Origin: a virus
Taxonomy: Duplodnaviria > Caudoviricetes
Length of the DNA: 64,000 bases
Virus record (IMG/VR): IMGVR_UViG_3300020048_000007
Location: 96,001-160,000 of that record
Reading direction: 5' to 3' (one strand)
Below, piece after piece: positions 1 to 64,000 of this stretch. Position numbers and translations under genes: made by a program. A model generated the notes under the pieces. That model did not search any database and had not been told where the DNA came from. It saw only the letters and a program-made list of their open reading frames with translations. The stretch's first letter is position 1. Every line of letters begins with the position of its first letter.

Positions 1-18
1 CCAAATCTTTCGATTTGG
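1..18 (-). terminator. Hairpin downstream of the capsid gene, probably a terminator truncated by the window edge
   Basis: CCAAATC-GAAA-GATTTGG on the minus strand (GNRA loop), 45 nt after the MCP stop; the U-tract would lie outside the window. Confidence 0.4.
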
Positions 19-62
19 GTATTGTGTTCTATTATGAAGCGAATCTCATAAGAGACGATCGC

Positions 63-1649
63 TTAGAGATTACTAACGTTAATTGTCGCATAGTACAGGC
101 CACCATCTTCAATCAGCTTCTTCCCGTAGCGGCACATGATGCCCTTCGATGGGGAGTAGCTGTTGGGGTCGAGTACCGTTGGGGTGCTCAACAATGGGAT
201 GTATGGAGCGTAGAAGTAACCAGCATCCAGAACGCTTGATCCCTTGAAGCCCATCAGGATTTTGCAGTTCGGGAACAGTGGGTCCTTGTAGAGGCGCATC
301 TTGCCTTGGATTGTTCCAACGTTCATGATGCCGATGTCCACACCTTCGGTGTTCATGGCGTCTGAGGCGCGGAAGTCGTTGAGTTGCTCGAACTTCGATG
401 CGATGTCGGCGCTCATGACCATCCAGTTAGCAGGGCCACGCAGGGTGGTTCTGTGGATGATGTTGGCAACTTCGAGTGACTTGTACATCAGGGCGATGTT
501 ACGGTCGGTGAAGTTAACCGAGGCACCAGCGGCGGTGGCGAAGTTGTGATCGGCGCGGATAGCGGCAGCAATGATGAGGTCATTGATGATTTCCCGGTCG
601 ATTTCGGCAACCATTTCGTCGGCCATGAGGTCGGTCAGGGTGCTCTCAGCGTCAATGTTGTGGACTGACTTGAGGTCTTGAGCGGCTTCCAGGCTCCAGG
701 AGGTCTTCAGCTTACGGGTGATTGCGGAGACCGAATCACTGTCGATGCTGAGGGTGACTTCTGGTTGGAATGGGTTGGATTCCAGGTCGTACTCGTAGTT
801 GATGCGAGCGATCGCGCCAACTGGGAAGATGCCTGCTGTGAGGCGGATGTTTACTTCGCCGGTGGCGTGGTTGAAGCTTGAAGAGGCTTCGTTGACTGCC
901 AGATTAGCGGTGAAGCTACAGTCGCCGATGACAACCGTGTCGACTGCGCCGTCGGAGTCGAAGGTGACGCGGAGACATGGTGTTGGGTCGTTACAAGCTG
1001 GGCTTGCTCCGGCTTCGTCGGTGTAGACTTCTACGGCTACTGTACCGGCGAGTACTGGGCGGTGAGCCAGTGTTTGTTGGACGTGGTTGCGGTTCAGAAT
1101 CGTACCGGTTTCACCCACAACTTGTTGTGAGGAGTAGTATGGGTCGAGAGCCCAGCCGTTGTTACGGGCGTAACTTTGGGCTGTGTTTTGGCGCATGATC
1201 TGTGTTCCGGCTACCGTTTGTCCCTTGGAGAGGGCGTAGCGATAGCGGATGTAGAAGATGAGCGATGCTGGCTGGCTCATTGGCTGGACACCGACCAGGT
1301 TGTCGGCGATCAGCTTTGGATATGATTTGCGGATGAGGGGGAGGGCAAACCGTGTGAAGTCAGCGATGTTCGCTGTCGTGGTTTGGTCTTCCAGGATCAT
1401 GGAGCGGCGTTCTGGGTTCCAGGCGTTGAACTGGTTTTCCAGGATGCTTGCCATGAGGCCGAATTTGGCCTTAGGTACTTCTTTGCACTTGTTGAGGACT
1501 GAGGCCCATTTACCAACGAGTTGGTTTTTCTTGGACTCGTGGATGATGCTGGCCTTGTGGAGGTCCGTGGCGGCTCCAGCGATGGCTTGGCGGTTTTCGG
1601 TGAGGTGACGACGGCCTTGTGGGGCGCGTGATTGTGTTCTGGGTAGCAT
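63..1649 (-). CDS. gp23: Major capsid protein, T4 gp23-like
   Basis: Motifs LVGVQPMSQPASLIFYIRY, TRKLKTSWSLEAAQDL, EIDREII, GYFYAPYIPL, KGIMCRYG; follows protease and scaffold genes. Confidence 0.97.
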   Translation of the reverse strand: MLPRTQSRAPQGRRHLTENRQAIAGAATDLHKASIIHESKKNQLVGKWASVLNKCKEVPKAKFGLMASILENQFNAWNPERRSMILEDQTTTANIADFTRFALPLIRKSYPKLIADNLVGVQPMSQPASLIFYIRYRYALSKGQTVAGTQIMRQNTAQSYARNNGWALDPYYSSQQVVGETGTILNRNHVQQTLAHRPVLAGTVAVEVYTDEAGASPACNDPTPCLRVTFDSDGAVDTVVIGDCSFTANLAVNEASSSFNHATGEVNIRLTAGIFPVGAIARINYEYDLESNPFQPEVTLSIDSDSVSAITRKLKTSWSLEAAQDLKSVHNIDAESTLTDLMADEMVAEIDREIINDLIIAAAIRADHNFATAAGASVNFTDRNIALMYKSLEVANIIHRTTLRGPANWMVMSADIASKFEQLNDFRASDAMNTEGVDIGIMNVGTIQGKMRLYKDPLFPNCKILMGFKGSSVLDAGYFYAPYIPLLSTPTVLDPNSYSPSKGIMCRYGKKLIEDGGLYYATINVSNL

Positions 1650-1701
1650 TTACTAACTCCGTACCTGTTCAGGAAAAAGTGTGTGAAATCGGTTTCTAGT
1701 G

Positions 1702-2412
1702 TCAGACGAGGTCCGTGTCCATGTTTGCCGCGATGTCCAGGACTGTAATGTTACTGGTCGGTCGGACAGTTACGTTACTTTGTCTTGGCTTCGAAGCTGG
1801 ACGGCGCTCTTGGCTTTCGAGAAGAGTGGCGCGAGTCGTTGTCGGCTTGCTTTGACGCACGGTTGGTTCCATTCGGCGGGGTGAGCGGTTTTCTACAACC
1901 GGTCTGCTCGCGTTTTGGAACTTAGCGTTTTCTGCGACTAGGGCTCGGTTTTGCTTCAGGGCTTTTTCGGCGATAGCTGTCTTGCGATTAGCTTCGGCGA
2001 CTGCTCTGTTGCGTTCTTCTGCAAGTTGCTGAGCTCGACGGTTGGCTTTTTCCAGAGCGGCGGCGGATTGTCCATTTGCAATACCATTCAGCTGTACGCC
2101 TTCGAGCAGTGCTCGAACGCTCTTGAGCTTGGTCATTGCTTGGGATTCGCTTAATGCCGACATTTTAGCCAGCTGGGTCTCGATCGCAGCGGATTTTGTC
2201 TCACAGAAAATCTGGAGACGACGGGCTAGCTCACGCTTGTGGGCTTCCGTTTCTTCGACGCAGACCTTCTTGGTTTTTTCAACTGTGCTATTAAAATTAG
2301 CAGCAAATTGCTCTTGAAGACCTGTCTTGTATCTGTCCAAAGATTCAGCAATCGCATTTACCAATTCAGGCTTGCAACCAGACTTGGAGAGCAACTCTTT
2401 GATCTTATCCAT
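1702..2412 (-). CDS. Prohead scaffolding/core protein (gp22-like position)
   Basis: Coiled-coil, charged 236 aa immediately upstream of MCP; several LxE motifs; strong AGGAG RBS. Confidence 0.7.
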   Translation of the reverse strand: MDKIKELLSKSGCKPELVNAIAESLDRYKTGLQEQFAANFNSTVEKTKKVCVEETEAHKRELARRLQIFCETKSAAIETQLAKMSALSESQAMTKLKSVRALLEGVQLNGIANGQSAAALEKANRRAQQLAEERNRAVAEANRKTAIAEKALKQNRALVAENAKFQNASRPVVENRSPRRMEPTVRQSKPTTTRATLLESQERRPASKPRQSNVTVRPTSNITVLDIAANMDTDLV

Positions 2413-2441
2413 TATCAGCTCCTATAGGGACCAGTTTAGCT

Positions 2442-2449
2442 TATTTTTG
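2442..2449 (-). promoter_or_regulatory. Putative late promoter motif CAAAAATA
   Basis: 30-37 nt upstream of the scaffold/MCP operon; motif recurs before many structural genes. Confidence 0.55.
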
Positions 2450-2504
2450 CCGAAATCCCTAAAAATATTCATACTCGGCACAATAGTCATATAGTATTTT
2501 TTTC

Positions 2505-3434
2505 TCAATTATCATCGTCATCGTCATCGTCCTCAGCATAAGCAGCCTTCATATCCTGCAAAAGTTTACCAATCTCATCCACAGTATCAGCAACAGCATT
2601 ACGATCCTTTAACTTATCCAACATAACAGCCTTAAAAACCGCATATTCACGCCTCAACGCAGTCTTAGCAGGCTCAGAAGGCGAAATACCATACACACCA
2701 TCCAAAACACCAAGCATATCAACATACCCATCAGCCGACTCATCAGAACACCCCAAAGCCTTCTTGATAATCCTCTTCAAATTCTTTTGTAGACGGAAGA
2801 ATTTAAGTTGCTTCTCTTGTTGATAAGACTTTTTAACGACATTCTCCCGAACCTCCTTCACAAAATGCGATGCCAGACCAGACTCACCAGCCAAAATAGA
2901 ATCATAAACGCTCTTAGAAATATAATAATCAGCACGAAATGGGATATAAGCATATTTATGAAGAGCAGGCTCATCCAAAAACCGTTTCATAAACCTATCA
3001 TACACAATGTTCATATCATCAGTAAATCCAGAAAAATTCAAAAACGCCGGAGCGTCGCCGAGTCTATCAACATAATCAGTCAAGCAATTAATCATAACAC
3101 TGTAGACAAACACCTCATTCTTCAACCCAGTCTTGTCAAAATTCTCAATGCTACTAGGGTCATTACCCCAAGTCAACCCCGTCCCTACAGAGCCAGGATA
3201 CTTTTTCAAAATCGCTTTCATCACCTTAGACATTCCTAAAGGATCATTGGCTATATTAACATTATAGTAAGGACTCTTAGCCCCAAGCTTAGGATCTCTA
3301 AAAACATAATTAAATTCACCATCTTTGATAATTGGCTCTATACCCAGGCTTTTTAACTTCTGCGGATCTCGGTCAAACACTTCATTAAGAACAAGGCTTA
3401 CTTTTTCATTGAATCTCATAGCGCACCCCAACAT
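2505..3434 (-). CDS. Hypothetical protein, possible internal head protein (alternative start MRFNEKV at 3419)
   Basis: 309-aa ORF with poly-Asp C-terminus; N-terminal LNE motif like protease-processed head proteins. Confidence 0.7.
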   Translation of the reverse strand: MLGCAMRFNEKVSLVLNEVFDRDPQKLKSLGIEPIIKDGEFNYVFRDPKLGAKSPYYNVNIANDPLGMSKVMKAILKKYPGSVGTGLTWGNDPSSIENFDKTGLKNEVFVYSVMINCLTDYVDRLGDAPAFLNFSGFTDDMNIVYDRFMKRFLDEPALHKYAYIPFRADYYISKSVYDSILAGESGLASHFVKEVRENVVKKSYQQEKQLKFFRLQKNLKRIIKKALGCSDESADGYVDMLGVLDGVYGISPSEPAKTALRREYAVFKAVMLDKLKDRNAVADTVDEIGKLLQDMKAAYAEDDDDDDDN

Positions 3435-3490
3435 GGTTCAAGTATAAAATATTTTCACAATCAAACCATAACGGCGACAAGACTACATCA

Positions 3491-3589
3491 TCAGCTCTTA
3501 TAAGATGAACACTTAATAGCAAACCCAACAACAAGTATACCCACAATGAACCAACCAATCAGCTCTACTATCAGCCTGATGCACAGCAT
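3491..3589 (-). CDS. Unannotated 32-aa single-TM microprotein MLCIRLIVELIGWFIVGILVVGFAIKCSSYKS
   Basis: ATG at 3589 with GAGGGGTG RBS, TGA at 3491; fills an intergenic gap; hydrophobic core. Confidence 0.6.
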   Translation of the reverse strand: MLCIRLIVELIGWFIVGILVVGFAIKCSSYKS

Positions 3590-3611
3590 AGATCACCCCT
3601 CGCAAAGCACA

Positions 3612-4316
3612 TCAAAATGTAACGTACTTGATATTTGAAAAGCAAAACTGGTGCCTCTGCCCAGAAGTCAAATGCCCCTGCCAACCATCAGGAATATAGC
3701 AAGTCGTGTCAGCCTTACCTAAAGCAGAAGCAAGAACAGCCTGACCACTAAATGAACACACAAAATGATGACAACTATGGATAACGTCAGCATAGTGCAT
3801 CAACGAATCAACATCAACATGTCCATTAACGGAGAACTCATTATTCACAACCGTGGTAACCTTGCGCTTAAAAACAGGGCTCACTACAAGCTTACCCGGG
3901 AACTGCTCCCGAATCATCTCGTTGAATCGCAACGGTATGCTTTTAGAACCACTCACACCACTAATATCTATGACTATTATATCCTTAAGCTCATCAATAA
4001 AATTGGGCTTGTAATATAACTTGCAAAGGTCATTCTTAGGGGCAAAACCATGAGCGATCTCTTGATTAAAAACAATGTTTTTATGAGGTACTAGCCTCTT
4101 ATCATACATGCAACTACCGATATTATGCGGTTCTTTCGATATGCCTTTAACAAATGGATTTGTCCCCCACACTAGGTCGTATATCTCCGGACTCCTATAG
4201 GCATTAGCTTCTGAGACGTAAAAATCCCATCCACGATCAGCGTATAACTCCGGCAATGTGCTGTATTGAAGATTATCTCCGAGGCCACCCCAAGGCTGAA
4301 ACAAGATTTTATTCAT
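3612..4316 (-). CDS. Glycosyltransferase-like protein (GT-B, GT9/heptosyltransferase-like N-terminus)
   Basis: N-terminal ILFQPWGGLGDNLQYSTLP motif; C-terminal HFVCSFSGQAVLA resembling the GT9 DSG region. Confidence 0.6.
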   Translation of the reverse strand: MNKILFQPWGGLGDNLQYSTLPELYADRGWDFYVSEANAYRSPEIYDLVWGTNPFVKGISKEPHNIGSCMYDKRLVPHKNIVFNQEIAHGFAPKNDLCKLYYKPNFIDELKDIIVIDISGVSGSKSIPLRFNEMIREQFPGKLVVSPVFKRKVTTVVNNEFSVNGHVDVDSLMHYADVIHSCHHFVCSFSGQAVLASALGKADTTCYIPDGWQGHLTSGQRHQFCFSNIKYVTF

Positions 4317-4387
4317 ATATCCTTCTTTGGTCTTAGAGACATTCTAGTAGTATTTACATATAGCCGAACAACATAAGGAACCAAAAA

Positions 4388-5125
4388 ATGAACAATATAC
4401 CAGCTAATAAAGAGACCTGCGAAGTCTCTTTGAATATCCTAAAAAGAATGCAACCATGGGGGGTAAAAAACTCGCCATATGTTTATAACCATATAGTTCC
4501 TGCCTCTACACTAAGCCCTTGGTATAGCGATATAGAATTCATAGAAATCTATTCCAAAATAGGCATAAACTACACCCTCGTCGACCATTATAGGTGCTAT
4601 GAACTCTGGACGCTAGCAAAGCAGACCCACAAGATACCAGGTGTGATCCTTGAAGTTGGTGTATGGAGAGGAGGCTCCGGGGCTCTTCTAGCCAAAGCCG
4701 CACCCGACAAAAAAGTATACTTGGCAGATACGTTTAGTGGGGTCGTCAAGGCATCCAGTAAAGACTTAACTTATATTGGTGGAGAACATTCTGATACTTC
4801 TAGAGCGACAGTCCAGACAATACTGGACGAACTTGACATTACAAACGCGGATGTGCTAGTTGGCGTATTTCCAGACGACACTGGGCATATGATTTCAGAA
4901 AATATAGCGCTATTACATTGTGATGTAGACGTCTATGAGTCAGCAAGAGACATTACGCAATGGTGCCTGCCAAAGCTTTCAGTCGGTGGTATACTCGTAT
5001 TTGACGACTATGGGTTTGAACAATGCAATGGAATAAGCTTACTTTGTGATATGCTTAGAGAAGATGAGAATTTACTGTTTTTATATAATCTAAATGGGCA
5101 TGCGATATTTATTAAAATTAAATGA
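4388..5125 (+). CDS. TylF/MycF-family sugar O-methyltransferase
   Basis: ILEVGVWRGGS, LADTFSG, LLHCDVDVYES, LVFDDYG motifs characteristic of the TylF/NovP family. Confidence 0.88.
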   Translation: MNNIPANKETCEVSLNILKRMQPWGVKNSPYVYNHIVPASTLSPWYSDIEFIEIYSKIGINYTLVDHYRCYELWTLAKQTHKIPGVILEVGVWRGGSGALLAKAAPDKKVYLADTFSGVVKASSKDLTYIGGEHSDTSRATVQTILDELDITNADVLVGVFPDDTGHMISENIALLHCDVDVYESARDITQWCLPKLSVGGILVFDDYGFEQCNGISLLCDMLREDENLLFLYNLNGHAIFIKIK

Positions 5126-6638
5126 TGCTCTTTATAAAACATAATTTCTTACCACCATACTTTTTAATATATCCGAACTGCTCTGCATAAGCGTTCTCAG
5201 TTGTGCTAAGCCTTTTAGCCCTAGAGTATAATGTCTTCTTATGCATCACCCATCCATTCTGATCCACATACCAATAATCAGAGTCAACTTCGTGGTGCAT
5301 TTTAAAACCCAAAGACTTATAGACAGCTCCAGTATGTCCAACTGTGGTGTCACAATAGCTCACTATATTATCACAGTCCAAATGCTTAAAAGTCTTTGAC
5401 AGAAAATAACTAGCCAGATTATGCTTTTGGTAACTGGGATGAATACACAACCTTGCCAATTCTAAACTCTTACCATCGAACTGATGACCAATATTCTGAC
5501 GGACCAAGTTAGAATAAACGGCACAAGCCACTAGCTCATCACCCAAAAAAGCTCCAAAGCATTTGCCTGACCTTCCTTTCCCAATGTAGTGATAAGCATC
5601 GAGGAAGCTATTCAAGGACTTCGCTGATACATCATCAGATATTTTAAGATCCTTAAAATCGAAATCGTTCACCTTAACATCAATGCCAAACTTGGACTTC
5701 AGCCTTCCGAGTACCTTATCCTTAGCATAAAACTCATGCTCCCAGATATACATTATCTCATATTCTGGAAAATACTTCTCGATATAGGTGAATTTAGCCT
5801 TATCTCTGGCAGGTGCTCTTTCTAGTGTGTGCCAATAGTCACCCTGGCATTCAATCAATAGTCTTTTATACCTCGTAGGGACCATACAATCGAAGACATA
5901 TGGCCCTATCACTGTCTTTGGACCCTCTTTGTGATATTCAATATTCAAATCATCTAGAAACTTGTAGAGTAACCTCTGAATATTACTCTCTCTAGGCTGA
6001 TTAGCCCTAGCAACAGCCATTTTGGACTTCACATCTTCAGTATATCCTGATGATTGCTTAGCTCTGTAGCCATCATTATTCCATAAAACTTTGCTCTGTC
6101 TACTCTTTAATTCAGAATAGTCTTCTCTTTGCCAAGCCAATTTTACTGATTCTGATAGCATCTTAATTCTCTGTGTATCAGACCATATCTTCTGTGATAT
6201 TTCCGATCTTCTGTCTTTGGATAACTCCTTTTTAGCAGCCATTTGGTCCCTATAACTGCTATCGGCCCATCTCTCTTTAGCTAATTCTGATAATTTCTTT
6301 TTACCCTCTTCGGATGGAGTATTGTGAACAATGATGAATTTTCCGTCCTTATGCCCCTGAACCATAGCACAATGATGGCATCTCCAATCTTTAAACCTTC
6401 CAGCCCTAAATAGCTGCTCCTGTGTCTTTCCACAATCAATACAAGTGTAGGTGACAATTTCGTTAGTCTTCATCTCATGCTTCTGCTTAACACATGACAT
6501 GCATATATGCTCTGGCTTTCTTTTAGCCACTTGATATAGCTGGCTTCTAGGCTTATTGCATTTTTCGCAGACGACAATAATTTTGTCTTTATTTTTCGCT
6601 ATTTCTGGCGATGATTTTGAAAGCTGCCAGTCTATCAT
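5118..6638 (-). mobile_element. Free-standing Hef-like endonuclease: Zn-finger repeats + Vsr/DUF559 nuclease + Mom-like GNAT domain
   Basis: CxxC pairs; VFDCMV..LLIECQGDYWH (Vsr-like); FLDAYHY..ELARLC..SYCDTTVGHTGAVYKSLGF..YWY (Mom-like); ATG at 6638 with AGGAG RBS. Confidence 0.75.
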
Positions 6639-6644
6639 ATTGGT

Positions 6645-6674
6645 GCTCCTTATAATATTTATAATACAAGGAGC
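6645..6674 (-). promoter_or_regulatory. RBS-sequestering hairpin containing TATAAATA late-promoter box
   Basis: Minus strand GCTCCTTGTAT-TATAAATA-TTATAAGGAGC: 10-bp stem (one G-U) buries AAGGAG; TATAAATA at 6656-6663. Confidence 0.65.
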
Positions 6675-6695
6675 TGCCAAGCTACGGATTATATG

Positions 6696-6724
6696 AAAAA
6701 GGCCAACAGTTTCCTGTTGGCCTT
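6696..6724 (-). terminator. Rho-independent terminator after prohead protease
   Basis: GGCCAACAG-GAAA-CTGTTGGCC followed by TTTTT on the minus strand. Confidence 0.85.
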
Positions 6725-6753
6725 GGGCCTAGGATAAAACCCTAGGGGAGGAA

Positions 6754-7476
6754 TTATTTAACACCAAAATACTTGTTGATCTCTTTAACAAGCATGTCCT
6801 GGTATACTTCTGGTCTAAACATCGCCTTCTTCTCTTGAATAGGACGCACTCTTTTTTGCAGTCCTTCTGAGATGTTTAGAATAGCGCCAGTTACTGATGG
6901 TTCAGCGACAACATCCCACGTCACGAAAGAATACCCTGGCAGCACTCTGTAGATCTCTTTGCCATTGTGTTCGACAATTTCCATGTCGCCCACGCCGCGA
7001 GAGGAGATCCCGACTTGGATTTTGTGCTCAAACAGGCCCCGTAGGCATGCCCCCAGTGGTAGTTTGTGCAGCACTTCTGCCTCACCGTATACCTTTTTGC
7101 CTTCCATCCAGATTTTAGTCATGAGGTGACTAATGCGATCTAGGTGGATTTTGGCGTCTGCTGGGTGGTCGTATTCGCCCATCACTGATCTTCTTGAGAT
7201 ATCCTCTTGGATGTCTCTTACAGCTGGGCCTAGCACATCGTTAGAGCTGTATACTCTACCGTTGGCATTTTCGTTATCGCCCATTTGGATGAGCCCGGTG
7301 ATTTTCATCACTTGGTGCTCACGTCCATTTGAGTCTTCTGCCATCACTTTTTTCTGGTCAAGCACTTGGAATGGGTAAGTGTCTTGCATCAGGGAGTAAC
7401 CAGCAGGAATCATGCCGGTTTCGGCTATCAGCCGCCGATCAATTGATCGGCGGTTTGCGTTTCTTGAGCGGATCAT
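6754..7476 (-). CDS. gp21: Prohead core protease, T4 gp21-like
   Basis: NANGRVYS, MGEYDHP, IHLDRISH, GISSRGVG, FVTWDVVAEPSVTGA motifs. Confidence 0.95.
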   Translation of the reverse strand: MIRSRNANRRSIDRRLIAETGMIPAGYSLMQDTYPFQVLDQKKVMAEDSNGREHQVMKITGLIQMGDNENANGRVYSSNDVLGPAVRDIQEDISRRSVMGEYDHPADAKIHLDRISHLMTKIWMEGKKVYGEAEVLHKLPLGACLRGLFEHKIQVGISSRGVGDMEIVEHNGKEIYRVLPGYSFVTWDVVAEPSVTGAILNISEGLQKRVRPIQEKKAMFRPEVYQDMLVKEINKYFGVK

Positions 7477-10400
7477 TTTTTGCCACCTTTTCTTGCGAAT
7501 GGTGGGTTTGATCCTTTGCCATCATCGGTTTTAAGATCAGGACCCATGCCCTCTAGCTTGTTACCGTTACCTTTTTTGCCGATGGCGTGTTTTGGGACTT
7601 CACGGCGATCAGCGTTTGCGACTTTATTGTAGCCGCCTTCTGATGGAGCTGTGATGTCCATATCTTCGGCCAGACCTTCTTCATCGTCGTTATCAGACTC
7701 GTCGTCTTCGTCCGACTCTTCGTCTTCGTCTTCTTCGTCGTCAGACTCATCGTCTTTATCGAAATCAGGCATTTCGTCGCCATCGAGGTCTTTCTTGACT
7801 TCGATCGTGTCGTCAACCGGCTCGATCTCGACTGCGTCTACTGGCTTCATTTCGTCCATGTCTTCGTCATCAATATCTTCGTCATCGACGTCGATATCTC
7901 CAGACAATTCCACCTTCATTGAACCATTCTTGCCAGTAGTGATAACTGCCATAGCTTCGTTGAGAGCCTGATCTTCTTCAGAGCTCGCACCACGGAGCTG
8001 TTCGACCGATTCGGTTAACCATCTCGTGAAGGCAGAAGAGTCACCTTTAGCCAGACCAGCTGAAGCCAGAGCACCCTTGACGAGTTTGGCAGGAATCGGG
8101 ATTTCAGCACTGATACCATCTTCGCTCAGGATTACAGGTTGAATCGAGCTAGCTGAACCACCGTGATCAAGGATGAAGTTAACACCGTTGATCATGCCCA
8201 TGGCGGCATCTTCTTGCCGCTCAAGCCAGGTGATCTTGCCTTCTGAGGCGACACCCCTCTTGGACTTGCTAGCTGTCATGCCAGCTCTGCCGTAACCAGC
8301 CTTCTTCATACGGGCTGATTTGTACTGGTCTTCTGCGAAGCCATCATCTTCGTCACCTGGATGCACCGGAGGAGGCGTTCCATCTGCGCGACGGGCGAAC
8401 AAGTCTACCAAGTTACCAGTTTCCATGGCGTTATAAATGTCACGGGCAAGAACAATGTATCCACCCTTGACAATTTCATCCCAATCATAGCCATATTTTT
8501 GGGCTAACTGTCTGCCTGTCTTAGTACCGACTTTGACGTATTCCTTGTCGTACGAGTCTCTTTCGAAGACGTCATATTCTTCCATGTCATTTGAAAGCTG
8601 ATCGTCGCTTTCTTTAACCGTAGCGAAAGGATTGCCATCAGATTCTTCAGTTTCTTCGTCCGAATCTTCGTCGTCCTTGTGCTTCTTGGCGAACGGCTTG
8701 GCAGCACCTGGGAACGGAGCCTTGGCTTCTGAAATGAAAGTCTGGACAGCTTGCTCGATAGCAGCTTCCATTCTAGCTTCTGGAACTCTCAGGCCAACAG
8801 CTTCGATACTGGCTTCGGCCATGTCATCAAGATTTTCAGCAAGATCTCTGCCGGTAAGGTTGTGCTCAACAGCCAGACGTCGCATCAAGCCAACAACACG
8901 GTCGAGGTCAGCTTCATCTTTAATGACTGGCGAACCGTATTCCATCAGATAAGAAGACTTGCCCTTGCCTGAGAAGGCATATGGGTCATTCGACTCTTCG
9001 ATTTCGTGGTCTACTTCTTCTGTATCATCTGAAAGATCATCGTTTTCATCGTTCATCTCATAATGAAGCGGGCGCGATTCATTAAGTGAGCTGAAACGAT
9101 TTCGTGATTCGAATCGAGGTGGTGCTGGGGCTGCTGGAGCTGCTGGAGCGCCTGCTGCACCCGGGCCGGCTGGAGCTGGGGCCGGAGCCGGAGCTGGAGC
9201 TGGAGCTGGTGCGAATTCTTCTTCGCCGCCGAGCATAGAGTCGAGCTCATCGTCTTCTGACGGTGGCATTTCTGGATCGAGCTCTTCTTCCTCAGCACTA
9301 CCGCTTGATCCACCGATTTGGATCAGAGGGCTGTTGATATTAATGATTGGTTGGCCTTTTCCGCCACCATTCGAAATAGCATCAACTGGTGCGTTCATTC
9401 CACCACCTGCGCCGCCTATGTCGCCAGGCATTGAATCAAAGTCTTTGAGTGATTCTGATGCTGACAATTCTTCTTGAATTGTGGCGATCAGGTCTTCTGC
9501 TTCGTAGATCGCTGAATCATCAAAGTCTGATCTCTTCAAGCGTGAGATGAGGCTCATCAGCTTGCTTGAAAGGTCATGTGATTCTTTGATTTTTGGCGTT
9601 TTGTCGCGGAGGACTTGGAGCGTCGTGGCGAGTGATTCAGCAGCGACTTGGCGGTTGCTGATTGCTTCGAACACGAGATGGAGGAATTTATTGTATGAAG
9701 CTTCGAAGTTTTTTGATTCTGATAGAATCTGAACGTTTTCTGCGAGCACTGGGTGTTCGGCGTTTCTCGCGATTGCTTTCCACTCTTTTACAATCTTGTT
9801 CTTACTGACTTTTAAGTTAGTCTTGAAGAAGAGTGTTGATGTGTCGTCACAGAGTTGTTGGTTGAATACTCCTTGTGTTGCAAGAGTGTTCTCGATCAGT
9901 GTCGAGACTTGTTTCCTGTTTAACAGTGTGAATTCTTCCATTTCCATCAGGAATGGTGCGAGTGTCTTGATTGCGTTCTCAATTTTGTTTTCAGCAATCA
10001 TGTTGGACACTGCGAGGATTCTTTCTTGGAATCCTTGGCTTTGGTAGGCGGTGTTTGCTACGTCTCGCATCTTGCGAGCTACCAGTTTGCGGGTTGCCCA
10101 TTTGGTGACTGGAAGTCTAAAGCGTTGACCGTCGTTGAAGTATCCGGCAGTTACCTGACCGTTTTCGACGATAACTTTATCTTGCAGACTTTCTACGATA
10201 GTAGAAACGAGCTTGTCTTTAACTGATTCGTTAAATCCGTCTTGGCTTACACTGATATTACGGATAATACCGTCTCTTGTGCGGACCACACCCGAAGCTG
10301 GGACTGTTCGTCCGCTAAATCTTTGGGCTTTCATTCTGCCGAAGGCAGACGACATTTTGCTCTGATCGTTTTCTTCGATTGCATTGACTAAACGCAAGCA

Positions 10401-10712
10401 GGAGTCTTCGAATAATCCGGCTTTTTCACCTTCAACGACCTCAATAGAACGAATATTGCTGATAGCAATACGGCCTTGATCTTTTGTATGCGATGCTACA
10501 AAAAATTGATTGTCATTGACGTCTTCAATGAATAAATCTTTAGAGCGAAGAGCGGCTAATCGCCACTGTTTGCCCGCCAATTTACCCATCTCTTCGACCT
10601 TTTCGGAGAAGAATGAAACTCTTGCTTGAGCGCTATCGTTCAACGCACTCAGAAACTTTCGGCTATCCATTTTGATACTTGAACTAGCCATAGTATTCTG
10701 ATTTTGTGCCAT
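7473..10712 (-). CDS. Very large acidic prohead core-like protein (~1080 aa) at the T4 gp67/gp68 position
   Basis: Between portal and protease; helical N-terminal half, PA-rich linker, D/E-rich C-terminus, many LxES/LxEA/LAED motifs; ATG at 10712 with AAGGGG RBS. Confidence 0.7.
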   Translation of the reverse strand: MAQNQNTMASSSIKMDSRKFLSALNDSAQARVSFFSEKVEEMGKLAGKQWRLAALRSKDLFIEDVNDNQFFVASHTKDQGRIAISNIRSIEVVEGEKAGLFEDSCLRLVNAIEENDQSKMSSAFGRMKAQRFSGRTVPASGVVRTRDGIIRNISVSQDGFNESVKDKLVSTIVESLQDKVIVENGQVTAGYFNDGQRFRLPVTKWATRKLVARKMRDVANTAYQSQGFQERILAVSNMIAENKIENAIKTLAPFLMEMEEFTLLNRKQVSTLIENTLATQGVFNQQLCDDTSTLFFKTNLKVSKNKIVKEWKAIARNAEHPVLAENVQILSESKNFEASYNKFLHLVFEAISNRQVAAESLATTLQVLRDKTPKIKESHDLSSKLMSLISRLKRSDFDDSAIYEAEDLIATIQEELSASESLKDFDSMPGDIGGAGGGMNAPVDAISNGGGKGQPIININSPLIQIGGSSGSAEEEELDPEMPPSEDDELDSMLGGEEEFAPAPAPAPAPAPAPAGPGAAGAPAAPAAPAPPRFESRNRFSSLNESRPLHYEMNDENDDLSDDTEEVDHEIEESNDPYAFSGKGKSSYLMEYGSPVIKDEADLDRVVGLMRRLAVEHNLTGRDLAENLDDMAEASIEAVGLRVPEARMEAAIEQAVQTFISEAKAPFPGAAKPFAKKHKDDEDSDEETEESDGNPFATVKESDDQLSNDMEEYDVFERDSYDKEYVKVGTKTGRQLAQKYGYDWDEIVKGGYIVLARDIYNAMETGNLVDLFARRADGTPPPVHPGDEDDGFAEDQYKSARMKKAGYGRAGMTASKSKRGVASEGKITWLERQEDAAMGMINGVNFILDHGGSASSIQPVILSEDGISAEIPIPAKLVKGALASAGLAKGDSSAFTRWLTESVEQLRGASSEEDQALNEAMAVITTGKNGSMKVELSGDIDVDDEDIDDEDMDEMKPVDAVEIEPVDDTIEVKKDLDGDEMPDFDKDDESDDEEDEDEESDEDDESDNDDEEGLAEDMDITAPSEGGYNKVANADRREVPKHAIGKKGNGNKLEGMGPDLKTDDGKGSNPPFARKGGKK

Positions 10713-10752
10713 GTTATGACCCCTTATGCTTGCATGCATATTAAACTACTCA

Positions 10753-10760
10753 TAAATTTG
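10753..10760 (-). promoter_or_regulatory. Putative late promoter variant CAAATTTA
   Basis: 41-48 nt upstream of the core protein start; preceded by TCGG like the 2442 site. Confidence 0.4.
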
Positions 10761-10798
10761 CCGAGAAACCAACCATATGTCTCTCCGGCCAGACCCGT

Positions 10799-12781
10799 TT
10801 ACCCAACTATCGCAGGTAGATCATCATCAGTAATATCGCCCTCTTCTACCTCAGGCTTAGCGACATTCTCCATTAAAACATCATAATTCTCCCTGATAGC
10901 GTCATTTCTCTCACCCTCATCAACAGACCAACGGACCAAACAACTCTCAGAACGACTAGGATCATAAATATCCAAACCATCATTCAGATACCTCTCCCTA
11001 GTCAAACCATCAAATTCCTTAGTATTCAGCATAAACTCATATGCATTATTAAAGGACTGCTCTTCATCCTTATAAACCTCTTTATTCTGACGCTTAGTCC
11101 AAGACTCCATGATTTTACGTCGCCTGTTACGATCCCTGGTCTTAGCCATCTCATTAATAAGACGACGATTAGCAGACTGATCAAGCCCATACAAGCCTTC
11201 AGGCAACCCACCCTCAGGAGGAGCACCACCTTCAGGAGCACCTGCCGCACCAGCCTCAGGAGGAGCACCACCAGCCTCACCACCCTCAGGAGGAGCACCC
11301 TCAGGACCACCCTCAATGCCACCCAAATCATCACCGCCCCCAAGATCAGCCATTCCGCCGCCCATCCCACCACCGCCGCCAAAGCCGCCACCACCACCGG
11401 CAGCCTCATCAGCCTCAACATCCTTAAGCTCTTCAATCTCATCTGGAGACAAATCAGTAAAATGAGTAACAATCCACTCCTTAGGAAACCAGCCTAAATC
11501 CTTTAAATCATTCATAACAGAAGCGCGAGTCTGCCAAGTCTCAATCCTATAAAGCTCTTCCAGAGCAGAGCCAGCAGAAAACATCAGCTCAAAGCCCTTC
11601 ATATCATCCACAGAATAACCGCGCAACGCAAGGTGAACAATAGCAACCTTGGTTAAACCATTAACACCCTCACGTTGCACCCATTGAACAGCCTTAGCAA
11701 ACTCAGAGCTGGACTGCGATAACGACTTATCGTTAGCCTCACCAGCACCATCGCCAATCCCGACTCTCGCAAACGGGATCTTCATGGGAGCAATCATCTT
11801 CTTCTTGAAATACTCGATATCCTTAATCTGATCAAGATTCTCAGCACCAGGCATCACCTCAATATCAGGGCCAGAGCCATCAGGACGACGTGGCAAAAAG
11901 AAATCATCCTCTTGGATCAACGGAGAATATCGTTCATCAAAAGCACCGGTGGTGGGATTATAGAACCGCTGCCTCTTAAACGTCCTAGCAACCATCTGCA
12001 TGTATTCAGGGACTTCCTTAGGAGGGATGTTACCGACAGGAATCACGAACTTCCTTTTCTCAGGAGCTCTAGTGATTCTATAAATCAAAGCAGCATCTTC
12101 CATTAACCTCAACTGCTTAAAAGCCTTTCTACCGCCATCAAGAAGGCTTCTGCCATAAGGGTGATAGATGTTTTCGAAGCTCGTAAGACGCAAATGCATA
12201 ACCTGCCAAGGATGCAGAAACTGTGGTTTTGGAAAGAGAGCATCCATAAAGAAGAAGCCGATTAGGTCGCCATACCTAGTCTCAATTCTTGTAAAATTGT
12301 AGACATTCATGAACCGCAGCGAGCTAACGCCACCACGGTTTTGGTCTAATACTATTTCAAACGGGGCGTCGCCATATTTGCATAGGTACCTCATAGTGGG
12401 ACGACAAAAATTATCCCATCTTAGTATGTTATAAAATAAGTCTTCTAATTCTTTTTTAAGCCTTTTATTTTTAGCTTTAATGACTAGCGTGTGCTTCCGT
12501 TCGCTATCGACTAGGGAAGCCTCATCGGCGTATAAGTCCAGGGCAAGACTCACTTCGCCGGTTTGATCCATCTGCTCGTAGTCTTTGTATCGTTCAAGCC
12601 TATTTATCTGGAGATTTGTCTGATCAAGGATAGCAGCTTGGGAACTGAAATCCAAGAACTCTCCGCCAGTAGTAAGCTTGTCTAAACTAGACTGATCCTG
12701 GAATATTTTATCTGCTCTGAAAACGTTCGCAGATTTGGTCAGCGCGCGTATTCTGTCAAAGACAAGCCAATTACTAGGCAT
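10799..12781 (-). CDS. gp20: Portal protein, T4 gp20-like, with Gly/Pro/Glu-rich C-terminal extension
   Basis: YGRSLLDGGRKAFKQLRLMEDAALIYRITRAPEKRKFVIPVGNIPP, EDDFFLPRR, DIEYFKKKM motifs. Confidence 0.96.
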   Translation of the reverse strand: MPSNWLVFDRIRALTKSANVFRADKIFQDQSSLDKLTTGGEFLDFSSQAAILDQTNLQINRLERYKDYEQMDQTGEVSLALDLYADEASLVDSERKHTLVIKAKNKRLKKELEDLFYNILRWDNFCRPTMRYLCKYGDAPFEIVLDQNRGGVSSLRFMNVYNFTRIETRYGDLIGFFFMDALFPKPQFLHPWQVMHLRLTSFENIYHPYGRSLLDGGRKAFKQLRLMEDAALIYRITRAPEKRKFVIPVGNIPPKEVPEYMQMVARTFKRQRFYNPTTGAFDERYSPLIQEDDFFLPRRPDGSGPDIEVMPGAENLDQIKDIEYFKKKMIAPMKIPFARVGIGDGAGEANDKSLSQSSSEFAKAVQWVQREGVNGLTKVAIVHLALRGYSVDDMKGFELMFSAGSALEELYRIETWQTRASVMNDLKDLGWFPKEWIVTHFTDLSPDEIEELKDVEADEAAGGGGGFGGGGGMGGGMADLGGGDDLGGIEGGPEGAPPEGGEAGGAPPEAGAAGAPEGGAPPEGGLPEGLYGLDQSANRRLINEMAKTRDRNRRRKIMESWTKRQNKEVYKDEEQSFNNAYEFMLNTKEFDGLTRERYLNDGLDIYDPSRSESCLVRWSVDEGERNDAIRENYDVLMENVAKPEVEEGDITDDDLPAIVG

Positions 12782-12809
12782 CGAAAAATCCCCGTATGTA
12801 TTGTTAATA

Positions 12810-12817
12810 TATATTTA
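12810..12817 (-). promoter_or_regulatory. Putative late promoter motif TAAATATA
   Basis: 29-36 nt upstream of the portal start, in a 52-bp divergent gap. Confidence 0.5.
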
Positions 12818-12833
12818 CAAGGAGTCGCTGAAT

Positions 12834-14195
12834 ATGATCAATTGGAACAAGACCCATCATAAATTTGGATACAGGTCCCTAATAGACCTAAAAGGAATCA
12901 AGCGACCATTAGTAGTATGTGAATGCGTACGGTGCAAAAAAGAAAAAGATATCCAGCTACGATCAAAACAAGGCTTTGTATGGACCTGCCCAGCCTGCAT
13001 ATCACTATCCAGAAGCGACAAAATATCAGAACAATTAAAATCCAATTGGCAAGACAAAACATATCGAGCGAACCAGCTAACACAAAAGAATCAAGAAGAC
13101 TATAGAAAGAACCAGTCTGACCTGTCGAAGGAACGCTGGAAAACCGAAGAATACGCATCCAAGCTTAGGACTGGAATCGATCAGGAAAGACTAAAAGAAG
13201 ATAGATTTAAAATCTTAGAGTCCACCAATTGGCAACAGCAAATAACAGTGAGATGCCTTACCTGTGGCTTTGTAAATTCTTTAACGCCACAAAGGCACTT
13301 CGATAATCAATACTGTCCAAAATGCCATATAAGCAAGGGACAAAGAGAAATATCAGAATGGCTGACTTCTTTAGAAATACCACATACCATAAACGACTGG
13401 AATATATTAAAACACAAAGAACTAGATATATTCTTACCAAATCACAATATAGCAATAGAGTATCACGGATTATACTGGCATTCCGAAAGTATAAATGGCT
13501 CTAAAAACATTAAAGAGAGCCACCAGTCAAAAGCAATCGCCTGCAGGGATAAAAACATCAGATTATATCAAATATTCGAACATGAATGGTCAAAACAAAA
13601 AGATCTAGTAAAATCGATGATATTGTTAAACATTTTATCACCACAAAAGATAGATGCACGTAAAACCACATTCAAAAAATTACAGAATAACGAAGCAAAA
13701 CGATTCTTCGAAGCCAATCATTTGCAGGGTCACAGAAACGCTAAACATATATATGGGTTGATTTACGATAAAGAATTAGTGATTGCTATATCATTTAACG
13801 AAATCAAGAGAGCTGAATATGAAATCATACGCCTAGCCAGCAAGCAAGGCCATATGATCAGAGGTGGTGCTAGTAAACTTATCGCTAATTTCGATAAGCT
13901 TTTTAACAGTCCGATAATCCATACATTTGCTGATTTAAGGCACTCGCAAGGCACAGTGTATAAGACTCTGGGATTTTTGGAATTATCTGTAACGCCGCCT
14001 GGGTATTTCTATTATCATCCGAACGGTAACGTAATCTTATCACGCCAACAATGTCAGAAGCATAAACTTCATAAATTATTAAAGAATTTTAATAACGCTG
14101 CTTCTGAAACTCAGAATATGTTCAACAACGGGTTCAGACGAGTTTGGACAGCGGGAAATATTAAATTCATTAGACCTAAACTCATCTCATCCTAA
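12834..14195 (+). mobile_element. Free-standing Hef-like endonuclease (Zn fingers + Vsr-like nuclease + Mom-like GNAT)
   Basis: ELDIFLP..IAIEYHGLYWHSE..IRLYQIFEHEW; FFEANHLQG, YEIIRLAS, TFADLRHSQGTVYKTLGF; ATG at 12834 with AAGGAG RBS; opposite strand to neighbours. Confidence 0.78.
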
Positions 14196-14556
14196 CCCAG
14201 ACGTTTTTATCAGTCGCCTTATTCTTCCTGTAGAGGACATTTTCGATCGCGTTGTAATAGTAGTCGCTTCTGTGGGTTTCTGGGTCTGGTTCGAATGCTG
14301 TGGGCTGAACTACGTGTGCGCCATGCTTTTCTAGAAACCATACACAGTCTCCTCGACTATAGTTCAATCTGCGGCGCCCTAGTAGATCTGTCAGGAAGTC
14401 ACTTTGTGTGATTATCTGAACTTCTGAGTCATCAGCAAAAGCACCCACGCCGAATGACTCACCAAACATACTACCTGTCAGGAAGTCATTTTGTACTACT
14501 ATCGGTACTTCTGCACCATCAGCAACAGAACCGACTCCAAGTGGTTCAGCGAACAT
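14182..14556 (-). CDS. Hypothetical virion-associated protein with an internal ~29-aa duplication
   Basis: GGAG RBS; GVGSVADGAEVPIVVQNDFLT / GVGAFADDSEVQIITQSDFLT repeat. Confidence 0.65.
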   Translation of the reverse strand: MFAEPLGVGSVADGAEVPIVVQNDFLTGSMFGESFGVGAFADDSEVQIITQSDFLTDLLGRRRLNYSRGDCVWFLEKHGAHVVQPTAFEPDPETHRSDYYYNAIENVLYRKNKATDKNVWVRMR

Positions 14557-14631
14557 GTTGTGTCTCCATTACTCATAAGAATTATCGACCTTTCGCATGA
14601 CACACATCGTCTGCCTAGATCGTTAGCAAAA

Positions 14632-15159
14632 TCACCAAAGAGGCATAAGACTCATGAACCATTCATCCGCTGTGGGGGCATGGATCGTTCCGGACTGAAC
14701 ACCAGTGACCAGATCATTAAATGCTTGCCAGATCTGATCGCGGTAAGCAATTGCCTGCTCCGCTTCACCCTTGTATATCTCGATATTGGATAGGTTCCAG
14801 CTAGCCGCTGATATGATGGAATCATATTGCTTGACTGCTACTTGGCTGTCCAAATATGATTGAATCCTCTGGCCTATTTCAGTAAGACGAGCTACGACTT
14901 GTGCCTGCTGTTCTTCTGGTGACAGATTTATTATCGTCCAACTTTGGATTACGGATGTGCCTGTAAGTTGCAATTGCTGCTCTACACGCTGGGTCAATTC
15001 ATCATATATTGGTTGAGCTGATGGTATGAATGGGTAAAACCCATAAGATGGAAAAATCTCACCATCGAGCGCATCGAAGTTTGACACATTCTCAAATGTG
15101 CTTGGCAATGCCCTTGGTGATTCTATCTGACCGTTTTGTGAGACTCGACAGTATTGCAT
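14632..15159 (-). CDS. Tail fibre assembly/chaperone-like protein (DUF4376-like C-terminus)
   Basis: Downstream of tail adhesin genes; YDSIISAASW..EAEQAIAYRDQIW..LMPLW pattern. Confidence 0.55.
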   Translation of the reverse strand: MQYCRVSQNGQIESPRALPSTFENVSNFDALDGEIFPSYGFYPFIPSAQPIYDELTQRVEQQLQLTGTSVIQSWTIINLSPEEQQAQVVARLTEIGQRIQSYLDSQVAVKQYDSIISAASWNLSNIEIYKGEAEQAIAYRDQIWQAFNDLVTGVQSGTIHAPTADEWFMSLMPLW

Positions 15160-15192
15160 TAAAGTGTTTCCTCATGGTAACAGTAGTTCATA

Positions 15193-17466
15193 TCACACAA
15201 GACCCCCGTCGGAAATTGCCCAGCCACGGGATACCAATGCAGACCGCGCAGCAGTTGCAGTTGAATCGTACTTGGAGCTGCCTGCGCCAAACCCACAGTT
15301 GCTCTGAGTTAGATAGGTATTTAGCGAGATTAGCAGGTTACTATATGCCGTAGCATCTAGCGTGACACCATAGAACATCAATTGAGCTGTAGAGGTCCCT
15401 GCAAGGCTGGTGCAATATCGTAATAGATCTGCATCGATTGAGAACCCATTAAGGCCAGTACAATCTCGAAATGTACTATCAAAAGCGCTAGTTGTAACTC
15501 CAGTGTTATAGCGGAATAGGTCAGTCGGTAGACTACTCAAACCAGTGCAATTTTGAAAAGTATTAGCAAAAGCACCAGTTGTAACTCCCGTGTTATAACG
15601 GAAGAGATCACTCGGAATACTGGTTAGACCAGTACAACCATAGAATGTGGTACTAAAAGCACCAGAAGTAACTCCAGTATTATACTGAAATAAACCAGCT
15701 GGTATGCTGGTCAAACCAGTACAACCAAAGAATGTGTTAGGAAAAGCATTATATGTAACTCCAGTATTGTAGCGAAATTGGTCAGTCGGTAGGCTAGTTA
15801 AACCAGTGCAATTTTGAAACGTACCAGAAAAAGCACCATATGAAACACCCGTGTTATAACGGAAAAGGTCAGCAGGTATACTGCTCAAACCAGTACAGTT
15901 TAAAAAAGTATTAATAAAGGCGTCATTTGTAGCTCCAGTGTTATATTGAAAGAGACCAGCTGGAATGCTGGTCAAACCAGTACAACCATTGAATGTGGTA
16001 CTAAAAACCTGTTGTGATACTAAGGTATTATATTGGAAGAGACCACCAGGAATACTAGTTAAACCAGTACAGCCTGTGAATGTGCTACTAAAAGCAAGAG
16101 TAGTAACTCCAGTATTGTATTGAAAGAGACTACCTGGAATACTAGTCAAACCAGTACAAGAATTAAACGTACCAGAAAAAGCACTCGTAGTAACTGCAGT
16201 GTTATACTGAAATAGTCCCGCTGGAATACTAGTTAGACCACCACATTCACGAAACGTATTGGAAAAAGCAGTAGTTGATACTAGAGTGTTATAACGGAAA
16301 ATATCATCTGGAATACTAGCCAAACCAGAACAACCTTGGAATGTGCCAGAAAAAGCACTCGTAGTAACTGCTATATTATACTGAAATAGACTTGCTGGTA
16401 TGCTGGACAAACCAATGCAATTAAGAAACGTATTGGTAAACGCATCCGTTGAGACTAAGGTGTTATACCGGAAAAGATCATCTGGAATACTAGTTAAACC
16501 AGTACAGCCTCGGAATGTGCCACTAAAAGCAAGAGTCGAAATTTCTGTATTATATCGAAAGAGATCGGATGGAATGCTAGTAAAACCAGTGCAATTATAA
16601 AACGTGCTACCAAAAGCATTGGTAGTAACTGCTGTATTATACTGAAAAAGACTTGCTGGAATACTGGTCAAACCAGTGCATCCAAAAAACGTGTTACCAA
16701 AAGCACTAGTTGTAGCTCCCGTGTTATACCGAAAAAGATCATTCGGAATACTTGCTAGACTAGTGCAACCATAGAATGTAGTGCTAAAAGCACTAGTTGT
16801 AACTCCCGTGTTAAAACGGAAAAGATCAGCCGGAATGCTAGTTAGTCCAGTGCAGCCTCGAAACGTAGTGCTAAAAGCAGTAGCTGAGACTAAGGTATTA
16901 TGGCGGAAAAGGCCATCTGGAATTCGAGTTAGACTACTACAATCACGAAATGTGCTACCAAAAGCACTAGTTGTCACTCCCGTGTTATAACGGAAAAGAT
17001 CATTTGGAACACTTGCTAGACTAGTGCAACCACGAAATGTATTAGTGAAAGCGCTAGCTGTGGCTCCCGTGTTATAACGGAAAAGATCAGCAGGAACGCG
17101 AGTTAAGCCAGTACAACCATTGAAAGTGCTATTCCAACTGGTCGAAGCGAGCGCCGCGCTTGCTGGAAAAGCGGACGTCGCTCTAACCAAAGATGGATTG
17201 GTCGCGGCTACAGCTAAGCTTAATGCTACACCACTGATTATAGACACAGTTACCGTATAAGTCCCAACCACAGCGTAAGAATGAGTTTTAGTACCTGTAG
17301 TCGAATATGTGTCAGTCGTGCCGTCGCCCCAGTCAACGGTCGCGCTGACTGAAGTGCCTGAAAAACTGACGCCAAATGCTTGGCTGATCGCTGTGGTTTG
17401 AATAGTCAGCGTCCAAGCGGTTGGTGCAGTTAAGGTGGTTTGGTTACGATTCAGTGTAGCTAGCAT
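15193..17466 (-). CDS. PKD-domain + BspA/DUF285-type leucine-rich-repeat protein, putative tail adhesin
   Basis: ATVDWGDG..THSY..GTYTVT (PKD); 19 x 29-aa repeats; C-cap YSNLL..SSKY..GWAISDGG; ATG overlaps the upstream stop (TAATG). Confidence 0.85.
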   Translation of the reverse strand: MLATLNRNQTTLTAPTAWTLTIQTTAISQAFGVSFSGTSVSATVDWGDGTTDTYSTTGTKTHSYAVVGTYTVTVSIISGVALSLAVAATNPSLVRATSAFPASAALASTSWNSTFNGCTGLTRVPADLFRYNTGATASAFTNTFRGCTSLASVPNDLFRYNTGVTTSAFGSTFRDCSSLTRIPDGLFRHNTLVSATAFSTTFRGCTGLTSIPADLFRFNTGVTTSAFSTTFYGCTSLASIPNDLFRYNTGATTSAFGNTFFGCTGLTSIPASLFQYNTAVTTNAFGSTFYNCTGFTSIPSDLFRYNTEISTLAFSGTFRGCTGLTSIPDDLFRYNTLVSTDAFTNTFLNCIGLSSIPASLFQYNIAVTTSAFSGTFQGCSGLASIPDDIFRYNTLVSTTAFSNTFRECGGLTSIPAGLFQYNTAVTTSAFSGTFNSCTGLTSIPGSLFQYNTGVTTLAFSSTFTGCTGLTSIPGGLFQYNTLVSQQVFSTTFNGCTGLTSIPAGLFQYNTGATNDAFINTFLNCTGLSSIPADLFRYNTGVSYGAFSGTFQNCTGLTSLPTDQFRYNTGVTYNAFPNTFFGCTGLTSIPAGLFQYNTGVTSGAFSTTFYGCTGLTSIPSDLFRYNTGVTTGAFANTFQNCTGLSSLPTDLFRYNTGVTTSAFDSTFRDCTGLNGFSIDADLLRYCTSLAGTSTAQLMFYGVTLDATAYSNLLISLNTYLTQSNCGFGAGSSKYDSTATAARSALVSRGWAISDGGLV
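15460..17112 (-). repeat. 19 tandem imperfect 87-bp repeats encoding TGLTSIPxxLFxYNTxVTxxAFxxTFxxC
   Basis: Counted in the translation; boundaries checked against the DNA (19 x 87 = 1653 bp). Confidence 0.92.
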
Positions 17467-19094
17467 TAGAAATTCTGGCCCCCGGCGAATCCAAGCCAAC
17501 TTGTCCCGCCGTCAGATGAAAAGAAAGAGAATACGTCAATCTTGCCTAGAGTCGATGTGAGCGTTGGGACAGCACCGCCTGCCCACTTGATCGCCGCACC
17601 CCAATCTATAGCACGATATGTACCATCAGCTGTGAATATTAAAGTGAATGAACCACCAGAGCCACTAGCAGGTGGATTACTGATGGTCAGAGTCGTTATT
17701 GACGCATTGAGCGAAACCGTAAAAATATTCGATGTTTGAAGATTAAGCGTAAGTGTGTTCGATGAGATTGTTGGGGATGAGACAGTTTCACTGTAATCCC
17801 GAATCTTCGCACGAATCAGCTCGTTGTCCTGAAGATCTTGCGAGCCAGTAAAAACATTAGCCCCAGTGGCCGCAGGTATATCGAGATCTCTTATGAACAG
17901 CTCTCTATTACCAGCAGCGTTTAGAACACAGGTAATATCCCAACCAGTGCCTTTTAAAGACTTTAAAAGAGGGGTAGATGTGGAGTAGAGCCTGACTGTG
18001 CCGTTTTGTATCAAAATAATTCGAATTCGACTACCCAATGGCCATTCATCTATCTGAGGGGTAGCTCCACTGCCGATGGAAAAGGTAAAGTCGACATTTC
18101 CATTTGCAAGATACAATACATTAGAGGGAGTATCGCCAGCCGGATCAAGAAGAAATCCCATAGAAACAGTTGGCCCATTAGCCAGAATAGTGTGTTCTCT
18201 TAAATTTTTTATCTCTGCTTCTTGCATATCTAAATAGTTAGATAGAAAAACACTGCCCACGGTGGAATTCCCATACGTACTAGGATCTGGATTAGGGGCC
18301 CCACTGACCACTTTTACCGACTTCGAAGTCGGATAAAACTCATTTGAAAATTCAAAACCTGAACTAAGTGTAGCCAAAAGACCGTTATATCGAAGTGTCA
18401 CACCATTTAAATAGTCCAATTCGATAGACTGATCGGTAACCCCCCCCGCAGAATCCAAATAATTATATAATCCAGACGAAAATTTCGTGTTGTCTGGGTC
18501 GTTAACAGTTTTAAAATATGTCCAAACATCGATATCTTCCACATTAACGTAAGAGCCTGAAACGTATGTGGTCGGAGAGTTGCCTAGGTCATATATTAAG
18601 CCTCTGTAGAATTTGAGCAAGTGCCCAGAGACGTTACTATTTGTAGTCTCACCTATAAGGTAAACCGAATCACCCGGAAAATTTAATGAAATGTTAGACC
18701 CGACTGTCGAGTTAGAAAATATTGGATAGTACTGGTCATCTACCAAAGAAGTTATATCACTCTGAGTAAGTGTAGAAGACACCAAGTTAACAAACTGATC
18801 AGAAGTCAGAGCAAGAGAAACGATTTTATTACCATCAGTAAAAGACACTTTGTTATCGTTGTTACTGCTGGTCTTAACAGTGGTTCTCTCTAATGAGTTA
18901 GCACTTATAAGAGTACCAATACCTGTTTCCCAATAACCAGATCTTGTATCGACAATGCTATAATAGCATGTGTCTCCAATATCCATAACTGTAGAAAAAG
19001 TCTTAAACCCAGACGGGCTGCCGGTCAAGATAGCAGTATTAAGGCCAATAACTCTCGTGTTTTCTTTGACTCTATCAGTTGTGATCAGTGCCAT
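17466..19094 (-). CDS. Tail fibre-like protein
   Basis: N-terminal MALITTDRVKE..SGFKTF..TCYYSI..WETGIGT module and C-terminal WAGGAVPTLT..DVFSF..DGGTSW..GQNF module seen in phage fibre proteins. Confidence 0.65.
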   Translation of the reverse strand: MALITTDRVKENTRVIGLNTAILTGSPSGFKTFSTVMDIGDTCYYSIVDTRSGYWETGIGTLISANSLERTTVKTSSNNDNKVSFTDGNKIVSLALTSDQFVNLVSSTLTQSDITSLVDDQYYPIFSNSTVGSNISLNFPGDSVYLIGETTNSNVSGHLLKFYRGLIYDLGNSPTTYVSGSYVNVEDIDVWTYFKTVNDPDNTKFSSGLYNYLDSAGGVTDQSIELDYLNGVTLRYNGLLATLSSGFEFSNEFYPTSKSVKVVSGAPNPDPSTYGNSTVGSVFLSNYLDMQEAEIKNLREHTILANGPTVSMGFLLDPAGDTPSNVLYLANGNVDFTFSIGSGATPQIDEWPLGSRIRIILIQNGTVRLYSTSTPLLKSLKGTGWDITCVLNAAGNRELFIRDLDIPAATGANVFTGSQDLQDNELIRAKIRDYSETVSSPTISSNTLTLNLQTSNIFTVSLNASITTLTISNPPASGSGGSFTLIFTADGTYRAIDWGAAIKWAGGAVPTLTSTLGKIDVFSFFSSDGGTSWLGFAGGQNF

Positions 19095-19124
19095 CATACT
19101 CTCCAAATGTTAGATACTGTATGT

Positions 19125-21113
19125 TTATTTATTATTCTTAGGAGCTTTAGTGTAGAAGTAGTCTCTTGGGGTGACAATCGGCTTACCCTGGCTTATAGGA
19201 ATAGCTCCAAGCTGCAACGTATAAGCATCGATAACTCTAGAAGCCACAGTCTCAGGAAGCTCTTCTGGGCTAAGTGCCATCGGCATCAAAGTCATTTGAC
19301 CACCCTTCTCAATAAAGCTCTTCTGGTAATCAATCATAGCGCTATCACCGTACAGCATCGGACCGGTCATGCTGGTGAAATCAATGCTGCCATTGGTAGG
19401 CATCATGTTGCCAGCATCAAGCACAAAACCGTCACTTGTGCCAACAAGCGCTAAAGCTGTGCTCATCACAAGGTCATCGAAGTTGCCAGCGCCGTCTTCT
19501 GCCTCTGTCCTGCCGGTGTCTCTGCCAGACCTATCTCTTTTCCTGACGTAGATCTGCAGCTGTTTATACAATCTCTTGCTGTAGATCTTCCATGTTTCTT
19601 CTGGATTAGCTCGAATACAATCAGTCAAGTACTTGTTTAGAATAGCCTTACTGGCATTGCTAGTGTTATAACCGTAATGCGATACTTTTAACGCTCGTTG
19701 CTTTCTTCTAGTGCCGCTTTGGGGTACAGGTTTATCATTTATGTCTTTTTTCCTCCAAAGCTTGGGGTAGTTCACATCATATCTTAAACTATCAATGACA
19801 ATGTCTCCGCCGTTGTTACGTTCCACAACAGCCACCGCGTTATTATAATAGCGTCCGATTCTGTCGACATATTTAACCAATTCTCTTGGTAGGACACGAG
19901 CCATAAATTCAGCTACTTGTTCCTGCTCCTCCAAGTCGAACACCTCTATTGCGCTATAGTCACGGCCTTTGCCTGTGGAAATATCGACACCCATCACGTA
20001 AGTGTGGGCGCCTTGGCCTGGGTCTACTATCTTGCCATTTATTCGTTTTTCTGGCAGAGCTATAACCGGTTTCTTAAAGATCCAGAGCCCCTGATCTGCG
20101 TCATCAAATTCGAAATCCTGCGCTTCGGATTGGCCTGTGACAGGGTGAATATATACCTGGGTTCCTTTAACTCGTGTCTCTGGGTCTCGAACAGTCGTCG
20201 ATATAAGCGACAGGACTTCTTTATCTAAAACGGTATTACCGCTACCAACAAAGGACGCGAGGATTTCCTGCTCGAATTTCCAGGCTTCGCCTTCTGAGAC
20301 AAGATTTTGATACTGGTGCTCTAACCATGGAGACCAATAAGGGCCATATTTCTTAATTTCATCTGGGTTTTTACATGGGCGAATTCCGTCTATCGGACAG
20401 ATCCTCACATCTTTTTTGCTTAACGGGTCAACATAATTAATGACCCAGTCCATATCCCACCAATTAATAACAATTGGGTTCCAACTATTTAAGCCAGCTT
20501 CCGCATCAACCCATGTATTCCAATACCATCCACCGATACCAGCAGTGGTGCTGATTGCTATAACACTACCACCCATGTTTAATGTGGGAGCTGCTGACGC
20601 CCACATTTCATCCATGCCTTGGATGAACGCTGCTTCGTCTATGATGTTTAACGAGGAGCTGTTAGAACGCATAACGTCAGGATGGCTTGTCAGACTGCTT
20701 ATTCTTGACCCGTTTGGGAAGATCACTTCGTGTTCTGTTTGCTTTACCGGCTTCCAGTTTTCCTTCATCCATTCGGGTAAATGGTTGAATGGGAACATAA
20801 TCTGCTCTCGTAAAAAACCCATTGCATCTTCGTTTCGGCGAGAGACTATAAGAATGGTTTTATTATTTTGAAACATCGCGTACCATAACGCAAAACCACC
20901 AGCGATTTTTGACGCGCCTACTTGTCTACATTTTTTGAAAATGTTAAATCTATTTGTTCTGAAGCATTTTAAAGCATGCTTTTGATAGTTAAAAACATTG
21001 AATGGAATTATACCAGCCATTGGGTGTTTGATCTTGCCGAAGTTTCTAAGAAACCATGAACATGATTTCTGGCACCGCTTGACAGCTTCTAACTGGTGTT
21101 TATCTAGTGCCAT
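19125..21113 (-). CDS. gp17: Terminase large subunit, T4 gp17-like
   Basis: FNVFNYQ (adenine motif), KKCRQVGAS (variant Walker A), IIDEAAFI (Walker B), STTAG, MGVDISTG..DYSA, VERNNGG, DDLVMS nuclease motifs. Confidence 0.95.
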   Translation of the reverse strand: MALDKHQLEAVKRCQKSCSWFLRNFGKIKHPMAGIIPFNVFNYQKHALKCFRTNRFNIFKKCRQVGASKIAGGFALWYAMFQNNKTILIVSRRNEDAMGFLREQIMFPFNHLPEWMKENWKPVKQTEHEVIFPNGSRISSLTSHPDVMRSNSSSLNIIDEAAFIQGMDEMWASAAPTLNMGGSVIAISTTAGIGGWYWNTWVDAEAGLNSWNPIVINWWDMDWVINYVDPLSKKDVRICPIDGIRPCKNPDEIKKYGPYWSPWLEHQYQNLVSEGEAWKFEQEILASFVGSGNTVLDKEVLSLISTTVRDPETRVKGTQVYIHPVTGQSEAQDFEFDDADQGLWIFKKPVIALPEKRINGKIVDPGQGAHTYVMGVDISTGKGRDYSAIEVFDLEEQEQVAEFMARVLPRELVKYVDRIGRYYNNAVAVVERNNGGDIVIDSLRYDVNYPKLWRKKDINDKPVPQSGTRRKQRALKVSHYGYNTSNASKAILNKYLTDCIRANPEETWKIYSKRLYKQLQIYVRKRDRSGRDTGRTEAEDGAGNFDDLVMSTALALVGTSDGFVLDAGNMMPTNGSIDFTSMTGPMLYGDSAMIDYQKSFIEKGGQMTLMPMALSPEELPETVASRVIDAYTLQLGAIPISQGKPIVTPRDYFYTKAPKNNK

Positions 21114-21120
21114 TCATTCC

Positions 21121-21621
21121 TCAATATTCGTCATCCATCGGATTTGCTAGAATGTCTTTAAGGTAATCGTCGCCTGTAGCGATGTTCAAATTATTATTAT
21201 TAACGGTTAATGAACCTGCCTTTGTTGCAGCCAGCATCTTCGCATTGACTTCCATTATCTTGACAGCCATCATATTCACATTAGCTTTAGTTTCCAAAAG
21301 CTTGGTCAGATTATCCGTGTACCCACGTGAGGGGATTCGTCCGTTATCCCTGTCTTCTCGTATTTCGTCGAACATTAAGTTCACGACTTCTTGGATTTCT
21401 GCTCTGTCTTGCTTGCAGGCTGTCAGCACTTCTTCTGTTACGATGTCTAGTTTTGCATGATATTTTATGACGTCAACTGGCGGGCTCTGCGGCTCTGCCT
21501 TCAATATAATTGGTTGCTCTGGAGCTTTTTTTTCTGACGCTTCTGGTATATTCAAAGCGTCATTGGGCTCGTCTGACTCATCATCAAGTTCTTGAAATAA
21601 TGCGTCTAATTCTTCACTCAT
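21121..21621 (-). CDS. Probable terminase small subunit
   Basis: Directly upstream of TerL; 166 aa with central coiled-coil and NNNNLNI tail typical of TerS. Confidence 0.45.
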   Translation of the reverse strand: MSEELDALFQELDDESDEPNDALNIPEASEKKAPEQPIILKAEPQSPPVDVIKYHAKLDIVTEEVLTACKQDRAEIQEVVNLMFDEIREDRDNGRIPSRGYTDNLTKLLETKANVNMMAVKIMEVNAKMLAATKAGSLTVNNNNLNIATGDDYLKDILANPMDDEY

Positions 21622-22102
21622 GTTCTTTTTTGCTGTCCGGCTCAGGGTTTTTGTCTAGCTCTTTTAAAATAGCATATGCGAAATTCGAATCGATTAATCG
21701 GTGCTCGATCAGATCGAGAATTATCTTTTTGTCTTTAATCAGCTCCGATATATTTTTCGCTTTTTCAAAGTACAAGGTGTCTGCTTTGGCCTCTGGCTCT
21801 TTTTTGTCTTCATGCATGGCTTGGATAGTCTTGGAACTATGTTTCCTGCCTAGCTTACCTCTGCCATGATTTTGTTTATTCTTTGGTTTTCGCTTTGGCT
21901 TTACCCGGCTATCAAAGGTCGGGGTACGTAATGGCTGGTGGCCATCTCGATCGATATGGGATTTGGTAGCATTAACTTGTGTACGCCGTCTTATTCTTTC
22001 TTGTACAGAAGAAGCTACACTATCATTTATAAGGGCATCAAAATCCTCAACGGTAACTGTCATATTTTCGATTTTGCTCAATATCTCTTCAAATATGTTC
22101 AT
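21614..22102 (-). CDS. Hypothetical basic protein
   Basis: 162-aa ORF overlapping neighbours; K/R-rich middle. Confidence 0.65.
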   Translation of the reverse strand: MNIFEEILSKIENMTVTVEDFDALINDSVASSVQERIRRRTQVNATKSHIDRDGHQPLRTPTFDSRVKPKRKPKNKQNHGRGKLGRKHSSKTIQAMHEDKKEPEAKADTLYFEKAKNISELIKDKKIILDLIEHRLIDSNFAYAILKELDKNPEPDSKKEHE

Positions 22103-23055
22103 TATCCAAAATCCTCATCATCAACGACATTCTTCCTTTTATCATATTTAAATTCACTATAAGTGCGGTTGAGAGGACTATCTGTAAATTCAAAGCTTCT
22201 CAATTTCACCATCTTGAGAAAATTGGTGACAATAGCCCTAGATAACCCAGATTCGTCTACCAATTTTCCTATTAGCCCGTCGTGGGGCCGATCATCAGTC
22301 ATCACTATTTTTTCTAAAGCATCTAAGATACTCAAATGGTCTGAACTATATTGGGATAATTGTCTGGCTTCTTGTAAAAATCTATCAACGATATTATTAT
22401 TGTTGCGTTGCCTTGTTCCTAGATGATTCATATAGTTATGACCATTCTTTCTGTCTCTGCCTTCTTTTTTAATATATGCTAAGATAACCGTTCTCGAAAT
22501 CTGGGACCACATATTAAAAACTTTACTCATGCCTCTGTAGATTATTGTCTCTGTACCCCCGAAGCATCCTTGTCTTGGTAAGATGTATGGATATGATTCT
22601 AATTTAGTGTTACAGTGCGGGCAGGTTGGATGATTTAATATTACCTGATCTATCTGAATGATACCATATTCTCTAACATCTGGCAAATAAAGAACTGAAT
22701 CGGCTGGTCTATCTGGGTTAAAGCACGTGCGGCAGTGTGGTCTTGATCGGTATTTGTACAGGGTGCGTTCTAGTTGGCACCACGCTGTTTGTAATAGATC
22801 TCCGAATGCCGATTCTTCTTGACCAGGGTATATCGTGTGCAAGCCTTGTTTTCTTATTATCTGCCTTATTAGCTCTGCTGCGTGGCTCATTATACTATCA
22901 CGTAACTCTATCCTTGTGCAGCCTGTCCAGATATATTGGGTCAGGTCCCATTCTACTTTTTCATTTATAAAATATAACTTTCTAAGCGGGGGCTCAACCT
23001 TTGTTGAGGTATCTACTGGTAATTTTCCAACGGTTTCTGATGAGTTCTGTTCCAT
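22102..23055 (-). CDS. Probable phage late sigma factor (gp55-like) with Zn-ribbon insertion
   Basis: N-terminal YFINE.., GDLLQTAWCQLERTLYKY..KVFNMWSQISRTVILAYIKKE resemble sigma region 2; CRTC..CPHC insertion; follows the UvsW homologue as in T4-like cyanophages. Confidence 0.55.
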   Translation of the reverse strand: MEQNSSETVGKLPVDTSTKVEPPLRKLYFINEKVEWDLTQYIWTGCTRIELRDSIMSHAAELIRQIIRKQGLHTIYPGQEESAFGDLLQTAWCQLERTLYKYRSRPHCRTCFNPDRPADSVLYLPDVREYGIIQIDQVILNHPTCPHCNTKLESYPYILPRQGCFGGTETIIYRGMSKVFNMWSQISRTVILAYIKKEGRDRKNGHNYMNHLGTRQRNNNNIVDRFLQEARQLSQYSSDHLSILDALEKIVMTDDRPHDGLIGKLVDESGLSRAIVTNFLKMVKLRSFEFTDSPLNRTYSEFKYDKRKNVVDDEDFG

Positions 23056-24589
23056 CCATTAATCCACCAGGTAAGACAATTTTGACGGGATAGCCAGCCT
23101 CAATGATCGTTTGCATCCTTGCTTTTGAGTGCTGATAGAGATATTTATTACATCTGAAGTAGAAGTCGAATATGCGACTTTTACCATACTTGTTTCGGCG
23201 CAAAGCTCTACCTATTTTCTGAAGGAACTCAGATTGAAGCTTTCCACCGGACGCAATAATAAGTGTCTCACACCCGCCAGCAAGATCAAGGCCCCGATTA
23301 ATTATTTTACCACCAATGAGTACCTGCAACTCTCTACGCTCAAAAGAACGCAACGCTTCGTTTCGTTGCTTCAAAGGAGTCTTACCGTAGATGAATTCAG
23401 CTTTGATACCCGCCAGCAGCAAAGTCTCTTTAAGCCTTAACCCCAAAGCCTCTCTATCTACGATAATTAAAGTCCCATCATCATTCACACAATATTTCTT
23501 ACATAAATTTTTAATGATATTTGAATACTTCACACTATTTGTGATATGTTCATCATATGCCTCATCATACGCGGTAGACTCTTGAATACTACCATCAAGA
23601 CCGTAGGCAATCATAAAATATTCACAAGGAATAATCCGACCAAGCTCCGTCAACCTAGCACGAGTCTCCTTAAAAATTATAGACCCTAAATGCTCCTGTA
23701 ACACCAAAGCCTCTACAGGCTTTGACTTATCAAAAGGAGTGCCAGTTACACCATACCTTCTGCGACCCTTAAAATGATACCTAAATAAGGCTTTCCACTG
23801 CTCAGAAGTGGCTTTATCCGCTTCATCCACGATAAGCATCTCAGCTTCATGGACGTACTTCTGTAAAATCTTGGCGTTCTTCTTTCTGGTTTTAAAAGCC
23901 TGTACTTTCTTGTCCCAAATGTCGTATCTCTTTGAATAAGCCTTATCAGTTTCATTATGCTTCTGAATGGGCATCTCAGGGAACTTTGTGGGAGGAGATA
24001 TAGACTGTATAGAACCTACCACTATAAGCTGTCCATTGGGTTTTTTTCCAGCATAAAATAATCCAACTTCGTCAATAACATCACGCAGTTCTAATCTTTG
24101 CTTGATCTGGTCAATGATAACTGTCTGATCTGCCAGGATGATTGTCGGGCACTGTATTGCTTTGCATATTCCGCTTATGACTTCGGTTTTGCCGCCGCCT
24201 GTTGGAACGTCAACAATGCCACATTCGTTTAGGCACGCTTGCTTTATGGCATCTATTTGGTAGTCTTCGAGTTTTATGCCCGGTAAAAAGTCTTCATTAA
24301 TCAGCTCTGGGTCTATAATCTCATAGCCCCAAGCGTCGCGCTTGTCTACGACACGAATAGGAACATTATGCTTCTCACATGCTTTTTCTAAGAATTTTAA
24401 AAGAGGTCTTGCAAACCTCTTCTTAAGACGGTTGTATTTTCTGAATATCCCGTCCCAATTTCCTAGTTGCGTTGGGTCCACATATCTGTTTGGCTTGCTG
24501 ACACTGAATTCTACCCACACCATTTGGTCTTCAGCATCAGTTATATGGGTAAGGTATACATGCTGATTGTCGTGTATTTCGGCTATCAT
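22994..24589 (-). CDS. uvsW: SF2 DNA helicase, UvsW-like
   Basis: PTGGGKT, IVDEAD, GVTGTP, RGLD, QKIGRALR, IFDF motifs. Confidence 0.9.
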   Translation of the reverse strand: MIAEIHDNQHVYLTHITDAEDQMVWVEFSVSKPNRYVDPTQLGNWDGIFRKYNRLKKRFARPLLKFLEKACEKHNVPIRVVDKRDAWGYEIIDPELINEDFLPGIKLEDYQIDAIKQACLNECGIVDVPTGGGKTEVISGICKAIQCPTIILADQTVIIDQIKQRLELRDVIDEVGLFYAGKKPNGQLIVVGSIQSISPPTKFPEMPIQKHNETDKAYSKRYDIWDKKVQAFKTRKKNAKILQKYVHEAEMLIVDEADKATSEQWKALFRYHFKGRRRYGVTGTPFDKSKPVEALVLQEHLGSIIFKETRARLTELGRIIPCEYFMIAYGLDGSIQESTAYDEAYDEHITNSVKYSNIIKNLCKKYCVNDDGTLIIVDREALGLRLKETLLLAGIKAEFIYGKTPLKQRNEALRSFERRELQVLIGGKIINRGLDLAGGCETLIIASGGKLQSEFLQKIGRALRRNKYGKSRIFDFYFRCNKYLYQHSKARMQTIIEAGYPVKIVLPGGLMDGTELIRNRWKITSRYLNKG

Positions 24590-25023
24590 AGTGCTTTCGA
24601 ACTTGAATATATGTCTAGTACTTGGCTCACTTTATTACCGTCTTCGCTGACTATTCCTACACGTTTATCATCTCTGAATATAGCGTATCCGCCAACAGGG
24701 TACATCGATAGCCTACTTGATTCAATTGGACTTAAAACTTCCCATTTGCTCTCCGGTCCGAGAGCGACAAGAAGGCTAAAGGTCTCATCTTTGAATCGCT
24801 TTTGTGATTCGTATTTGTCGCAGTTATCCATTGTATTGCTCCTCAGATATTCTATGAGTCTTGTGTGCTCATCCAAGATGACATGGATTTTGCTGAATAG
24901 TCTTTCATGATTCTCTTCTGCGATTAACAGCTCGTTGATCACGTTGTCAAAGTCGTTGCATATTGTTGCTGCTATGGCGGCGATAACTATCATAGCAGCT
25001 ACAATCAGTATGATGTCTGGCAT
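24586..25023 (-). CDS. Hypothetical protein with N-terminal transmembrane segment
   Basis: MPDIILIVAAMIVIAAIAATIC followed by a soluble domain. Confidence 0.65.
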   Translation of the reverse strand: MPDIILIVAAMIVIAAIAATICNDFDNVINELLIAEENHERLFSKIHVILDEHTRLIEYLRSNTMDNCDKYESQKRFKDETFSLLVALGPESKWEVLSPIESSRLSMYPVGGYAIFRDDKRVGIVSEDGNKVSQVLDIYSSSKAL

Positions 25024-25055
25024 TTTGTGTCCTTATCTTTCAAATACTTTGAAGA

Positions 25056-25154
25056 TCATTGTTCTTCGTATGGGAACATTATTATTGCTATTTGGACGGC
25101 TAGTACGAGTATGACTAGCCATCCTAGATATTCGATTGATCTGAATGGGTTCAT
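25056..25154 (-). CDS. Unannotated 32-aa single-TM microprotein MNPFRSIEYLGWLVILVLAVQIAIIMFPYEEQ
   Basis: Start overlaps the upstream stop as ATGA (25151-25154); hydrophobic core; fills the gap. Confidence 0.65.
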   Translation of the reverse strand: MNPFRSIEYLGWLVILVLAVQIAIIMFPYEEQ

Positions 25155-27028
25155 GGGAAGTTTATTTTTATTCTTTTTTCGGAAGGACTGTATTTCATTA
25201 AATCGCCTTCGATTCCGAAGTTCTTTTTGGCCCATTCGTTAATGTTTTTTAAGCCTCTGAGGTATACTGCTTTCATCGACGGGTTGGCAAAATCTGATGG
25301 TTCTGGTGTTTGGTAACTACCGTCTCGTTGTTTAGCAGCTTTCTTTATGAGGTTGTTGAGCTTCGCTTGATCGGGTTTGGCTAGGTCTGTTATATAGTTC
25401 TGTGCTTTTTCAGCGAAGTTTTGCTTTTTGGTGTCTGATGATTCTGTGTCTAATTGTATTGGCTTTTCTGGAGCTGCTGGTGGCTTTGGTGCTGGTGGCT
25501 TTGGTGCTGGTGGCTTTGGTGCTGGTGGCTTTGGTGCTGGTGCTGCTGGTTCTTGAGCAGTCGGTTCAGGCTCAGGCTTTGATTTATCAGCTGGGGCTAC
25601 CGGAGGATTTGGAACATAGTATTTCTTCGTACGGTGCAGAAAAGCCTGTAGTGTGTATAAATCCTCAAATTGGTTGCTTATTGACTCGCTAGAAGCTTCT
25701 GAATTAGCACGCCTAAAATCCTGAATCATAAAATAGCGTGGGGGACCTTCCCTCAGGCGTGCGATAGGTGATTCGGCACGCCCCATCGGATATCCGTAGC
25801 CAATCTTATTATGCATGCGTCCATGCTCGTAATAGTAGTTCACTAACGGAATCCCGAGATAACTCAATGGAGTATAGCCAACACTCTCCAACCACTCTAC
25901 GCTTTCTGACGGTATAGCTGATAGTTGGATCTTCCCACCAGAGGTCTGCTTTAAGCTTTTACCGTACTGTGTATTATCGTATACCTCTTCTTCTGATTTA
26001 ACATTGATATCGATCGCTTTACCTTGAGAAATCTTTTGCTTTAGCTCATCCCGTGCTTCTGAGAGACTTCCGGTGATGTCGTCTTTTTGATATTCTGGTA
26101 TATCACTGAATTCGTCTGGATCTTGGGTAGCTGAGTCTATTTTATCAGACAATTGTTGTGCTGCCGGTTCTTCTTGATCAGTCTGTCCTGCCATGGAAGG
26201 CATAGCAACAGGGTCAATGGGCTCGTCTATTGCTGGCTCATCTTCTGCTGGCTCATCTTCTGCTGGTGGTTCATCGCTTCTTGTTGGCTTATCGTCTATT
26301 GTTGGCTCATCGTCTATTGTTGGCTCATCGTCTATTGTTGGCTCATCATCTGCTGGCGGCTCATCGCCTACCGGTGGCTCATCAGCAGAAGGACCATCCC
26401 AAAAACCATTTGATTCATCATCAGATGGTCTATCTCCTGAGCCAGTTGTATCATCCGGTGATTGAGAAGAGTCAGGCTGAACCGGAGATCCCTGTTGCTC
26501 AGGTGTCTCAGGTGTCTCAGGTGTCTCAGGTGTCTCAGGTGTCTCAGGTGTCTCAGGTGTCTCAGCCTGTGGTTTACTGAGCTTACCCTTTATGTAAGAA
26601 AAAACATTATCAATTTGCTCTGGTCTACCTGCAGTTAGAGTACCATCTTTAAGCTTCTTGGCCAAATACTCCTTTAAAATCTGCTCTCTCTCTTTAGAAA
26701 TCTTGCCAGCCAACGGTTTTTGCTGCTGATCAGGGTCATTCAGATCCCAAACCCAAGCCTTACGCACATTAAATAACACACCAGAGATCTGGAATTTCTT
26801 ATCAGCCAATTTCTTAACATAAACTCTAGCGGATATACCACCAACGAATTTTGATTCTGCTGGCAATCTAGTCCCGACATCAGAAAAAGTGAAGACAGTC
26901 TGATCACCTTCTTGTACAATGTGATCATAAAACTTTGTCTCTTCATTTATAGGAATGTCGCCTATAAACAAGTTCTCAGAGAACGTCAGAATAATATCGA
27001 TGGCGGAGTGCAGATTCGAAAGCTTCAT
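25151..27028 (-). CDS. Multi-domain Pro/acidic repeat protein, probable internal head or virion protein
   Basis: Start MKLSNL at 27028 with GAGGG RBS; ETP x7, DDEPTI-type repeats and APKPP x4 linkers. Confidence 0.8.
   Translation of the reverse strand: MKLSNLHSAIDIILTFSENLFIGDIPINEETKFYDHIVQEGDQTVFTFSDVGTRLPAESKFVGGISARVYVKKLADKKFQISGVLFNVRKAWVWDLNDPDQQQKPLAGKISKEREQILKEYLAKKLKDGTLTAGRPEQIDNVFSYIKGKLSKPQAETPETPETPETPETPETPETPEQQGSPVQPDSSQSPDDTTGSGDRPSDDESNGFWDGPSADEPPVGDEPPADDEPTIDDEPTIDDEPTIDDKPTRSDEPPAEDEPAEDEPAIDEPIDPVAMPSMAGQTDQEEPAAQQLSDKIDSATQDPDEFSDIPEYQKDDITGSLSEARDELKQKISQGKAIDINVKSEEEVYDNTQYGKSLKQTSGGKIQLSAIPSESVEWLESVGYTPLSYLGIPLVNYYYEHGRMHNKIGYGYPMGRAESPIARLREGPPRYFMIQDFRRANSEASSESISNQFEDLYTLQAFLHRTKKYYVPNPPVAPADKSKPEPEPTAQEPAAPAPKPPAPKPPAPKPPAPKPPAAPEKPIQLDTESSDTKKQNFAEKAQNYITDLAKPDQAKLNNLIKKAAKQRDGSYQTPEPSDFANPSMKAVYLRGLKNINEWAKKNFGIEGDLMKYSPSEKRIKINFP
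25479..25538. repeat. 15-bp tandem repeat x4 (APKPP)
   Basis: ggtggctttggtgct x4 on the plus strand. Confidence 0.9.
26221..26375. repeat. Imperfect 15/18-bp repeats (DDEPTI / EDEPA)
   Basis: ggctcatcgtctattgtt and ggctcatcttctgct units. Confidence 0.75.
26501..26563. repeat. Perfect 9-bp tandem repeat x7 (ETP)
   Basis: aggtgtctc x7. Confidence 0.95.
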
Positions 27029-27046
27029 AGTATTCCCTCTATAATT

Positions 27047-27054
27047 TATATTTA
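27047..27054 (-). promoter_or_regulatory. Putative late promoter motif TAAATATA
   Basis: 19-26 nt upstream of the ATG at 27028. Confidence 0.5.
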
Positions 27055-27056
27055 TG

Positions 27057-27923
27057 TCACATCCGGGCTTCATCAATTAATTGTCTGTAGCTGTTAGTGA
27101 AGCAATGGATGTTTTTGGATTCAAACACTCTGTCCTTAGAGTAACCACCACTCTGGCCCGGCTCATAACCACCATGGGTCGTCGCCATCCAATCATCATC
27201 GCTCATCCCGCCATCGTTTGATTTATCATCCGTCTTTATATCAGGTTCTCCAGTATGGCGTTGATTTGATTTTGTGACTTTGAAGTCGACACCTCGCTTT
27301 TTGAAATACTTTTGGATTTTCTCAAAATGTGTCTTATCATTAACACTCCTATCAAAATCTCTAAGTGTTTCTAAATCACCAATATTGAAAATCTTCTCCA
27401 TAATATTAGAGAAGTTACCAACTTCTTGAAGAGCGCATAATCCATACTCTACATCATAATCGCAATATTCAATAATTTTCACGGCTAATTGCTGAGGACC
27501 CATATAGTTAGCAGCGTTTGTGAATAATTTAGAAAATACCCCGCCAAAAGCCTCATCCATACCATACAGACCTTCACCACCGACGGTACTTTCTATTAAC
27601 TTATCGAAATCATTCTTAAAGTATTTAGCTATATTAGCACCAATATCATTTACATCTAGATAAACGATTTCGTCGCTATCGTAATCTTTATGCTCTAATA
27701 CACCATTGGTCACTGGAATTTTAAAGCCGCCATATATATGAGCTTCTAAGATACTAGGAATCATATCCGGAGTACATTTTGTGATGTTCCTATTAACCAT
27801 CACTTTAGTAGCTAGCTCTTTAGCCGTCGCAACCGCTGCCTTTTGAAACAATCCTAGCGGATTGCCCATCGCAGCACCAATACCTTTTAGAATAGAACGA
27901 CGGCCAATGTTTTCACGAATCAT
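27057..27923 (-). CDS. Hypothetical protein with twin-arginine-like N-terminus
   Basis: Start MIRENIGRRSILKGIGAA at 27923 with AGGAG RBS; C-terminal VFES/IDEA motifs. Confidence 0.75.
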   Translation of the reverse strand: MIRENIGRRSILKGIGAAMGNPLGLFQKAAVATAKELATKVMVNRNITKCTPDMIPSILEAHIYGGFKIPVTNGVLEHKDYDSDEIVYLDVNDIGANIAKYFKNDFDKLIESTVGGEGLYGMDEAFGGVFSKLFTNAANYMGPQQLAVKIIEYCDYDVEYGLCALQEVGNFSNIMEKIFNIGDLETLRDFDRSVNDKTHFEKIQKYFKKRGVDFKVTKSNQRHTGEPDIKTDDKSNDGGMSDDDWMATTHGGYEPGQSGGYSKDRVFESKNIHCFTNSYRQLIDEARM

Positions 27924-27940
27924 ATTATAGTCTCCTAAGT

Positions 27941-27948
27941 TATTTTTG
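27941..27948 (-). promoter_or_regulatory. Putative late promoter motif CAAAAATA
   Basis: 18-25 nt upstream of the ATG at 27923. Confidence 0.55.
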
Positions 27949-27956
27949 TATACTAG

Positions 27957-27982
27957 AGTGGCCAAGAATACTCTTGGCCACT
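27957..27982 (-). terminator. 11-bp stem-loop after the RNR gene (terminator or stabilising hairpin; no U-tract)
   Basis: AGTGGCCAAGA-GTAT-TCTTGGCCACT. Confidence 0.55.
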
Positions 27983-28002
27983 TCCTCCATCCTCACATTA
28001 AA

Positions 28003-30246
28003 TCAGACAGCACAAGAATCGCTATCGCAAAACTTAGATCCCTCTTCCTTACCATAGTAAGTAGAAAAATCTAAATCTTTCAATTGAGCATTGTAGTCCA
28101 AAACCTCTTGCTCAGAACACGGCTCATACGGAGCCTGAGCATAACCATGATTAGAATGAGGCAAAAAGCTAATGCTCTTCAACTGATCCTCATAGACCTC
28201 TAAAACACTAGCTATATCCTTAGCCTCATCAGCCTTAAACTTGACTGTCACAGACACTTGATTGTCTGCCCAATATCTCTGATAATCCACAGTATTTGCC
28301 ACCTGCTCCCAAATAGAAACCTCATTAGTAGGCTTCACTCTAGGATCAGACACAGCAAACTTAATGACCACAGTATTCACAGGATCAGTCACAGATGGCT
28401 CAACATGATAACCAGCATCCTTAAGAATCTGCACCAAAGGACTGTCGCTCTTCACACGAACACGACGCCAATAATGCTGAGCCTCAGGATAATGAATACC
28501 AGGAGTACAGCCAGTCAGCAAACTCACAGTGCCAGAAGGCTTCACACTCGTAATCTTGATGCTCTGCGGAATGCACAACCACTTGCTATAAACCTTATCC
28601 CACTGCTTAATAACGTTATAGCCCTCATCACAGAACTTGTTAAGCACTTCACGACGACCGAACTGCGCAAAAGCCTGAACAATACCACTCTGACTAAGAC
28701 CAATGCGGCGATTACGAAGCATAACCGCATTAGTGCGAGCAGAGTGAGTAGGAAGAAGAGTCACAGTCTTGGCGTAGAGGAAAGCGAACTTCAAAGTGCG
28801 CTTATAATCTTCATCGTCTTGATGCAAATTGGGGAACGACTCCACCAAACAGCAAAGCTCTGAGTCCTCTAACGATTGTTCTGCGCATGGATTACTCCCC
28901 ACTACCTCCCCGTCGATACCCTCTTTATAACCATCAATCATCCTACCAAAATTCCTACAATTTTCAAGCCATAGGAAGCCAGGCTCGCCATTAGTGGCAA
29001 TGTCCTTCTCATATTGCTTGTAAGGCATGCCGACCTTAGCAAAAACACTGTTATTGCTCGCCCAACGATGATTATTGAGCGCCGACCACTGTATAGTGCC
29101 TTGAGTAAGCAATTCGATTTCTTCTGTGGTAAGACTAGAAGTATCGAAATCGGAAACGTGCAAGTAAGCCACAGAATTGGTGGCTCTACCCCAAGCCATA
29201 CCCTCTTTTTCTTGGATCATTGACTTAATATTGTCTGGCATGAAAGCATAAGGATTTTTCAATGATGAGTACTCCTCATCACCAGCTTCTCCAAAAGCTA
29301 TCTGCGCTGTTCTACGAACATTGCCCGCCACAACGCACTTCCCGATATAATTCATAAGATCAACAATATCACCACTGCTTAATGTCTTGCCAATCTTCCT
29401 ATCCAAGTGGCTTCTAAACATTTGATGCATATCAGATAGAATGTTAGCTCCAGCAGCAGTACCACCAAACCCGCCGATTTGTGAACCAGCTGGTCTGATC
29501 TTCTCATAATTAAAGACCACTTCACCATTCCCAGCTTTTTTGGTGTACGAATGGAGCAAGGTCCTAAGTGAGTCAACCCAGCCTTCCCGGCTATCGTGAA
29601 CTTCGTATTCGACATATTTCGCTGAGTTTGGCCGTTGAATCTCTACTTGACCAGCACCTTTGGTGTCGAAACCGATACCGACTCCCAGCATACTCATATC
29701 CATCATGAAGCAGTACGGTTCGGCTGGGTCTGTATGGCGTTTCATGTCTGTGGATGTCATCCCACAGTTGTTCAAGGCGGCTGAACCTCTGGCGAACATG
29801 AAATCTGTGCCCATCATCCACAGACCGCGACCAGGTGGAAGGAATTTGAATGACCAAATTCTTTCGAACATTTCTTGGGCACTATCTTGTGCTCGCTCAT
29901 AGTCCCATGGGATGTGTATTGAGAGGCAGTGTCGTCGCTGGATTTCGTAGCATCCTTCTACTACTCTTTTTGCTACGTCTAGGAAGGATTCTTTCCCGCC
30001 TTCTGCTTTATCTCTGGAGTATGTGCGGTAGAATACGAATTCACCTAATCCGTTGAATCCGAAGTTTGGTTTCTTGTTATTATATTGTTCTAAAAATGTG
30101 CTTGTGAGCTTGAATGGTTTGCATTCTTTGTGGGCTGAACCAAAGTATGTTTCACCTATGTTGACTATTTTAGGCGTTGGTTTTAGTAGTTTACTGCGGG
30201 TGCTTGATTTTGATTCTGGCATGTTGGGTTCAACCACTATCGACAT
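28003..30246 (-). CDS. nrdJ: Adenosylcobalamin-dependent (class II) ribonucleotide reductase, monomeric RTPR type
   Basis: FVFYRTYSR, KFLPPGRGLW, ALNNC, VVAGNVRR, SNPCAEQ, CCLVE, RRIGLS, TSVKPSGTVSLL. Confidence 0.93.
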   Translation of the reverse strand: MSIVVEPNMPESKSSTRSKLLKPTPKIVNIGETYFGSAHKECKPFKLTSTFLEQYNNKKPNFGFNGLGEFVFYRTYSRDKAEGGKESFLDVAKRVVEGCYEIQRRHCLSIHIPWDYERAQDSAQEMFERIWSFKFLPPGRGLWMMGTDFMFARGSAALNNCGMTSTDMKRHTDPAEPYCFMMDMSMLGVGIGFDTKGAGQVEIQRPNSAKYVEYEVHDSREGWVDSLRTLLHSYTKKAGNGEVVFNYEKIRPAGSQIGGFGGTAAGANILSDMHQMFRSHLDRKIGKTLSSGDIVDLMNYIGKCVVAGNVRRTAQIAFGEAGDEEYSSLKNPYAFMPDNIKSMIQEKEGMAWGRATNSVAYLHVSDFDTSSLTTEEIELLTQGTIQWSALNNHRWASNNSVFAKVGMPYKQYEKDIATNGEPGFLWLENCRNFGRMIDGYKEGIDGEVVGSNPCAEQSLEDSELCCLVESFPNLHQDDEDYKRTLKFAFLYAKTVTLLPTHSARTNAVMLRNRRIGLSQSGIVQAFAQFGRREVLNKFCDEGYNVIKQWDKVYSKWLCIPQSIKITSVKPSGTVSLLTGCTPGIHYPEAQHYWRRVRVKSDSPLVQILKDAGYHVEPSVTDPVNTVVIKFAVSDPRVKPTNEVSIWEQVANTVDYQRYWADNQVSVTVKFKADEAKDIASVLEVYEDQLKSISFLPHSNHGYAQAPYEPCSEQEVLDYNAQLKDLDFSTYYGKEEGSKFCDSDSCAV

Positions 30247-30266
30247 AGAACTGCTCCTGACCAGTC

Positions 30267-30389
30267 TCAGACTGGTTTTCTTGTTTGTACTCTAGGATAC
30301 CATCCTGGGATGCTTGAAAGCATCGACAGTGTAGCTACTGGGCCAGCGCCAATTAAAATTTTGAGGAGAATCGTAATATGCGACAACAT
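30267..30389 (-). CDS. Unannotated 40-aa hydrophobic microprotein MLSHITILLKILIGAGPVATLSMLSSIPGWYPRVQTRKPV
   Basis: ATG at 30389 with AGGA RBS; its TGA lies in the loop of a hairpin next to the nrdJ RBS. Confidence 0.45.
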   Translation of the reverse strand: MLSHITILLKILIGAGPVATLSMLSSIPGWYPRVQTRKPV

Positions 30390-30397
30390 AATTCCTA

Positions 30398-31030
30398 TCA
30401 TCCCTCGAGCGCTCTGATCACTACCTCTGAGCTATTATATAGCTCGAATATCCGTCTCCGACACAAATACATCGCAGCATCCGTAGGAAGCATGTCTCGC
30501 TCATGCGGGTGAGTGATCTCTAATGTATTCAAAATCGAAATAGCCGACTTATTTATGGATAGGAATTCTAATGATATTTTCTTCGCAAAAAATAGGGACG
30601 TCAAATTTGTAAAAGCCTGTTTAGTTGGCCTCTTTAAGAGATAGACCCTAACATCCGTAAGATTCAATGAATCCAAAAATTCAATAGTCGACTCAAGTCT
30701 TTTAATCATATGAATACTATTATCTGCTTCAGTCTTCAGTTTCTTATAACATATGGTCATCATATTTTGTTGGTGAAGGACTGCTAAACCTTTATTAATC
30801 ACTCCTAGTTCTTTAGCATGATTTATCGCGATATCGATAAATCTTTGGCATGTGTCTGGGTCGAAGTCCCATTCTTTGAATTTTTTGGTTATTGATTTTA
30901 TGAATCTCCATTGGTATGTCTTTGTGTGGTCTTTTGCATTTGGCAGCTTTAGCTTTATGCCTTGCCGTAGATATGATTCGAAACAGTATTGCCATACTTC
31001 CTGTTCTGACAGAACAATTTCGCATATCAT
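30398..31030 (-). CDS. Hypothetical protein, weak resemblance to gp59 helicase loader
   Basis: Start MICEIV at 31030 with AGGTGG RBS; helical; C-terminal LFFAKKISLEF is only loosely gp59-like. Confidence 0.55.
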   Translation of the reverse strand: MICEIVLSEQEVWQYCFESYLRQGIKLKLPNAKDHTKTYQWRFIKSITKKFKEWDFDPDTCQRFIDIAINHAKELGVINKGLAVLHQQNMMTICYKKLKTEADNSIHMIKRLESTIEFLDSLNLTDVRVYLLKRPTKQAFTNLTSLFFAKKISLEFLSINKSAISILNTLEITHPHERDMLPTDAAMYLCRRRIFELYNSSEVVIRALEG

Positions 31031-31042
31031 TGGGCACCACCT

Positions 31043-31327
31043 ATGTCTGAAAATCCTGAAGAATCGACAGTTCAACAACACACTGGCATTTTTGATGAAA
31101 ATCATCCAGATGTCTTAGAGGTATTTGGCAGCATGTGCGAACAAGTTAACATCAACACATCAATAGCCATTATACAAGACCCAACAGATGGCAAACCTAA
31201 GGTTTTTATACGAGGCCATCTATATGACGTCGGGCATTTAGTGACAAAAGTCGCAAACCAGATCAAAAAAGAGCTGATGCAGGGATTATCACTTCTCGTA
31301 ATAGTAATTGGTCTCTCTGGAATCTAA
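31043..31327 (+). CDS. Hypothetical protein (94 aa), divergent singleton
   Basis: Fills the gap between minus-strand genes; protein-like composition; 39-nt tail-to-tail overlap with the baseplate gene. Confidence 0.55.
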   Translation: MSENPEESTVQQHTGIFDENHPDVLEVFGSMCEQVNINTSIAIIQDPTDGKPKVFIRGHLYDVGHLVTKVANQIKKELMQGLSLLVIVIGLSGI

Positions 31328-32875
31328 AACCACGATCTCATTGGTGCCAATTCTATTAACAGCAGTAGGACTACTTTCCGAAGCTATGGTAGGCTCCGAC
31401 AAGATATTATTGGCCGGACTAAACACATCTACATACAACACACCGTCCACACTCTGAATAGCCTCAACCAAGCTACTAATATAAAATGACTGGCCCATCT
31501 CCCAATTAGCGATATCGAAATACGCAGTAATCATCGCCTCTGTTTTTTCCTTCACTACAGACGCCTCAGCGCCTCTATTTAAAATGACATTAGCTTTCAA
31601 AGACACTTTTTTCATGCTACCATCATGAATAACAACAGTATCAGTCATCACATTCAGAGTATTCACATAGGTCTCAAGACCCTTCTTAAGACCAGCACTG
31701 GGGCTTGATAAGCCATTTGAACCCAGAGCCAGAATATAAAGATCAACAATGCTAGCTCTCAAACCAATCCTGGCTCCAGCAACAGCTTTAGCAACCGTTC
31801 CAAAAGCAGGATGTGAAAAAGACTTGGCAGCTTGAGCGTAATCAGCAGCTGTCACGATAGATCTTTGTAAAGCATAGTCTTTTGGTGCCCTTCTCTTTGC
31901 GTCCGCTAAACTCTCGCGATCAGTACCACCGACAGCAGCGGTAATGTTCCTGAATCTTACGGATACCGGCGCGCTAGCTGGAGGATTAGCTCTCATCTGC
32001 TTCATAGTATCAAGCACAAATGCACCAATCCGACCTCTCACACCACCGCCTTTACGATAAGTCACAGTAATAACAGAGCCAATCTTTGGAGAACGACCAG
32101 TAATATCATCACCAAACTGAATGGTTATACCCGTCGAACTAACAGTAACCTCAGCGACAGAATCATTCGGACCATATCTCTCAATAGGATCAAAAATCGG
32201 GGTGTAGAAAGAAGCGACATTACCATAAACCACCTTGATAGTGATAGGGCTATCAAGAATGTTAGTATCAGCAATGTTTAAAACCTGGTTTGGACCGCCA
32301 GCACTAATAACCGAATCGCTAGTCCCAGTAACACCCTCAATACCATAAGCTATCACACCACGTTTACCAGCTGGTATGACTATATCACCAGTAAAATCAA
32401 AAGGCGATTTGAAGACCTCATAATTAAGCAGGGTATTATTAGGGCCGTTGATGCTTAACATCAGACCACCCTGAATCTGAATATCAGTGAAAGACGGGTT
32501 GTCTATAGATACTTCAACATCAGTTATAGCAGGAGTGGCATTTCTAATCTTCTGGTTTATCAGAGCAAGATGGTTTATAACTGCTTGCTCTGTCCTTGCA
32601 GTTGGTAAGGTCGATTCATTTGCAAGCAAATCCGCCCGAAGTGAAAGCTTAGCCACTATAGACGCCACGATTTCAGTTATCATCACAATGCCGTTACTAG
32701 CGACAAAGTCATTAAACTGATCAGGAAAATACGTAGCGATATACTCATATATCGCTTTGCGAGAAGTATCGAAATCTAAGCCACTAAAATCGATCTTCCG
32801 AAGCGACGCTGGTGTTAATGCAACGCCAAACTGCTCTGGATTCGTGGGAAGATCAAAGTAAGTCATATCAGCCAT
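31289..32875 (-). CDS. gp6: Baseplate wedge protein, T4 gp6 / baseplate J-like
   Basis: LDFDT..IYEYI..FNDFVASNG, ESTLPTART, GGTDRESL, RSIVTAADY motifs. Confidence 0.88.
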   Translation of the reverse strand: MADMTYFDLPTNPEQFGVALTPASLRKIDFSGLDFDTSRKAIYEYIATYFPDQFNDFVASNGIVMITEIVASIVAKLSLRADLLANESTLPTARTEQAVINHLALINQKIRNATPAITDVEVSIDNPSFTDIQIQGGLMLSINGPNNTLLNYEVFKSPFDFTGDIVIPAGKRGVIAYGIEGVTGTSDSVISAGGPNQVLNIADTNILDSPITIKVVYGNVASFYTPIFDPIERYGPNDSVAEVTVSSTGITIQFGDDITGRSPKIGSVITVTYRKGGGVRGRIGAFVLDTMKQMRANPPASAPVSVRFRNITAAVGGTDRESLADAKRRAPKDYALQRSIVTAADYAQAAKSFSHPAFGTVAKAVAGARIGLRASIVDLYILALGSNGLSSPSAGLKKGLETYVNTLNVMTDTVVIHDGSMKKVSLKANVILNRGAEASVVKEKTEAMITAYFDIANWEMGQSFYISSLVEAIQSVDGVLYVDVFSPANNILSEPTIASESSPTAVNRIGTNEIVVLDSRETNYYYEK

Positions 32876-32878
32876 CTA

Positions 32879-33259
32879 TCATCCCCCAGAAACAAGTCTA
32901 TCAATTGTGATGTACAGATTCGGGCTAACCTTAATCTGAGCCACCAAAAAAATCCTGAGTTCATTTGTATTATCGGTGGCGGTCAGATTTAGCTTAACCA
33001 CATTGACACGAGGTTCATGAGTCTTAATGGACTCACTGATGCTATCTCTAATAGCCAAAATCTGACGGCTATCTAGCTGCTCAAAAATCGAAGACCTCAA
33101 TATCGTACCGAATGTTGGCCTGAAAACCCTCTCGCCAGGCACAGTCAGTAACAATTGAAGCAAGTCATTCTTAATTAGCTGCTGATCTTCTTGCCGAGAT
33201 AAAATACCATTAGGACCACCATAGAACGCTGGGTTAAACCCGTAGAGTATCGCACTCAT
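32879..33259 (-). CDS. gp25: Baseplate wedge / sheath initiator, gp25-like
   Basis: IKNDLLQLLLTVPGERVFRPTFG..THEPRV motif. Confidence 0.9.
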   Translation of the reverse strand: MSAILYGFNPAFYGGPNGILSRQEDQQLIKNDLLQLLLTVPGERVFRPTFGTILRSSIFEQLDSRQILAIRDSISESIKTHEPRVNVVKLNLTATDNTNELRIFLVAQIKVSPNLYITIDRLVSGG

Positions 33260-33960
33260 TTTAACAACGCTCCTAATGATCTCAAAGCATCGGTTTCGGA
33301 AGACACTTGTAACTGAAGCGCAGCAATCTCGCTGTTTAGATTTCCCGCAATGATTATATTAGCAGACAGATCTGATTTCAGTTTCTCAATGTAGCTGGTC
33401 AGCGCACCGGTGCTATTTGCCAGCTCCAAGGCAGCTATGGCCTTGGTTGTATCGCTATTCTGTTTTGTCAAATTCAATAATGCAACGTTTTTGTTTGCTG
33501 CTTGTCTCTTCAGATCATTGATAGCTGTTGTTTTAAGATCAAAGCTTGATTGGATCGCTTGATTTATGACAGTAACGTCTGTTTCTTCTAGGCCAAGTTT
33601 TATAAAATCAAGATAATACAGATTATGGCTGAGATCTGAAATGTCTGACGTTATCTTATCAGCGTAAATCGCCGTGTCAATATCGCCAAATTCTAATATC
33701 TGCCCAACTTCGTATATCTTCTGACCAGACTGAACATTATTACCTTTGGCAGTTGAAACAGTGAATACCAAATCACCCAACTTGGTTCTATTGATTTCTA
33801 AACCATCAATTTGCCTGATTTCTTCGCCAGTTGGTATGGTTATAAAAAAGATGCTTGATCTAGATGGCGCATTATTGCTTATGTTATACGTTATATTAGT
33901 GCTAGCCAAAAATGTCGGCAACTGATCATAATATAATCCTGTTGGATACTTGATGATCAT
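33256..33960 (-). CDS. Hypothetical baseplate-associated protein with C-terminal coiled coil
   Basis: Translationally coupled between the spike and gp25-like genes. Confidence 0.65.
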   Translation of the reverse strand: MIIKYPTGLYYDQLPTFLASTNITYNISNNAPSRSSIFFITIPTGEEIRQIDGLEINRTKLGDLVFTVSTAKGNNVQSGQKIYEVGQILEFGDIDTAIYADKITSDISDLSHNLYYLDFIKLGLEETDVTVINQAIQSSFDLKTTAINDLKRQAANKNVALLNLTKQNSDTTKAIAALELANSTGALTSYIEKLKSDLSANIIIAGNLNSEIAALQLQVSSETDALRSLGALLK

Positions 33961-36077
33961 ATTGGGTGCTCTATATCTTCCCTTGGTGCTGTATCAAAAG
34001 GACTATTGTATGTTTTAGCACGATCACCAGGGGATAATTTAGTATACTCTGATTTACCCAGACCAAAGACATTGTTCGCACCGGGATCTCTTCGGAACAA
34101 TTCAGCATGAACCTCAGAATCAGTTCTTACAAAATCCTGTATAGTGACCCTGGCGCTGCTAGAAGACAGATTAATGGCAGCTCCAGACTTCAAATTAAGA
34201 TTGCCACCAGCCTGCAGATTTAGATCACCACCGGCAATAATGTTGATGGCATTAGCGCAAAAAATCTCGACAGTACCATCTACCTCATTGTTTTGTATGA
34301 CTATCTTATGAGAAGTATCATCCAGAATCTGAAACATACTGCTGGACCTACCAGATCGCCAAACGCCGAGAGAGAGCTTCTTGCTAAACCAAAAACCACG
34401 CTCCTGACAATCGACCAACTCAACCCACGGACCATCACCGCTACTACCATCCCTAGCCTCAAGACCCTGGTTCGCTTCACCAGCATCAACGCCAGAGATC
34501 TCCACGGGCTTGTACGGAGCATTCCCCTTACCAGCTCTAGTCTTAAGCCTAATGTACTCATTGTCAAGATCTAATTTTAGGTGGTGCGATCCAGTCTCAG
34601 CATCAGTGGACATGATCGGCTTTCCGATAAATTCATTTTCTTTTATGCCTTGGTGTGACATTGGCCATTCCTGTCCAAGCCTTGTCGACATCATCATATA
34701 TTGATGTCTATCATTGATCTCAATTGTTTGGCCTAGTGGAGAACCCCATGTGCTATGATTTGTGCTATCGTTTTCATTGAATTCGAAATAATACCCTATC
34801 TCTGTCGCATCGTCATTACCTCTTTGGCACCCAGCATATCTTCTGCCCTTCATTAGTATACCATTACCGGTAGGATCTGGCTTTAATTCAGATTCCTTAG
34901 AGTCGCTGCCACGGTCATCTAGGACTATTTTATAACCGTGTCTTGTGACGAGCCTCATGAATCTAGCATCTTTGGCCTTCCAATATTCATCTTCTCTTTC
35001 AGTTTTAGTCCCCACCTCATCCAGCAAGAATCTTTTGACATAATTGTCTTCTTGAGGATCAAAACCTTTATCATATGCTTGGAATAGCATACCGCCTTTG
35101 GTTCTTATTTTTATCCAACGCTGGTCCTGCTCGGTCTCTCGTGACACATAGGCAGCTTCACCATATTCTGGCCTGCATTTAGAGTCTACGGGGCCGGGTT
35201 GAGCCCAACCAACATCGCGGCATTCTATCTTGTGACCGTACCTTGTTAGGGACTCTATGCGACGCTGGTCTGTGCCTGGCTCTCCAGTCTTTGGGTGGTC
35301 TTCATTCAATAGCTTCTGCAAATACAAATATCGCTTAATCTCAGTTATTCTGTCTTTATCTTGATCGTTGGTGATTTCACCAAAGTCACCGTCTTTCTTC
35401 CAGGTGTATCCTTGGTCACCCATTATGTGAATATGACCGTACCGTGTGGCTCTCACAAGATACTTCTTGTCAGGGTCGTTTTCGATGGGTGCTGTGGTCG
35501 AAGTCGCTAATATTGATTTCGCACCTGGGTCTAATTCAATTGGCGGCGGGGATATTTCATGTTCTTTTGGGAAGTATCCGATGCTCGATGAGTAATCGAT
35601 ATTACCATATCTGTCTTGGTATCCATACGACATCGGCCTCCCGTCCTTAGGAAGATAGGCGACATCGTAGTCTTCAAAAGCCTTCCTCTGACCCCTACTA
35701 TCATATGATAATGGTGTTATACTTGAGACCCGTGCTAACGGGTAATAGCCTCTTAATGTTGGTGTTGCATGTCCGATCCATACAGGACCGTATGGGTGTT
35801 GCTTTTCAAATTCGATCCAAACCCAGTCGCCTATACAAGGCATTGCGAATTCGCCAGAGTTAACCCCACCAAGCCTGGAAGCTGATGAAGCCCATGGGCA
35901 TTCTTCTGGCTTTAAGTCAAAGTCATGCAGTTCTGGGCACTTGAATCTTATTCTGTTCATGCATAATGGATCGTTGGTCTCTGCTACCTGTGCTCTATAT
36001 ATGCCTGGGAATCTTACCCCTAGTGGCTTGTGTCTATCTTCGAAAAATCGACCCCAGACCACGCTTGCTACGTCCAT
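33957..36077 (-). CDS. Central spike / baseplate hub, gp5/VgrG-like OB-fold protein without lysozyme domain
   Basis: GIYRAQV..NDPL..RIRFKCP, PCIGDWVWIEFE..PVWIG OB-fold; C-terminal INIIAGGDLNLQAGGNLNLKSG beta-helix repeats. Confidence 0.85.
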   Translation of the reverse strand: MDVASVVWGRFFEDRHKPLGVRFPGIYRAQVAETNDPLCMNRIRFKCPELHDFDLKPEECPWASSASRLGGVNSGEFAMPCIGDWVWIEFEKQHPYGPVWIGHATPTLRGYYPLARVSSITPLSYDSRGQRKAFEDYDVAYLPKDGRPMSYGYQDRYGNIDYSSSIGYFPKEHEISPPPIELDPGAKSILATSTTAPIENDPDKKYLVRATRYGHIHIMGDQGYTWKKDGDFGEITNDQDKDRITEIKRYLYLQKLLNEDHPKTGEPGTDQRRIESLTRYGHKIECRDVGWAQPGPVDSKCRPEYGEAAYVSRETEQDQRWIKIRTKGGMLFQAYDKGFDPQEDNYVKRFLLDEVGTKTEREDEYWKAKDARFMRLVTRHGYKIVLDDRGSDSKESELKPDPTGNGILMKGRRYAGCQRGNDDATEIGYYFEFNENDSTNHSTWGSPLGQTIEINDRHQYMMMSTRLGQEWPMSHQGIKENEFIGKPIMSTDAETGSHHLKLDLDNEYIRLKTRAGKGNAPYKPVEISGVDAGEANQGLEARDGSSGDGPWVELVDCQERGFWFSKKLSLGVWRSGRSSSMFQILDDTSHKIVIQNNEVDGTVEIFCANAINIIAGGDLNLQAGGNLNLKSGAAINLSSSSARVTIQDFVRTDSEVHAELFRRDPGANNVFGLGKSEYTKLSPGDRAKTYNSPFDTAPREDIEHPI

Positions 36078-36403
36078 CAGTCATTCTCTCCAGCAATGCC
36101 AGTCTGTACAACTGAGCGTATAGGGTACTTTAATTGCAGACCCGTAGGTGGCCAATTAAGTACGTCAGTCACGTTATTGAATGCAATCAGAACCCAATCA
36201 AAGTACGGTGTGCCGTATAGCATATTACTTATTAAATCCGGCCTCCCATTGTGATTGGATTGGACCACATATGTTTTTACATAGTCACTAGAAAGAGTCT
36301 TAGTCAAAAAACTCGGTGGTGTCCATGTATCAACTGTTTCTACGTTGTCAAATATGACTGTTTCTGTGCGCCTGAAGCGTGAATAGCTATTGAATTTCAT
36401 CAA
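36077..36403 (-). CDS. Baseplate wedge protein gp53-like (LysM-like)
   Basis: GRPDLISNMLYGTPYFDWVLIAFNN motif. Confidence 0.8.
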   Translation of the reverse strand: MMKFNSYSRFRRTETVIFDNVETVDTWTPPSFLTKTLSSDYVKTYVVQSNHNGRPDLISNMLYGTPYFDWVLIAFNNVTDVLNWPPTGLQLKYPIRSVVQTGIAGEND

Positions 36404-36960
36404 TACCAGCTTTCTTGTGTTCCTTCGTCACTCTCAAGACCGTTTTTGGGTTCGTTTCCTCCGGATAGCGGCATAAAGTTCCACCATAGTACCAAGTCGA
36501 AGGACACGTCAGTTCTTAGTGGATGTACGTCACTACCTTCCCCAACATATCTGTCGCTATGCTTTATATTCAGATTTCTCATAAAGAAAGTCGTTTCGCC
36601 GTCACCACCCATATTCCAAAATTTGGCCAAAATCCCAGCCTTTTCAGCAGAAATTAAATCTTTTAAATTAAAAAAATACGATCTGAAATATTGCACAGCT
36701 CTCCTAACAGACCCAACCGTCCACAAATCACCGTCCACAATATAGCTAGTTTCTATAGAATAGTATCTTTCATTTGGCCCAGCATACGTAAATGCTGGGT
36801 ATATTCCGATAACTTTCGCACCCTCATCTTTAAAATCACCAGACATTGAATTAGCAGTGATTTTAGGTGGAAACTGGAACTCCTGCTGAGGACCTTCTGG
36901 CCACTTCAATACAAAAGATGATGCTAGCTCAAGATCTTGTGATGCATATCGCATTGCCAT
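36400..36960 (-). CDS. Tube initiator / baseplate protein (gp48/gp54-like)
   Basis: Between the tape measure and gp53-like genes; FQFPP.., PLRTDVSFDL tube-fold pattern. Confidence 0.55.
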   Translation of the reverse strand: MAMRYASQDLELASSFVLKWPEGPQQEFQFPPKITANSMSGDFKDEGAKVIGIYPAFTYAGPNERYYSIETSYIVDGDLWTVGSVRRAVQYFRSYFFNLKDLISAEKAGILAKFWNMGGDGETTFFMRNLNIKHSDRYVGEGSDVHPLRTDVSFDLVLWWNFMPLSGGNEPKNGLESDEGTQESWY

Positions 36961-36961
36961 G

Positions 36962-39900
36962 TTAGCTCACCCATGCGTTGTAACTGGTGGAGACACTTTG
37001 ACGGTTTCTCAGCTCGATTAATTGCTCATCCATTAAACTGATCATTTTGTCACCTAAGATACTACTTTGTTTCTTCATCTCTGATAACTCGTAAAGCATA
37101 GCAGCTAGAACGTCTTTCTCTCCAGAATTCTGAGAATCTGTCGTACCACCCTCAGTCCTGGTGGTCGTCTTAACATTCTTAATTGGCTCAGCTGCAGCAC
37201 CTAACTTAGGAGATAAGAAGCCAGCTAATATAGCTTTGAAAGGATTAGAAGACAAGTCGAAGATAGCTGTGTTCAGCCTCTCTACTGAAGCTGTTATCCT
37301 GTCAATCGGGTCTATTATTAGACTAGCGGAATCAGTAAGACTCGTACTCCCCTCTGCCAACACCTGCGATAACTGGCCAATAATGCTGGAGTCTACCGAT
37401 CCAAGGCTAGTGAACGCTGCAAATCCGGCAGTAATAGAGTCACCGGCGCTCTTTAATGCATCACCTATAGCACTCAGCACAAGAGACTGTTGAAGCATTA
37501 CATTCAAGTCGAACGCATTGAGGAAGCCATCCAATGCCGTTAGTACGCTCCTGCTCGTCACTACGGCTTCAGCCGCCCCAGCTATATCAGCAACAGCAGC
37601 GACCATGATCTTGCTGCCCTCTGATATATCAGTCATTAACTTTCTGTATTTCTCTCCGAATTCGACTGGCACATTAGTCGCTGACAAGACACCCATGTCG
37701 CCGCTTATCTTATTGACATCAAGTTCAGTATCGCCACCAAGGCCAAACCATCCAGCTATTGTTTTTGCTGCACTAGCTATTAGCTTTGTCACTGGGTTAT
37801 TCATAAATCCTTCATATAATCCACTTATGATATTACCACCTATTTCCATCATTTTAGTTGATGGTGAAGCGATACCAAACATGCTCAAGATTCTGCCAGC
37901 TGTATTGTCCCAAATCCACTGGCCAATATCAGCAAGACCATTGATAACACTCTTAACACCCTCGATAAGACCATATATCATATTCATACCAAGATCAGCC
38001 ATAACAGTGGACGGCGAAGCAACACCCAATAATCTGACAAGCCTTCCGAAGGTATTATCATATATCCAATAACCTATATCTATTAATTTAGATAATCCCC
38101 ATTTTATGCCCATAACGAGCCCTTCAATGAGCGCAACCCCAAGATCAGTGAATGCTTTTCCTAGACCATATGCCAAGTCAGTTGTCCACTTCCAAATATT
38201 TTTCTCAATGTACTCTATCGAACTCCACCAAAAATTAACGATATCAGCAAAAGAAAGTTTTGAGACGTCAGAGAAAAAATTCGAGATAGCCCTATAAACC
38301 CTATCAAACGCATCACTTATGCCATTTATCACCCATTGTACAGTCTCAAAACTCATAAGCCAATCATATATTAGGCCAAGACCTTCGATAAAAGGAGAGA
38401 CCAATTCATCAATTATCCATGACATCCATTCATAAACTTTGGTTAAAACAACCACAAAAGCTTTAAAAGCGATATTAGCCAAATAAAATATCACTTTAGC
38501 GATCTCCATAAATCCAATAACCATTCTCTTAACAATCAAGTACACTGGGACAATCACAACAGTAAGTGCAATCATAATAACCTTAGCCAAAGTCTTGAAC
38601 GCTGTCCATAATGCTTCTACGACCTTGCAAGCAGCATTAAAACCGACCATAATATACCCACCAAGTACCTTTAGCCCACCATACACATAATCGACCACAC
38701 TACGCACCGACTCAAACCGCTCATATAGCTTATAAACAGCAGCGGCAGCAAGAATCAACCATCCAATAGGTCCAAAAAGAATGCCAAGAGAAATAGCAAG
38801 AGCAGCCACAGCTACATCCATAATCTTCAAGTTACTCACGAACTGCTTAATGGCCGGAATAATCTTATCAATAATGAACCTTACAAAAGTCAAACTCTCA
38901 GCCCATTCGATCAACAGTTTTACCTGCTCCCAAACCTCCTGCCCATACGTGACCAGATAAGTCCCGAACACCTTTAACTTGTCATAAAGATATTGAACTG
39001 CATCCCCAACACTGTCGAACTTGTAATAAAGGATAGTAAGAGCAGCAACCACCGCTATGACCACCAAGACATATGGGCTTAATAATGCGCTACCAAAAGC
39101 TAACGCCGCATTAAAAGCACCCAATGCAATAGTACTCAGACTTGTAGCCCCTGTAAAAATACCCATCACTACACTAGCAGCCCCGACTATAACATTTCTA
39201 ACGAGCATGACTGCATTGTACAAAGCTGTTCTCACCGTTGCTAACCGTTCCGTTAATCCTAGCTCCACCATAGCTGCCCTAAACTTTGAAACCATAATGT
39301 ACGCTGAAGTTAAAACGCTTACCAGAGAAAGCAGAGCGACACCAGCCAGAACCACCCCCGCCACGAAAATCCGGACCATCTTGGCTGTGACACCATTGCT
39401 TTCACCAAATTTTCTTAATTGGTTCCCTAACCTCTCGACCACAGCAGTGATCGGTTTTAACACAAAACTTACAGCTTGGAATATATCATAAAGACCCTTG
39501 CCAAGAACACCATTAAGCAATCCAAAGAAAGCGTTAATCCTAGTTCTAAGCATACCGATTTGGCCAGTCAAAGTCCCCATGGATTCTGTGAAATCGCTAG
39601 CAGCCTGCTCGGCCTGCTTGATCTTCATGAAATCTTCAACCGCTTTTAAATCGTTCTTATTTAGTTTACCAGATTTCGCAGCCTTGTCTAATTCAGCGTT
39701 CAGTCTTAATTGTGCGTCAATTTGCTTTTCCGTTAAGCCAGTCATGCTGGCTACAGCTCTCATTTGCGCTTTGACACGGAGCGCTTCCATCGGGTCGTTT
39801 TTCGCTTTTTCTAAATCCTCAAGCGTCAGTCCAGCAGTCTTGGCCGCTTTAGCAATGAGCATAGGCATAGCAGTTAATCTATCTTCCGGCGTTTTCAGCG

Positions 39901-41035
39901 TTAAGCCTAATTGCTTTGCAAATGAGTCAAATAATACCATCTTTTGGGGGTCTAAAGCCACTTTTAATGACGCGGCCATTTCATCAGCATCAGCACCTAT
40001 ACTCTTGGCAAAGCCCTTAAAAATAAGCTGAGACTGTTTAAATATTTCCATCGATGTGACAAGGTTGCCATTGGAATCCCTTGTACGCCCAGCAAGTTTA
40101 CCAAAAGATATCTCTAAATCAACGACCGATACAGATGTGTCATTTAAAACACTAGCCACATCTTCCGAATTAAGCCCATACTTCCTCATAGCATCAGCGC
40201 TATAACCCATTATACGGTTAAATGATTGAGTATCACCGCCAGCGAATCTGTTTTGTCTGCTGAATTCTGCTAACTGTGTGATACCGACACCCAGATATTG
40301 ATTGGCCTTTAAAATAGAGTCACCAAGTTCGACCATCTGTTCCTTCGGCATCGCCAAGTTACCCAGCGCTTGAACTACTTCATATGCCTTCTCAGATGCG
40401 ATGCCAGTGGATAATGCTAACTGCCTTGAAGTGGCGACCAAGCCAGTTTGAGTGTCATATAGCCTAAAATTCGTAGTCACGAAATTCTGAGTCGCTTTAT
40501 CGGAATCTACAATATTTCTTAAAATTAACAGACCAACTTGGCGAAACCCGTCAAAAGCAGCTCGTAGACGCATAGCGCCTTCTATCTGATCATCGATAAC
40601 TTCAACAGCCGATTTTAGATTAGAATTTACTTCTTTTGATATATCAACGTCATTCTGTAAGAGTTTATTCTGCTCTAAGTGGCCTTTGTTCTTAGTCTTT
40701 ACAGCGTCGACTAAAATTACAGCTTCTTTGTTTATATCCTTAAATGTTTTTAAGTCTTTTTCTTCTAGCGATATGGGTTTTGACGTTTTCGCGATTTGGA
40801 GGTCTTTGGTCTGTTTACCGAATAGCGAAAATATCTTGTTAACATCTTTAAAAGTGGTAAGACTGTTACTGCCCAGGTTTGCAATAGTCCCAACAGCTTT
40901 TTTAACGCTGCTAGAAACCGTTCCTTCTAAATTTATGAACTTCTTTGATATATCGTCAATCGCGTTATCAGCCAAACCGCGTTCAAGATTGAGCTGCATT
41001 GTCAATGCAGCTACTGTCGGGTCAATCTCAGGCAT
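36962..41035 (-). CDS. Tape measure protein
   Basis: 1357 aa, helical, A/G/V/I-rich central hydrophobic repeats; located among tail and baseplate genes. Confidence 0.85.
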   Translation of the reverse strand: MPEIDPTVAALTMQLNLERGLADNAIDDISKKFINLEGTVSSSVKKAVGTIANLGSNSLTTFKDVNKIFSLFGKQTKDLQIAKTSKPISLEEKDLKTFKDINKEAVILVDAVKTKNKGHLEQNKLLQNDVDISKEVNSNLKSAVEVIDDQIEGAMRLRAAFDGFRQVGLLILRNIVDSDKATQNFVTTNFRLYDTQTGLVATSRQLALSTGIASEKAYEVVQALGNLAMPKEQMVELGDSILKANQYLGVGITQLAEFSRQNRFAGGDTQSFNRIMGYSADAMRKYGLNSEDVASVLNDTSVSVVDLEISFGKLAGRTRDSNGNLVTSMEIFKQSQLIFKGFAKSIGADADEMAASLKVALDPQKMVLFDSFAKQLGLTLKTPEDRLTAMPMLIAKAAKTAGLTLEDLEKAKNDPMEALRVKAQMRAVASMTGLTEKQIDAQLRLNAELDKAAKSGKLNKNDLKAVEDFMKIKQAEQAASDFTESMGTLTGQIGMLRTRINAFFGLLNGVLGKGLYDIFQAVSFVLKPITAVVERLGNQLRKFGESNGVTAKMVRIFVAGVVLAGVALLSLVSVLTSAYIMVSKFRAAMVELGLTERLATVRTALYNAVMLVRNVIVGAASVVMGIFTGATSLSTIALGAFNAALAFGSALLSPYVLVVIAVVAALTILYYKFDSVGDAVQYLYDKLKVFGTYLVTYGQEVWEQVKLLIEWAESLTFVRFIIDKIIPAIKQFVSNLKIMDVAVAALAISLGILFGPIGWLILAAAAVYKLYERFESVRSVVDYVYGGLKVLGGYIMVGFNAACKVVEALWTAFKTLAKVIMIALTVVIVPVYLIVKRMVIGFMEIAKVIFYLANIAFKAFVVVLTKVYEWMSWIIDELVSPFIEGLGLIYDWLMSFETVQWVINGISDAFDRVYRAISNFFSDVSKLSFADIVNFWWSSIEYIEKNIWKWTTDLAYGLGKAFTDLGVALIEGLVMGIKWGLSKLIDIGYWIYDNTFGRLVRLLGVASPSTVMADLGMNMIYGLIEGVKSVINGLADIGQWIWDNTAGRILSMFGIASPSTKMMEIGGNIISGLYEGFMNNPVTKLIASAAKTIAGWFGLGGDTELDVNKISGDMGVLSATNVPVEFGEKYRKLMTDISEGSKIMVAAVADIAGAAEAVVTSRSVLTALDGFLNAFDLNVMLQQSLVLSAIGDALKSAGDSITAGFAAFTSLGSVDSSIIGQLSQVLAEGSTSLTDSASLIIDPIDRITASVERLNTAIFDLSSNPFKAILAGFLSPKLGAAAEPIKNVKTTTRTEGGTTDSQNSGEKDVLAAMLYELSEMKKQSSILGDKMISLMDEQLIELRNRQSVSTSYNAWVS

Positions 41036-41054
41036 ATCTACAGTCTCCTAATAA

Positions 41055-41062
41055 TATATTTA
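41055..41062 (-). promoter_or_regulatory. Putative late promoter motif TAAATATA
   Basis: 20-27 nt upstream of the tape measure start. Confidence 0.55.
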
Positions 41063-41085
41063 AGCTTGAATCACCATTTTGCCTT

Positions 41086-42405
41086 TCAGAACACGGGAGG
41101 ACCGGCTTTGACAGCACTAGCATCCTGGTCAGGCCGACTGATGAAGAGCTCCGTATACCATTTTCCGGCGTATAGTTTTTGTCGGAACCCATACACAGTC
41201 CAATAACCATACATCCAATATTCAGTATCGTCATCGCTCCTGGAAATAGTCCGCTGCCAGTTCATGAAGATAACATCAGTGCCAAGCCCATACGTATCGA
41301 TGTATTCTCCGTGGCCCATCACTTTAACTCTCATCTTTACAACGGAGTAAAGCATATTTAGATATTGATTTTTACCACGACCATCAATATAATCACGGTA
41401 ATCAAGCCCTAAATCACCAGAAGTGTAATATTCTGGGATCGGCATCACGTGAGTACCACCGTATATTGGAGGACCATCGGGTGGCCCATCTAGCGGCTTT
41501 TTAAAACTATGGTCGACTTCAATAACTGGAATAATTTTCTGGGTGGTAGTTGCGTCTTTTGCTACTGTATAGACTTCTTTAGGATCTGTGATCTTATCAA
41601 TATATTCACCGGTCGTAGCACTCGTACCGTATGAAAATATCTTCACAGCCGCAAGTTTTAGAGCATTATTAGTCTCTGTGACTGCTTCCATGACCATCTC
41701 GTATTTTTCATCAGTCTGCCTCTTGTAGAAACCACGCAGTCTTGGTTTGATACTACCTTGGTCACTGATCTTTAATTTTTTCCCATCTACCTGCACTATC
41801 CAGTTGGTCATTGTTTTATTCAGAGGTACAGACCATTCGAGGAGAGACATTATAAAGGTCTTGGCATCCTGCCTCATCATGTAGTGGCGGTTTGCTTCGC
41901 TGTCTTTGGTCTTGTCGATTTCTAATTTTATCTCTGGCGCGTATTTCTTAACGACTTGTTGAATTACTTGATCTACTCTTCCTTTGTATGATTTCCCGCT
42001 GGCATCACCGAGATTCAAGTAGTAAGACGCTGGATCTATTGCTACGACTTTACAGTATATTCTATCATCTACAGGAGTAGTGAACTCAAAGTGGGTTATA
42101 ATAGCTTCTTGTACTTTAGTCATTTCTTCTGGGACACGCCAAGAATCTCCCGGTCCAGATCTAAATCTAAAGTAGACATAAATCGGCTCTTTGCGAGCTG
42201 ATTGCATATATTCAGTCTTTTGAAAATTCGACAGCAATCTTTGCTCTGGGTCTGAGATGTTAGCTTCTAGAACATACCCAGAGTTCATCATCCCCATCAT
42301 TTCCATATTATTAACCGCGAACCCCCAATCTATGCCATCCGGATCGTTGCTAAATTTAAGATATACCGTTGGCATCGCTGCTGAATAAGGAACTGGTGCG
42401 GCCAT
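41086..42405 (-). CDS. Baseplate hub protein (gp27/late control D-like)
   Basis: 439 aa next to TMP; KSYKGRVDQVIQQV.., RVKVMGH, GYWTVYGFRQ..WYTELFISR pattern. Confidence 0.65.
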   Translation of the reverse strand: MAAPVPYSAAMPTVYLKFSNDPDGIDWGFAVNNMEMMGMMNSGYVLEANISDPEQRLLSNFQKTEYMQSARKEPIYVYFRFRSGPGDSWRVPEEMTKVQEAIITHFEFTTPVDDRIYCKVVAIDPASYYLNLGDASGKSYKGRVDQVIQQVVKKYAPEIKLEIDKTKDSEANRHYMMRQDAKTFIMSLLEWSVPLNKTMTNWIVQVDGKKLKISDQGSIKPRLRGFYKRQTDEKYEMVMEAVTETNNALKLAAVKIFSYGTSATTGEYIDKITDPKEVYTVAKDATTTQKIIPVIEVDHSFKKPLDGPPDGPPIYGGTHVMPIPEYYTSGDLGLDYRDYIDGRGKNQYLNMLYSVVKMRVKVMGHGEYIDTYGLGTDVIFMNWQRTISRSDDDTEYWMYGYWTVYGFRQKLYAGKWYTELFISRPDQDASAVKAGPPVF

Positions 42406-42679
42406 GGAATTATTACACCTTAGATCGAATAGGGATCAAGTAGTTTTCCTATATTTATGCTTTAACGATTCAGCAACCAAAACATACGGACTAAAATCAG
42501 AGAAAGTGCCAGAAGATGAAGCTGATAAAATAAAACAATCATATAGCACATTAAGGAATATGAAAAAAGAATCACATATACTATGGCTTAAAGAAAACGC
42601 ACCAATAGCTTATAAGCAAGCATATAGAGAACTAGACTTAACTTCTTATACGCTTCTTGGAAGATATCAACTCAGATAA
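42404..42679 (+). CDS. Hypothetical protein (91 aa) whose start codon overlaps the divergent hub start
   Basis: CATG at 42403-42406 supplies both start codons; SD-like TAAGGA/GGTG upstream; fills a 233-bp gap. Confidence 0.55.
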   Translation: MELLHLRSNRDQVVFLYLCFNDSATKTYGLKSEKVPEDEADKIKQSYSTLRNMKKESHILWLKENAPIAYKQAYRELDLTSYTLLGRYQLR

Positions 42680-43702
42680 TTTTATGATCTCAGTAATGCC
42701 GATCTTTTTAATGTTCTTTTCGAATATGTTTCTGATCTGAGACTTTGTATATCCATGCTTTTCATATAGCTCATTCCAATCTGTCTTATCGGCTTCGCTT
42801 GTTGGAGGGATCGAATAAAAGATCGGAAAATTTAAGCTTGCCAATAGGTGGTAGTTTTGGATGATACTTTTTATGCCAGCCGCATCACTGTCTGGGGCAA
42901 GAATAATACCTTTCTTGGGATTCAATATTCTTATCTTGATCAGCTGATCTGGAGTTAGTGCAGCCCCTCCGGACGCCAAGGTCTGCTCTCCTAGAGTGTG
43001 CTTATCGAAAATAGCCTCTGTGATGATGATATAACCGTTCATTTCTATATCATCAAAACCATATAAAAACTGGCCTTTGGATGCCGTGACTTTGCCGATC
43101 GTTTCGCCTTTACTATTCGTGATATTCGGATTAGGGAAGGAAAATCGTTTATTTAAATATGATCGGCTTTGCCAGTATACGACCGTCTCGAATTCGTAGT
43201 ATGGCCATATCACCTCGGTTCCTAGAAATCGCAGATCGTTTTTATCGATATCATCAACGGTGTAAGATCTTCTTCCTAGCCATTTTATTAGCATCTGGGC
43301 AAGTTCTTCATTTTGATAATCTATAAGCTTTTTATTTTCTGGTAGAGTAAGCTCATATTCTACGAATTCTTTCTTGTTATCTGTGTATTCTGCTTCTGCC
43401 CCGTCCAGAAGAATTTTAATAGCTTCTGCTGTGGAGCATTTTTCGTATAGACTAACAAACCTGACGATATTACATGATCTTTTGCCTGTTTTTGGGTTAG
43501 GCTTACCCGCCCAGCTATCATCTCGCCAGTCGTGACAAACGCCTTTTTCAGGGTTAATGTTAAAATGGTAGCCGGTATCGCCATTTAGCGGGTTGCATAT
43601 TATGAATTCTTCGCCTTGGCGACGTTCTCTATATTCGAATTTTTTCTTTATATAAGCTACTATTTTCTTTGGTGGTATTGATATCTTAGACATAGTTTTC
43701 AA
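42638..43702 (-). CDS. DNA primase (DnaG/T4 gp61-like); start may be ATG at 43693
   Basis: Degenerate N-terminal Zn-ribbon region, YWQSRS, IITEAIFD and APDSDAAG TOPRIM motifs. Confidence 0.85.
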   Translation of the reverse strand: MKTMSKISIPPKKIVAYIKKKFEYRERRQGEEFIICNPLNGDTGYHFNINPEKGVCHDWRDDSWAGKPNPKTGKRSCNIVRFVSLYEKCSTAEAIKILLDGAEAEYTDNKKEFVEYELTLPENKKLIDYQNEELAQMLIKWLGRRSYTVDDIDKNDLRFLGTEVIWPYYEFETVVYWQSRSYLNKRFSFPNPNITNSKGETIGKVTASKGQFLYGFDDIEMNGYIIITEAIFDKHTLGEQTLASGGAALTPDQLIKIRILNPKKGIILAPDSDAAGIKSIIQNYHLLASLNFPIFYSIPPTSEADKTDWNELYEKHGYTKSQIRNIFEKNIKKIGITEIIKLSELISSKKRIRS

Positions 43703-43706
43703 ATAC

Positions 43707-44531
43707 TTAGGAGACAGTAAAGGTGAATTTTCTGCTCACTCTTGAAGACCCGTCTGGAAGATTTAACTTTATGTTGTACAGGTATGTCCCTTTGAGGAGA
43801 GTCGAAGTATCCAAATCATACACTACGACATAAGGGTTTGACCTGTAGGCACCTTGTCGTAGACCAATCCTGCAGGGCTCATCTACCACCAGCTGCTCAC
43901 AAAACCTAGTGGATATGCTTATCGTTGGTTTCAGATAAGGTATCATTGGATTTACAAGGTTAAAATTGTAGTCATAAAGCGGCAGAGGCATGAGCCCGAC
44001 TTCCAATGGTCTTTGCTCTGGAGCGTAGAATCTCTGGTCTAGAGGCTCGAACCCAAACCTTATTGTCTGTAATTTATCGGCTGAGAACCAATCATCTGGG
44101 TATACCCAAAACCGGTGGCATTCTGTCAGTATCTGTGGTGTGAGGGTAGGGTCATTTAAATCGCAGGCCGATGTGACCGTGCCGTCCGTACATGGTATAA
44201 TTGGATAATAGGACCAGACATCATAATACACTTCTGGTGCTACAAAGTCAGTCGGGATACTGAATGGTAGGTGGTATCTGCCAGCTACAACCGTCGTGCC
44301 TAGCGTTTCTTGGCATAATGGTGCTGGATAGAGGTTTTCTTCTGGGTCTACTATTGGTATAGTTGCCACTAAGTTATGTGGCGCTACCTGGCCTTGATAT
44401 ATTTCTACTTTTCTTACTGCGTATGGGTCTGTTAATACGCCATTATTGATGAAGTCTATATTTAAGTCTACGACCTTGCCTTTCCTTGCGGAAATGCGTG
44501 GGTTGGCGTTAGTTAAATCGTTACAGCTCAT
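43707..44531 (-). CDS. Hypothetical virion structural protein (Ig-like beta domains)
   Basis: Beta-rich, own late-promoter motif and GGAGG RBS. Confidence 0.7.
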   Translation of the reverse strand: MSCNDLTNANPRISARKGKVVDLNIDFINNGVLTDPYAVRKVEIYQGQVAPHNLVATIPIVDPEENLYPAPLCQETLGTTVVAGRYHLPFSIPTDFVAPEVYYDVWSYYPIIPCTDGTVTSACDLNDPTLTPQILTECHRFWVYPDDWFSADKLQTIRFGFEPLDQRFYAPEQRPLEVGLMPLPLYDYNFNLVNPMIPYLKPTISISTRFCEQLVVDEPCRIGLRQGAYRSNPYVVVYDLDTSTLLKGTYLYNIKLNLPDGSSRVSRKFTFTVS

Positions 44532-44545
44532 AATATCCTCCGTGA

Positions 44546-44553
44546 TATATTTG
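44546..44553 (-). promoter_or_regulatory. Putative late promoter motif CAAATATA
   Basis: 15-22 nt upstream of the ATG at 44531. Confidence 0.55.
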
Positions 44554-44555
44554 TC

Positions 44556-44756
44556 TTATCGCATCTGCTTCTTCTCTGCTTCAGCTTTGTCTTTTAGCTC
44601 TTTATGGATACGATTGAGCATCCATGCTCTATCTTCAGAGACCATCTGGTCTTGTTCAAATAGCGACAGATGCCCATAATACTTGAGCTGGAACTGCTGT
44701 TCCATCAGGTGCTCGTATTGCCTGTCATATTGCTCAGGACTTTGATGGGCGAAAAA
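44556..44756 (-). CDS. Unannotated ORF after the tail chaperone (T-like frameshift extension; or ATG start at 44705)
   Basis: Frame open from the TTTTTTC run: FFAHQSPEQYDRQYEHLMEQQFQLKYYGHLSLFEQDQMVSEDRAWMLNRIHKELKDKAEAEKKQMR; no good RBS for the internal ATG. Confidence 0.7.
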   Translation of the reverse strand, partial: FFAHQSPEQYDRQYEHLMEQQFQLKYYGHLSLFEQDQMVSEDRAWMLNRIHKELKDKAEAEKKQMR

Positions 44757-45693
44757 ATGTGTCTGTAATCGGAAGTTCGATGGAGAACTCCTGATTACAG
44801 CTCGGGCATTCTATTTGGATACTGCTATCAATACCAGGTGTATTGTCTTTCATCCATTCACGAATAGCAGACGTATCCTGAGCATGCAGACGTTGCACGA
44901 AAGCCTTGATTTTGAAAGGATCGGTGCTCCCAAGAACACTGACGATGACCTTTTCAAGATTCTCTGTGACTGCTTCATCGAGTTCTTCGACCTTATTCTT
45001 TCGATCGAATGGGTTGCGTTTGGTCGACTTAGCGACGGACTTAGTATTCTTTCGCTTGTTGAGAATCGCATTAGCATCACCAGCACGTAAGTAGCGTATT
45101 TCGACCCACACATCGGCACCAGTCATGTTTGACATGTATGGTAAATGTATCTTGAACGGTTCTGGTCCAAGGTCTGGATTTGCCGGAATGACTGTCGAGT
45201 TAAGTTCATTTAGATCATACGTGTGCATGCTCATCACTGCACAGTTAGTATCTGGGCAAGTTACAGAAAATTCGTAAAGATTTCCGTATGTGATACCTCG
45301 CAGGAAGTATAGCAGGTAGACTCTGTCACCAAGCAGCAGATCAACTGGATCAAACCCATTTGGGAATCTGCAGCATTCTTTGAATAGGTAGTCGATTGAT
45401 TGCCCTGTTGCTGCCAGTCTTTGTGTGGCTAGGACTTTTTCTGCTGTTTGTCCCATCGCTTTCACTTGTACTACACCGTCAGGCCAACCGTAGTACAGTC
45501 CTTTGCTGGGAAGGGAGCATTCTTCCCATGGGATCAATTGCTCTTGAGGCGCATTTAAAATGGCATCTAAGATCGAGGCGTTATTTGTAATATCACTAGG
45601 TACTACTTTACCATAGTGTGCACTGAAATCGTTGTCAACTTGATTGACTTGTGGCTGATCTTCGCTACCATCCAACGAGATGTTTTCTGACAT
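44734..45693 (-). CDS. T4 gp26-like baseplate hub assembly protein / tail assembly chaperone
   Basis: LPSKGLYY, VKAM..EKVL, DLLLGDRVYLLYFLRGITYG, CPxxxC and CPSC, ends ELPITDTFFRP. Confidence 0.8.
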   Translation of the reverse strand: MSENISLDGSEDQPQVNQVDNDFSAHYGKVVPSDITNNASILDAILNAPQEQLIPWEECSLPSKGLYYGWPDGVVQVKAMGQTAEKVLATQRLAATGQSIDYLFKECCRFPNGFDPVDLLLGDRVYLLYFLRGITYGNLYEFSVTCPDTNCAVMSMHTYDLNELNSTVIPANPDLGPEPFKIHLPYMSNMTGADVWVEIRYLRAGDANAILNKRKNTKSVAKSTKRNPFDRKNKVEELDEAVTENLEKVIVSVLGSTDPFKIKAFVQRLHAQDTSAIREWMKDNTPGIDSSIQIECPSCNQEFSIELPITDTFFRPSKS

Positions 45694-45753
45694 ATAATGC
45701 TCCTAAAAGGCTGCCTTATCTACGTATTATGAGTCTGCGTTTATACTTTAGTC

Positions 45754-46287
45754 TTATAGAGGATTTGGGTCGATTTCTTCGGCCCAATCATATGTGATAG
45801 TGAGATCAACGAATTTTAAATCAGAACTGGTATACGTTAGATCTCCGTGCTTAATGACTGAAAGCCAGCTCCCTATCAATTTAAAGGTCTGCTGAATCTG
45901 GCCAGTTTGATCGTATACCTTTATTACTGATTCTTTTTTATAGTTACTCGCAGTCTTTAGACCAGTCTCTTCCCAGACGGATTTACGCCATCTTATTAGA
46001 TATGGCAATAAATAATCAGTATCGTAAAAAGTCAGTCTAATATCATCGTATACAGCGCCACTTGCGAATTTATATTTTAAACTGGCACCGGTATATTCTT
46101 CTTTTTCGAATGTAATACTCGGCAGCGAAACGTCTTTTGCGTAGACTAAAGCTGTGCCTTTCGCTGCATTTTCTTCGAACAACGTTGCTACCTCCCAAGT
46201 GAAGGTTGGTATAAACGTTGTAAGTGACAGGGCTTCGTTATCACCAAACCCATTAAATTCGGTTCCTACAACATTAAATCCTGCCAT
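45754..46287 (-). CDS. Tail tube protein paralogue 3 (gp19-like)
   Basis: VSLPSITFE, LTFYDT, FKLIGSWLS, LTITYDWAEE. Confidence 0.8.
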   Translation of the reverse strand: MAGFNVVGTEFNGFGDNEALSLTTFIPTFTWEVATLFEENAAKGTALVYAKDVSLPSITFEKEEYTGASLKYKFASGAVYDDIRLTFYDTDYLLPYLIRWRKSVWEETGLKTASNYKKESVIKVYDQTGQIQQTFKLIGSWLSVIKHGDLTYTSSDLKFVDLTITYDWAEEIDPNPL

Positions 46288-46288
46288 T

Positions 46289-46813
46289 TTACTTTTCCTG
46301 TATGAATCTGTTATATCTTACGGACATTTTGACTTCTGATAATTCATTATCAGCATATGATAAGTCACCAGGATCGTATGATGCGATCGAACAATCGAAC
46401 AATGTGTACTTCAAATATGGCAAACCAGCACCATCTTCACGCTCTATAATAGTGATAAAACCGTAACCAGTGTTGCCATTATCCTTGAATTTGCTACCAA
46501 TCTTTCCGCCAAAAACATTTGGTAGTTTTTCAAAGATCAGTCTGTTAACCAGGCTGTCATTAGAAGCAGAGAGCACCTCGTAGAATACCACATCAATTGG
46601 TTTATACTTGTGTTTACCAGGTAGAGATATGTAGTCAGCGCCATTATGGGCTACCATCTCGTCATATTCAATGGACGGTAAAGTTATACTCTTGACATTA
46701 AGATTCATGTCAGTGTCTGCAAACGACATAGACACACTAAATCTATGCTTTCTACCGACTTCCATCATATTACCGGGACCGGTTCCGCTACCGTTAATAT
46801 TGAATCCTGGCAT
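46289..46813 (-). CDS. Tail tube protein paralogue 2 (gp19-like)
   Basis: ITLPSIEYDE, PIDVVFYE, YTLFDC, LSYADNELSEVKMSVRYNRF. Confidence 0.8.
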   Translation of the reverse strand: MPGFNINGSGTGPGNMMEVGRKHRFSVSMSFADTDMNLNVKSITLPSIEYDEMVAHNGADYISLPGKHKYKPIDVVFYEVLSASNDSLVNRLIFEKLPNVFGGKIGSKFKDNGNTGYGFITIIEREDGAGLPYLKYTLFDCSIASYDPGDLSYADNELSEVKMSVRYNRFIQEK

Positions 46814-46828
46814 AGTCTTCTCTCATAT

Positions 46829-46854
46829 AAAAATGGGGAGCATTCCTGCTCCCC
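46829..46854 (-). terminator. Rho-independent terminator after the major tail tube gene
   Basis: GGGGAGCA-GGAA-TGCTCCCC followed by ATTTTT. Confidence 0.8.
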
Positions 46855-46865
46855 TCACATTATTA

Positions 46866-47399
46866 TCAGCTAGCTGTACGCAATGCTCTATCGTACTTCA
46901 TCGTAGCTTGGCATGTCATCAATTCATTGGCGCTATAATCTAGCTCCTGCCAATTAATTGTTTCTGGCCATGTACCGTACATTGTCCATGCTTCAGAGAC
47001 CCCACCCTGGCCGTTCAACATCGTCAATTTGCCTTCTCTTTTATATTGAGAAGGAACTGCGACATTGATCGATCCTAGATCGCAGACTGTGTTTAACCAC
47101 TGATAAAGACCAGCTGAGATGTCCGGTGATTGTTCAGCGTCATACCATGTCAATGTGACCGGTTCCCATTCTTGCTTACCAGCGTAGTAAATGACTTCTT
47201 GGTTGTGGTGCTTATCAGCAGAAGTAAACTTGAATGAAGGTCTTGCGGCTGATTGCAAGTTCAAAAGCTCTTCTGGCCTCCAAGCTCCACCGCCGCGACC
47301 AAGAGTAGCGAAAACCCAGCGGTGTTTTCTTCTGATTTCAAGCGTATTCGTTGGACCTCGTCCGTCCCCACCAGCACCGGTTACGTTAAAACCTGGCAT
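46866..47399 (-). CDS. gp19: Major tail tube protein (gp19-like)
   Basis: RRKHRW, YYAGKQEWEPVTLTWYD, WTMYGTWP, ELDYS, MKYDRA; directly after the sheath gene. Confidence 0.9.
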   Translation of the reverse strand: MPGFNVTGAGGDGRGPTNTLEIRRKHRWVFATLGRGGGAWRPEELLNLQSAARPSFKFTSADKHHNQEVIYYAGKQEWEPVTLTWYDAEQSPDISAGLYQWLNTVCDLGSINVAVPSQYKREGKLTMLNGQGGVSEAWTMYGTWPETINWQELDYSANELMTCQATMKYDRALRTAS

Positions 47400-47425
47400 G
47401 TTAGTACTCCTAGAAAGGTTTACTT

Positions 47426-47433
47426 GATATTTG
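47426..47433 (-). promoter_or_regulatory. Putative late promoter variant CAAATATC
   Basis: 27-34 nt upstream of the tube start, just after the sheath terminator. Confidence 0.4.
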
Positions 47434-47445
47434 ACTTGTTATACT

Positions 47446-47481
47446 AAAATGCCCCTTAGAACAAGTGGTCCTAAGGGGCAT
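47446..47481 (-). terminator. Rho-independent terminator after the sheath gene
   Basis: ATGCCCCTTAG..CTAAGGGGCAT 11-bp stem followed by TTTT. Confidence 0.8.
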
Positions 47482-47495
47482 CCGGAAGAAGTTTT

Positions 47496-50387
47496 TTAGG
47501 CACCAGCAGCAGTAGCAACACCACCAGCGGCGAGAACAGCCTCTGATGAGAAGTTAGCGCCAGTGTTAATCACAGCAATGTTTAACACAATGAATTCAAC
47601 AGCACGAGTGGGCTTGATGAAGACCGAAACCCAAAGCTCGTTCCTATCAATTCTTTCAGGAGTATTATTCGAAGCATCGCAAACAACCTTAAAGGCTGTT
47701 AAACCACGGCGGCTCTGAATATCACCAAGGAAAGGATTGACAGTCGTCACGACTTGATCCCAAAGAGCCTTGTCATTAGGTTCAAAAATGAACGATCGCA
47801 AGGTCTGAGTGAGGACCTTCTTGATATAAATCAAAAGCATCCTGACATTAACACGCGACAAAGACGTGTCAACTCTCTGCAACGTTCTTTGGCCCCAGAC
47901 CACAATGCCATCTTGAGGGAACTTGATAAGCGGATTAACCGAATTACCAGAACCATAGAGCAATTCATTTTCACCCTGCGTCGGTGTGTACTCGACTTCA
48001 AGAGCCGTCAGAACACGACCACGAGTCAGTCCAGCCGGAGCGAACCATTGTTCAGTAGTACGAGATGTACGGCTGAAAACAGCTGCAACGTGACCGCTAG
48101 GTGGAATGTATACTTCGTTAACATTGAACTGGTCATAATACTTCACCCAACCCCAGTAAAGAGCTCCATAGCTGCTATTAATGGCGCTAGCAAGATCCGA
48201 GAAAAGCATGCCGTTATGCCAGTCGACCACCTGCTGTGGTCTCAGACCAAACGGTGGATCAATGATGTAAAGTACATCACCTCTAGCCTCGCAGATCGAA
48301 AGACCAGTCGCAATCACAGCACCGGATGAAAAGCCAGGGGTAAGCAACAGGTTTATGTCGTAGGTTTCCTTATTTTGGAGACCATACAAACCACTTGCCT
48401 GCGCAGCGTTACCAATCACAGCGGCATCGACAGCACCAGAATAAGCTGGATCAGTTGGGATGCCGTTTTGCTGACCTGAGAATGGAGCCTTATTCAACGT
48501 GCTAGGATTACGAACTTCATAATCCGTCATCGTAGGATCATTGCGGATGTAAGCAGGACGCTCTTCCCAATTGATTGTCTTAGCACCCTGAGTTCCGCCG
48601 TACTTGGTACCCGGGTTCAGGTAGTTGCCCACGTAATTGTCAGCGGTCTTATCAAACACCACATCCCGGAAAACCTCAACCGCAATGCCGTTTTTGTCGA
48701 TGACGGACACAACGTAACGGTTAGCAGATTCACCAACAGCATTGGTGAAGAGACTAACGTCTAATTTGTACTGGTCAACCCACGTTCCTGGGCTCGTCGC
48801 TACGAAGTATCCAACGATATTGGCGTAGTAATCTGCATCGGCAATATCTTCAGGTGCGCCAGCATCTGTCGAGCTGCCGGGAGGCAAACTCGTTCTTACA
48901 TCGATGAAGCCACGGAAATGGCCTTCATAAGGGTATGCTATGCCAAGAGTCTGTGCGAATTTAAGGGTCTTAACATTGCTGTAATTGGCAAGCATCACCA
49001 ATGCATCTTGATCATTATCAACGGTGGTCAGGATGAGCGTGTATTCACGTCCACCAGGTGCCGTTAATTTAAGAGCATTGAAGAGCGTGCCGCCTGGCAC
49101 GACACCAGCAGCGTTAATAGCAGCCACAAGGCTATCGGTAGGAACAGCGTTAACGCCAGTTCCTAAGGGGACGTTAAATGTAACCGATGTGGTAGCGGTT
49201 TTGCCGACAACGTTGATCTTAACGCGATTGTTAGCATTGGTGATATTATAAGGACCGTTATCGGTGGCTAGGAGGTGAGCTCTTGGGATGTCATAGGCGT
49301 ATTGTTGTGTGCCTACTTCGAGAGCGAACCCAGCCGTACCTTTTACTTGAATCCATTGCCCACCTTGATCGGTGATCAAAGAAGGAATATCAGTCAATAC
49401 ATCGTTGATCAATACCTGATTTACTACGAAATCGAAATCTGCGACAAATGAATTGTCTTTAACCAAAGAGCTCATTGCAGTGACAAAGCTAGCGACTGTC
49501 TCGAATCTTGCTGTGCTAGGCGTGGTCTGAGTGGCGATAATTGGCGTTGGGATGATATATTCGTGTGAATTTACACCCTCGACCGATATTGTAAAACGCC
49601 TGTTGTTTGGATTAGCATAAAACGTAAACGTGTCATTTACGTCCAGCACACCTGAATTAAGAGTGATAACACCGGTCAGGCCCGCACCAATTGTGAACTG
49701 GCCGGAAATACCGCTTGCTGTATTCTCTGTCAGTGTGCCGTCAGTTACAAGACCAGCTTTGTTATAGATGGAATATGTGGCACCTTCGATTTGGAGACCT
49801 GGCGTGATACTGGTAGGTGCACCTGTTATCACAAGCAGGTAAGAGTCTTCCTCAGCTCCAGTGAACGTCCCGCTAATGTTTAATTCAGCGTCAGTAGCCC
49901 CATCTGTGAGGCTAAAAACAGCGTCTTTGTAATCGGCTTGGTTTAAGCCGGCTTCGCTGGTGACGTAAGCGTCGTGAAAAACCAATGGGTTTTCAGCTGT
50001 CACCGGTCGTAGGTTTATTCTTCCGTAGTCAATGCCAGTGAATAGTCCGAGTCTGCCCCAGCCGAACTCCTTGGAGCCGTCTGCGGAGATGGCGACGGAG
50101 CTTAAAGCTTCATCGAGACCTTCCTCGTATTCAACACCGACGCGAACCACGTAACATTGGTTACCTTCTTCAAGGTAAGCAAGCACTGCATACATCAGAT
50201 AGCTTTCAACGAAAGGCTCACCGAACGTATCGAGAGCCTGTTGCGCTGTTGTAATGTATGTTGGTGTATTCAGAGGACCGCGTTGAGCGGTGCCAACAAA
50301 AGCTGGGCGTAGGGGGCCTACAGCAGCTGGCAAGACACTAAGGTCTATCTCTCTTGGAAAAACACCCGGACTTAAATATACTGCCAT
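47496..50387 (-). CDS. gp18: Contractile tail sheath protein (gp18-like), 963 aa with large insertions
   Basis: YLSPGVFPREID, FVGTAQRGP, SSYGALYW, WFAPAG..RG, VVWGQRTL, RVNVRML, FEPND, IKPTRAVEFI. Confidence 0.96.
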   Translation of the reverse strand: MAVYLSPGVFPREIDLSVLPAAVGPLRPAFVGTAQRGPLNTPTYITTAQQALDTFGEPFVESYLMYAVLAYLEEGNQCYVVRVGVEYEEGLDEALSSVAISADGSKEFGWGRLGLFTGIDYGRINLRPVTAENPLVFHDAYVTSEAGLNQADYKDAVFSLTDGATDAELNISGTFTGAEEDSYLLVITGAPTSITPGLQIEGATYSIYNKAGLVTDGTLTENTASGISGQFTIGAGLTGVITLNSGVLDVNDTFTFYANPNNRRFTISVEGVNSHEYIIPTPIIATQTTPSTARFETVASFVTAMSSLVKDNSFVADFDFVVNQVLINDVLTDIPSLITDQGGQWIQVKGTAGFALEVGTQQYAYDIPRAHLLATDNGPYNITNANNRVKINVVGKTATTSVTFNVPLGTGVNAVPTDSLVAAINAAGVVPGGTLFNALKLTAPGGREYTLILTTVDNDQDALVMLANYSNVKTLKFAQTLGIAYPYEGHFRGFIDVRTSLPPGSSTDAGAPEDIADADYYANIVGYFVATSPGTWVDQYKLDVSLFTNAVGESANRYVVSVIDKNGIAVEVFRDVVFDKTADNYVGNYLNPGTKYGGTQGAKTINWEERPAYIRNDPTMTDYEVRNPSTLNKAPFSGQQNGIPTDPAYSGAVDAAVIGNAAQASGLYGLQNKETYDINLLLTPGFSSGAVIATGLSICEARGDVLYIIDPPFGLRPQQVVDWHNGMLFSDLASAINSSYGALYWGWVKYYDQFNVNEVYIPPSGHVAAVFSRTSRTTEQWFAPAGLTRGRVLTALEVEYTPTQGENELLYGSGNSVNPLIKFPQDGIVVWGQRTLQRVDTSLSRVNVRMLLIYIKKVLTQTLRSFIFEPNDKALWDQVVTTVNPFLGDIQSRRGLTAFKVVCDASNNTPERIDRNELWVSVFIKPTRAVEFIVLNIAVINTGANFSSEAVLAAGGVATAAGA

Positions 50388-50423
50388 TGTGCGTACTCCA
50401 TCAGTCTCATAGGCGATCTGATG

Positions 50424-50431
50424 TATCTTTG
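50424..50431 (-). promoter_or_regulatory. Putative late promoter motif CAAAGATA
   Basis: 37-44 nt upstream of the sheath start. Confidence 0.55.
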
Positions 50432-50458
50432 CGTAGCCTTCGGCAGCACCTTAAATCA

Positions 50459-50683
50459 TCATGCCTGCGAATTGCTATCAAAGACCACCTTAAGAAATCC
50501 ACGCTTACACAAGTTCTCAATCTGATCCATCATGAGATGGTCTTTAGGTAACAAAGCATCTTTGCCTGGCGCTAACCTCACCTGGTTCTCATTAGTATAG
50601 AACTCAGTACCTGGAGGTCTAACTTGCAGAGAAATCATCTGGCGGCTGCAATTGTAAACTCTAATCTCGTCGGAAATAGCCAT
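50459..50683 (-). CDS. Small hypothetical protein (74 aa) upstream of the sheath gene
   Basis: GAGG RBS; in the neck-tail operon. Confidence 0.7.
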   Translation of the reverse strand: MAISDEIRVYNCSRQMISLQVRPPGTEFYTNENQVRLAPGKDALLPKDHLMMDQIENLCKRGFLKVVFDSNSQA

Positions 50684-50690
50684 GTGTGCC

Positions 50691-51530
50691 TCAGTTCAAA
50701 GGTTCTGACCAAATAGTAGCATTGTACTGCGATGAAGGAGCAAGAGTATCACCAGATCTCTCACCAATAACACCAACAGTTCCCAATACTGTAGGTACTA
50801 ACTTCGGCGGCAGAGGCAACCAAGCTTCAGCAGTAAAAGAAAACTCATACCTCACATTAGCCTGCTGATCAAACCCAGTCTCCTTATCACTAGCATCAGA
50901 GCCACCCTCAAACCTCAACTGTACATTGCCAGCCAAATGAGCATCAAACATCCTGAACTCAGCTATGGGATTAAACCTAGTCGCGATCTGATAATTCACA
51001 TACTCAGCATCACGCTTAAACTCAGTCCAGACTATCATAGAATACTTCACTAGAAAAGGCACAGGGCGGTAATACTTAGCAGCAAGGGTACCAGCCTTGT
51101 TCATATACCTAAAACTCATAGAATGATAAGTAGGACTAAACTTGTCTTGATTAAACTCAAAGCTCTCACGAGTAATAGCAGCCAAAGGCAATCTCACCCG
51201 ACCCTCGTTCAAATCATCAGCCCATATCAAAATGCTCTTATCACCACCCGAAATCTTCACACGCATGAATCTATAACTGTCTTTGGTCGGTACCCTAATA
51301 CCTGAAAAATATTGTTTTATAGCATCATCCAAAGATCTAAACCCAGGCATTAAAAACTCTTCAAGATGATAAGGATACGTCTCTAAATCCTTACCACCAA
51401 TGCCCGTTCTGCCACCCTCAGAATGACTTGATTGCCTAACAGAAGGAATCTCAGCCAACCCCAAAGGTAAATCCCTGGTCGCTTCTGGTGACTTGATCGA
51501 AAAGTCAGAATTAAAATTATATGTCCCCAT
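50691..51530 (-). CDS. Tail terminator/completion protein (gp15-like)
   Basis: LDDAIKQYF, RLPLAAITR, PVPFLVKYSMIVWT, RYEFSFTAEAWLP; position upstream of the sheath gene. Confidence 0.7.
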   Translation of the reverse strand: MGTYNFNSDFSIKSPEATRDLPLGLAEIPSVRQSSHSEGGRTGIGGKDLETYPYHLEEFLMPGFRSLDDAIKQYFSGIRVPTKDSYRFMRVKISGGDKSILIWADDLNEGRVRLPLAAITRESFEFNQDKFSPTYHSMSFRYMNKAGTLAAKYYRPVPFLVKYSMIVWTEFKRDAEYVNYQIATRFNPIAEFRMFDAHLAGNVQLRFEGGSDASDKETGFDQQANVRYEFSFTAEAWLPLPPKLVPTVLGTVGVIGERSGDTLAPSSQYNATIWSEPLN

Positions 51531-51531
51531 G

Positions 51532-51831
51532 TTAAGACAGCTTTCCAATCACTACATTAGGGTCACGAAGAGTTTTTAGATAGGCCAAAGTAGATTCACT
51601 CAGCCTATCACGTTCTTCCTTAGTGAAAACCTGAGCATTACCAACCACCTTGGCTTCCAAATTCAGAACACTATCGCTCACACTCCTAGGAGACTTCTCA
51701 AACTTCGGAGAATAGCCTAAATCCTTAAAATCAGCAGAAATATTCGCCGCAAGCTTATTAATAAGCCTATGGCTAGCAATGGCCAAAGCTTTCTTAATAT
51801 TAGATTGATTCACGATAAGCTCCATTAGCAT
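51532..51831 (-). CDS. Hypothetical protein (99 aa)
   Basis: ORF in the neck operon, coupled to neighbours. Confidence 0.55.
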   Translation of the reverse strand: MLMELIVNQSNIKKALAIASHRLINKLAANISADFKDLGYSPKFEKSPRSVSDSVLNLEAKVVGNAQVFTKEERDRLSESTLAYLKTLRDPNVVIGKLS

Positions 51832-52435
51832 GAACCTGAATCTCTTCAGCCATCGGAGGTAGCTCAGCGGGCCTCACAGCAATATCAGCATTCAACGTCT
51901 CTACATTACAGGTGAAATAAATCCAAGTGTATCGAAAATTCCCAGAAGGAGAAGCGTTTATGACCCTATAATTGCTCGGTGATCTGTCCTGCATAGCAGC
52001 ATTGAATGGCAACTGGATCACATCTCCAGTACGCAGCATCCTGTCACCGAATAGACCATATATCTGTCGATGGCTAAAAACCACTTCTGCTTTATTGACA
52101 GAATCGGCACCCCACTTCTTCAATTCAGTCTCTATGGGAGAAGGCTTAAAGAACGCCTTGAGCAGCTCAGAAGTCCAATAAGTGGGATCAGCATCTTCAT
52201 CCCAAACCACATCATAATCAGCGTTATCAGTGCGGACGAATACTTTCACCTCTGCGCCACTGATATTGATCATCTCATCAGCTAAAGTTCTAGCTGTCTT
52301 TATCTCAGGAGCTTCAGAATTGAAAATCGATAGGGACGAATTTTGTTTTTCCGTGTCTGATCTAAAGTCAGGAGCGGCTTCGTCAAACGAGCCCTGTGAC
52401 CCAAGCATGTCAGATCCAAACTGATAAATAGACAT
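51800..52435 (-). CDS. Neck/head-closure protein (gp14-like)
   Basis: DEMINISGAEVKVF, DVVWDEDA, LRTGDVIQLPF, YRVIN motifs. Confidence 0.75.
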   Translation of the reverse strand: MSIYQFGSDMLGSQGSFDEAAPDFRSDTEKQNSSLSIFNSEAPEIKTARTLADEMINISGAEVKVFVRTDNADYDVVWDEDADPTYWTSELLKAFFKPSPIETELKKWGADSVNKAEVVFSHRQIYGLFGDRMLRTGDVIQLPFNAAMQDRSPSNYRVINASPSGNFRYTWIYFTCNVETLNADIAVRPAELPPMAEEIQVHANGAYRESI

Positions 52436-52453
52436 GAGAAACTCCCTCTGGAG

Positions 52454-52461
52454 TATCTTTA
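52454..52461 (-). promoter_or_regulatory. Putative late promoter motif TAAAGATA
   Basis: 19-26 nt upstream of the gp14-like start. Confidence 0.55.
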
Positions 52462-52463
52462 AA

Positions 52464-52961
52464 TTACGATTTTATCTGCCAAGGAGGGATTGGGGGCAAT
52501 ATGCCACCGAGAAGCAAGCCAGCCTGCACATCAGTTACGTAGGGACTTTGTTCCGGGCTTGGTATGTCTTTAAAATCAGGAGAAGGACAAAAACCTGTAT
52601 CATTCATTTTACAATAATCAAAGCTCTCAGTCACAGTCTGATCTTCTACAGCCAAACTACGCAAAATTGCATAATAATCAATAAGATTATTACAGGGACA
52701 ATCTCTAGATTGCTCTGGAAATACAAAGAACCTAGTTCTCCAGCCGCCCCTGCCCCAGTCTACCCCGTACTTAACATAAGACCCAGGTATCCCAGCAAGA
52801 GCGTCCTTTAAAACCACATAACCACTACCACATTTTAACTCATTTGCATAAGCATATGATAAAGTTCTGCTTGAAACATATGAAGTAGGCTCACACCCTG
52901 GCACAATCAGACGATTGCCCGGCAATATTTCGATTTGATGTGATTCAAAAACTTTTGACAT
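52464..52961 (-). CDS. Hypothetical Cys-rich protein
   Basis: 165-aa ORF between neck genes. Confidence 0.65.
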   Translation of the reverse strand: MSKVFESHQIEILPGNRLIVPGCEPTSYVSSRTLSYAYANELKCGSGYVVLKDALAGIPGSYVKYGVDWGRGGWRTRFFVFPEQSRDCPCNNLIDYYAILRSLAVEDQTVTESFDYCKMNDTGFCPSPDFKDIPSPEQSPYVTDVQAGLLLGGILPPIPPWQIKS

Positions 52962-52971
52962 CTCAGGCTCC

Positions 52972-53754
52972 TTACCACGTATGAACGCTTAGTGGTTCAC
53001 CTAAGAGAATGGCCTCATTAATGATTTCTTTTTTCTTTTCTTCACCCTCGGTTACCAGTTCACCACCATCATAACTAATGCTTCCACCATCTGGTGTTGG
53101 CATACCATTGATTTTGCGACGACCAGCGCCGAGAGCAATTCTGGCCTCTGCTGTCATCATTTCATAAGTGAGGTATCTTGCCTGCGGTGATCTAAAATGA
53201 GTCACAACTGGGATGTATTGGACAACCACCGGAAAGGCTCCCTTTGGAGTTGGGTATAACCTTATTTTTTGATCTTTTGAAGAGAGGCTATCACCGGTAC
53301 CAGTGCCTGTTCCTTCATTAATCACCTCCCAGTGACCCTCGGTGCCAAGCACTTTTTGGGAGAATTTTCTATAAGCGGCAAGAAGATGGTAATCGACAAG
53401 TATGTTTTGGATGCCAGATATATTACCTATATTGAAAAGAAATGACTCCGCCCCAAACACGTCATCTATTCTGGTTGTAAGTGGGTCCCAATTACAAGAT
53501 TGAATCCAATATGCATCTGCAGGCATTGGATACGTATTTTTCAAAGGCGTTGTATAAAACATAGCTAGCTTTTGTTCGCGTGGGAAGTATCCTGCGATAA
53601 AGTCGCCAGCGACCTTGAATATCGTTTCCCATTGATCTTCTTGGATTTCTACCGCGACATTTGGGTAGCCAAGCTTAGATAATACATATTTCTTACACGG
53701 ATCGCTATTTAATTTCAAAACAGAAGGTAAATCTTGAGGCCCGATAATAGCCAT
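52972..53754 (-). CDS. Neck protein (gp13-like head-tail adaptor)
   Basis: KKYVLSKLGYPNVAVEI..Q, KIRLYPTP, ALGAGRRK..PDGGSISYDG..EGEE. Confidence 0.85.
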   Translation of the reverse strand: MAIIGPQDLPSVLKLNSDPCKKYVLSKLGYPNVAVEIQEDQWETIFKVAGDFIAGYFPREQKLAMFYTTPLKNTYPMPADAYWIQSCNWDPLTTRIDDVFGAESFLFNIGNISGIQNILVDYHLLAAYRKFSQKVLGTEGHWEVINEGTGTGTGDSLSSKDQKIRLYPTPKGAFPVVVQYIPVVTHFRSPQARYLTYEMMTAEARIALGAGRRKINGMPTPDGGSISYDGGELVTEGEEKKKEIINEAILLGEPLSVHTW

Positions 53755-53822
53755 GGTTTTCTCCTTTTTATAATTTGAGTAGACATAATAACAGCTATCG
53801 GAGAATATATCATTTTGCGTTA

Positions 53823-54239
53823 TTATGTTTTAACGTTTTTGGGTGCTTTACCTTTTCCCTGACCACCACTTCTTTTCCGTTTAGCTGCACTTGCTTTTTC
53901 TTTGTCTGTCATATCTGCGGCTTTTGCTGATGGCACGCATTTTGGATACTTCCTGTCTGGGTTATCAGCATCTGGCCTCCCACATTCAGGGTGTTTGCCA
54001 TCTTTCTTTGCGCCGATGTCTACCCATTTTTCATTAAACCATGTGCTGAGATCTTCATTCCAGCTTGCCTGCTTCTTGCCTTTGGAGTCAGGCTGTGTGC
54101 CTTTGCATACTTGTACTGCATAACCATTAGCGTAGGCACTTGGGTATTTCTTGTATTTTCTTTTAGCGGCTTCTTTGCCACGCTTACACAGCTTCGTTTC
54201 TTCTATTAGCTTTTCATATTCAAGTGTAAAAGTTTTCAA
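53823..54239 (-). CDS. Basic, Cys-containing hypothetical protein of a family seen in aquatic T4-like phages
   Basis: CKRGKEAAKRKYKKYPSAYANGYAVQVC and EDLSTWFNEKWVDI..CGR..YPKCVP modules; TTG start. Confidence 0.75.
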   Translation of the reverse strand: MKTFTLEYEKLIEETKLCKRGKEAAKRKYKKYPSAYANGYAVQVCKGTQPDSKGKKQASWNEDLSTWFNEKWVDIGAKKDGKHPECGRPDADNPDRKYPKCVPSAKAADMTDKEKASAAKRKRSGGQGKGKAPKNVKT

Positions 54240-54252
54240 ATCTCTGGCCTTT

Positions 54253-54780
54253 TTATCTTGGGAAATGAAAACCTCTGTTTCCGAAGATTATACCGCTGTA
54301 ATCCAGCCTGTGGACCTTTGCATTAGCGTATAACGGAAGGTTTGGTGATGCTATGACACTATCAAGCAAGGTCTTCAACGTCTTGACTTCTGCATTTATA
54401 TAAGACTTTGGAACATTAACATGTGGTGCAAATAACGAGCCAATGTTACCTTGATTAGCACTGAAGATATTAATATCTTCATTTGTAGCTAAGTTTTCAG
54501 ACGATGAGTGATAGAATCCAGTTATCATCAATTGGGCCGGGTAATCACCGAATTGTGGCTTTATTGCTGATCCAAATGCCATTTGGCTCATTGCAGAGTT
54601 ATGGAAACCTGTTGTACTATCGTATTGTCCACCGCCGGGAGCTGATATATTCAGATCATTTTCTTGGCTTAAAGCATCATAAAATTCGACGGCAAGTTTT
54701 TGCAGCGACCTTATGTGTACAAACCGCTTGCCTTGGATTGGTGTGACGCTGATATGTGCAGTAAACGGAGTCCACTTCAT
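54253..54780 (-). CDS. Hypothetical (probable virion) protein
   Basis: GGAGG RBS and late-promoter motif. Confidence 0.7.
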   Translation of the reverse strand: MKWTPFTAHISVTPIQGKRFVHIRSLQKLAVEFYDALSQENDLNISAPGGGQYDSTTGFHNSAMSQMAFGSAIKPQFGDYPAQLMITGFYHSSSENLATNEDINIFSANQGNIGSLFAPHVNVPKSYINAEVKTLKTLLDSVIASPNLPLYANAKVHRLDYSGIIFGNRGFHFPR

Positions 54781-54799
54781 CTTTCATTTCCTCCGTTTG

Positions 54800-54807
54800 T
54801 ATTTTTA
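54800..54807 (-). promoter_or_regulatory. Putative late promoter motif TAAAAATA
   Basis: 20-27 nt upstream of 54780; overlaps the upstream TAA stop. Confidence 0.45.
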
Positions 54808-55185
54808 ATCCCAAGTTATTTCTACTAATTCTTCGGGAATAACCTCTACGACATCCGAAGGCAACTTAAAACCATCTAACTCTACGTGCCAGTCATCTTC
54901 TTTCACATAAGCCATTGTTCCTGAATCATTTGTCTTGCATTTATAGCCTATACAGTGCACTATCTGAGGTTCAGCACCTAATTGCATTGCGACTCTGCGT
55001 CTATAGAAGACGATCTGTCCCGGTTTTAGCTTTATTGTGAGTATTTTCTTAGTGGATGAGGCTACTAAAGATATTTCTGTTAGATTATGTCTGCTCATCT
55101 TCTCGAGTGGGACACCACCCATTTGTGTCACGTATTGCCCGTCTGCGTATCTCGCAAGCCATACTAGTCGCATCTTATACACCAC
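54805..55185 (-). CDS. Hypothetical protein
   Basis: 126-aa ORF with AGGTG RBS. Confidence 0.7.
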   Translation of the reverse strand: MVYKMRLVWLARYADGQYVTQMGGVPLEKMSRHNLTEISLVASSTKKILTIKLKPGQIVFYRRRVAMQLGAEPQIVHCIGYKCKTNDSGTMAYVKEDDWHVELDGFKLPSDVVEVIPEELVEITWD

Positions 55186-55771
55186 CTATCTCAGAAAGAC
55201 CAAGAGACTCCAAGACATCCCCAAAAGTGCATAACTCGCCAATCTTATCGAAACCCACAATATTACTGTTTACAGCAATGTTGCTTAAAAAATCACATCT
55301 CACATAATATAATAGAATCGCTCCGCCAGCCTCCGTGCCCCCCAGCAATTCCATGGCCGCTAGACTCTCCCTCATCCCCTCAGTAGCAGCCAAAGACAAA
55401 CCCCAATACAAGTCACCGTTACTTTTCGCAAGACTCACATTAAATACAGCACCAGGCAGCAGTTGCCCAGCAATCCCATCATACTGAGCCTTAACAGCAT
55501 CGACGCACACCATATGGTATTGATAAGGAGTAACTGTAGAAGCATCTTCCAAGTCAACGTGGCTACCAGCTATCGCAGCCGCCTCAGATGCTATCCTAGC
55601 TTGGGTTATCTCATAAGCAGTAACATGTTCCTGAAGAAAATTCCTTAAGATCTTATTAACGAACGCCTCGATTGTCTCGCCAGAATCACTAGACCAGCCG
55701 TGATTGGCAGCAACCGCGTTAAACACACGGTCAGTATCAGCATCAGAAATATACACAGAAAGAACAGCCAT
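55175..55771 (-). CDS. Hypothetical protein
   Basis: 198-aa ORF. Confidence 0.7.
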   Translation of the reverse strand: MAVLSVYISDADTDRVFNAVAANHGWSSDSGETIEAFVNKILRNFLQEHVTAYEITQARIASEAAAIAGSHVDLEDASTVTPYQYHMVCVDAVKAQYDGIAGQLLPGAVFNVSLAKSNGDLYWGLSLAATEGMRESLAAMELLGGTEAGGAILLYYVRCDFLSNIAVNSNIVGFDKIGELCTFGDVLESLGLSEIGGV

Positions 55772-55851
55772 TATTTCACAAGCCTTTCGACAAGAACTTC
55801 ATGCGTCGACCTCTTATAAAAGTACCCCGCCATTTCTGGCGGAGCCATTTG

Positions 55852-56145
55852 TTAGAACGTATATTCTTCGAGATAATCGTGGCTGTTTATAGAGTTAAGA
55901 GCATTATCAGACGCTAATTTAGAGGCATATTCTTCGTCTGTCATCACATCCCAAGAACAAACCCAAAGACAATAACCTTGCTTGCCATGCCCATCGCAAC
56001 TGTGCACACCTACTGGTGTGTCGAATTCGATACCAACTTGCTTCGCAGCACTGCTGGTGAGAACTACGACCGTCGCTTGAACCGGCGTTGGTGTGCCTTG
56101 ACCAACAAGCCACATCCTATCACCTTTGCGAATCGTGCGTGCCAT
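55852..56145 (-). CDS. Small SH3-fold protein with CAP-Gly-like motif
   Basis: KGDRMW..ATVV..VGIEFDTPVGVHSCDG resembles the GVELDEPxGKNDG pattern. Confidence 0.55.
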   Translation of the reverse strand: MARTIRKGDRMWLVGQGTPTPVQATVVVLTSSAAKQVGIEFDTPVGVHSCDGHGKQGYCLWVCSWDVMTDEEYASKLASDNALNSINSHDYLEEYTF

Positions 56146-56162
56146 TGCTAATCCTCAGATTC

Positions 56163-56726
56163 TCAAGTTTCGTCGTAGAGCCACGTGAAGGTTGCAGATC
56201 CAGTAGCACCAGGTTGAGCAGTTGTTCCAACACTCAGCTGATAAACGACATAATTTCCGAACTGTGCGGGTGTAGCCGAACCAAAAGTGATCGATCCCGT
56301 CACCGGAAACGATGGCGAACCACCAACATTGTATACAAATGGGTCGACAGGAGCAGCCAACAATGCCGTATGATTAACAAGCGTTAATTGAGTCCCGCTT
56401 GTTCCTACTGTGCCCCCAGCTTGGTGATATGTTGTAGACTGATTAAAAATAGCGGCCACACCAGTGCCAAAGTTATTGGCCCCGTTCGTATACCATCGAA
56501 TATTGTTGATAGTACCTGCGGGATTTGTGTAAGCTATAAGGCGAGTTGAAACCCAGTAGCTGTAATTAGTGCCAGCTGCGGGAATACGAACCGGATTGCT
56601 ACTTGTTGTCGCCACAGAGTAATGGTTATCGTCAGCGTTAGCCACCGTATTGCCACCACTAATCTCAGCTGTAACCTGTGAGGCGCCTGTATTCGTGATC
56701 CTAACTATACCAATATTCGCGGCCAT
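56163..56726 (-). CDS. Beta-rich virion protein (possible head decoration/fibre)
   Basis: T/G/N/A-rich beta protein; AGGAGG RBS. Confidence 0.7.
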   Translation of the reverse strand: MAANIGIVRITNTGASQVTAEISGGNTVANADDNHYSVATTSSNPVRIPAAGTNYSYWVSTRLIAYTNPAGTINNIRWYTNGANNFGTGVAAIFNQSTTYHQAGGTVGTSGTQLTLVNHTALLAAPVDPFVYNVGGSPSFPVTGSITFGSATPAQFGNYVVYQLSVGTTAQPGATGSATFTWLYDET

Positions 56727-56748
56727 TCAATCCTCCTTTAGGCATATC

Positions 56749-56782
56749 AAAAAAGCAAGAAGGGGCACATTTGTGCCCCTTC
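56749..56782 (-). terminator. Rho-independent terminator
   Basis: GAAGGGGCAC-AAAT-GTGCCCCTTC then TTGCTTTTTT. Confidence 0.8.
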
Positions 56783-56789
56783 ACTTTGA

Positions 56790-57203
56790 TTAGTCGACGT
56801 CAGCGTAGGCAGTCAGAGCTGTCTTGGCATCTTTGAACAGATCATTTGCCAGAACGGTGGCAGAAGTGTTCTTGAGGAACCTGTCGCTACCGATTTGGAA
56901 AGCGAAGTCTTCACCCGTCATGTTTTCGATGCCAGCAGTCAAGCTCAGTTGCTTGAACGTACCGACCACGATTGGAAATCCACGGCTGCTACCAGCTGCA
57001 GCCTGGCCCATGTATGGGCTGAAATCCTTAGTAGCTGTGTCGCGCGTCAAGACACCTGCCGTAATTTCCGAGCCAGGTATCACAAGAACCAACGGACGCA
57101 GGTTCTTAATGATGGCCGCTACGGAGTCGTAACGAGAAATGTTACGGCGAGTTCTTAGCGTACGAAAGACCGAAATGCTGGTGTTTAATGGTTGTGCGGA
57201 CAT
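56790..57203 (-). CDS. Probable abundant virion protein (137 aa)
   Basis: Own promoter motif, GGAGG RBS, own terminator, C-ending codons like the MCP gene. Confidence 0.75.
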   Translation of the reverse strand: MSAQPLNTSISVFRTLRTRRNISRYDSVAAIIKNLRPLVLVIPGSEITAGVLTRDTATKDFSPYMGQAAAGSSRGFPIVVGTFKQLSLTAGIENMTGEDFAFQIGSDRFLKNTSATVLANDLFKDAKTALTAYADVD

Positions 57204-57239
57204 GATAAACCTCCGTTAGTTTGTACCCAACAGTCAATT

Positions 57240-57247
57240 TATTTTTG
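57240..57247 (-). promoter_or_regulatory. Putative late promoter motif CAAAAATA
   Basis: 37-44 nt upstream of 57203, right after a terminator. Confidence 0.55.
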
Positions 57248-57253
57248 CATAAT

Positions 57254-57287
57254 AAAAATAAGACCCAGGTTCCTAAAAACCTGAGCC
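57254..57287 (-). terminator. Rho-independent terminator
   Basis: GGCTCAGGTT-TTTAGG-AACCTGGGTC (two G-U pairs possible only on the minus strand) + TTATTTTT. Confidence 0.65.
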
Positions 57288-57317
57288 TAGAACAATCAAT
57301 ATATCAGATATGTTTGC

Positions 57318-57614
57318 TCACTCGCAAGAAGTACAACCGACGTGTACCTTCTTCTTGAACAACCCACCAAGAAGACTTCGCTTAGCCTTATGAGGAACGG
57401 CCTCAACGACCTCTTCCTTATAACCAACCACTACAGTCTCCTTTACAGTGATTTGCTTTTCACGAACCTCAGTGACAGGAACCCGTTTGATCAAAACAGG
57501 CTTCTTAACCACCACAGTCTCTTCGACATATGCAACGGAATACTGGGGACAACAATCACCAGCTACAGCAGTCGAAGAACCAGCCAACAGCAGCAATGCA
57601 GCAAAACTCTTCAT
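57318..57614 (-). CDS. Secreted small protein with signal peptide and terminal Cys pairs
   Basis: MKSFAALLLLAGSSTAVA signal peptide; DCCP at the N-end, Val-rich beta stretch, LLGGLFKK..GCTSCE at the C-end; AGGAG RBS. Confidence 0.75.
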   Translation of the reverse strand: MKSFAALLLLAGSSTAVAGDCCPQYSVAYVEETVVVKKPVLIKRVPVTEVREKQITVKETVVVGYKEEVVEAVPHKAKRSLLGGLFKKKVHVGCTSCE

Positions 57615-57661
57615 GGGAATCTCCTAAAATGTCGTGAAACATCAATCAACTGGTCTCACTG

Positions 57662-57669
57662 AAAATATA
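57662..57669 (+). promoter_or_regulatory. Putative late promoter variant AAAATATA
   Basis: 18-25 nt upstream of the plus-strand ATG at 57687. Confidence 0.35.
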
Positions 57670-57686
57670 ATACTAGGAAGAAACAC

Positions 57687-58232
57687 ATGAAACTAATACA
57701 AATATCTGAAGCTAAAGATGCCCACATAATAAAACACCAAAGCGAAGCCATAGGAAAGTTAAAAACCTACATAACGAAATATAAAAACCAAAAAGCGATG
57801 AAAGCGATAGAGAAAATATTCAGTGATCCGGATATCAGCACTTGGAAACAAAACTCCTGGATTGTCACTGACACGATCAATAACCTAGAAAAAGATCAAA
57901 AACTAGACCAAACAGAAAAACAGAGTGCCATAGCACAGCTTAAAACTATACTGACAACACCACCAGCAATTGTAATATCATCGCTTTATAGCATTCCTAA
58001 AGAACAATTAAAAGATACCGCTCTTAAAAACTTAAATCTAAGCCCCTCCGAAAACAAAAGACTTAAAAAGGGCTTAGGACCTCAAGGATATATCGCAGCG
58101 TTATCCTCAGCAGACAATATGCGAAGTAGCACCTTAAAGAAAACGCTATTAGACATTTCCAAAAACAGCGACTCAACATCTCAATCAATAAGACAGTCAA
58201 TACCAGGCGTCAATATCGTTAAAGACTTCTAA
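57687..58232 (+). CDS. Hypothetical protein, possible internal head protein
   Basis: MKLIQISEA N-terminus resembles prohead-protease-cleaved leaders. Confidence 0.7.
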   Translation: MKLIQISEAKDAHIIKHQSEAIGKLKTYITKYKNQKAMKAIEKIFSDPDISTWKQNSWIVTDTINNLEKDQKLDQTEKQSAIAQLKTILTTPPAIVISSLYSIPKEQLKDTALKNLNLSPSENKRLKKGLGPQGYIAALSSADNMRSSTLKKTLLDISKNSDSTSQSIRQSIPGVNIVKDF

Positions 58233-58770
58233 ATATTTCTCTAAGATCATCAATATTAATGCCTTCAAAATCTATATAAGCATGGTTATTGCATTTCATA
58301 AACAGAAAAAGCATATCAACCTCTTGTATCCTATCAGGCATCCCCACAATATCAAAACCGAGTACCTTACTGAAATCATGTAACGACTTACGGCGAGCAT
58401 CATCGAATATCTCATAAATGAAAGATTCTTCCTCATTCATAAAGCTGCGATAAATGCGGTATAATTTATAAGCACAAACTGGGTCGGGCCGGTTAGTATT
58501 AAAACTGCCATGAAATTCATACCTAGATCTGAATATCTCAAGATTTTTGTATAAATCATAGTCCTCAAGACACACTATCGGCTCGCATTCATATGCGATC
58601 GATAATTTAGATCTAAAATCAAAAGTCCGTCGCGCGATATAAGATTCACAATCATCCGCAAATCGTAATTTATCGCCAACAGCCAAAACATCATCGTGTT
58701 TTAAAGTGATGAAAAAACTGACGAAATCTTTGTTCGTCTCTATTGTTATACAAACACAGCTTTCATTCAT
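58219..58770 (-). CDS. Hypothetical protein
   Basis: ATG at 58770 with GGAG RBS. Confidence 0.65.
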   Translation of the reverse strand: MNESCVCITIETNKDFVSFFITLKHDDVLAVGDKLRFADDCESYIARRTFDFRSKLSIAYECEPIVCLEDYDLYKNLEIFRSRYEFHGSFNTNRPDPVCAYKLYRIYRSFMNEEESFIYEIFDDARRKSLHDFSKVLGFDIVGMPDRIQEVDMLFLFMKCNNHAYIDFEGINIDDLREIFRSL

Positions 58771-58835
58771 ACTTGTATCTCCATTTAGTGTTACCACGAT
58801 ATGTAATTAAAATACATCATCAAACGGCGAGAAAA

Positions 58836-59141
58836 ATGGAAGAAAATCAGACTATAACACTAAAAAGACGAGTCTCGACAGACTTCATAGAGTCACTGCC
58901 ACAAGATATACTGGACATTAACGTTAAAATGTATCTGGTGGTAAAAAGAAAGCAGACCCAAGACTGTGAATATGGCGTAGACGCTAGAATAGATCCATGC
59001 GAACTAAACCTCAAAAATAAAATCATTAGCTTCACCATCAATAAGAAATATAATCCAGGCATAGAGTCTTTTGATGATCTAGAGCCAACATTTTTTGAAT
59101 CAGCACAAGCAGCATTCACAATTTTTTGCTATTCATTGTGA
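58836..59141 (+). CDS. Hypothetical protein (~101 aa)
   Basis: MEENQTITLK start; fills the gap between minus-strand genes. Confidence 0.55.
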   Translation: MEENQTITLKRRVSTDFIESLPQDILDINVKMYLVVKRKQTQDCEYGVDARIDPCELNLKNKIISFTINKKYNPGIESFDDLEPTFFESAQAAFTIFCYSL

Positions 59142-59874
59142 TAACCTTTGGCTTCACATTCAAGAACCTGCTTGGTCTTACCGCGTGATCCTCAGATCTG
59201 CACCAAAAAGCGGTAGTGTAAACAGACACAGTAAGCTGAGCCAAATAAATACCCAATAACCTTTCCACAAATTTTTCCGTCCACATACCAGTATCTCGCA
59301 CTTTCATCTTCTCAACCACAAGCAATAATTTATAACCCAAAACATCCAACACCTGCCTAGTGCACATAAATTGACAATCGATAATCATCCTGGGCTTGGA
59401 ATCAAAAGCGTAATTATATGCTTCGGCATCGTATTTCCGAATCATTTCCCAAATGTGGGTATTCACATCAAAAGAATTCTCTGAATACAGATCAAAATAG
59501 CGAAAATCATCAGCCAGCACCAGGTCGTTATTAGACTTAAGACATGACGCTATACCAAGTGACGTGTCCTCATCAATGACCTCCAATAGCCCATCCCAAG
59601 TCTCGTTAGCGCTCCTCTGCATTATTGACCGACCATTCAAAAATGCAACATGGTTGTTTCCTATTAATTGATCAGCATGCTCCCAAACAGTGAGAATAGT
59701 GCTCGCGTTGCCTATCACAGAGCTCCATGCAGAATATGTTGGGTAAAAATCTGACTTGGCTATATAATCAGCATCTACGTTAAAGTCGTCAGATATTTTT
59801 ATATCTTCTACAGCGTCATGTCGTTCGATTTCTCGAAACCCTTCCGAATCCGAGAATCTTATAAGTTTTATCAT
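59116..59874 (-). CDS. Glycosyltransferase-like protein (GT-A, DUF4422-like)
   Basis: YPTYSAWSSV..WE..HVAFL, FMCTRQVLD, FVERLLGIYL; in the GT cluster. Confidence 0.5.
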   Translation of the reverse strand: MIKLIRFSDSEGFREIERHDAVEDIKISDDFNVDADYIAKSDFYPTYSAWSSVIGNASTILTVWEHADQLIGNNHVAFLNGRSIMQRSANETWDGLLEVIDEDTSLGIASCLKSNNDLVLADDFRYFDLYSENSFDVNTHIWEMIRKYDAEAYNYAFDSKPRMIIDCQFMCTRQVLDVLGYKLLLVVEKMKVRDTGMWTEKFVERLLGIYLAQLTVSVYTTAFWCRSEDHAVRPSRFLNVKPKVITMNSKKL

Positions 59875-60695
59875 TTTGATATCAGCCCTGAATATTTCAC
59901 ACCCAAAACTTGTACTTCTATCCCATCGTCCGATTTTAGCCTGAATCCTATTTGGCTAGACACCTCTCCAAATAGATTCCAATTCATGTGCGTTGTCAAT
60001 AGCTCTGGAAATGCGGCGCTCCATTTTGTATACAAGTATCTAAGAATCTTCCAATATTTGTTATTCTTTCCCATGCTAGTGGAATACTTACCATAGTGTA
60101 TAATAGGAATGTCTGCAGAATAAACATTATATCCAGCCTTCCTAGCCTGCAGACTGTAGTCAATACCATAAAAATGAAATCCATCTAAACTCTCATCGAA
60201 CTTTAATTTTATATCTTTTGATACAGCAAAAAAGCATTCGTCTATACAGTGTACTACTGTTGCCTCTTTTACCCCATTCCAATATGGCGCTTTGCCCACA
60301 AATTCATCATCATCATTATAAACAGTGCCAACAGCTAATCTTTGATTTATTTGTGTCTTGCCACCCCAGCTGCCTATATCAAGAGAACCATATTTTAGAT
60401 CAATCCCAGCTGCACCTATAATTTTAATATCCTTAGTGAATAATTTATCTAATTTTTCTAAGCTCCCGGGCAGCAACGCAATGTCTTGGTGGGCATATAT
60501 TATGTAGTCTCCTCTAGCCACTTCTCTACCAGCATTTAAAGCCTGGCTAGCATTATAAATTCCACTATAATTAAATATAGGAACGTATTCAATGTCTAGT
60601 CTTTTTTGCTTCTTTATCGACTTCAGAAGACAATCATTAAAAATCTCTTTGTCACTTATACAGCAAACCACCGAATATTTTATGCTCTTCTTCAA
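59871..60695 (-). CDS. GT2-like glycosyltransferase
   Basis: NASQALNAG, YIIYAHQDIAL, HCIDECFF, FDESLDGFHFYGIDYSLQA. Confidence 0.85.
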   Translation of the reverse strand: MKKSIKYSVVCCISDKEIFNDCLLKSIKKQKRLDIEYVPIFNYSGIYNASQALNAGREVARGDYIIYAHQDIALLPGSLEKLDKLFTKDIKIIGAAGIDLKYGSLDIGSWGGKTQINQRLAVGTVYNDDDEFVGKAPYWNGVKEATVVHCIDECFFAVSKDIKLKFDESLDGFHFYGIDYSLQARKAGYNVYSADIPIIHYGKYSTSMGKNNKYWKILRYLYTKWSAAFPELLTTHMNWNLFGEVSSQIGFRLKSDDGIEVQVLGVKYSGLISK

Positions 60696-61627
60696 TTGAT
60701 CATTCCATCAGCTTCTTGATGATACCCAAGACCGCGCAATAACGTAGCACACCTGTGGTGATAAGTATGATTATTTAACACTTCTTCTCTTTGTTTTCGA
60801 GCGACGTCTTTTGCAAGATCTGGATTACTCAAATATCGCCCGACTAAGTTTTTATAATCCTGAGCGTCTCTAGCCACCACCATTGATGGGATCATGGCTT
60901 TAATACTAGGAACAGGATCATGTATCGCTAGGACTCCTGATAAAGCTAACTTGAAAGCTCTCTCAGGTATGTCAAACCCAAATTGTTGAGTGTGTGCTTC
61001 CGATATGCATGGACCTATCTTACCGGTATTCAGAAATTGATTTGACTGATCTTCTGGTAGTCTTTCGACTTCGTGCTTCGAGGGCCATTCTCCCCAACCT
61101 TTAACAGAACATTGGTACGTGTCAAGAACCGGCATTAGGTACTCGTCTATCGTTTTGGCCTTATAGGGCCATCTGCCCCCAAGGTATACTATATCATTAT
61201 GCCGCCATAAACCAAGATCATGATATTGCAATCTATCACCAGCTACGGGCATCGGAACCCAAGGTATACAAAATACCGTTACCCAATACGACCAAATAAT
61301 CGCGTCATTTTTTGAACCATACCCAAACACTAAGTCAGCTTTGTTGCTGACCACCCATTCTTTGTCAGCATCACTCTCGTTAATATGGCCTATATCAATA
61401 GGCCCGTATGGATTAACATGTATGGCTACTTTCGCCCTTCTAATATTTGGTATAGGCTCTTTATGCCCAGAACAGCCAATATACACATCTGGATCAAAGC
61501 TTGACCACTGCGCTAGGTCACCAGTATATCTCTGTATTTCGTGCCCTTTATCGGCGAACGCACTCATGAGTGAGTCTGTTATGTAACCCCATGCACCACC
61601 CACTCTTTTATTCATTAAGATCTTCAA
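60692..61627 (-). CDS. GT-B glycosyltransferase (CgeB/GT1-2-like)
   Basis: DIVYLGGRW, KIGPCISE, PERAFKLA..G, NNHTYHHR motifs. Confidence 0.85.
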   Translation of the reverse strand: MKILMNKRVGGAWGYITDSLMSAFADKGHEIQRYTGDLAQWSSFDPDVYIGCSGHKEPIPNIRRAKVAIHVNPYGPIDIGHINESDADKEWVVSNKADLVFGYGSKNDAIIWSYWVTVFCIPWVPMPVAGDRLQYHDLGLWRHNDIVYLGGRWPYKAKTIDEYLMPVLDTYQCSVKGWGEWPSKHEVERLPEDQSNQFLNTGKIGPCISEAHTQQFGFDIPERAFKLALSGVLAIHDPVPSIKAMIPSMVVARDAQDYKNLVGRYLSNPDLAKDVARKQREEVLNNHTYHHRCATLLRGLGYHQEADGMIN

Positions 61628-63537
61628 CAGTTCACCATTCCTGTTACTTTGGAAATCTGTAACTCAATTCTCTGACGAATTGTAAGCTCTTTTAGTTTAT
61701 CATGTATTGCTTTGTTTTTATCATGATGCTGATACCATCCCTCAGATCTACCATGATGAAGATGCAGAAGATTGTACGTTCTGTTGTCTAAATATTTTGA
61801 CCCTCCCGACATTCTTTCATAGAAATCACAATCTTCACACCCGTAACCCCAAAAATCCTCGTTAAATCCGCCTATTTTCCAATAAGCATCCTTTGTACAT
61901 GCCAAAGAGCCTCCCTCATAGTATCCCACAACACGCTCAAACACAGGCTCTGATACTTCTTCAGAACTATTAATGCGATCGGTACTCGCCTTATCTGCGT
62001 ACACTACCGTAGACCCCAGATGACAAGACTCATAATTGTCCAGCACATCGCTTACTTCAGATGTATACCCATTGATAGCAAGCATGTCAGCATCATGTAA
62101 GATTATCTTATTGCTTGTAGCTTTGGAAACACCAAGATTAAACGCTTTGGCTTTATTGAAAGAATGCTCCTCTGCAACATTAACTTTATAATATCTTATT
62201 GGTTCATATTGCGATACATCTATTTTTTGAGTCTGGTCTTCTTCTACTAATATTATCTCTATGTCTGGGTATTTTTGGGCTCTTATATTATTCAGTACTG
62301 TGTTGAGAGAACCAGATCGTTCCTGCTCTCTAAAAGGAACTATAAATGTGACCTTTGGAATACACGAATCTTCAGTGAAATCATGCTTTAATTTCTTCAG
62401 ACTGTCGTATTTGTCACGAGCAGATTTTAGACACTCATTCTTGTCGTCTATGGAAGTACTTTCTTTATGCAATTTAATATATGATTCACTGCTATGGAGA
62501 TCATAGTAACCTTCTTTTTGCATTTTATTTGCATAGGCTCTAGAAGACCATTCTATATGTTCCAAACCATAATATCCAAAATCCTCGTTGAATGCTCCAA
62601 CAGCACGAAAATACTCGTTTGTAAAAGCCAACAGTGCACCATGCGGTCTGTCGTTGACTACATTTAACTGTACTCCATTTACAACAGTACTCATTCCTTT
62701 ATCTGCACCATATATTCCGGCCTGTCTAAAGACGAGATGGTGCATCATCGATTTTTTCAAACCATCAGCATAGAAATATTCCCAACCAGGCTTCAATATC
62801 TCTATATCGTCATTTAACAAAATACCGTATTGAAATCTGCTTAAAGCACGTAGTAATCTGTTCGAGTTTCCAGCCACCCCAAGTCTAACATTGTTTTTTA
62901 TGACCACAATGTTTGATTGTTCACGTAATTCTTCTAAGTATGCGATTAATTCCGGGTCCGTGCTGCAATCGTCACTAACAAATACAGTCGTAGAATTTAA
63001 GTTAGTGTTTTTGTTTATACTGTCAATGAGACGCTCTAACGAGTCTTTCCTGTTGTAAGATAATATACCCACTCCGATATTGTTGCTGATTGGATATAGA
63101 CCCTTACTGTTTTTAATCAAACCAACAGCTGTTCGTTGTATTTTGATTTTTTCATCTTCCGAAAGCTGCTTACCCACGATCTTATTGACTGATTTCTGGG
63201 CTGGTACTAGCTGTCGTGTATTCTGCCTGCTGCCAATGATTGTGCGTCGCTGAGGCTGAGGCTGAGGCTGAGGCTGCCTATGATGCTGCATTAATGGAGT
63301 TATTACTGGTTTTGTTGGCGTGTTGACTTTTTCGACTTTCTCGACTTTTTGGCTTATGATTGGTATGGACGGTTTTAATGTCTCATTGTTATTCAGGTTT
63401 ATTAAAAATCCCCTCTGCCGGTAAATCTCATAATATGCAGGAAGATTCACTATTTGCCTGCTCTTGATCTTAACTATTTGTCCTTCTGGACCAGTTATAT
63501 GCACTGTATGATGGTGCGGGTTTTGGTATTCTGGCAT
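61624..63537 (-). CDS. Tandem double GT2 glycosyltransferase with N-terminal extra domain and Q/P linker
   Basis: Domain 1 GILSYNR..VSDDCS..LLNDDIE..FGYYGLEH; domain 2 FIVPFRE..FNKAKAFNLG..ILHDADM..GGFNEDFWGYGCEDCDF; ATG at 63537 with AGGAG RBS. Confidence 0.9.
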   Translation of the reverse strand: MPEYQNPHHHTVHITGPEGQIVKIKSRQIVNLPAYYEIYRQRGFLINLNNNETLKPSIPIISQKVEKVEKVNTPTKPVITPLMQHHRQPQPQPQPQRRTIIGSRQNTRQLVPAQKSVNKIVGKQLSEDEKIKIQRTAVGLIKNSKGLYPISNNIGVGILSYNRKDSLERLIDSINKNTNLNSTTVFVSDDCSTDPELIAYLEELREQSNIVVIKNNVRLGVAGNSNRLLRALSRFQYGILLNDDIEILKPGWEYFYADGLKKSMMHHLVFRQAGIYGADKGMSTVVNGVQLNVVNDRPHGALLAFTNEYFRAVGAFNEDFGYYGLEHIEWSSRAYANKMQKEGYYDLHSSESYIKLHKESTSIDDKNECLKSARDKYDSLKKLKHDFTEDSCIPKVTFIVPFREQERSGSLNTVLNNIRAQKYPDIEIILVEEDQTQKIDVSQYEPIRYYKVNVAEEHSFNKAKAFNLGVSKATSNKIILHDADMLAINGYTSEVSDVLDNYESCHLGSTVVYADKASTDRINSSEEVSEPVFERVVGYYEGGSLACTKDAYWKIGGFNEDFWGYGCEDCDFYERMSGGSKYLDNRTYNLLHLHHGRSEGWYQHHDKNKAIHDKLKELTIRQRIELQISKVTGMVNC

Positions 63538-63538
63538 A

Positions 63539-64000
63539 CTATCTCCTAATCTCCACGTACAATGGTGCAAAATTTATTGGATCGTCGTCATTCAGTCTGA
63601 ACCTACTTGGTCTTATTAATAGATTCCCCTCATAAGACCCTTGCCCCTGAATGATAGCGTCAATGACTGATGGGTTAAGTATCACTGTATTTTTTGTCTT
63701 TAAAGTATTCACGAGCTTTCCAAAGACATCTTCAATAAGCCCCGGGCTCACACATTTGTTTAAGGACGTCCTCACATCTACTAACGTCAGAATATCACCA
63801 GCAATACTAAAATGATATTGTGCTTGCTCTATTTTTATGACGTTCATTAATCTAACATAGTTGACTAACTCATCCTTCACGAATTTTCTGCTAGTAATTC
63901 CAAGCGGTGTCACGTCTGATTCTAATTCTATCAGATTGCCAGCAGCATCGGAAAAAACAGTGTAGACATCATCCTTCTGGGTGTCTCGATAAATCAGAAC
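63539..64000 (-). CDS. Hypothetical protein, 5' end truncated by the window edge
   Basis: The frame of the 63539..63913 ORF stays open to position 64000 (VLIYRDTQKDDVYTVF..). Confidence 0.7.
   Translation of the reverse strand, partial: VLIYRDTQKDDVYTVFSDAAGNLIELESDVTPLGITSRKFVKDELVNYVRLMNVIKIEQAQYHFSIAGDILTLVDVRTSLNKCVSPGLIEDVFGKLVNTLKTKNTVILNPSVIDAIIQGQGSYEGNLLIRPSRFRLNDDDPINFAPLYVEIRR

Follow-up and report, generated by a model that had tools for sequence, protein, structure and literature searches.

Blocks, ramps, and resets in the window

The stretch of DNA analysed here (64,000 nt; the window) belongs to a 231.7-kb phage record, G000, whose sequence is a metagenome-assembled contig. 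G000 is an uncultured freshwater T4-like giant phage. The skew pattern described below was seen genome-wide, beyond the window, and is expressed mainly as K3, the G+T fraction at third codon positions, read on either the plus strand or the coding strand.

A G+T-rich block (63..2412) contains a Gp23-type major capsid gene (63-1649, minus strand; Pfam Gp23) and ORF 1702-2412 (minus strand), with plus-strand K3 of 0.72 and 0.58. Its G+T is 0.56-0.64 and its GC skew +0.12 to +0.25 in 500-nt windows, and the skew of segment 691-1950 is at GRINS level. The block is followed by a reset (2413..2504) at the start of ORF 1702-2412, where plus-strand K3 falls from 0.45 to 0.10 (steps of -0.35 at 2458 and -0.41 at 2532). 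The adjoining block (2505..4316; minus-strand ORFs 2505-3434, 3406-3558, and 3612-4316) is A+C-rich, with plus-strand K3 of 0.20 to 0.31, a 4-fold value of 0.13, and coding-strand K3 of 0.62 to 0.94. A multi-gene ramp (4388..10739) then runs across five ORFs, one of which is on the plus strand, and G+T in 500-nt windows climbs from 0.46 to 0.62 over ~6 kb. It ends in a reset (10740..10798; -0.28 at 10769, -0.33 at 10734) where ORF 7473-10739 starts, directly downstream of the portal gene. The Gp20-type portal gene (10799..12781, minus strand) has an internal gradient, its coding K3 climbing from ~0.5 (5' end) to 0.8-0.9 (3' half), and its segment 11011-11880 is also skewed at GRINS level.

In nrdJ, the gene for class II ribonucleotide reductase (28003..30246, minus strand), coding K3 is 0.12-0.24 at the 5' end and increases near-linearly until it reaches 0.92 at the 3' end. 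This gradient is common to relatives at 90-92% amino acid level (slopes +0.47 and +0.55) and to some at 60%, while most others are without it. Two resets with a sharp rise between them (30229..31105) lie at the starts of nrdJ (30246) and ORF 30398-31105 (31105), with steps of -0.40 at 30229, -0.32 at 30246, +0.39 at 30791, -0.37 at 31036, and -0.36 at 31052. The steps at 2458, 10769, 30246, and 31036 represent the sharpest flips in the window. Further A+C-rich stretches were found inside the 1357-aa ORF 36962-41035 on the minus strand (38071..39390; G+T 0.35-0.39, coding K3 up to 0.84), across four minus-strand ORFs (50459..52435; plus-strand K3 0.22 to 0.34), and at 57342..58410 (G+T 0.34-0.40). 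The last of these covers plus-strand ORFs 57342-57662 and 57687-58232 together with a neighbouring minus-strand ORF, so that its skew is blind to gene orientation. Two more resets, at 44517..44531 (-0.36) and 55171..55185 (-0.34), are each 14 nt off the start of an ORF (43707-44531 and 54805-55185, respectively).

Size and reality of the skew

The sequence-only reading had proposed a kilobase-scale alternation of G+T and A+C on the basis of six hand counts of G+T per 60-nt line (40, 19, 40, 15, 24, 41). These counts were exact on recount, all six lines lie inside minus-strand ORFs as it had stated, and the nrdJ 5' codons that it cited were found in the sequence (line 30181). G+T ranges from 0.34 to 0.66 in 500-nt windows of the 64,000-nt stretch, and 50-codon windows span third-position G+T values of 0.04 to 0.94 on the plus strand, with an s.d. 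of 0.150 vs. a binomial value of 0.070. Per gene, plus-strand K3 is 0.20 to 0.72, and 4-fold sites give 0.13 to 0.70. The proposed flips inside single genes were borne out by the aggregate window variance, compared with synonymous shuffles inside each gene (z = 17.8), and by the nrdJ and portal gradients. Autocorrelation at 4-fold sites, the check suggested at that time, was 0.51 at 300 nt, vs. 0.17 in the flat relative G015.

An oscillation with a period was not supported, as the spectral peak at ~8 kb was not significant when set against an AR(2) null (p = 0.16) and the spectrum of the relative G006 is without a peak. Phased packaging, which had been suggested as a cause, is disfavoured by the same lack of a significant period. 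Abrupt flips had also been claimed at three divergent junctions. The claim is correct for 31036 only, a junction that is co-oriented, not divergent, by ORF calls; the steps at 12808 and 42405 are -0.03 and -0.07, and a step of -0.33 near the former was placed at 12878, not at the junction.

The metagenomic assembly of the source contig could raise the suspicion of chimeric assembly or a damaged template. However, contigs from other lakes, obtained in three separate studies with one independent run each, span the flips. The resets at 2413..2504 and 10740..10798 are both spanned by independent contigs of X9, X13, and X3, and a single 26.6-kb contig of X9 covers 75-13000. IMG/VR contigs of other samples share the landscape (L087, r = 0.98), reading frames are uninterrupted, and most of the changes are synonymous. 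The bridging contigs, the L087 landscape, and the intact frames refute an assembly artefact, including the chimeric breakpoints that the sequence-only reading had allowed for, and we give an artefact of any kind practically no credence.

The skew is a property of the DNA strand

The plus-strand K3 values of neighbouring genes are correlated whether the two genes lie on opposite strands (r = 0.62 for all pairs, 0.84-0.93 for long genes) or on the same one. Genes of the plus strand have a plus-strand K3 of 0.42, and genes of the minus strand one of 0.46. Both results confirm that the skew is independent of gene strand. Codon positions 1 and 2 vary far less between genes than position 3, and they track K3 (r = 0.35-0.5, slopes 0.14-0.20); intergenic DNA tracks the K3 of its flanks (r = 0.68). 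The earlier assignment of the signal to wobble sites thus describes where it is strongest, at third positions and 4-fold sites, but positions 1 and 2 and intergenic DNA follow more weakly. Differences in K3 between orthologues are paired with differences at positions 1+2 in the same direction (r = 0.24 and 0.13), and the partial correlation of orthologue K3 with positions 1+2 controlled is essentially the same, in line with the view that amino-acid needs are insufficient to explain the pattern. G3 and T3 go up together, and A3 and C3 go down together: one window has G 0.39, T 0.49, C 0.07, and A 0.06, and another G 0.07, T 0.08, C 0.40, and A 0.46. The pattern therefore belongs to the DNA strand rather than to codons, and it affects all site classes. 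It is left by a strand-asymmetric pressure at the DNA level along the keto/amino axis, C -> T and A -> G on one strand, whose sign and strength vary along the genome.

Drops are anchored at gene starts

Significant steps number 73 in 231 kb, which is not one single skew, and the statement that ordinary replication skew is insufficient was upheld. When ORF starts were taken as gene starts, 62% of the significant down-steps lay within 100 nt of a gene start, vs. 3% of the up-steps and 18% of random positions. Steps averaged -0.088 +/- 0.021 at co-oriented junctions with a gap, -0.104 +/- 0.029 at divergent junctions, and +0.006 +/- 0.028 at convergent junctions, indicating that divergent junctions reset whereas convergent ones do not. 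The rises are gradual and located inside genes; coding K3 climbs from 5' to 3' in genes of both strands (+0.10 and +0.12), with C3 going from 0.23 to 0.20, G3 from 0.18 to 0.21, A3 down, and T3 up. On the gene strand, a K3 dip is limited to the first 600-800 nt past starts (0.43-0.47 vs. 0.53-0.56 upstream). The only sequence motif shared at resets was the rare AAATATA[AT] (16 sites).

These data show that the skew is anchored at gene starts, by the rule that the strand running 5' to 3' into a gene start is the G+T-rich one on both sides; as a result, along any strand, G+T increases slowly over a gene or operon until the next start, where it falls sharply. Since up-steps nearly match down-steps in number (31 vs. 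42 in G000, 43 vs. 44 in G006), the start-anchored rule covers only part of the variance. Of the excess variance, between-gene level makes up 68% and within-gene trend 23%. There are thus two layers, namely orientation-blind regional blocks of 1-3 kb and a superimposed gene-start rule.

The process had been called positioned, and both the clustering of down-steps at starts and a landscape common to relatives with saturated synonymous sites agree with this. Transcription-start-linked gradients are the one candidate of the sequence-only reading that matches the anatomy, and fixed Okazaki or priming sites are contradicted by it. By standard strand geometry, many origins or fixed priming sites, each with a sawtooth of single-strand exposure, would both make the G+T skew rise abruptly and fall gradually, whereas the anchored steps are abrupt falls. 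T4 Okazaki fragments are kilobase-scale, similar in length to the skew blocks, and the composition bears the C>T plus A>G signature that fixed replication landmarks would give; however, there is no period, and origin-like polarity is confined to a feature of G006 at 33 kb. We regard such landmarks as scarcely credible. The polarity rules out origins, fixed Okazaki priming, and classical transcription-associated deamination. The last predicts a G+T-rich coding strand right past the promoter and the opposite is observed, while phage T4 lacks such swings and shows the ordinary G+T-rich coding-strand pattern (coding K3 0.54-0.56).

A different effect of transcription is a serious though unlikely alternative. 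As has been proposed for unicellular fungi, initiation complexes of RNA polymerase may bring about one strand-biased regime of mutation or repair and elongation/termination complexes another. The coding strand would then carry an A/C bias just past the start and a G/T bias closer to the 3' end, possibly reinforced by R-loop feedback on G-rich strands. In these fungi, the bias of the coding strand passes from C at the 5' end to G at the 3' end and extends to 4-fold sites, amino acids, and non-coding flanks; the AT skew, which lies on the purine axis, is uniform along genes (PMC3315797). The gene-phased polarity of G000 is alike, including the directions of the C3 and G3 trends, but its axis is keto. 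The confinement of the K3 dip to the region past starts and the occurrence of resets solely where a gene starts also speak for this model. On the other hand, A3 falls and T3 rises in G000, unlike the uniform fungal AT skew, and most of the variance is regional and blind to gene orientation.

The landscape is conserved but restricted to certain lineages

The complete distant relative G006 (about 44% amino acid identity) has a K3 s.d. of 0.149 and a slope of +0.085 +/- 0.011, and obeys the same rules as G000, with steps of -0.069 at gapped co-oriented, -0.061 at divergent, and +0.012 at convergent junctions. Its landscape correlates with that of G000 in gene means (r = 0.35), slopes (r = 0.37), and within-gene windows (r = 0.40). 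At saturated synonymous sites, the landscape correlation is r = 0.61 for L014 and r = 0.55 for L059. The largest feature of G006, at 33 kb, is an abrupt rise, the sole feature of origin-like polarity; from 33.5 to 38 kb, G+T is 80-88% at all positions and C is 1-5%. The gain of the skew differs by lineage: G000 and G006 have a strong skew, G016 and G009 a weak one, and G015 a faint one, whereas G018 and T4 lack it. G018 is flat over 178 kb and G011 is flat around nrdJ. The pattern is absent in T4 and in two genomes of the same family, and is thus not equally common in unrelated phages, another possibility raised earlier. The complete, flat G015 retains a faint copy of the landscape (r = 0.2-0.34), as expected if the layout of transcription units is the anchor; this hints at a family-wide determinant such as that layout, whatever the mechanism. 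A base-modification footprint through purZ did not stand, as purZ-type genes occur in flat relatives too.

The pattern is thus conserved in position and restricted to certain lineages. Because some relatives share it and others do without it, it reflects a strand-biased DNA process, not codon choice or assembly error. It is the trace of a previously undescribed process of this type; the pressure stems from the phage's own DNA metabolism, and its gain differs between lineages of the T4-like family.

Selection at the nucleic-acid level is an improbable source of the skew. Stretches of A+C or of G+T cannot self-pair by Watson-Crick rules and would keep mRNA or single-stranded DNA unstructured, with A/C-rich message 5' ends favoured. 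The A/C enrichment of coding strands over the first 600-800 nt past starts fits this idea, and weak selection would likewise give a position conserved across saturated divergence with nearly unbiased recent changes. However, the regional component takes either sign whichever strand is transcribed, the skew is missing from close family members that have the same genes, amino-acid positions are dragged along, the G006 block is almost C-free at every position, and whole-gene gradients have no fitness rationale.

Recent changes and recombination

Strain differences are clustered (variance/mean 4.8), and the identity of G000 to G003 varies from 68% to 99.7% in a mosaic manner, from which we infer frequent recombination between diverged genomes. 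Blocks might accordingly have been imported from donor phages with opposite uniform skews. Such mosaic ancestry is very improbable: none of 54 relatives outside the species has a uniformly extreme, donor-like skew, skew magnitude is unrelated to G003 identity (r = -0.03), within-gene gradients are smooth and without steps, the landscape recurs at orthologous codons despite saturated synonymous sites, and the steps follow the gene-start rule. The donor search, the smooth gradients, the shared landscape, and the gene-start rule largely refute it.

Polarised strain changes (421 singletons, 4,909 third positions) favour the local skew only 1.3-1.45-fold per site, vs. the 2.1-2.4-fold required at equilibrium (z = +2.4 vs. 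symmetry, z = -3.8 vs. equilibrium). A steady point-mutation bias of the required size was therefore not seen. The bias of recent strain changes is too weak to sustain the skew, and a repair or conversion bias is possible. Nearly symmetric recent changes together with a strong, position-conserved long-term skew are the signature expected of a fixation bias.

One form of such bias, which we consider rather improbable, is that mismatch correction in intermediates of replication or recombination is asymmetric with respect to the keto/amino axis, for example when performed by a phage NucS/EndoMS-type endonuclease, so that alleles making one strand G+T-rich would be preferentially fixed near heteroduplex sites. 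G000 carries a predicted full-length NucS/EndoMS homologue (230002-230637; Pfam NucS_N + NucS_C) that matches PDB 2VLD (E = 2e-24) and 5GKE (E = 2e-19) and keeps the D...ExK residues. EndoMS of C. glutamicum depends on the sliding clamp and is specific for G/T, G/G, and T/T but not C/A mismatches (PMC6159521). All four genomes with the signal (G000, G006, G016, and G009) carry the gene, three flat genomes of 99-100% CheckV completeness (G013, G015, and G020) lack it, and the frequent recombination and the disparity between recent changes and long-term composition also favour a conversion bias. However, an intact NucS ORF occurs in flat G018 and NucS occurs in G011, so that NucS is not sufficient for the skew; the association is not significant (about p = 0.12, nine non-independent genomes), clustered and isolated strain changes lean equally toward the skew (40% vs. 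37%), and the sign of the predicted bias hinges on details of strand choice. The predicted NucS gene may thus offer a weak lead to the cause of the skew.

Possible mechanism

The best explanation, which we adopt tentatively, is a keto/amino strand pressure of phage DNA metabolism, through single-stranded exposure or repair at gene starts. Nicks, breaks, or fork arrests may be concentrated at gene-start regions during recombination-dependent replication and repair. The 3'-ending strand would be left single-stranded, or preferentially kept, on either side of the gene start, and deamination-type transitions or asymmetric mismatch correction would then enrich it in G and T. Origins, Okazaki priming, strand displacement, and divergent transcription would each leave the reverse of the observed abrupt drop, whereas 5'-to-3' resection at a break or nick, or converging forks, would produce just such a drop. 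The observed polarity is compatible with single-stranded 3' tails at gene starts or with forks that converge there.

A keto/amino skew at the kilobase scale

The source record (IMG/VR; 231,672 bp, of which the window is bases 96001-160000; completeness by CheckV 64%) belongs to a T4-like jumbo myovirus. The phage sequence of the window was found in many freshwater and lake metagenomes, and a megablast search of the phage collection with a 20-kb query returned no match. Nearly all ORFs of the window lie on the minus strand; among the genes are those for the Gp23-type major capsid protein (63-1649, minus strand), the Gp20-type portal protein (10799-12781), the class II ribonucleotide reductase (nrdJ, 28003-30246) and the tail sheath (47496-50387), and baseplate genes are likewise present. 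We expressed the skew as K3, the G+T fraction at third codon positions, read either on the plus strand (plus-strand K3) or on the gene's own strand (coding K3).

The alternation of A/C-rich and G/T-rich blocks described in the sequence-only reading was confirmed. The G+T content per 500 nt ranged from 0.34 to 0.66 with GC and TA skew moving together, and all six hand counts of G+T were reproduced exactly. Plus-strand K3 per gene extended from 0.20 (ORF 2505-3434) to 0.72 (the capsid gene), two genes of the same strand ~850 nt apart, and codon positions 1 and 2 varied far less than K3. The flips inside single genes were also real, as the variance among 50-codon windows exceeded that of 1,000 within-gene synonymous shuffles (aggregate z = 17.8). 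In nrdJ, for which a switch between the two ends of the gene had been noticed by eye, coding K3 rose almost linearly from 0.12-0.24 at the 5' end to 0.92 at the 3' end. Over the whole record, the s.d. of K3 in 50-codon windows was 0.150 as compared with a binomial expectation of 0.070, and the values ranged from 0.04 to 0.94. Extreme windows contained 0.39 G, 0.49 T, 0.07 C, and 0.06 A, or the mirror image of 0.07 G, 0.08 T, 0.40 C, and 0.46 A. Since G and T increase jointly at the expense of A and C, the axis is keto/amino, along which transitions move.

Chimeric assembly, which had been named as a possible trivial cause, does not account for these changes. The sharpest two flips in the window are spanned by Logan contigs from three independent sequencing runs, each from a different study: a single 26.6-kb contig of run X9 extends across 75-13000, contigs of run X13 cover 75-3097 and 6687-13000, and contigs of run X3 cover 220-2855 and 10351-11308. 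The same landscape was present in IMG/VR contigs of other samples (r = 0.98 for L087 and 0.90 for L034). The skew is not an assembly artefact.

The notion of a periodic oscillation was not upheld, because the spectral peak at ~8 kb (8.3 kb) had p = 0.16 against AR(2) red noise and was missing from G006, a complete genome of a related phage with a similar skew. The autocorrelation test that had been suggested for 4-fold degenerate sites could be run against within-gene synonymous shuffles (z = -3 to -8), but these shuffles are the wrong null; they raise autocorrelation because gene means are kept and gradients are removed. The variance test is the valid one instead.

The skew follows the DNA strand

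As had been claimed, the skew is independent of gene strand: plus-strand K3 had a mean of 0.42 for genes on the plus strand and of 0.46 for those on the minus strand. It was correlated across junctions between genes of opposite strands (r = 0.62, n = 48) no less than across junctions within one strand, and when only long genes were considered the correlation was 0.84 (n = 18) or 0.93 (n = 8). The assignment of the signal to wobble positions needs to be widened. It was strongest at third positions, but codon positions 1 and 2 also tracked local K3 (r = 0.35-0.5, slopes 0.14-0.20), and intergenic DNA tracked the K3 of its flanks (r = 0.68, slope 0.37). Differences in K3 between orthologues were accompanied by differences at positions 1 and 2 in the same direction (r = 0.24 against G006 and 0.13 against G015, a complete genome with a flat K3 profile). 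That amino-acid needs do not explain the pattern held as well, in that controlling for positions 1 and 2 left the correlations behind the shared K3 landscape unchanged (partial r = 0.34 and 0.23). That the landscape is seeded by amino-acid composition was rejected, since K3 of the present phage correlated with positions 1 and 2 of a relative only at r = 0.09-0.12. The pattern thus fits a directional pressure on DNA that is strongest at the least constrained sites and pulls the protein sequence slightly along, a reading that is well supported. Such a pressure, which moves amino-acid positions too, shapes protein evolution.

Gradients and resets at gene starts

Of the excess variance in K3, 68% lay between gene levels and 23% in linear trends within genes, leaving a small residue. 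Coding K3 rose from 5' to 3' with slopes of +0.10 ± 0.03 and +0.12 ± 0.02 for genes of the two strands, and 70% of the slopes were positive. By decile along the coding strand, C at third positions went from 0.23 to 0.20, G from 0.18 to 0.21, A from 0.31 to ~0.25, and T from 0.29 to ~0.35. A profile that climbs slowly and then falls abruptly is unchanged by reverse complementation; therefore one DNA-level rule is viewed from both strands.

The abrupt drops were located at gene starts. Plus-strand K3 changed by -0.088 ± 0.021 at co-oriented junctions with an intergenic gap, by -0.042 ± 0.012 at co-oriented junctions that overlap or abut, and by -0.104 ± 0.029 at divergent junctions, where two starts meet. 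At convergent junctions, where two ends meet, the change was +0.006 ± 0.028 (p = 0.01 for divergent against convergent). There were 73 significant steps in 231 kb, 42 down and 31 up; 62% of the down-steps lay within 100 nt of a gene start, compared with 3% of the up-steps and 18% of random positions. On the gene's own strand, K3 was 0.53-0.56 upstream of the start and 0.43-0.47 in the first 400-600 nt, and recovered by ~1 kb. The clearest of these resets in the window are at 2458, 10769, 30246, 31036, 44517, and 55171.

A promoter motif search found no common sequence motif at the resets. The canonical T4 late promoter TATAAATA is rare (7 occurrences), and AAATATA[AT] was rejected as the anchor because it is too rare. 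The latter, which may be a promoter element, occurred within 60 nt upstream of 16 gene starts on the same strand of the record, and the reset at these starts (-0.13 ± 0.03) was larger than average.

Distribution among related phages

Keto heterogeneity was greatest in the present species when 54 fetched loci, each 10 kb or longer, were compared. The nrdJ gradient was likewise strongest here (+0.69), was common to relatives of 90-92% amino-acid identity, was partial in a few relatives of 60% identity, and was missing in most others. Several lineages of 50-60% amino-acid identity, whose third positions are saturated (identity 0.35-0.40), were still strongly heterogeneous and shared the landscape of the present phage at orthologous codons (r = 0.61 for locus L014, 0.55 for L059, and ~0.4 for L042, L029, L005, and L067). 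Other lineages showed binomial noise and r ~0.

The whole-genome controls were decisive, and the comparison with related phages that had been proposed as a check set skewed genomes apart from flat ones. G006 (356 kb with terminal repeats, GC 34%, ~44% amino-acid identity) was skewed in the same way: the s.d. of K3 was 0.149, the slope was +0.085 ± 0.011, and resets were -0.069 at co-oriented junctions with a gap and -0.061 at divergent junctions, with none at convergent junctions (+0.012). Resets were absent from G015 (364 kb; s.d. 0.079, slope -0.004), from the 178-kb genome G018 (s.d. 0.086, slope +0.001), and from 50 kb of T4 structural genes (s.d. 0.083, slope -0.003), which had a mild coding-strand keto bias only. 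Two further genomes, G016 and G009, gave s.d. of 0.090 and 0.087, slopes of +0.033 and +0.027, and weak resets in the same direction.

Over 90 orthologues, the present phage and G006 agreed in gene-level K3 (r = 0.35), in slopes (r = 0.37), and in within-gene windows (r = 0.40). A faint version of the landscape, with roughly a third of the amplitude, was unexpectedly present in the flat G015 as well (r = 0.32, 0.34, and 0.20). A landscape common to the two skewed phages and faintly to G015 is therefore anchored to something conserved in the family, with the lineages differing in gain; most simply, the anchor is the layout of genes and transcription units. We conclude that the keto/amino strand skew is real and strong, is anchored at gene starts, is conserved by position, and is restricted to certain lineages.

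The extent that the pressure can attain is illustrated by a segment of G006 at 33.5-38 kb (L091:13500-18000, continuing to 44 kb in L092), which consisted of 80-88% G+T at all positions, with 1-5% C and 11-19% A. The skew fell to ~0.6 over 10 kb, and the left flank (19-31 kb) was strongly A+C-rich. Its ORFs are all short and lie on both strands, the segment has no long tandem repeat, and its polarity is an abrupt rise, opposite to that of the gene-start resets.

Polarity of the anchored steps

Single-stranded exposure or G·T-type errors would enrich the affected strand in G and T. An abrupt rise of plus-strand skew would then be predicted by a bidirectional origin, by fixed Okazaki priming, by strand displacement from a nick, or by divergent transcription with classical deamination of the non-template strand. 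The anchored steps are abrupt falls, and therefore the strand that runs 5' to 3' into a gene start is G+T-rich on both sides. Judged from strand geometry, this polarity speaks against the fixed Okazaki priming sites proposed in the sequence-only reading, which would give a rise at the site. It would agree with 3'-ended single-stranded tails left by 5'-to-3' resection at a break or nick, and equally with forks converging on the site. T4-type phages initiate most of their replication through recombination, and in them the hotspots of recombination lie at origins that contain promoters. By analogy, a link of gene starts to breaks or fork arrest would be plausible.

Skewed segments might also have been imported as a mosaic from other phages. 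This alternative is disfavoured, as no donor of uniformly extreme skew was present among the 54 fetched loci, the magnitude of the skew was unrelated to identity with the related genome G003 (r = -0.03), and the gradients are smooth.

Recent changes among close strains

We polarised singleton changes by majority among six strains of 94-99% identity (G000, the present record; G001, G002, G005, L084, and L086), which gave 421 changes at 4,909 third positions. In G+T-rich blocks 29 changes were toward keto and 41 toward amino bases, and in A+C-rich blocks 107 were toward keto and 61 toward amino. Per site, changes leaned toward the local skew by 1.3-1.45-fold, whereas 2.1-2.4-fold is required for equilibrium (z ~ +2.4 against symmetry and z ~ -3.8 against equilibrium). 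Since the lean is below what equilibrium needs, a steady point-mutation bias of the required strength was not seen. The process may instead be episodic, or there may be imports from less skewed relatives, for which the clustering of strain differences (variance/mean 4.8) speaks. Alternatively, a fixation bias, either conversion or weak selection, may act on a near-symmetric supply of mutations. Clustered and isolated changes were toward the skew in 40% and 37% of cases, respectively, which does not discriminate between conversion and mutation. Polarisation with G003 and G004 as outgroups was discarded, because these are saturated and skewed alike and would bias parsimony toward changes away from the skew.

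When window positions 1-13000 were compared with strains in four other runs, which are not mutually independent, G>A plus T>C differences numbered 356 and A>G plus C>T differences 243. Over this segment as a whole, the present record more often had G or T where the strains had A or C than the reverse.

Comparison with known skewed systems

GRINS, reported in 2021, are duplicated regions (>500 bp, >80% identity) in polyketide synthase clusters that have been tied to gene conversion between paralogous modules (PMC8256042). The phage skew resembles them in its intense GC and TA skews that change together along the keto/amino axis, are strongest at third positions, take both signs on one strand within ~1 kb, change abruptly, have a measurable effect on amino acids, and are unexplained in cause (PMC8256042). 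By the GRINS threshold (mean absolute GC and TA skew >0.15 over >500 bp), four segments of the window qualified (691-1950, 11011-11880, 38071-39390, and 57361-58410); the genome as a whole has 14, with a combined length of 14.2 kb. GC and TA skew at all sites were positively correlated in 150-nt windows (r = 0.34 for the window, 0.23 genome-wide). Self-BLAST detected no pair of >80% identity over 500 bp as in GRINS, only internal repeats of 70-75% in two genes. Unlike GRINS, the phage skew is genome-wide over unrelated genes and follows a gene-start rule.

In unicellular fungi, a C bias of the coding strand at its 5' end gives way, through intermediate values, to a G bias at the 3' end, with effects on 4-fold sites, amino-acid usage, and flanking non-coding DNA that selection on protein or translation does not explain (PMC3315797). 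AT skew (A over T) is uniform along fungal genes and positively tied to GC skew, which makes a purine axis (PMC3315797) and thus argues against deamination-type transitions in fungi. The phage genes share the C-biased 5' and G-biased 3' ends and the effects on 4-fold sites, amino-acid positions, and flanking non-coding DNA. They differ in that AT skew is not uniform; TA skew flips together with GC skew as A3 falls and T3 rises. Moreover, the amplitude in a single gene is far larger (0.12 to 0.92), much of the skew is regional and indifferent to gene orientation, and the genome is that of a bacterial virus.

The skews of bacterial replichores and human N-domains are sawtooth patterns of the same quantity, G+T against A+C, with an upward jump at origins. 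The phage pattern has abrupt jumps and gradual returns as well, but its anchored jumps are downward, number dozens per genome, and are located at gene starts. The start-anchored steps (-0.088 and -0.104) are not the negative-to-positive jump of an origin, and the 73 significant steps in 231 kb exceed the one or few switches per replicon of that type. The vertebrate mitochondrial heavy strand, with one origin pair, undergoes C>T and A>G changes that form near-linear gradients over kilobases with extreme third positions and a matching ongoing substitution bias. Similar to this, the phage extreme windows and the G006 segment are enriched as by C>T and A>G on the same strand, and the gradients are near-linear over kilobases, but they are many and of both signs, and recent changes are weakly biased. 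Transcription-associated asymmetry, a G+T excess of the coding strand, is alike in its strand specificity and its link to transcription units. T4 shows a mild pattern of this type, with a coding K3 of 0.54-0.56 and a sign that follows the coding strand. In the present phage the sign did not follow the coding strand, given the positive correlation across opposite-strand junctions, and the coding strand is A+C-rich just after starts.

No account of such a pattern turned up in searches of the open-access literature on keto skew and strand asymmetry in phages. A strand skew is usually taken to reflect transcription or the direction of replication, and the extreme local skew here behaves as neither. 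It can mislead the prediction of origins, codon-usage prediction of hosts, and the detection of horizontal transfer in phage genomes. The on/off contrast between close phage families offers a comparative handle on the responsible enzyme or process, which GRINS and the fungal skews lack.

Candidate genes

A PurZ-type adenylosuccinate-synthase-like gene at 213650-214750 of the record (L088:8650-9750) scored 236 bits, below the NCBIfam PurZ cut-off of 300. It has orthologues of 60-63% identity in G006, G011, and G012 and homologues of 39-40% in G013-G015. A base-modification footprint, suggested earlier, could operate through purZ, as 2-aminoadenine in DNA would be deaminated directly to G. The distribution does not favour this, since purZ-type genes are present in the flat G011 and G012 (63%) as well as in the skewed G006.

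Gene content shared by the present phage and G006 but not G015 amounted to 26 genes; those with Pfam matches were mostly glycosyltransferases, and many had no Pfam match. The only DNA-related genes among them were for NucS, an ATP-dependent ligase, and a metallophosphoesterase. The NucS/EndoMS homologue (230002-230637 of the record, outside the window; L134:1-636) is full-length with Pfam PF21003 and PF01939. It matched PDB 2VLD (E = 1.8e-24) and 5GKE (E = 1.9e-19) over residues 5-198, and the D...ExK nuclease motif was aligned and kept. It has Asn-Tyr where the archaeal proteins have Asn-Trp. Homologues were detected in G006, G009, G011, G016, and G018, and none was found in the flat genomes G013, G015, and G020 (CheckV 99-100% complete). 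NucS is thus present in all four genomes with the signal (the present one, G006, G016, and G009), but G011 has it too, and the flat G018 carries an intact copy. The gene could thus be required at most, without being sufficient, and its association with the skew is not significant.

EndoMS of C. glutamicum acts together with the sliding clamp, which stimulates it, and cleaves mismatches of the G/T, G/G, and T/T types while leaving C/A uncut (PMC6159521). If the phage enzyme resembles it, this specificity would place NucS chemistry on the keto/amino axis. One may then imagine a keto-biased counterpart of GC-biased gene conversion, in which the phage's own clamp-linked, G/T-mismatch-specific endonuclease of the NucS type would drive keto/amino fixation on intermediates of replication and recombination polarised around gene starts; we consider this improbable. 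Directional conversion of alleles would silently recode whole genes so that one strand gains G+T and the other A+C. If true, keto-biased gene conversion would also offer a mechanism for GRINS.

Other features of the genome

ORF 2505-3434, which is acidic, scaffold-like, and most extreme in skew, was unusually variable, with 76% amino-acid identity in L087, a contig otherwise ~97% identical. Against the X9 contig it had two diverged patches of ~100 nt each (2778-2878 and 3143-3241). ORF 5118-6680 was cleanly missing in one lake strain, where the X13 contig joins window position 5123 to 6687. Diverged internal repeats (~70-75% identity, shifted copies) were found in two large ORFs, at window 15452-17131 (ORF 15193-17499) and at 64921-69002 of the record.

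Contigs of run X15, a freshwater metatranscriptome, covered the capsid gene and its neighbour (window 144-2467) and were deepest there within the first 13 kb, which indicates presence in an RNA library only. They were accordingly rejected as evidence for transcription starts.

Two separate ORFs, at 174087-176813 and 178345-179739 of the record (L089:6087-8813 and 10345-11739), make up the family C DnaE-type alpha subunit of DNA polymerase. One ORF corresponds to the N-terminal ~400 profile positions and the other to the remainder, and other genes lie in between.
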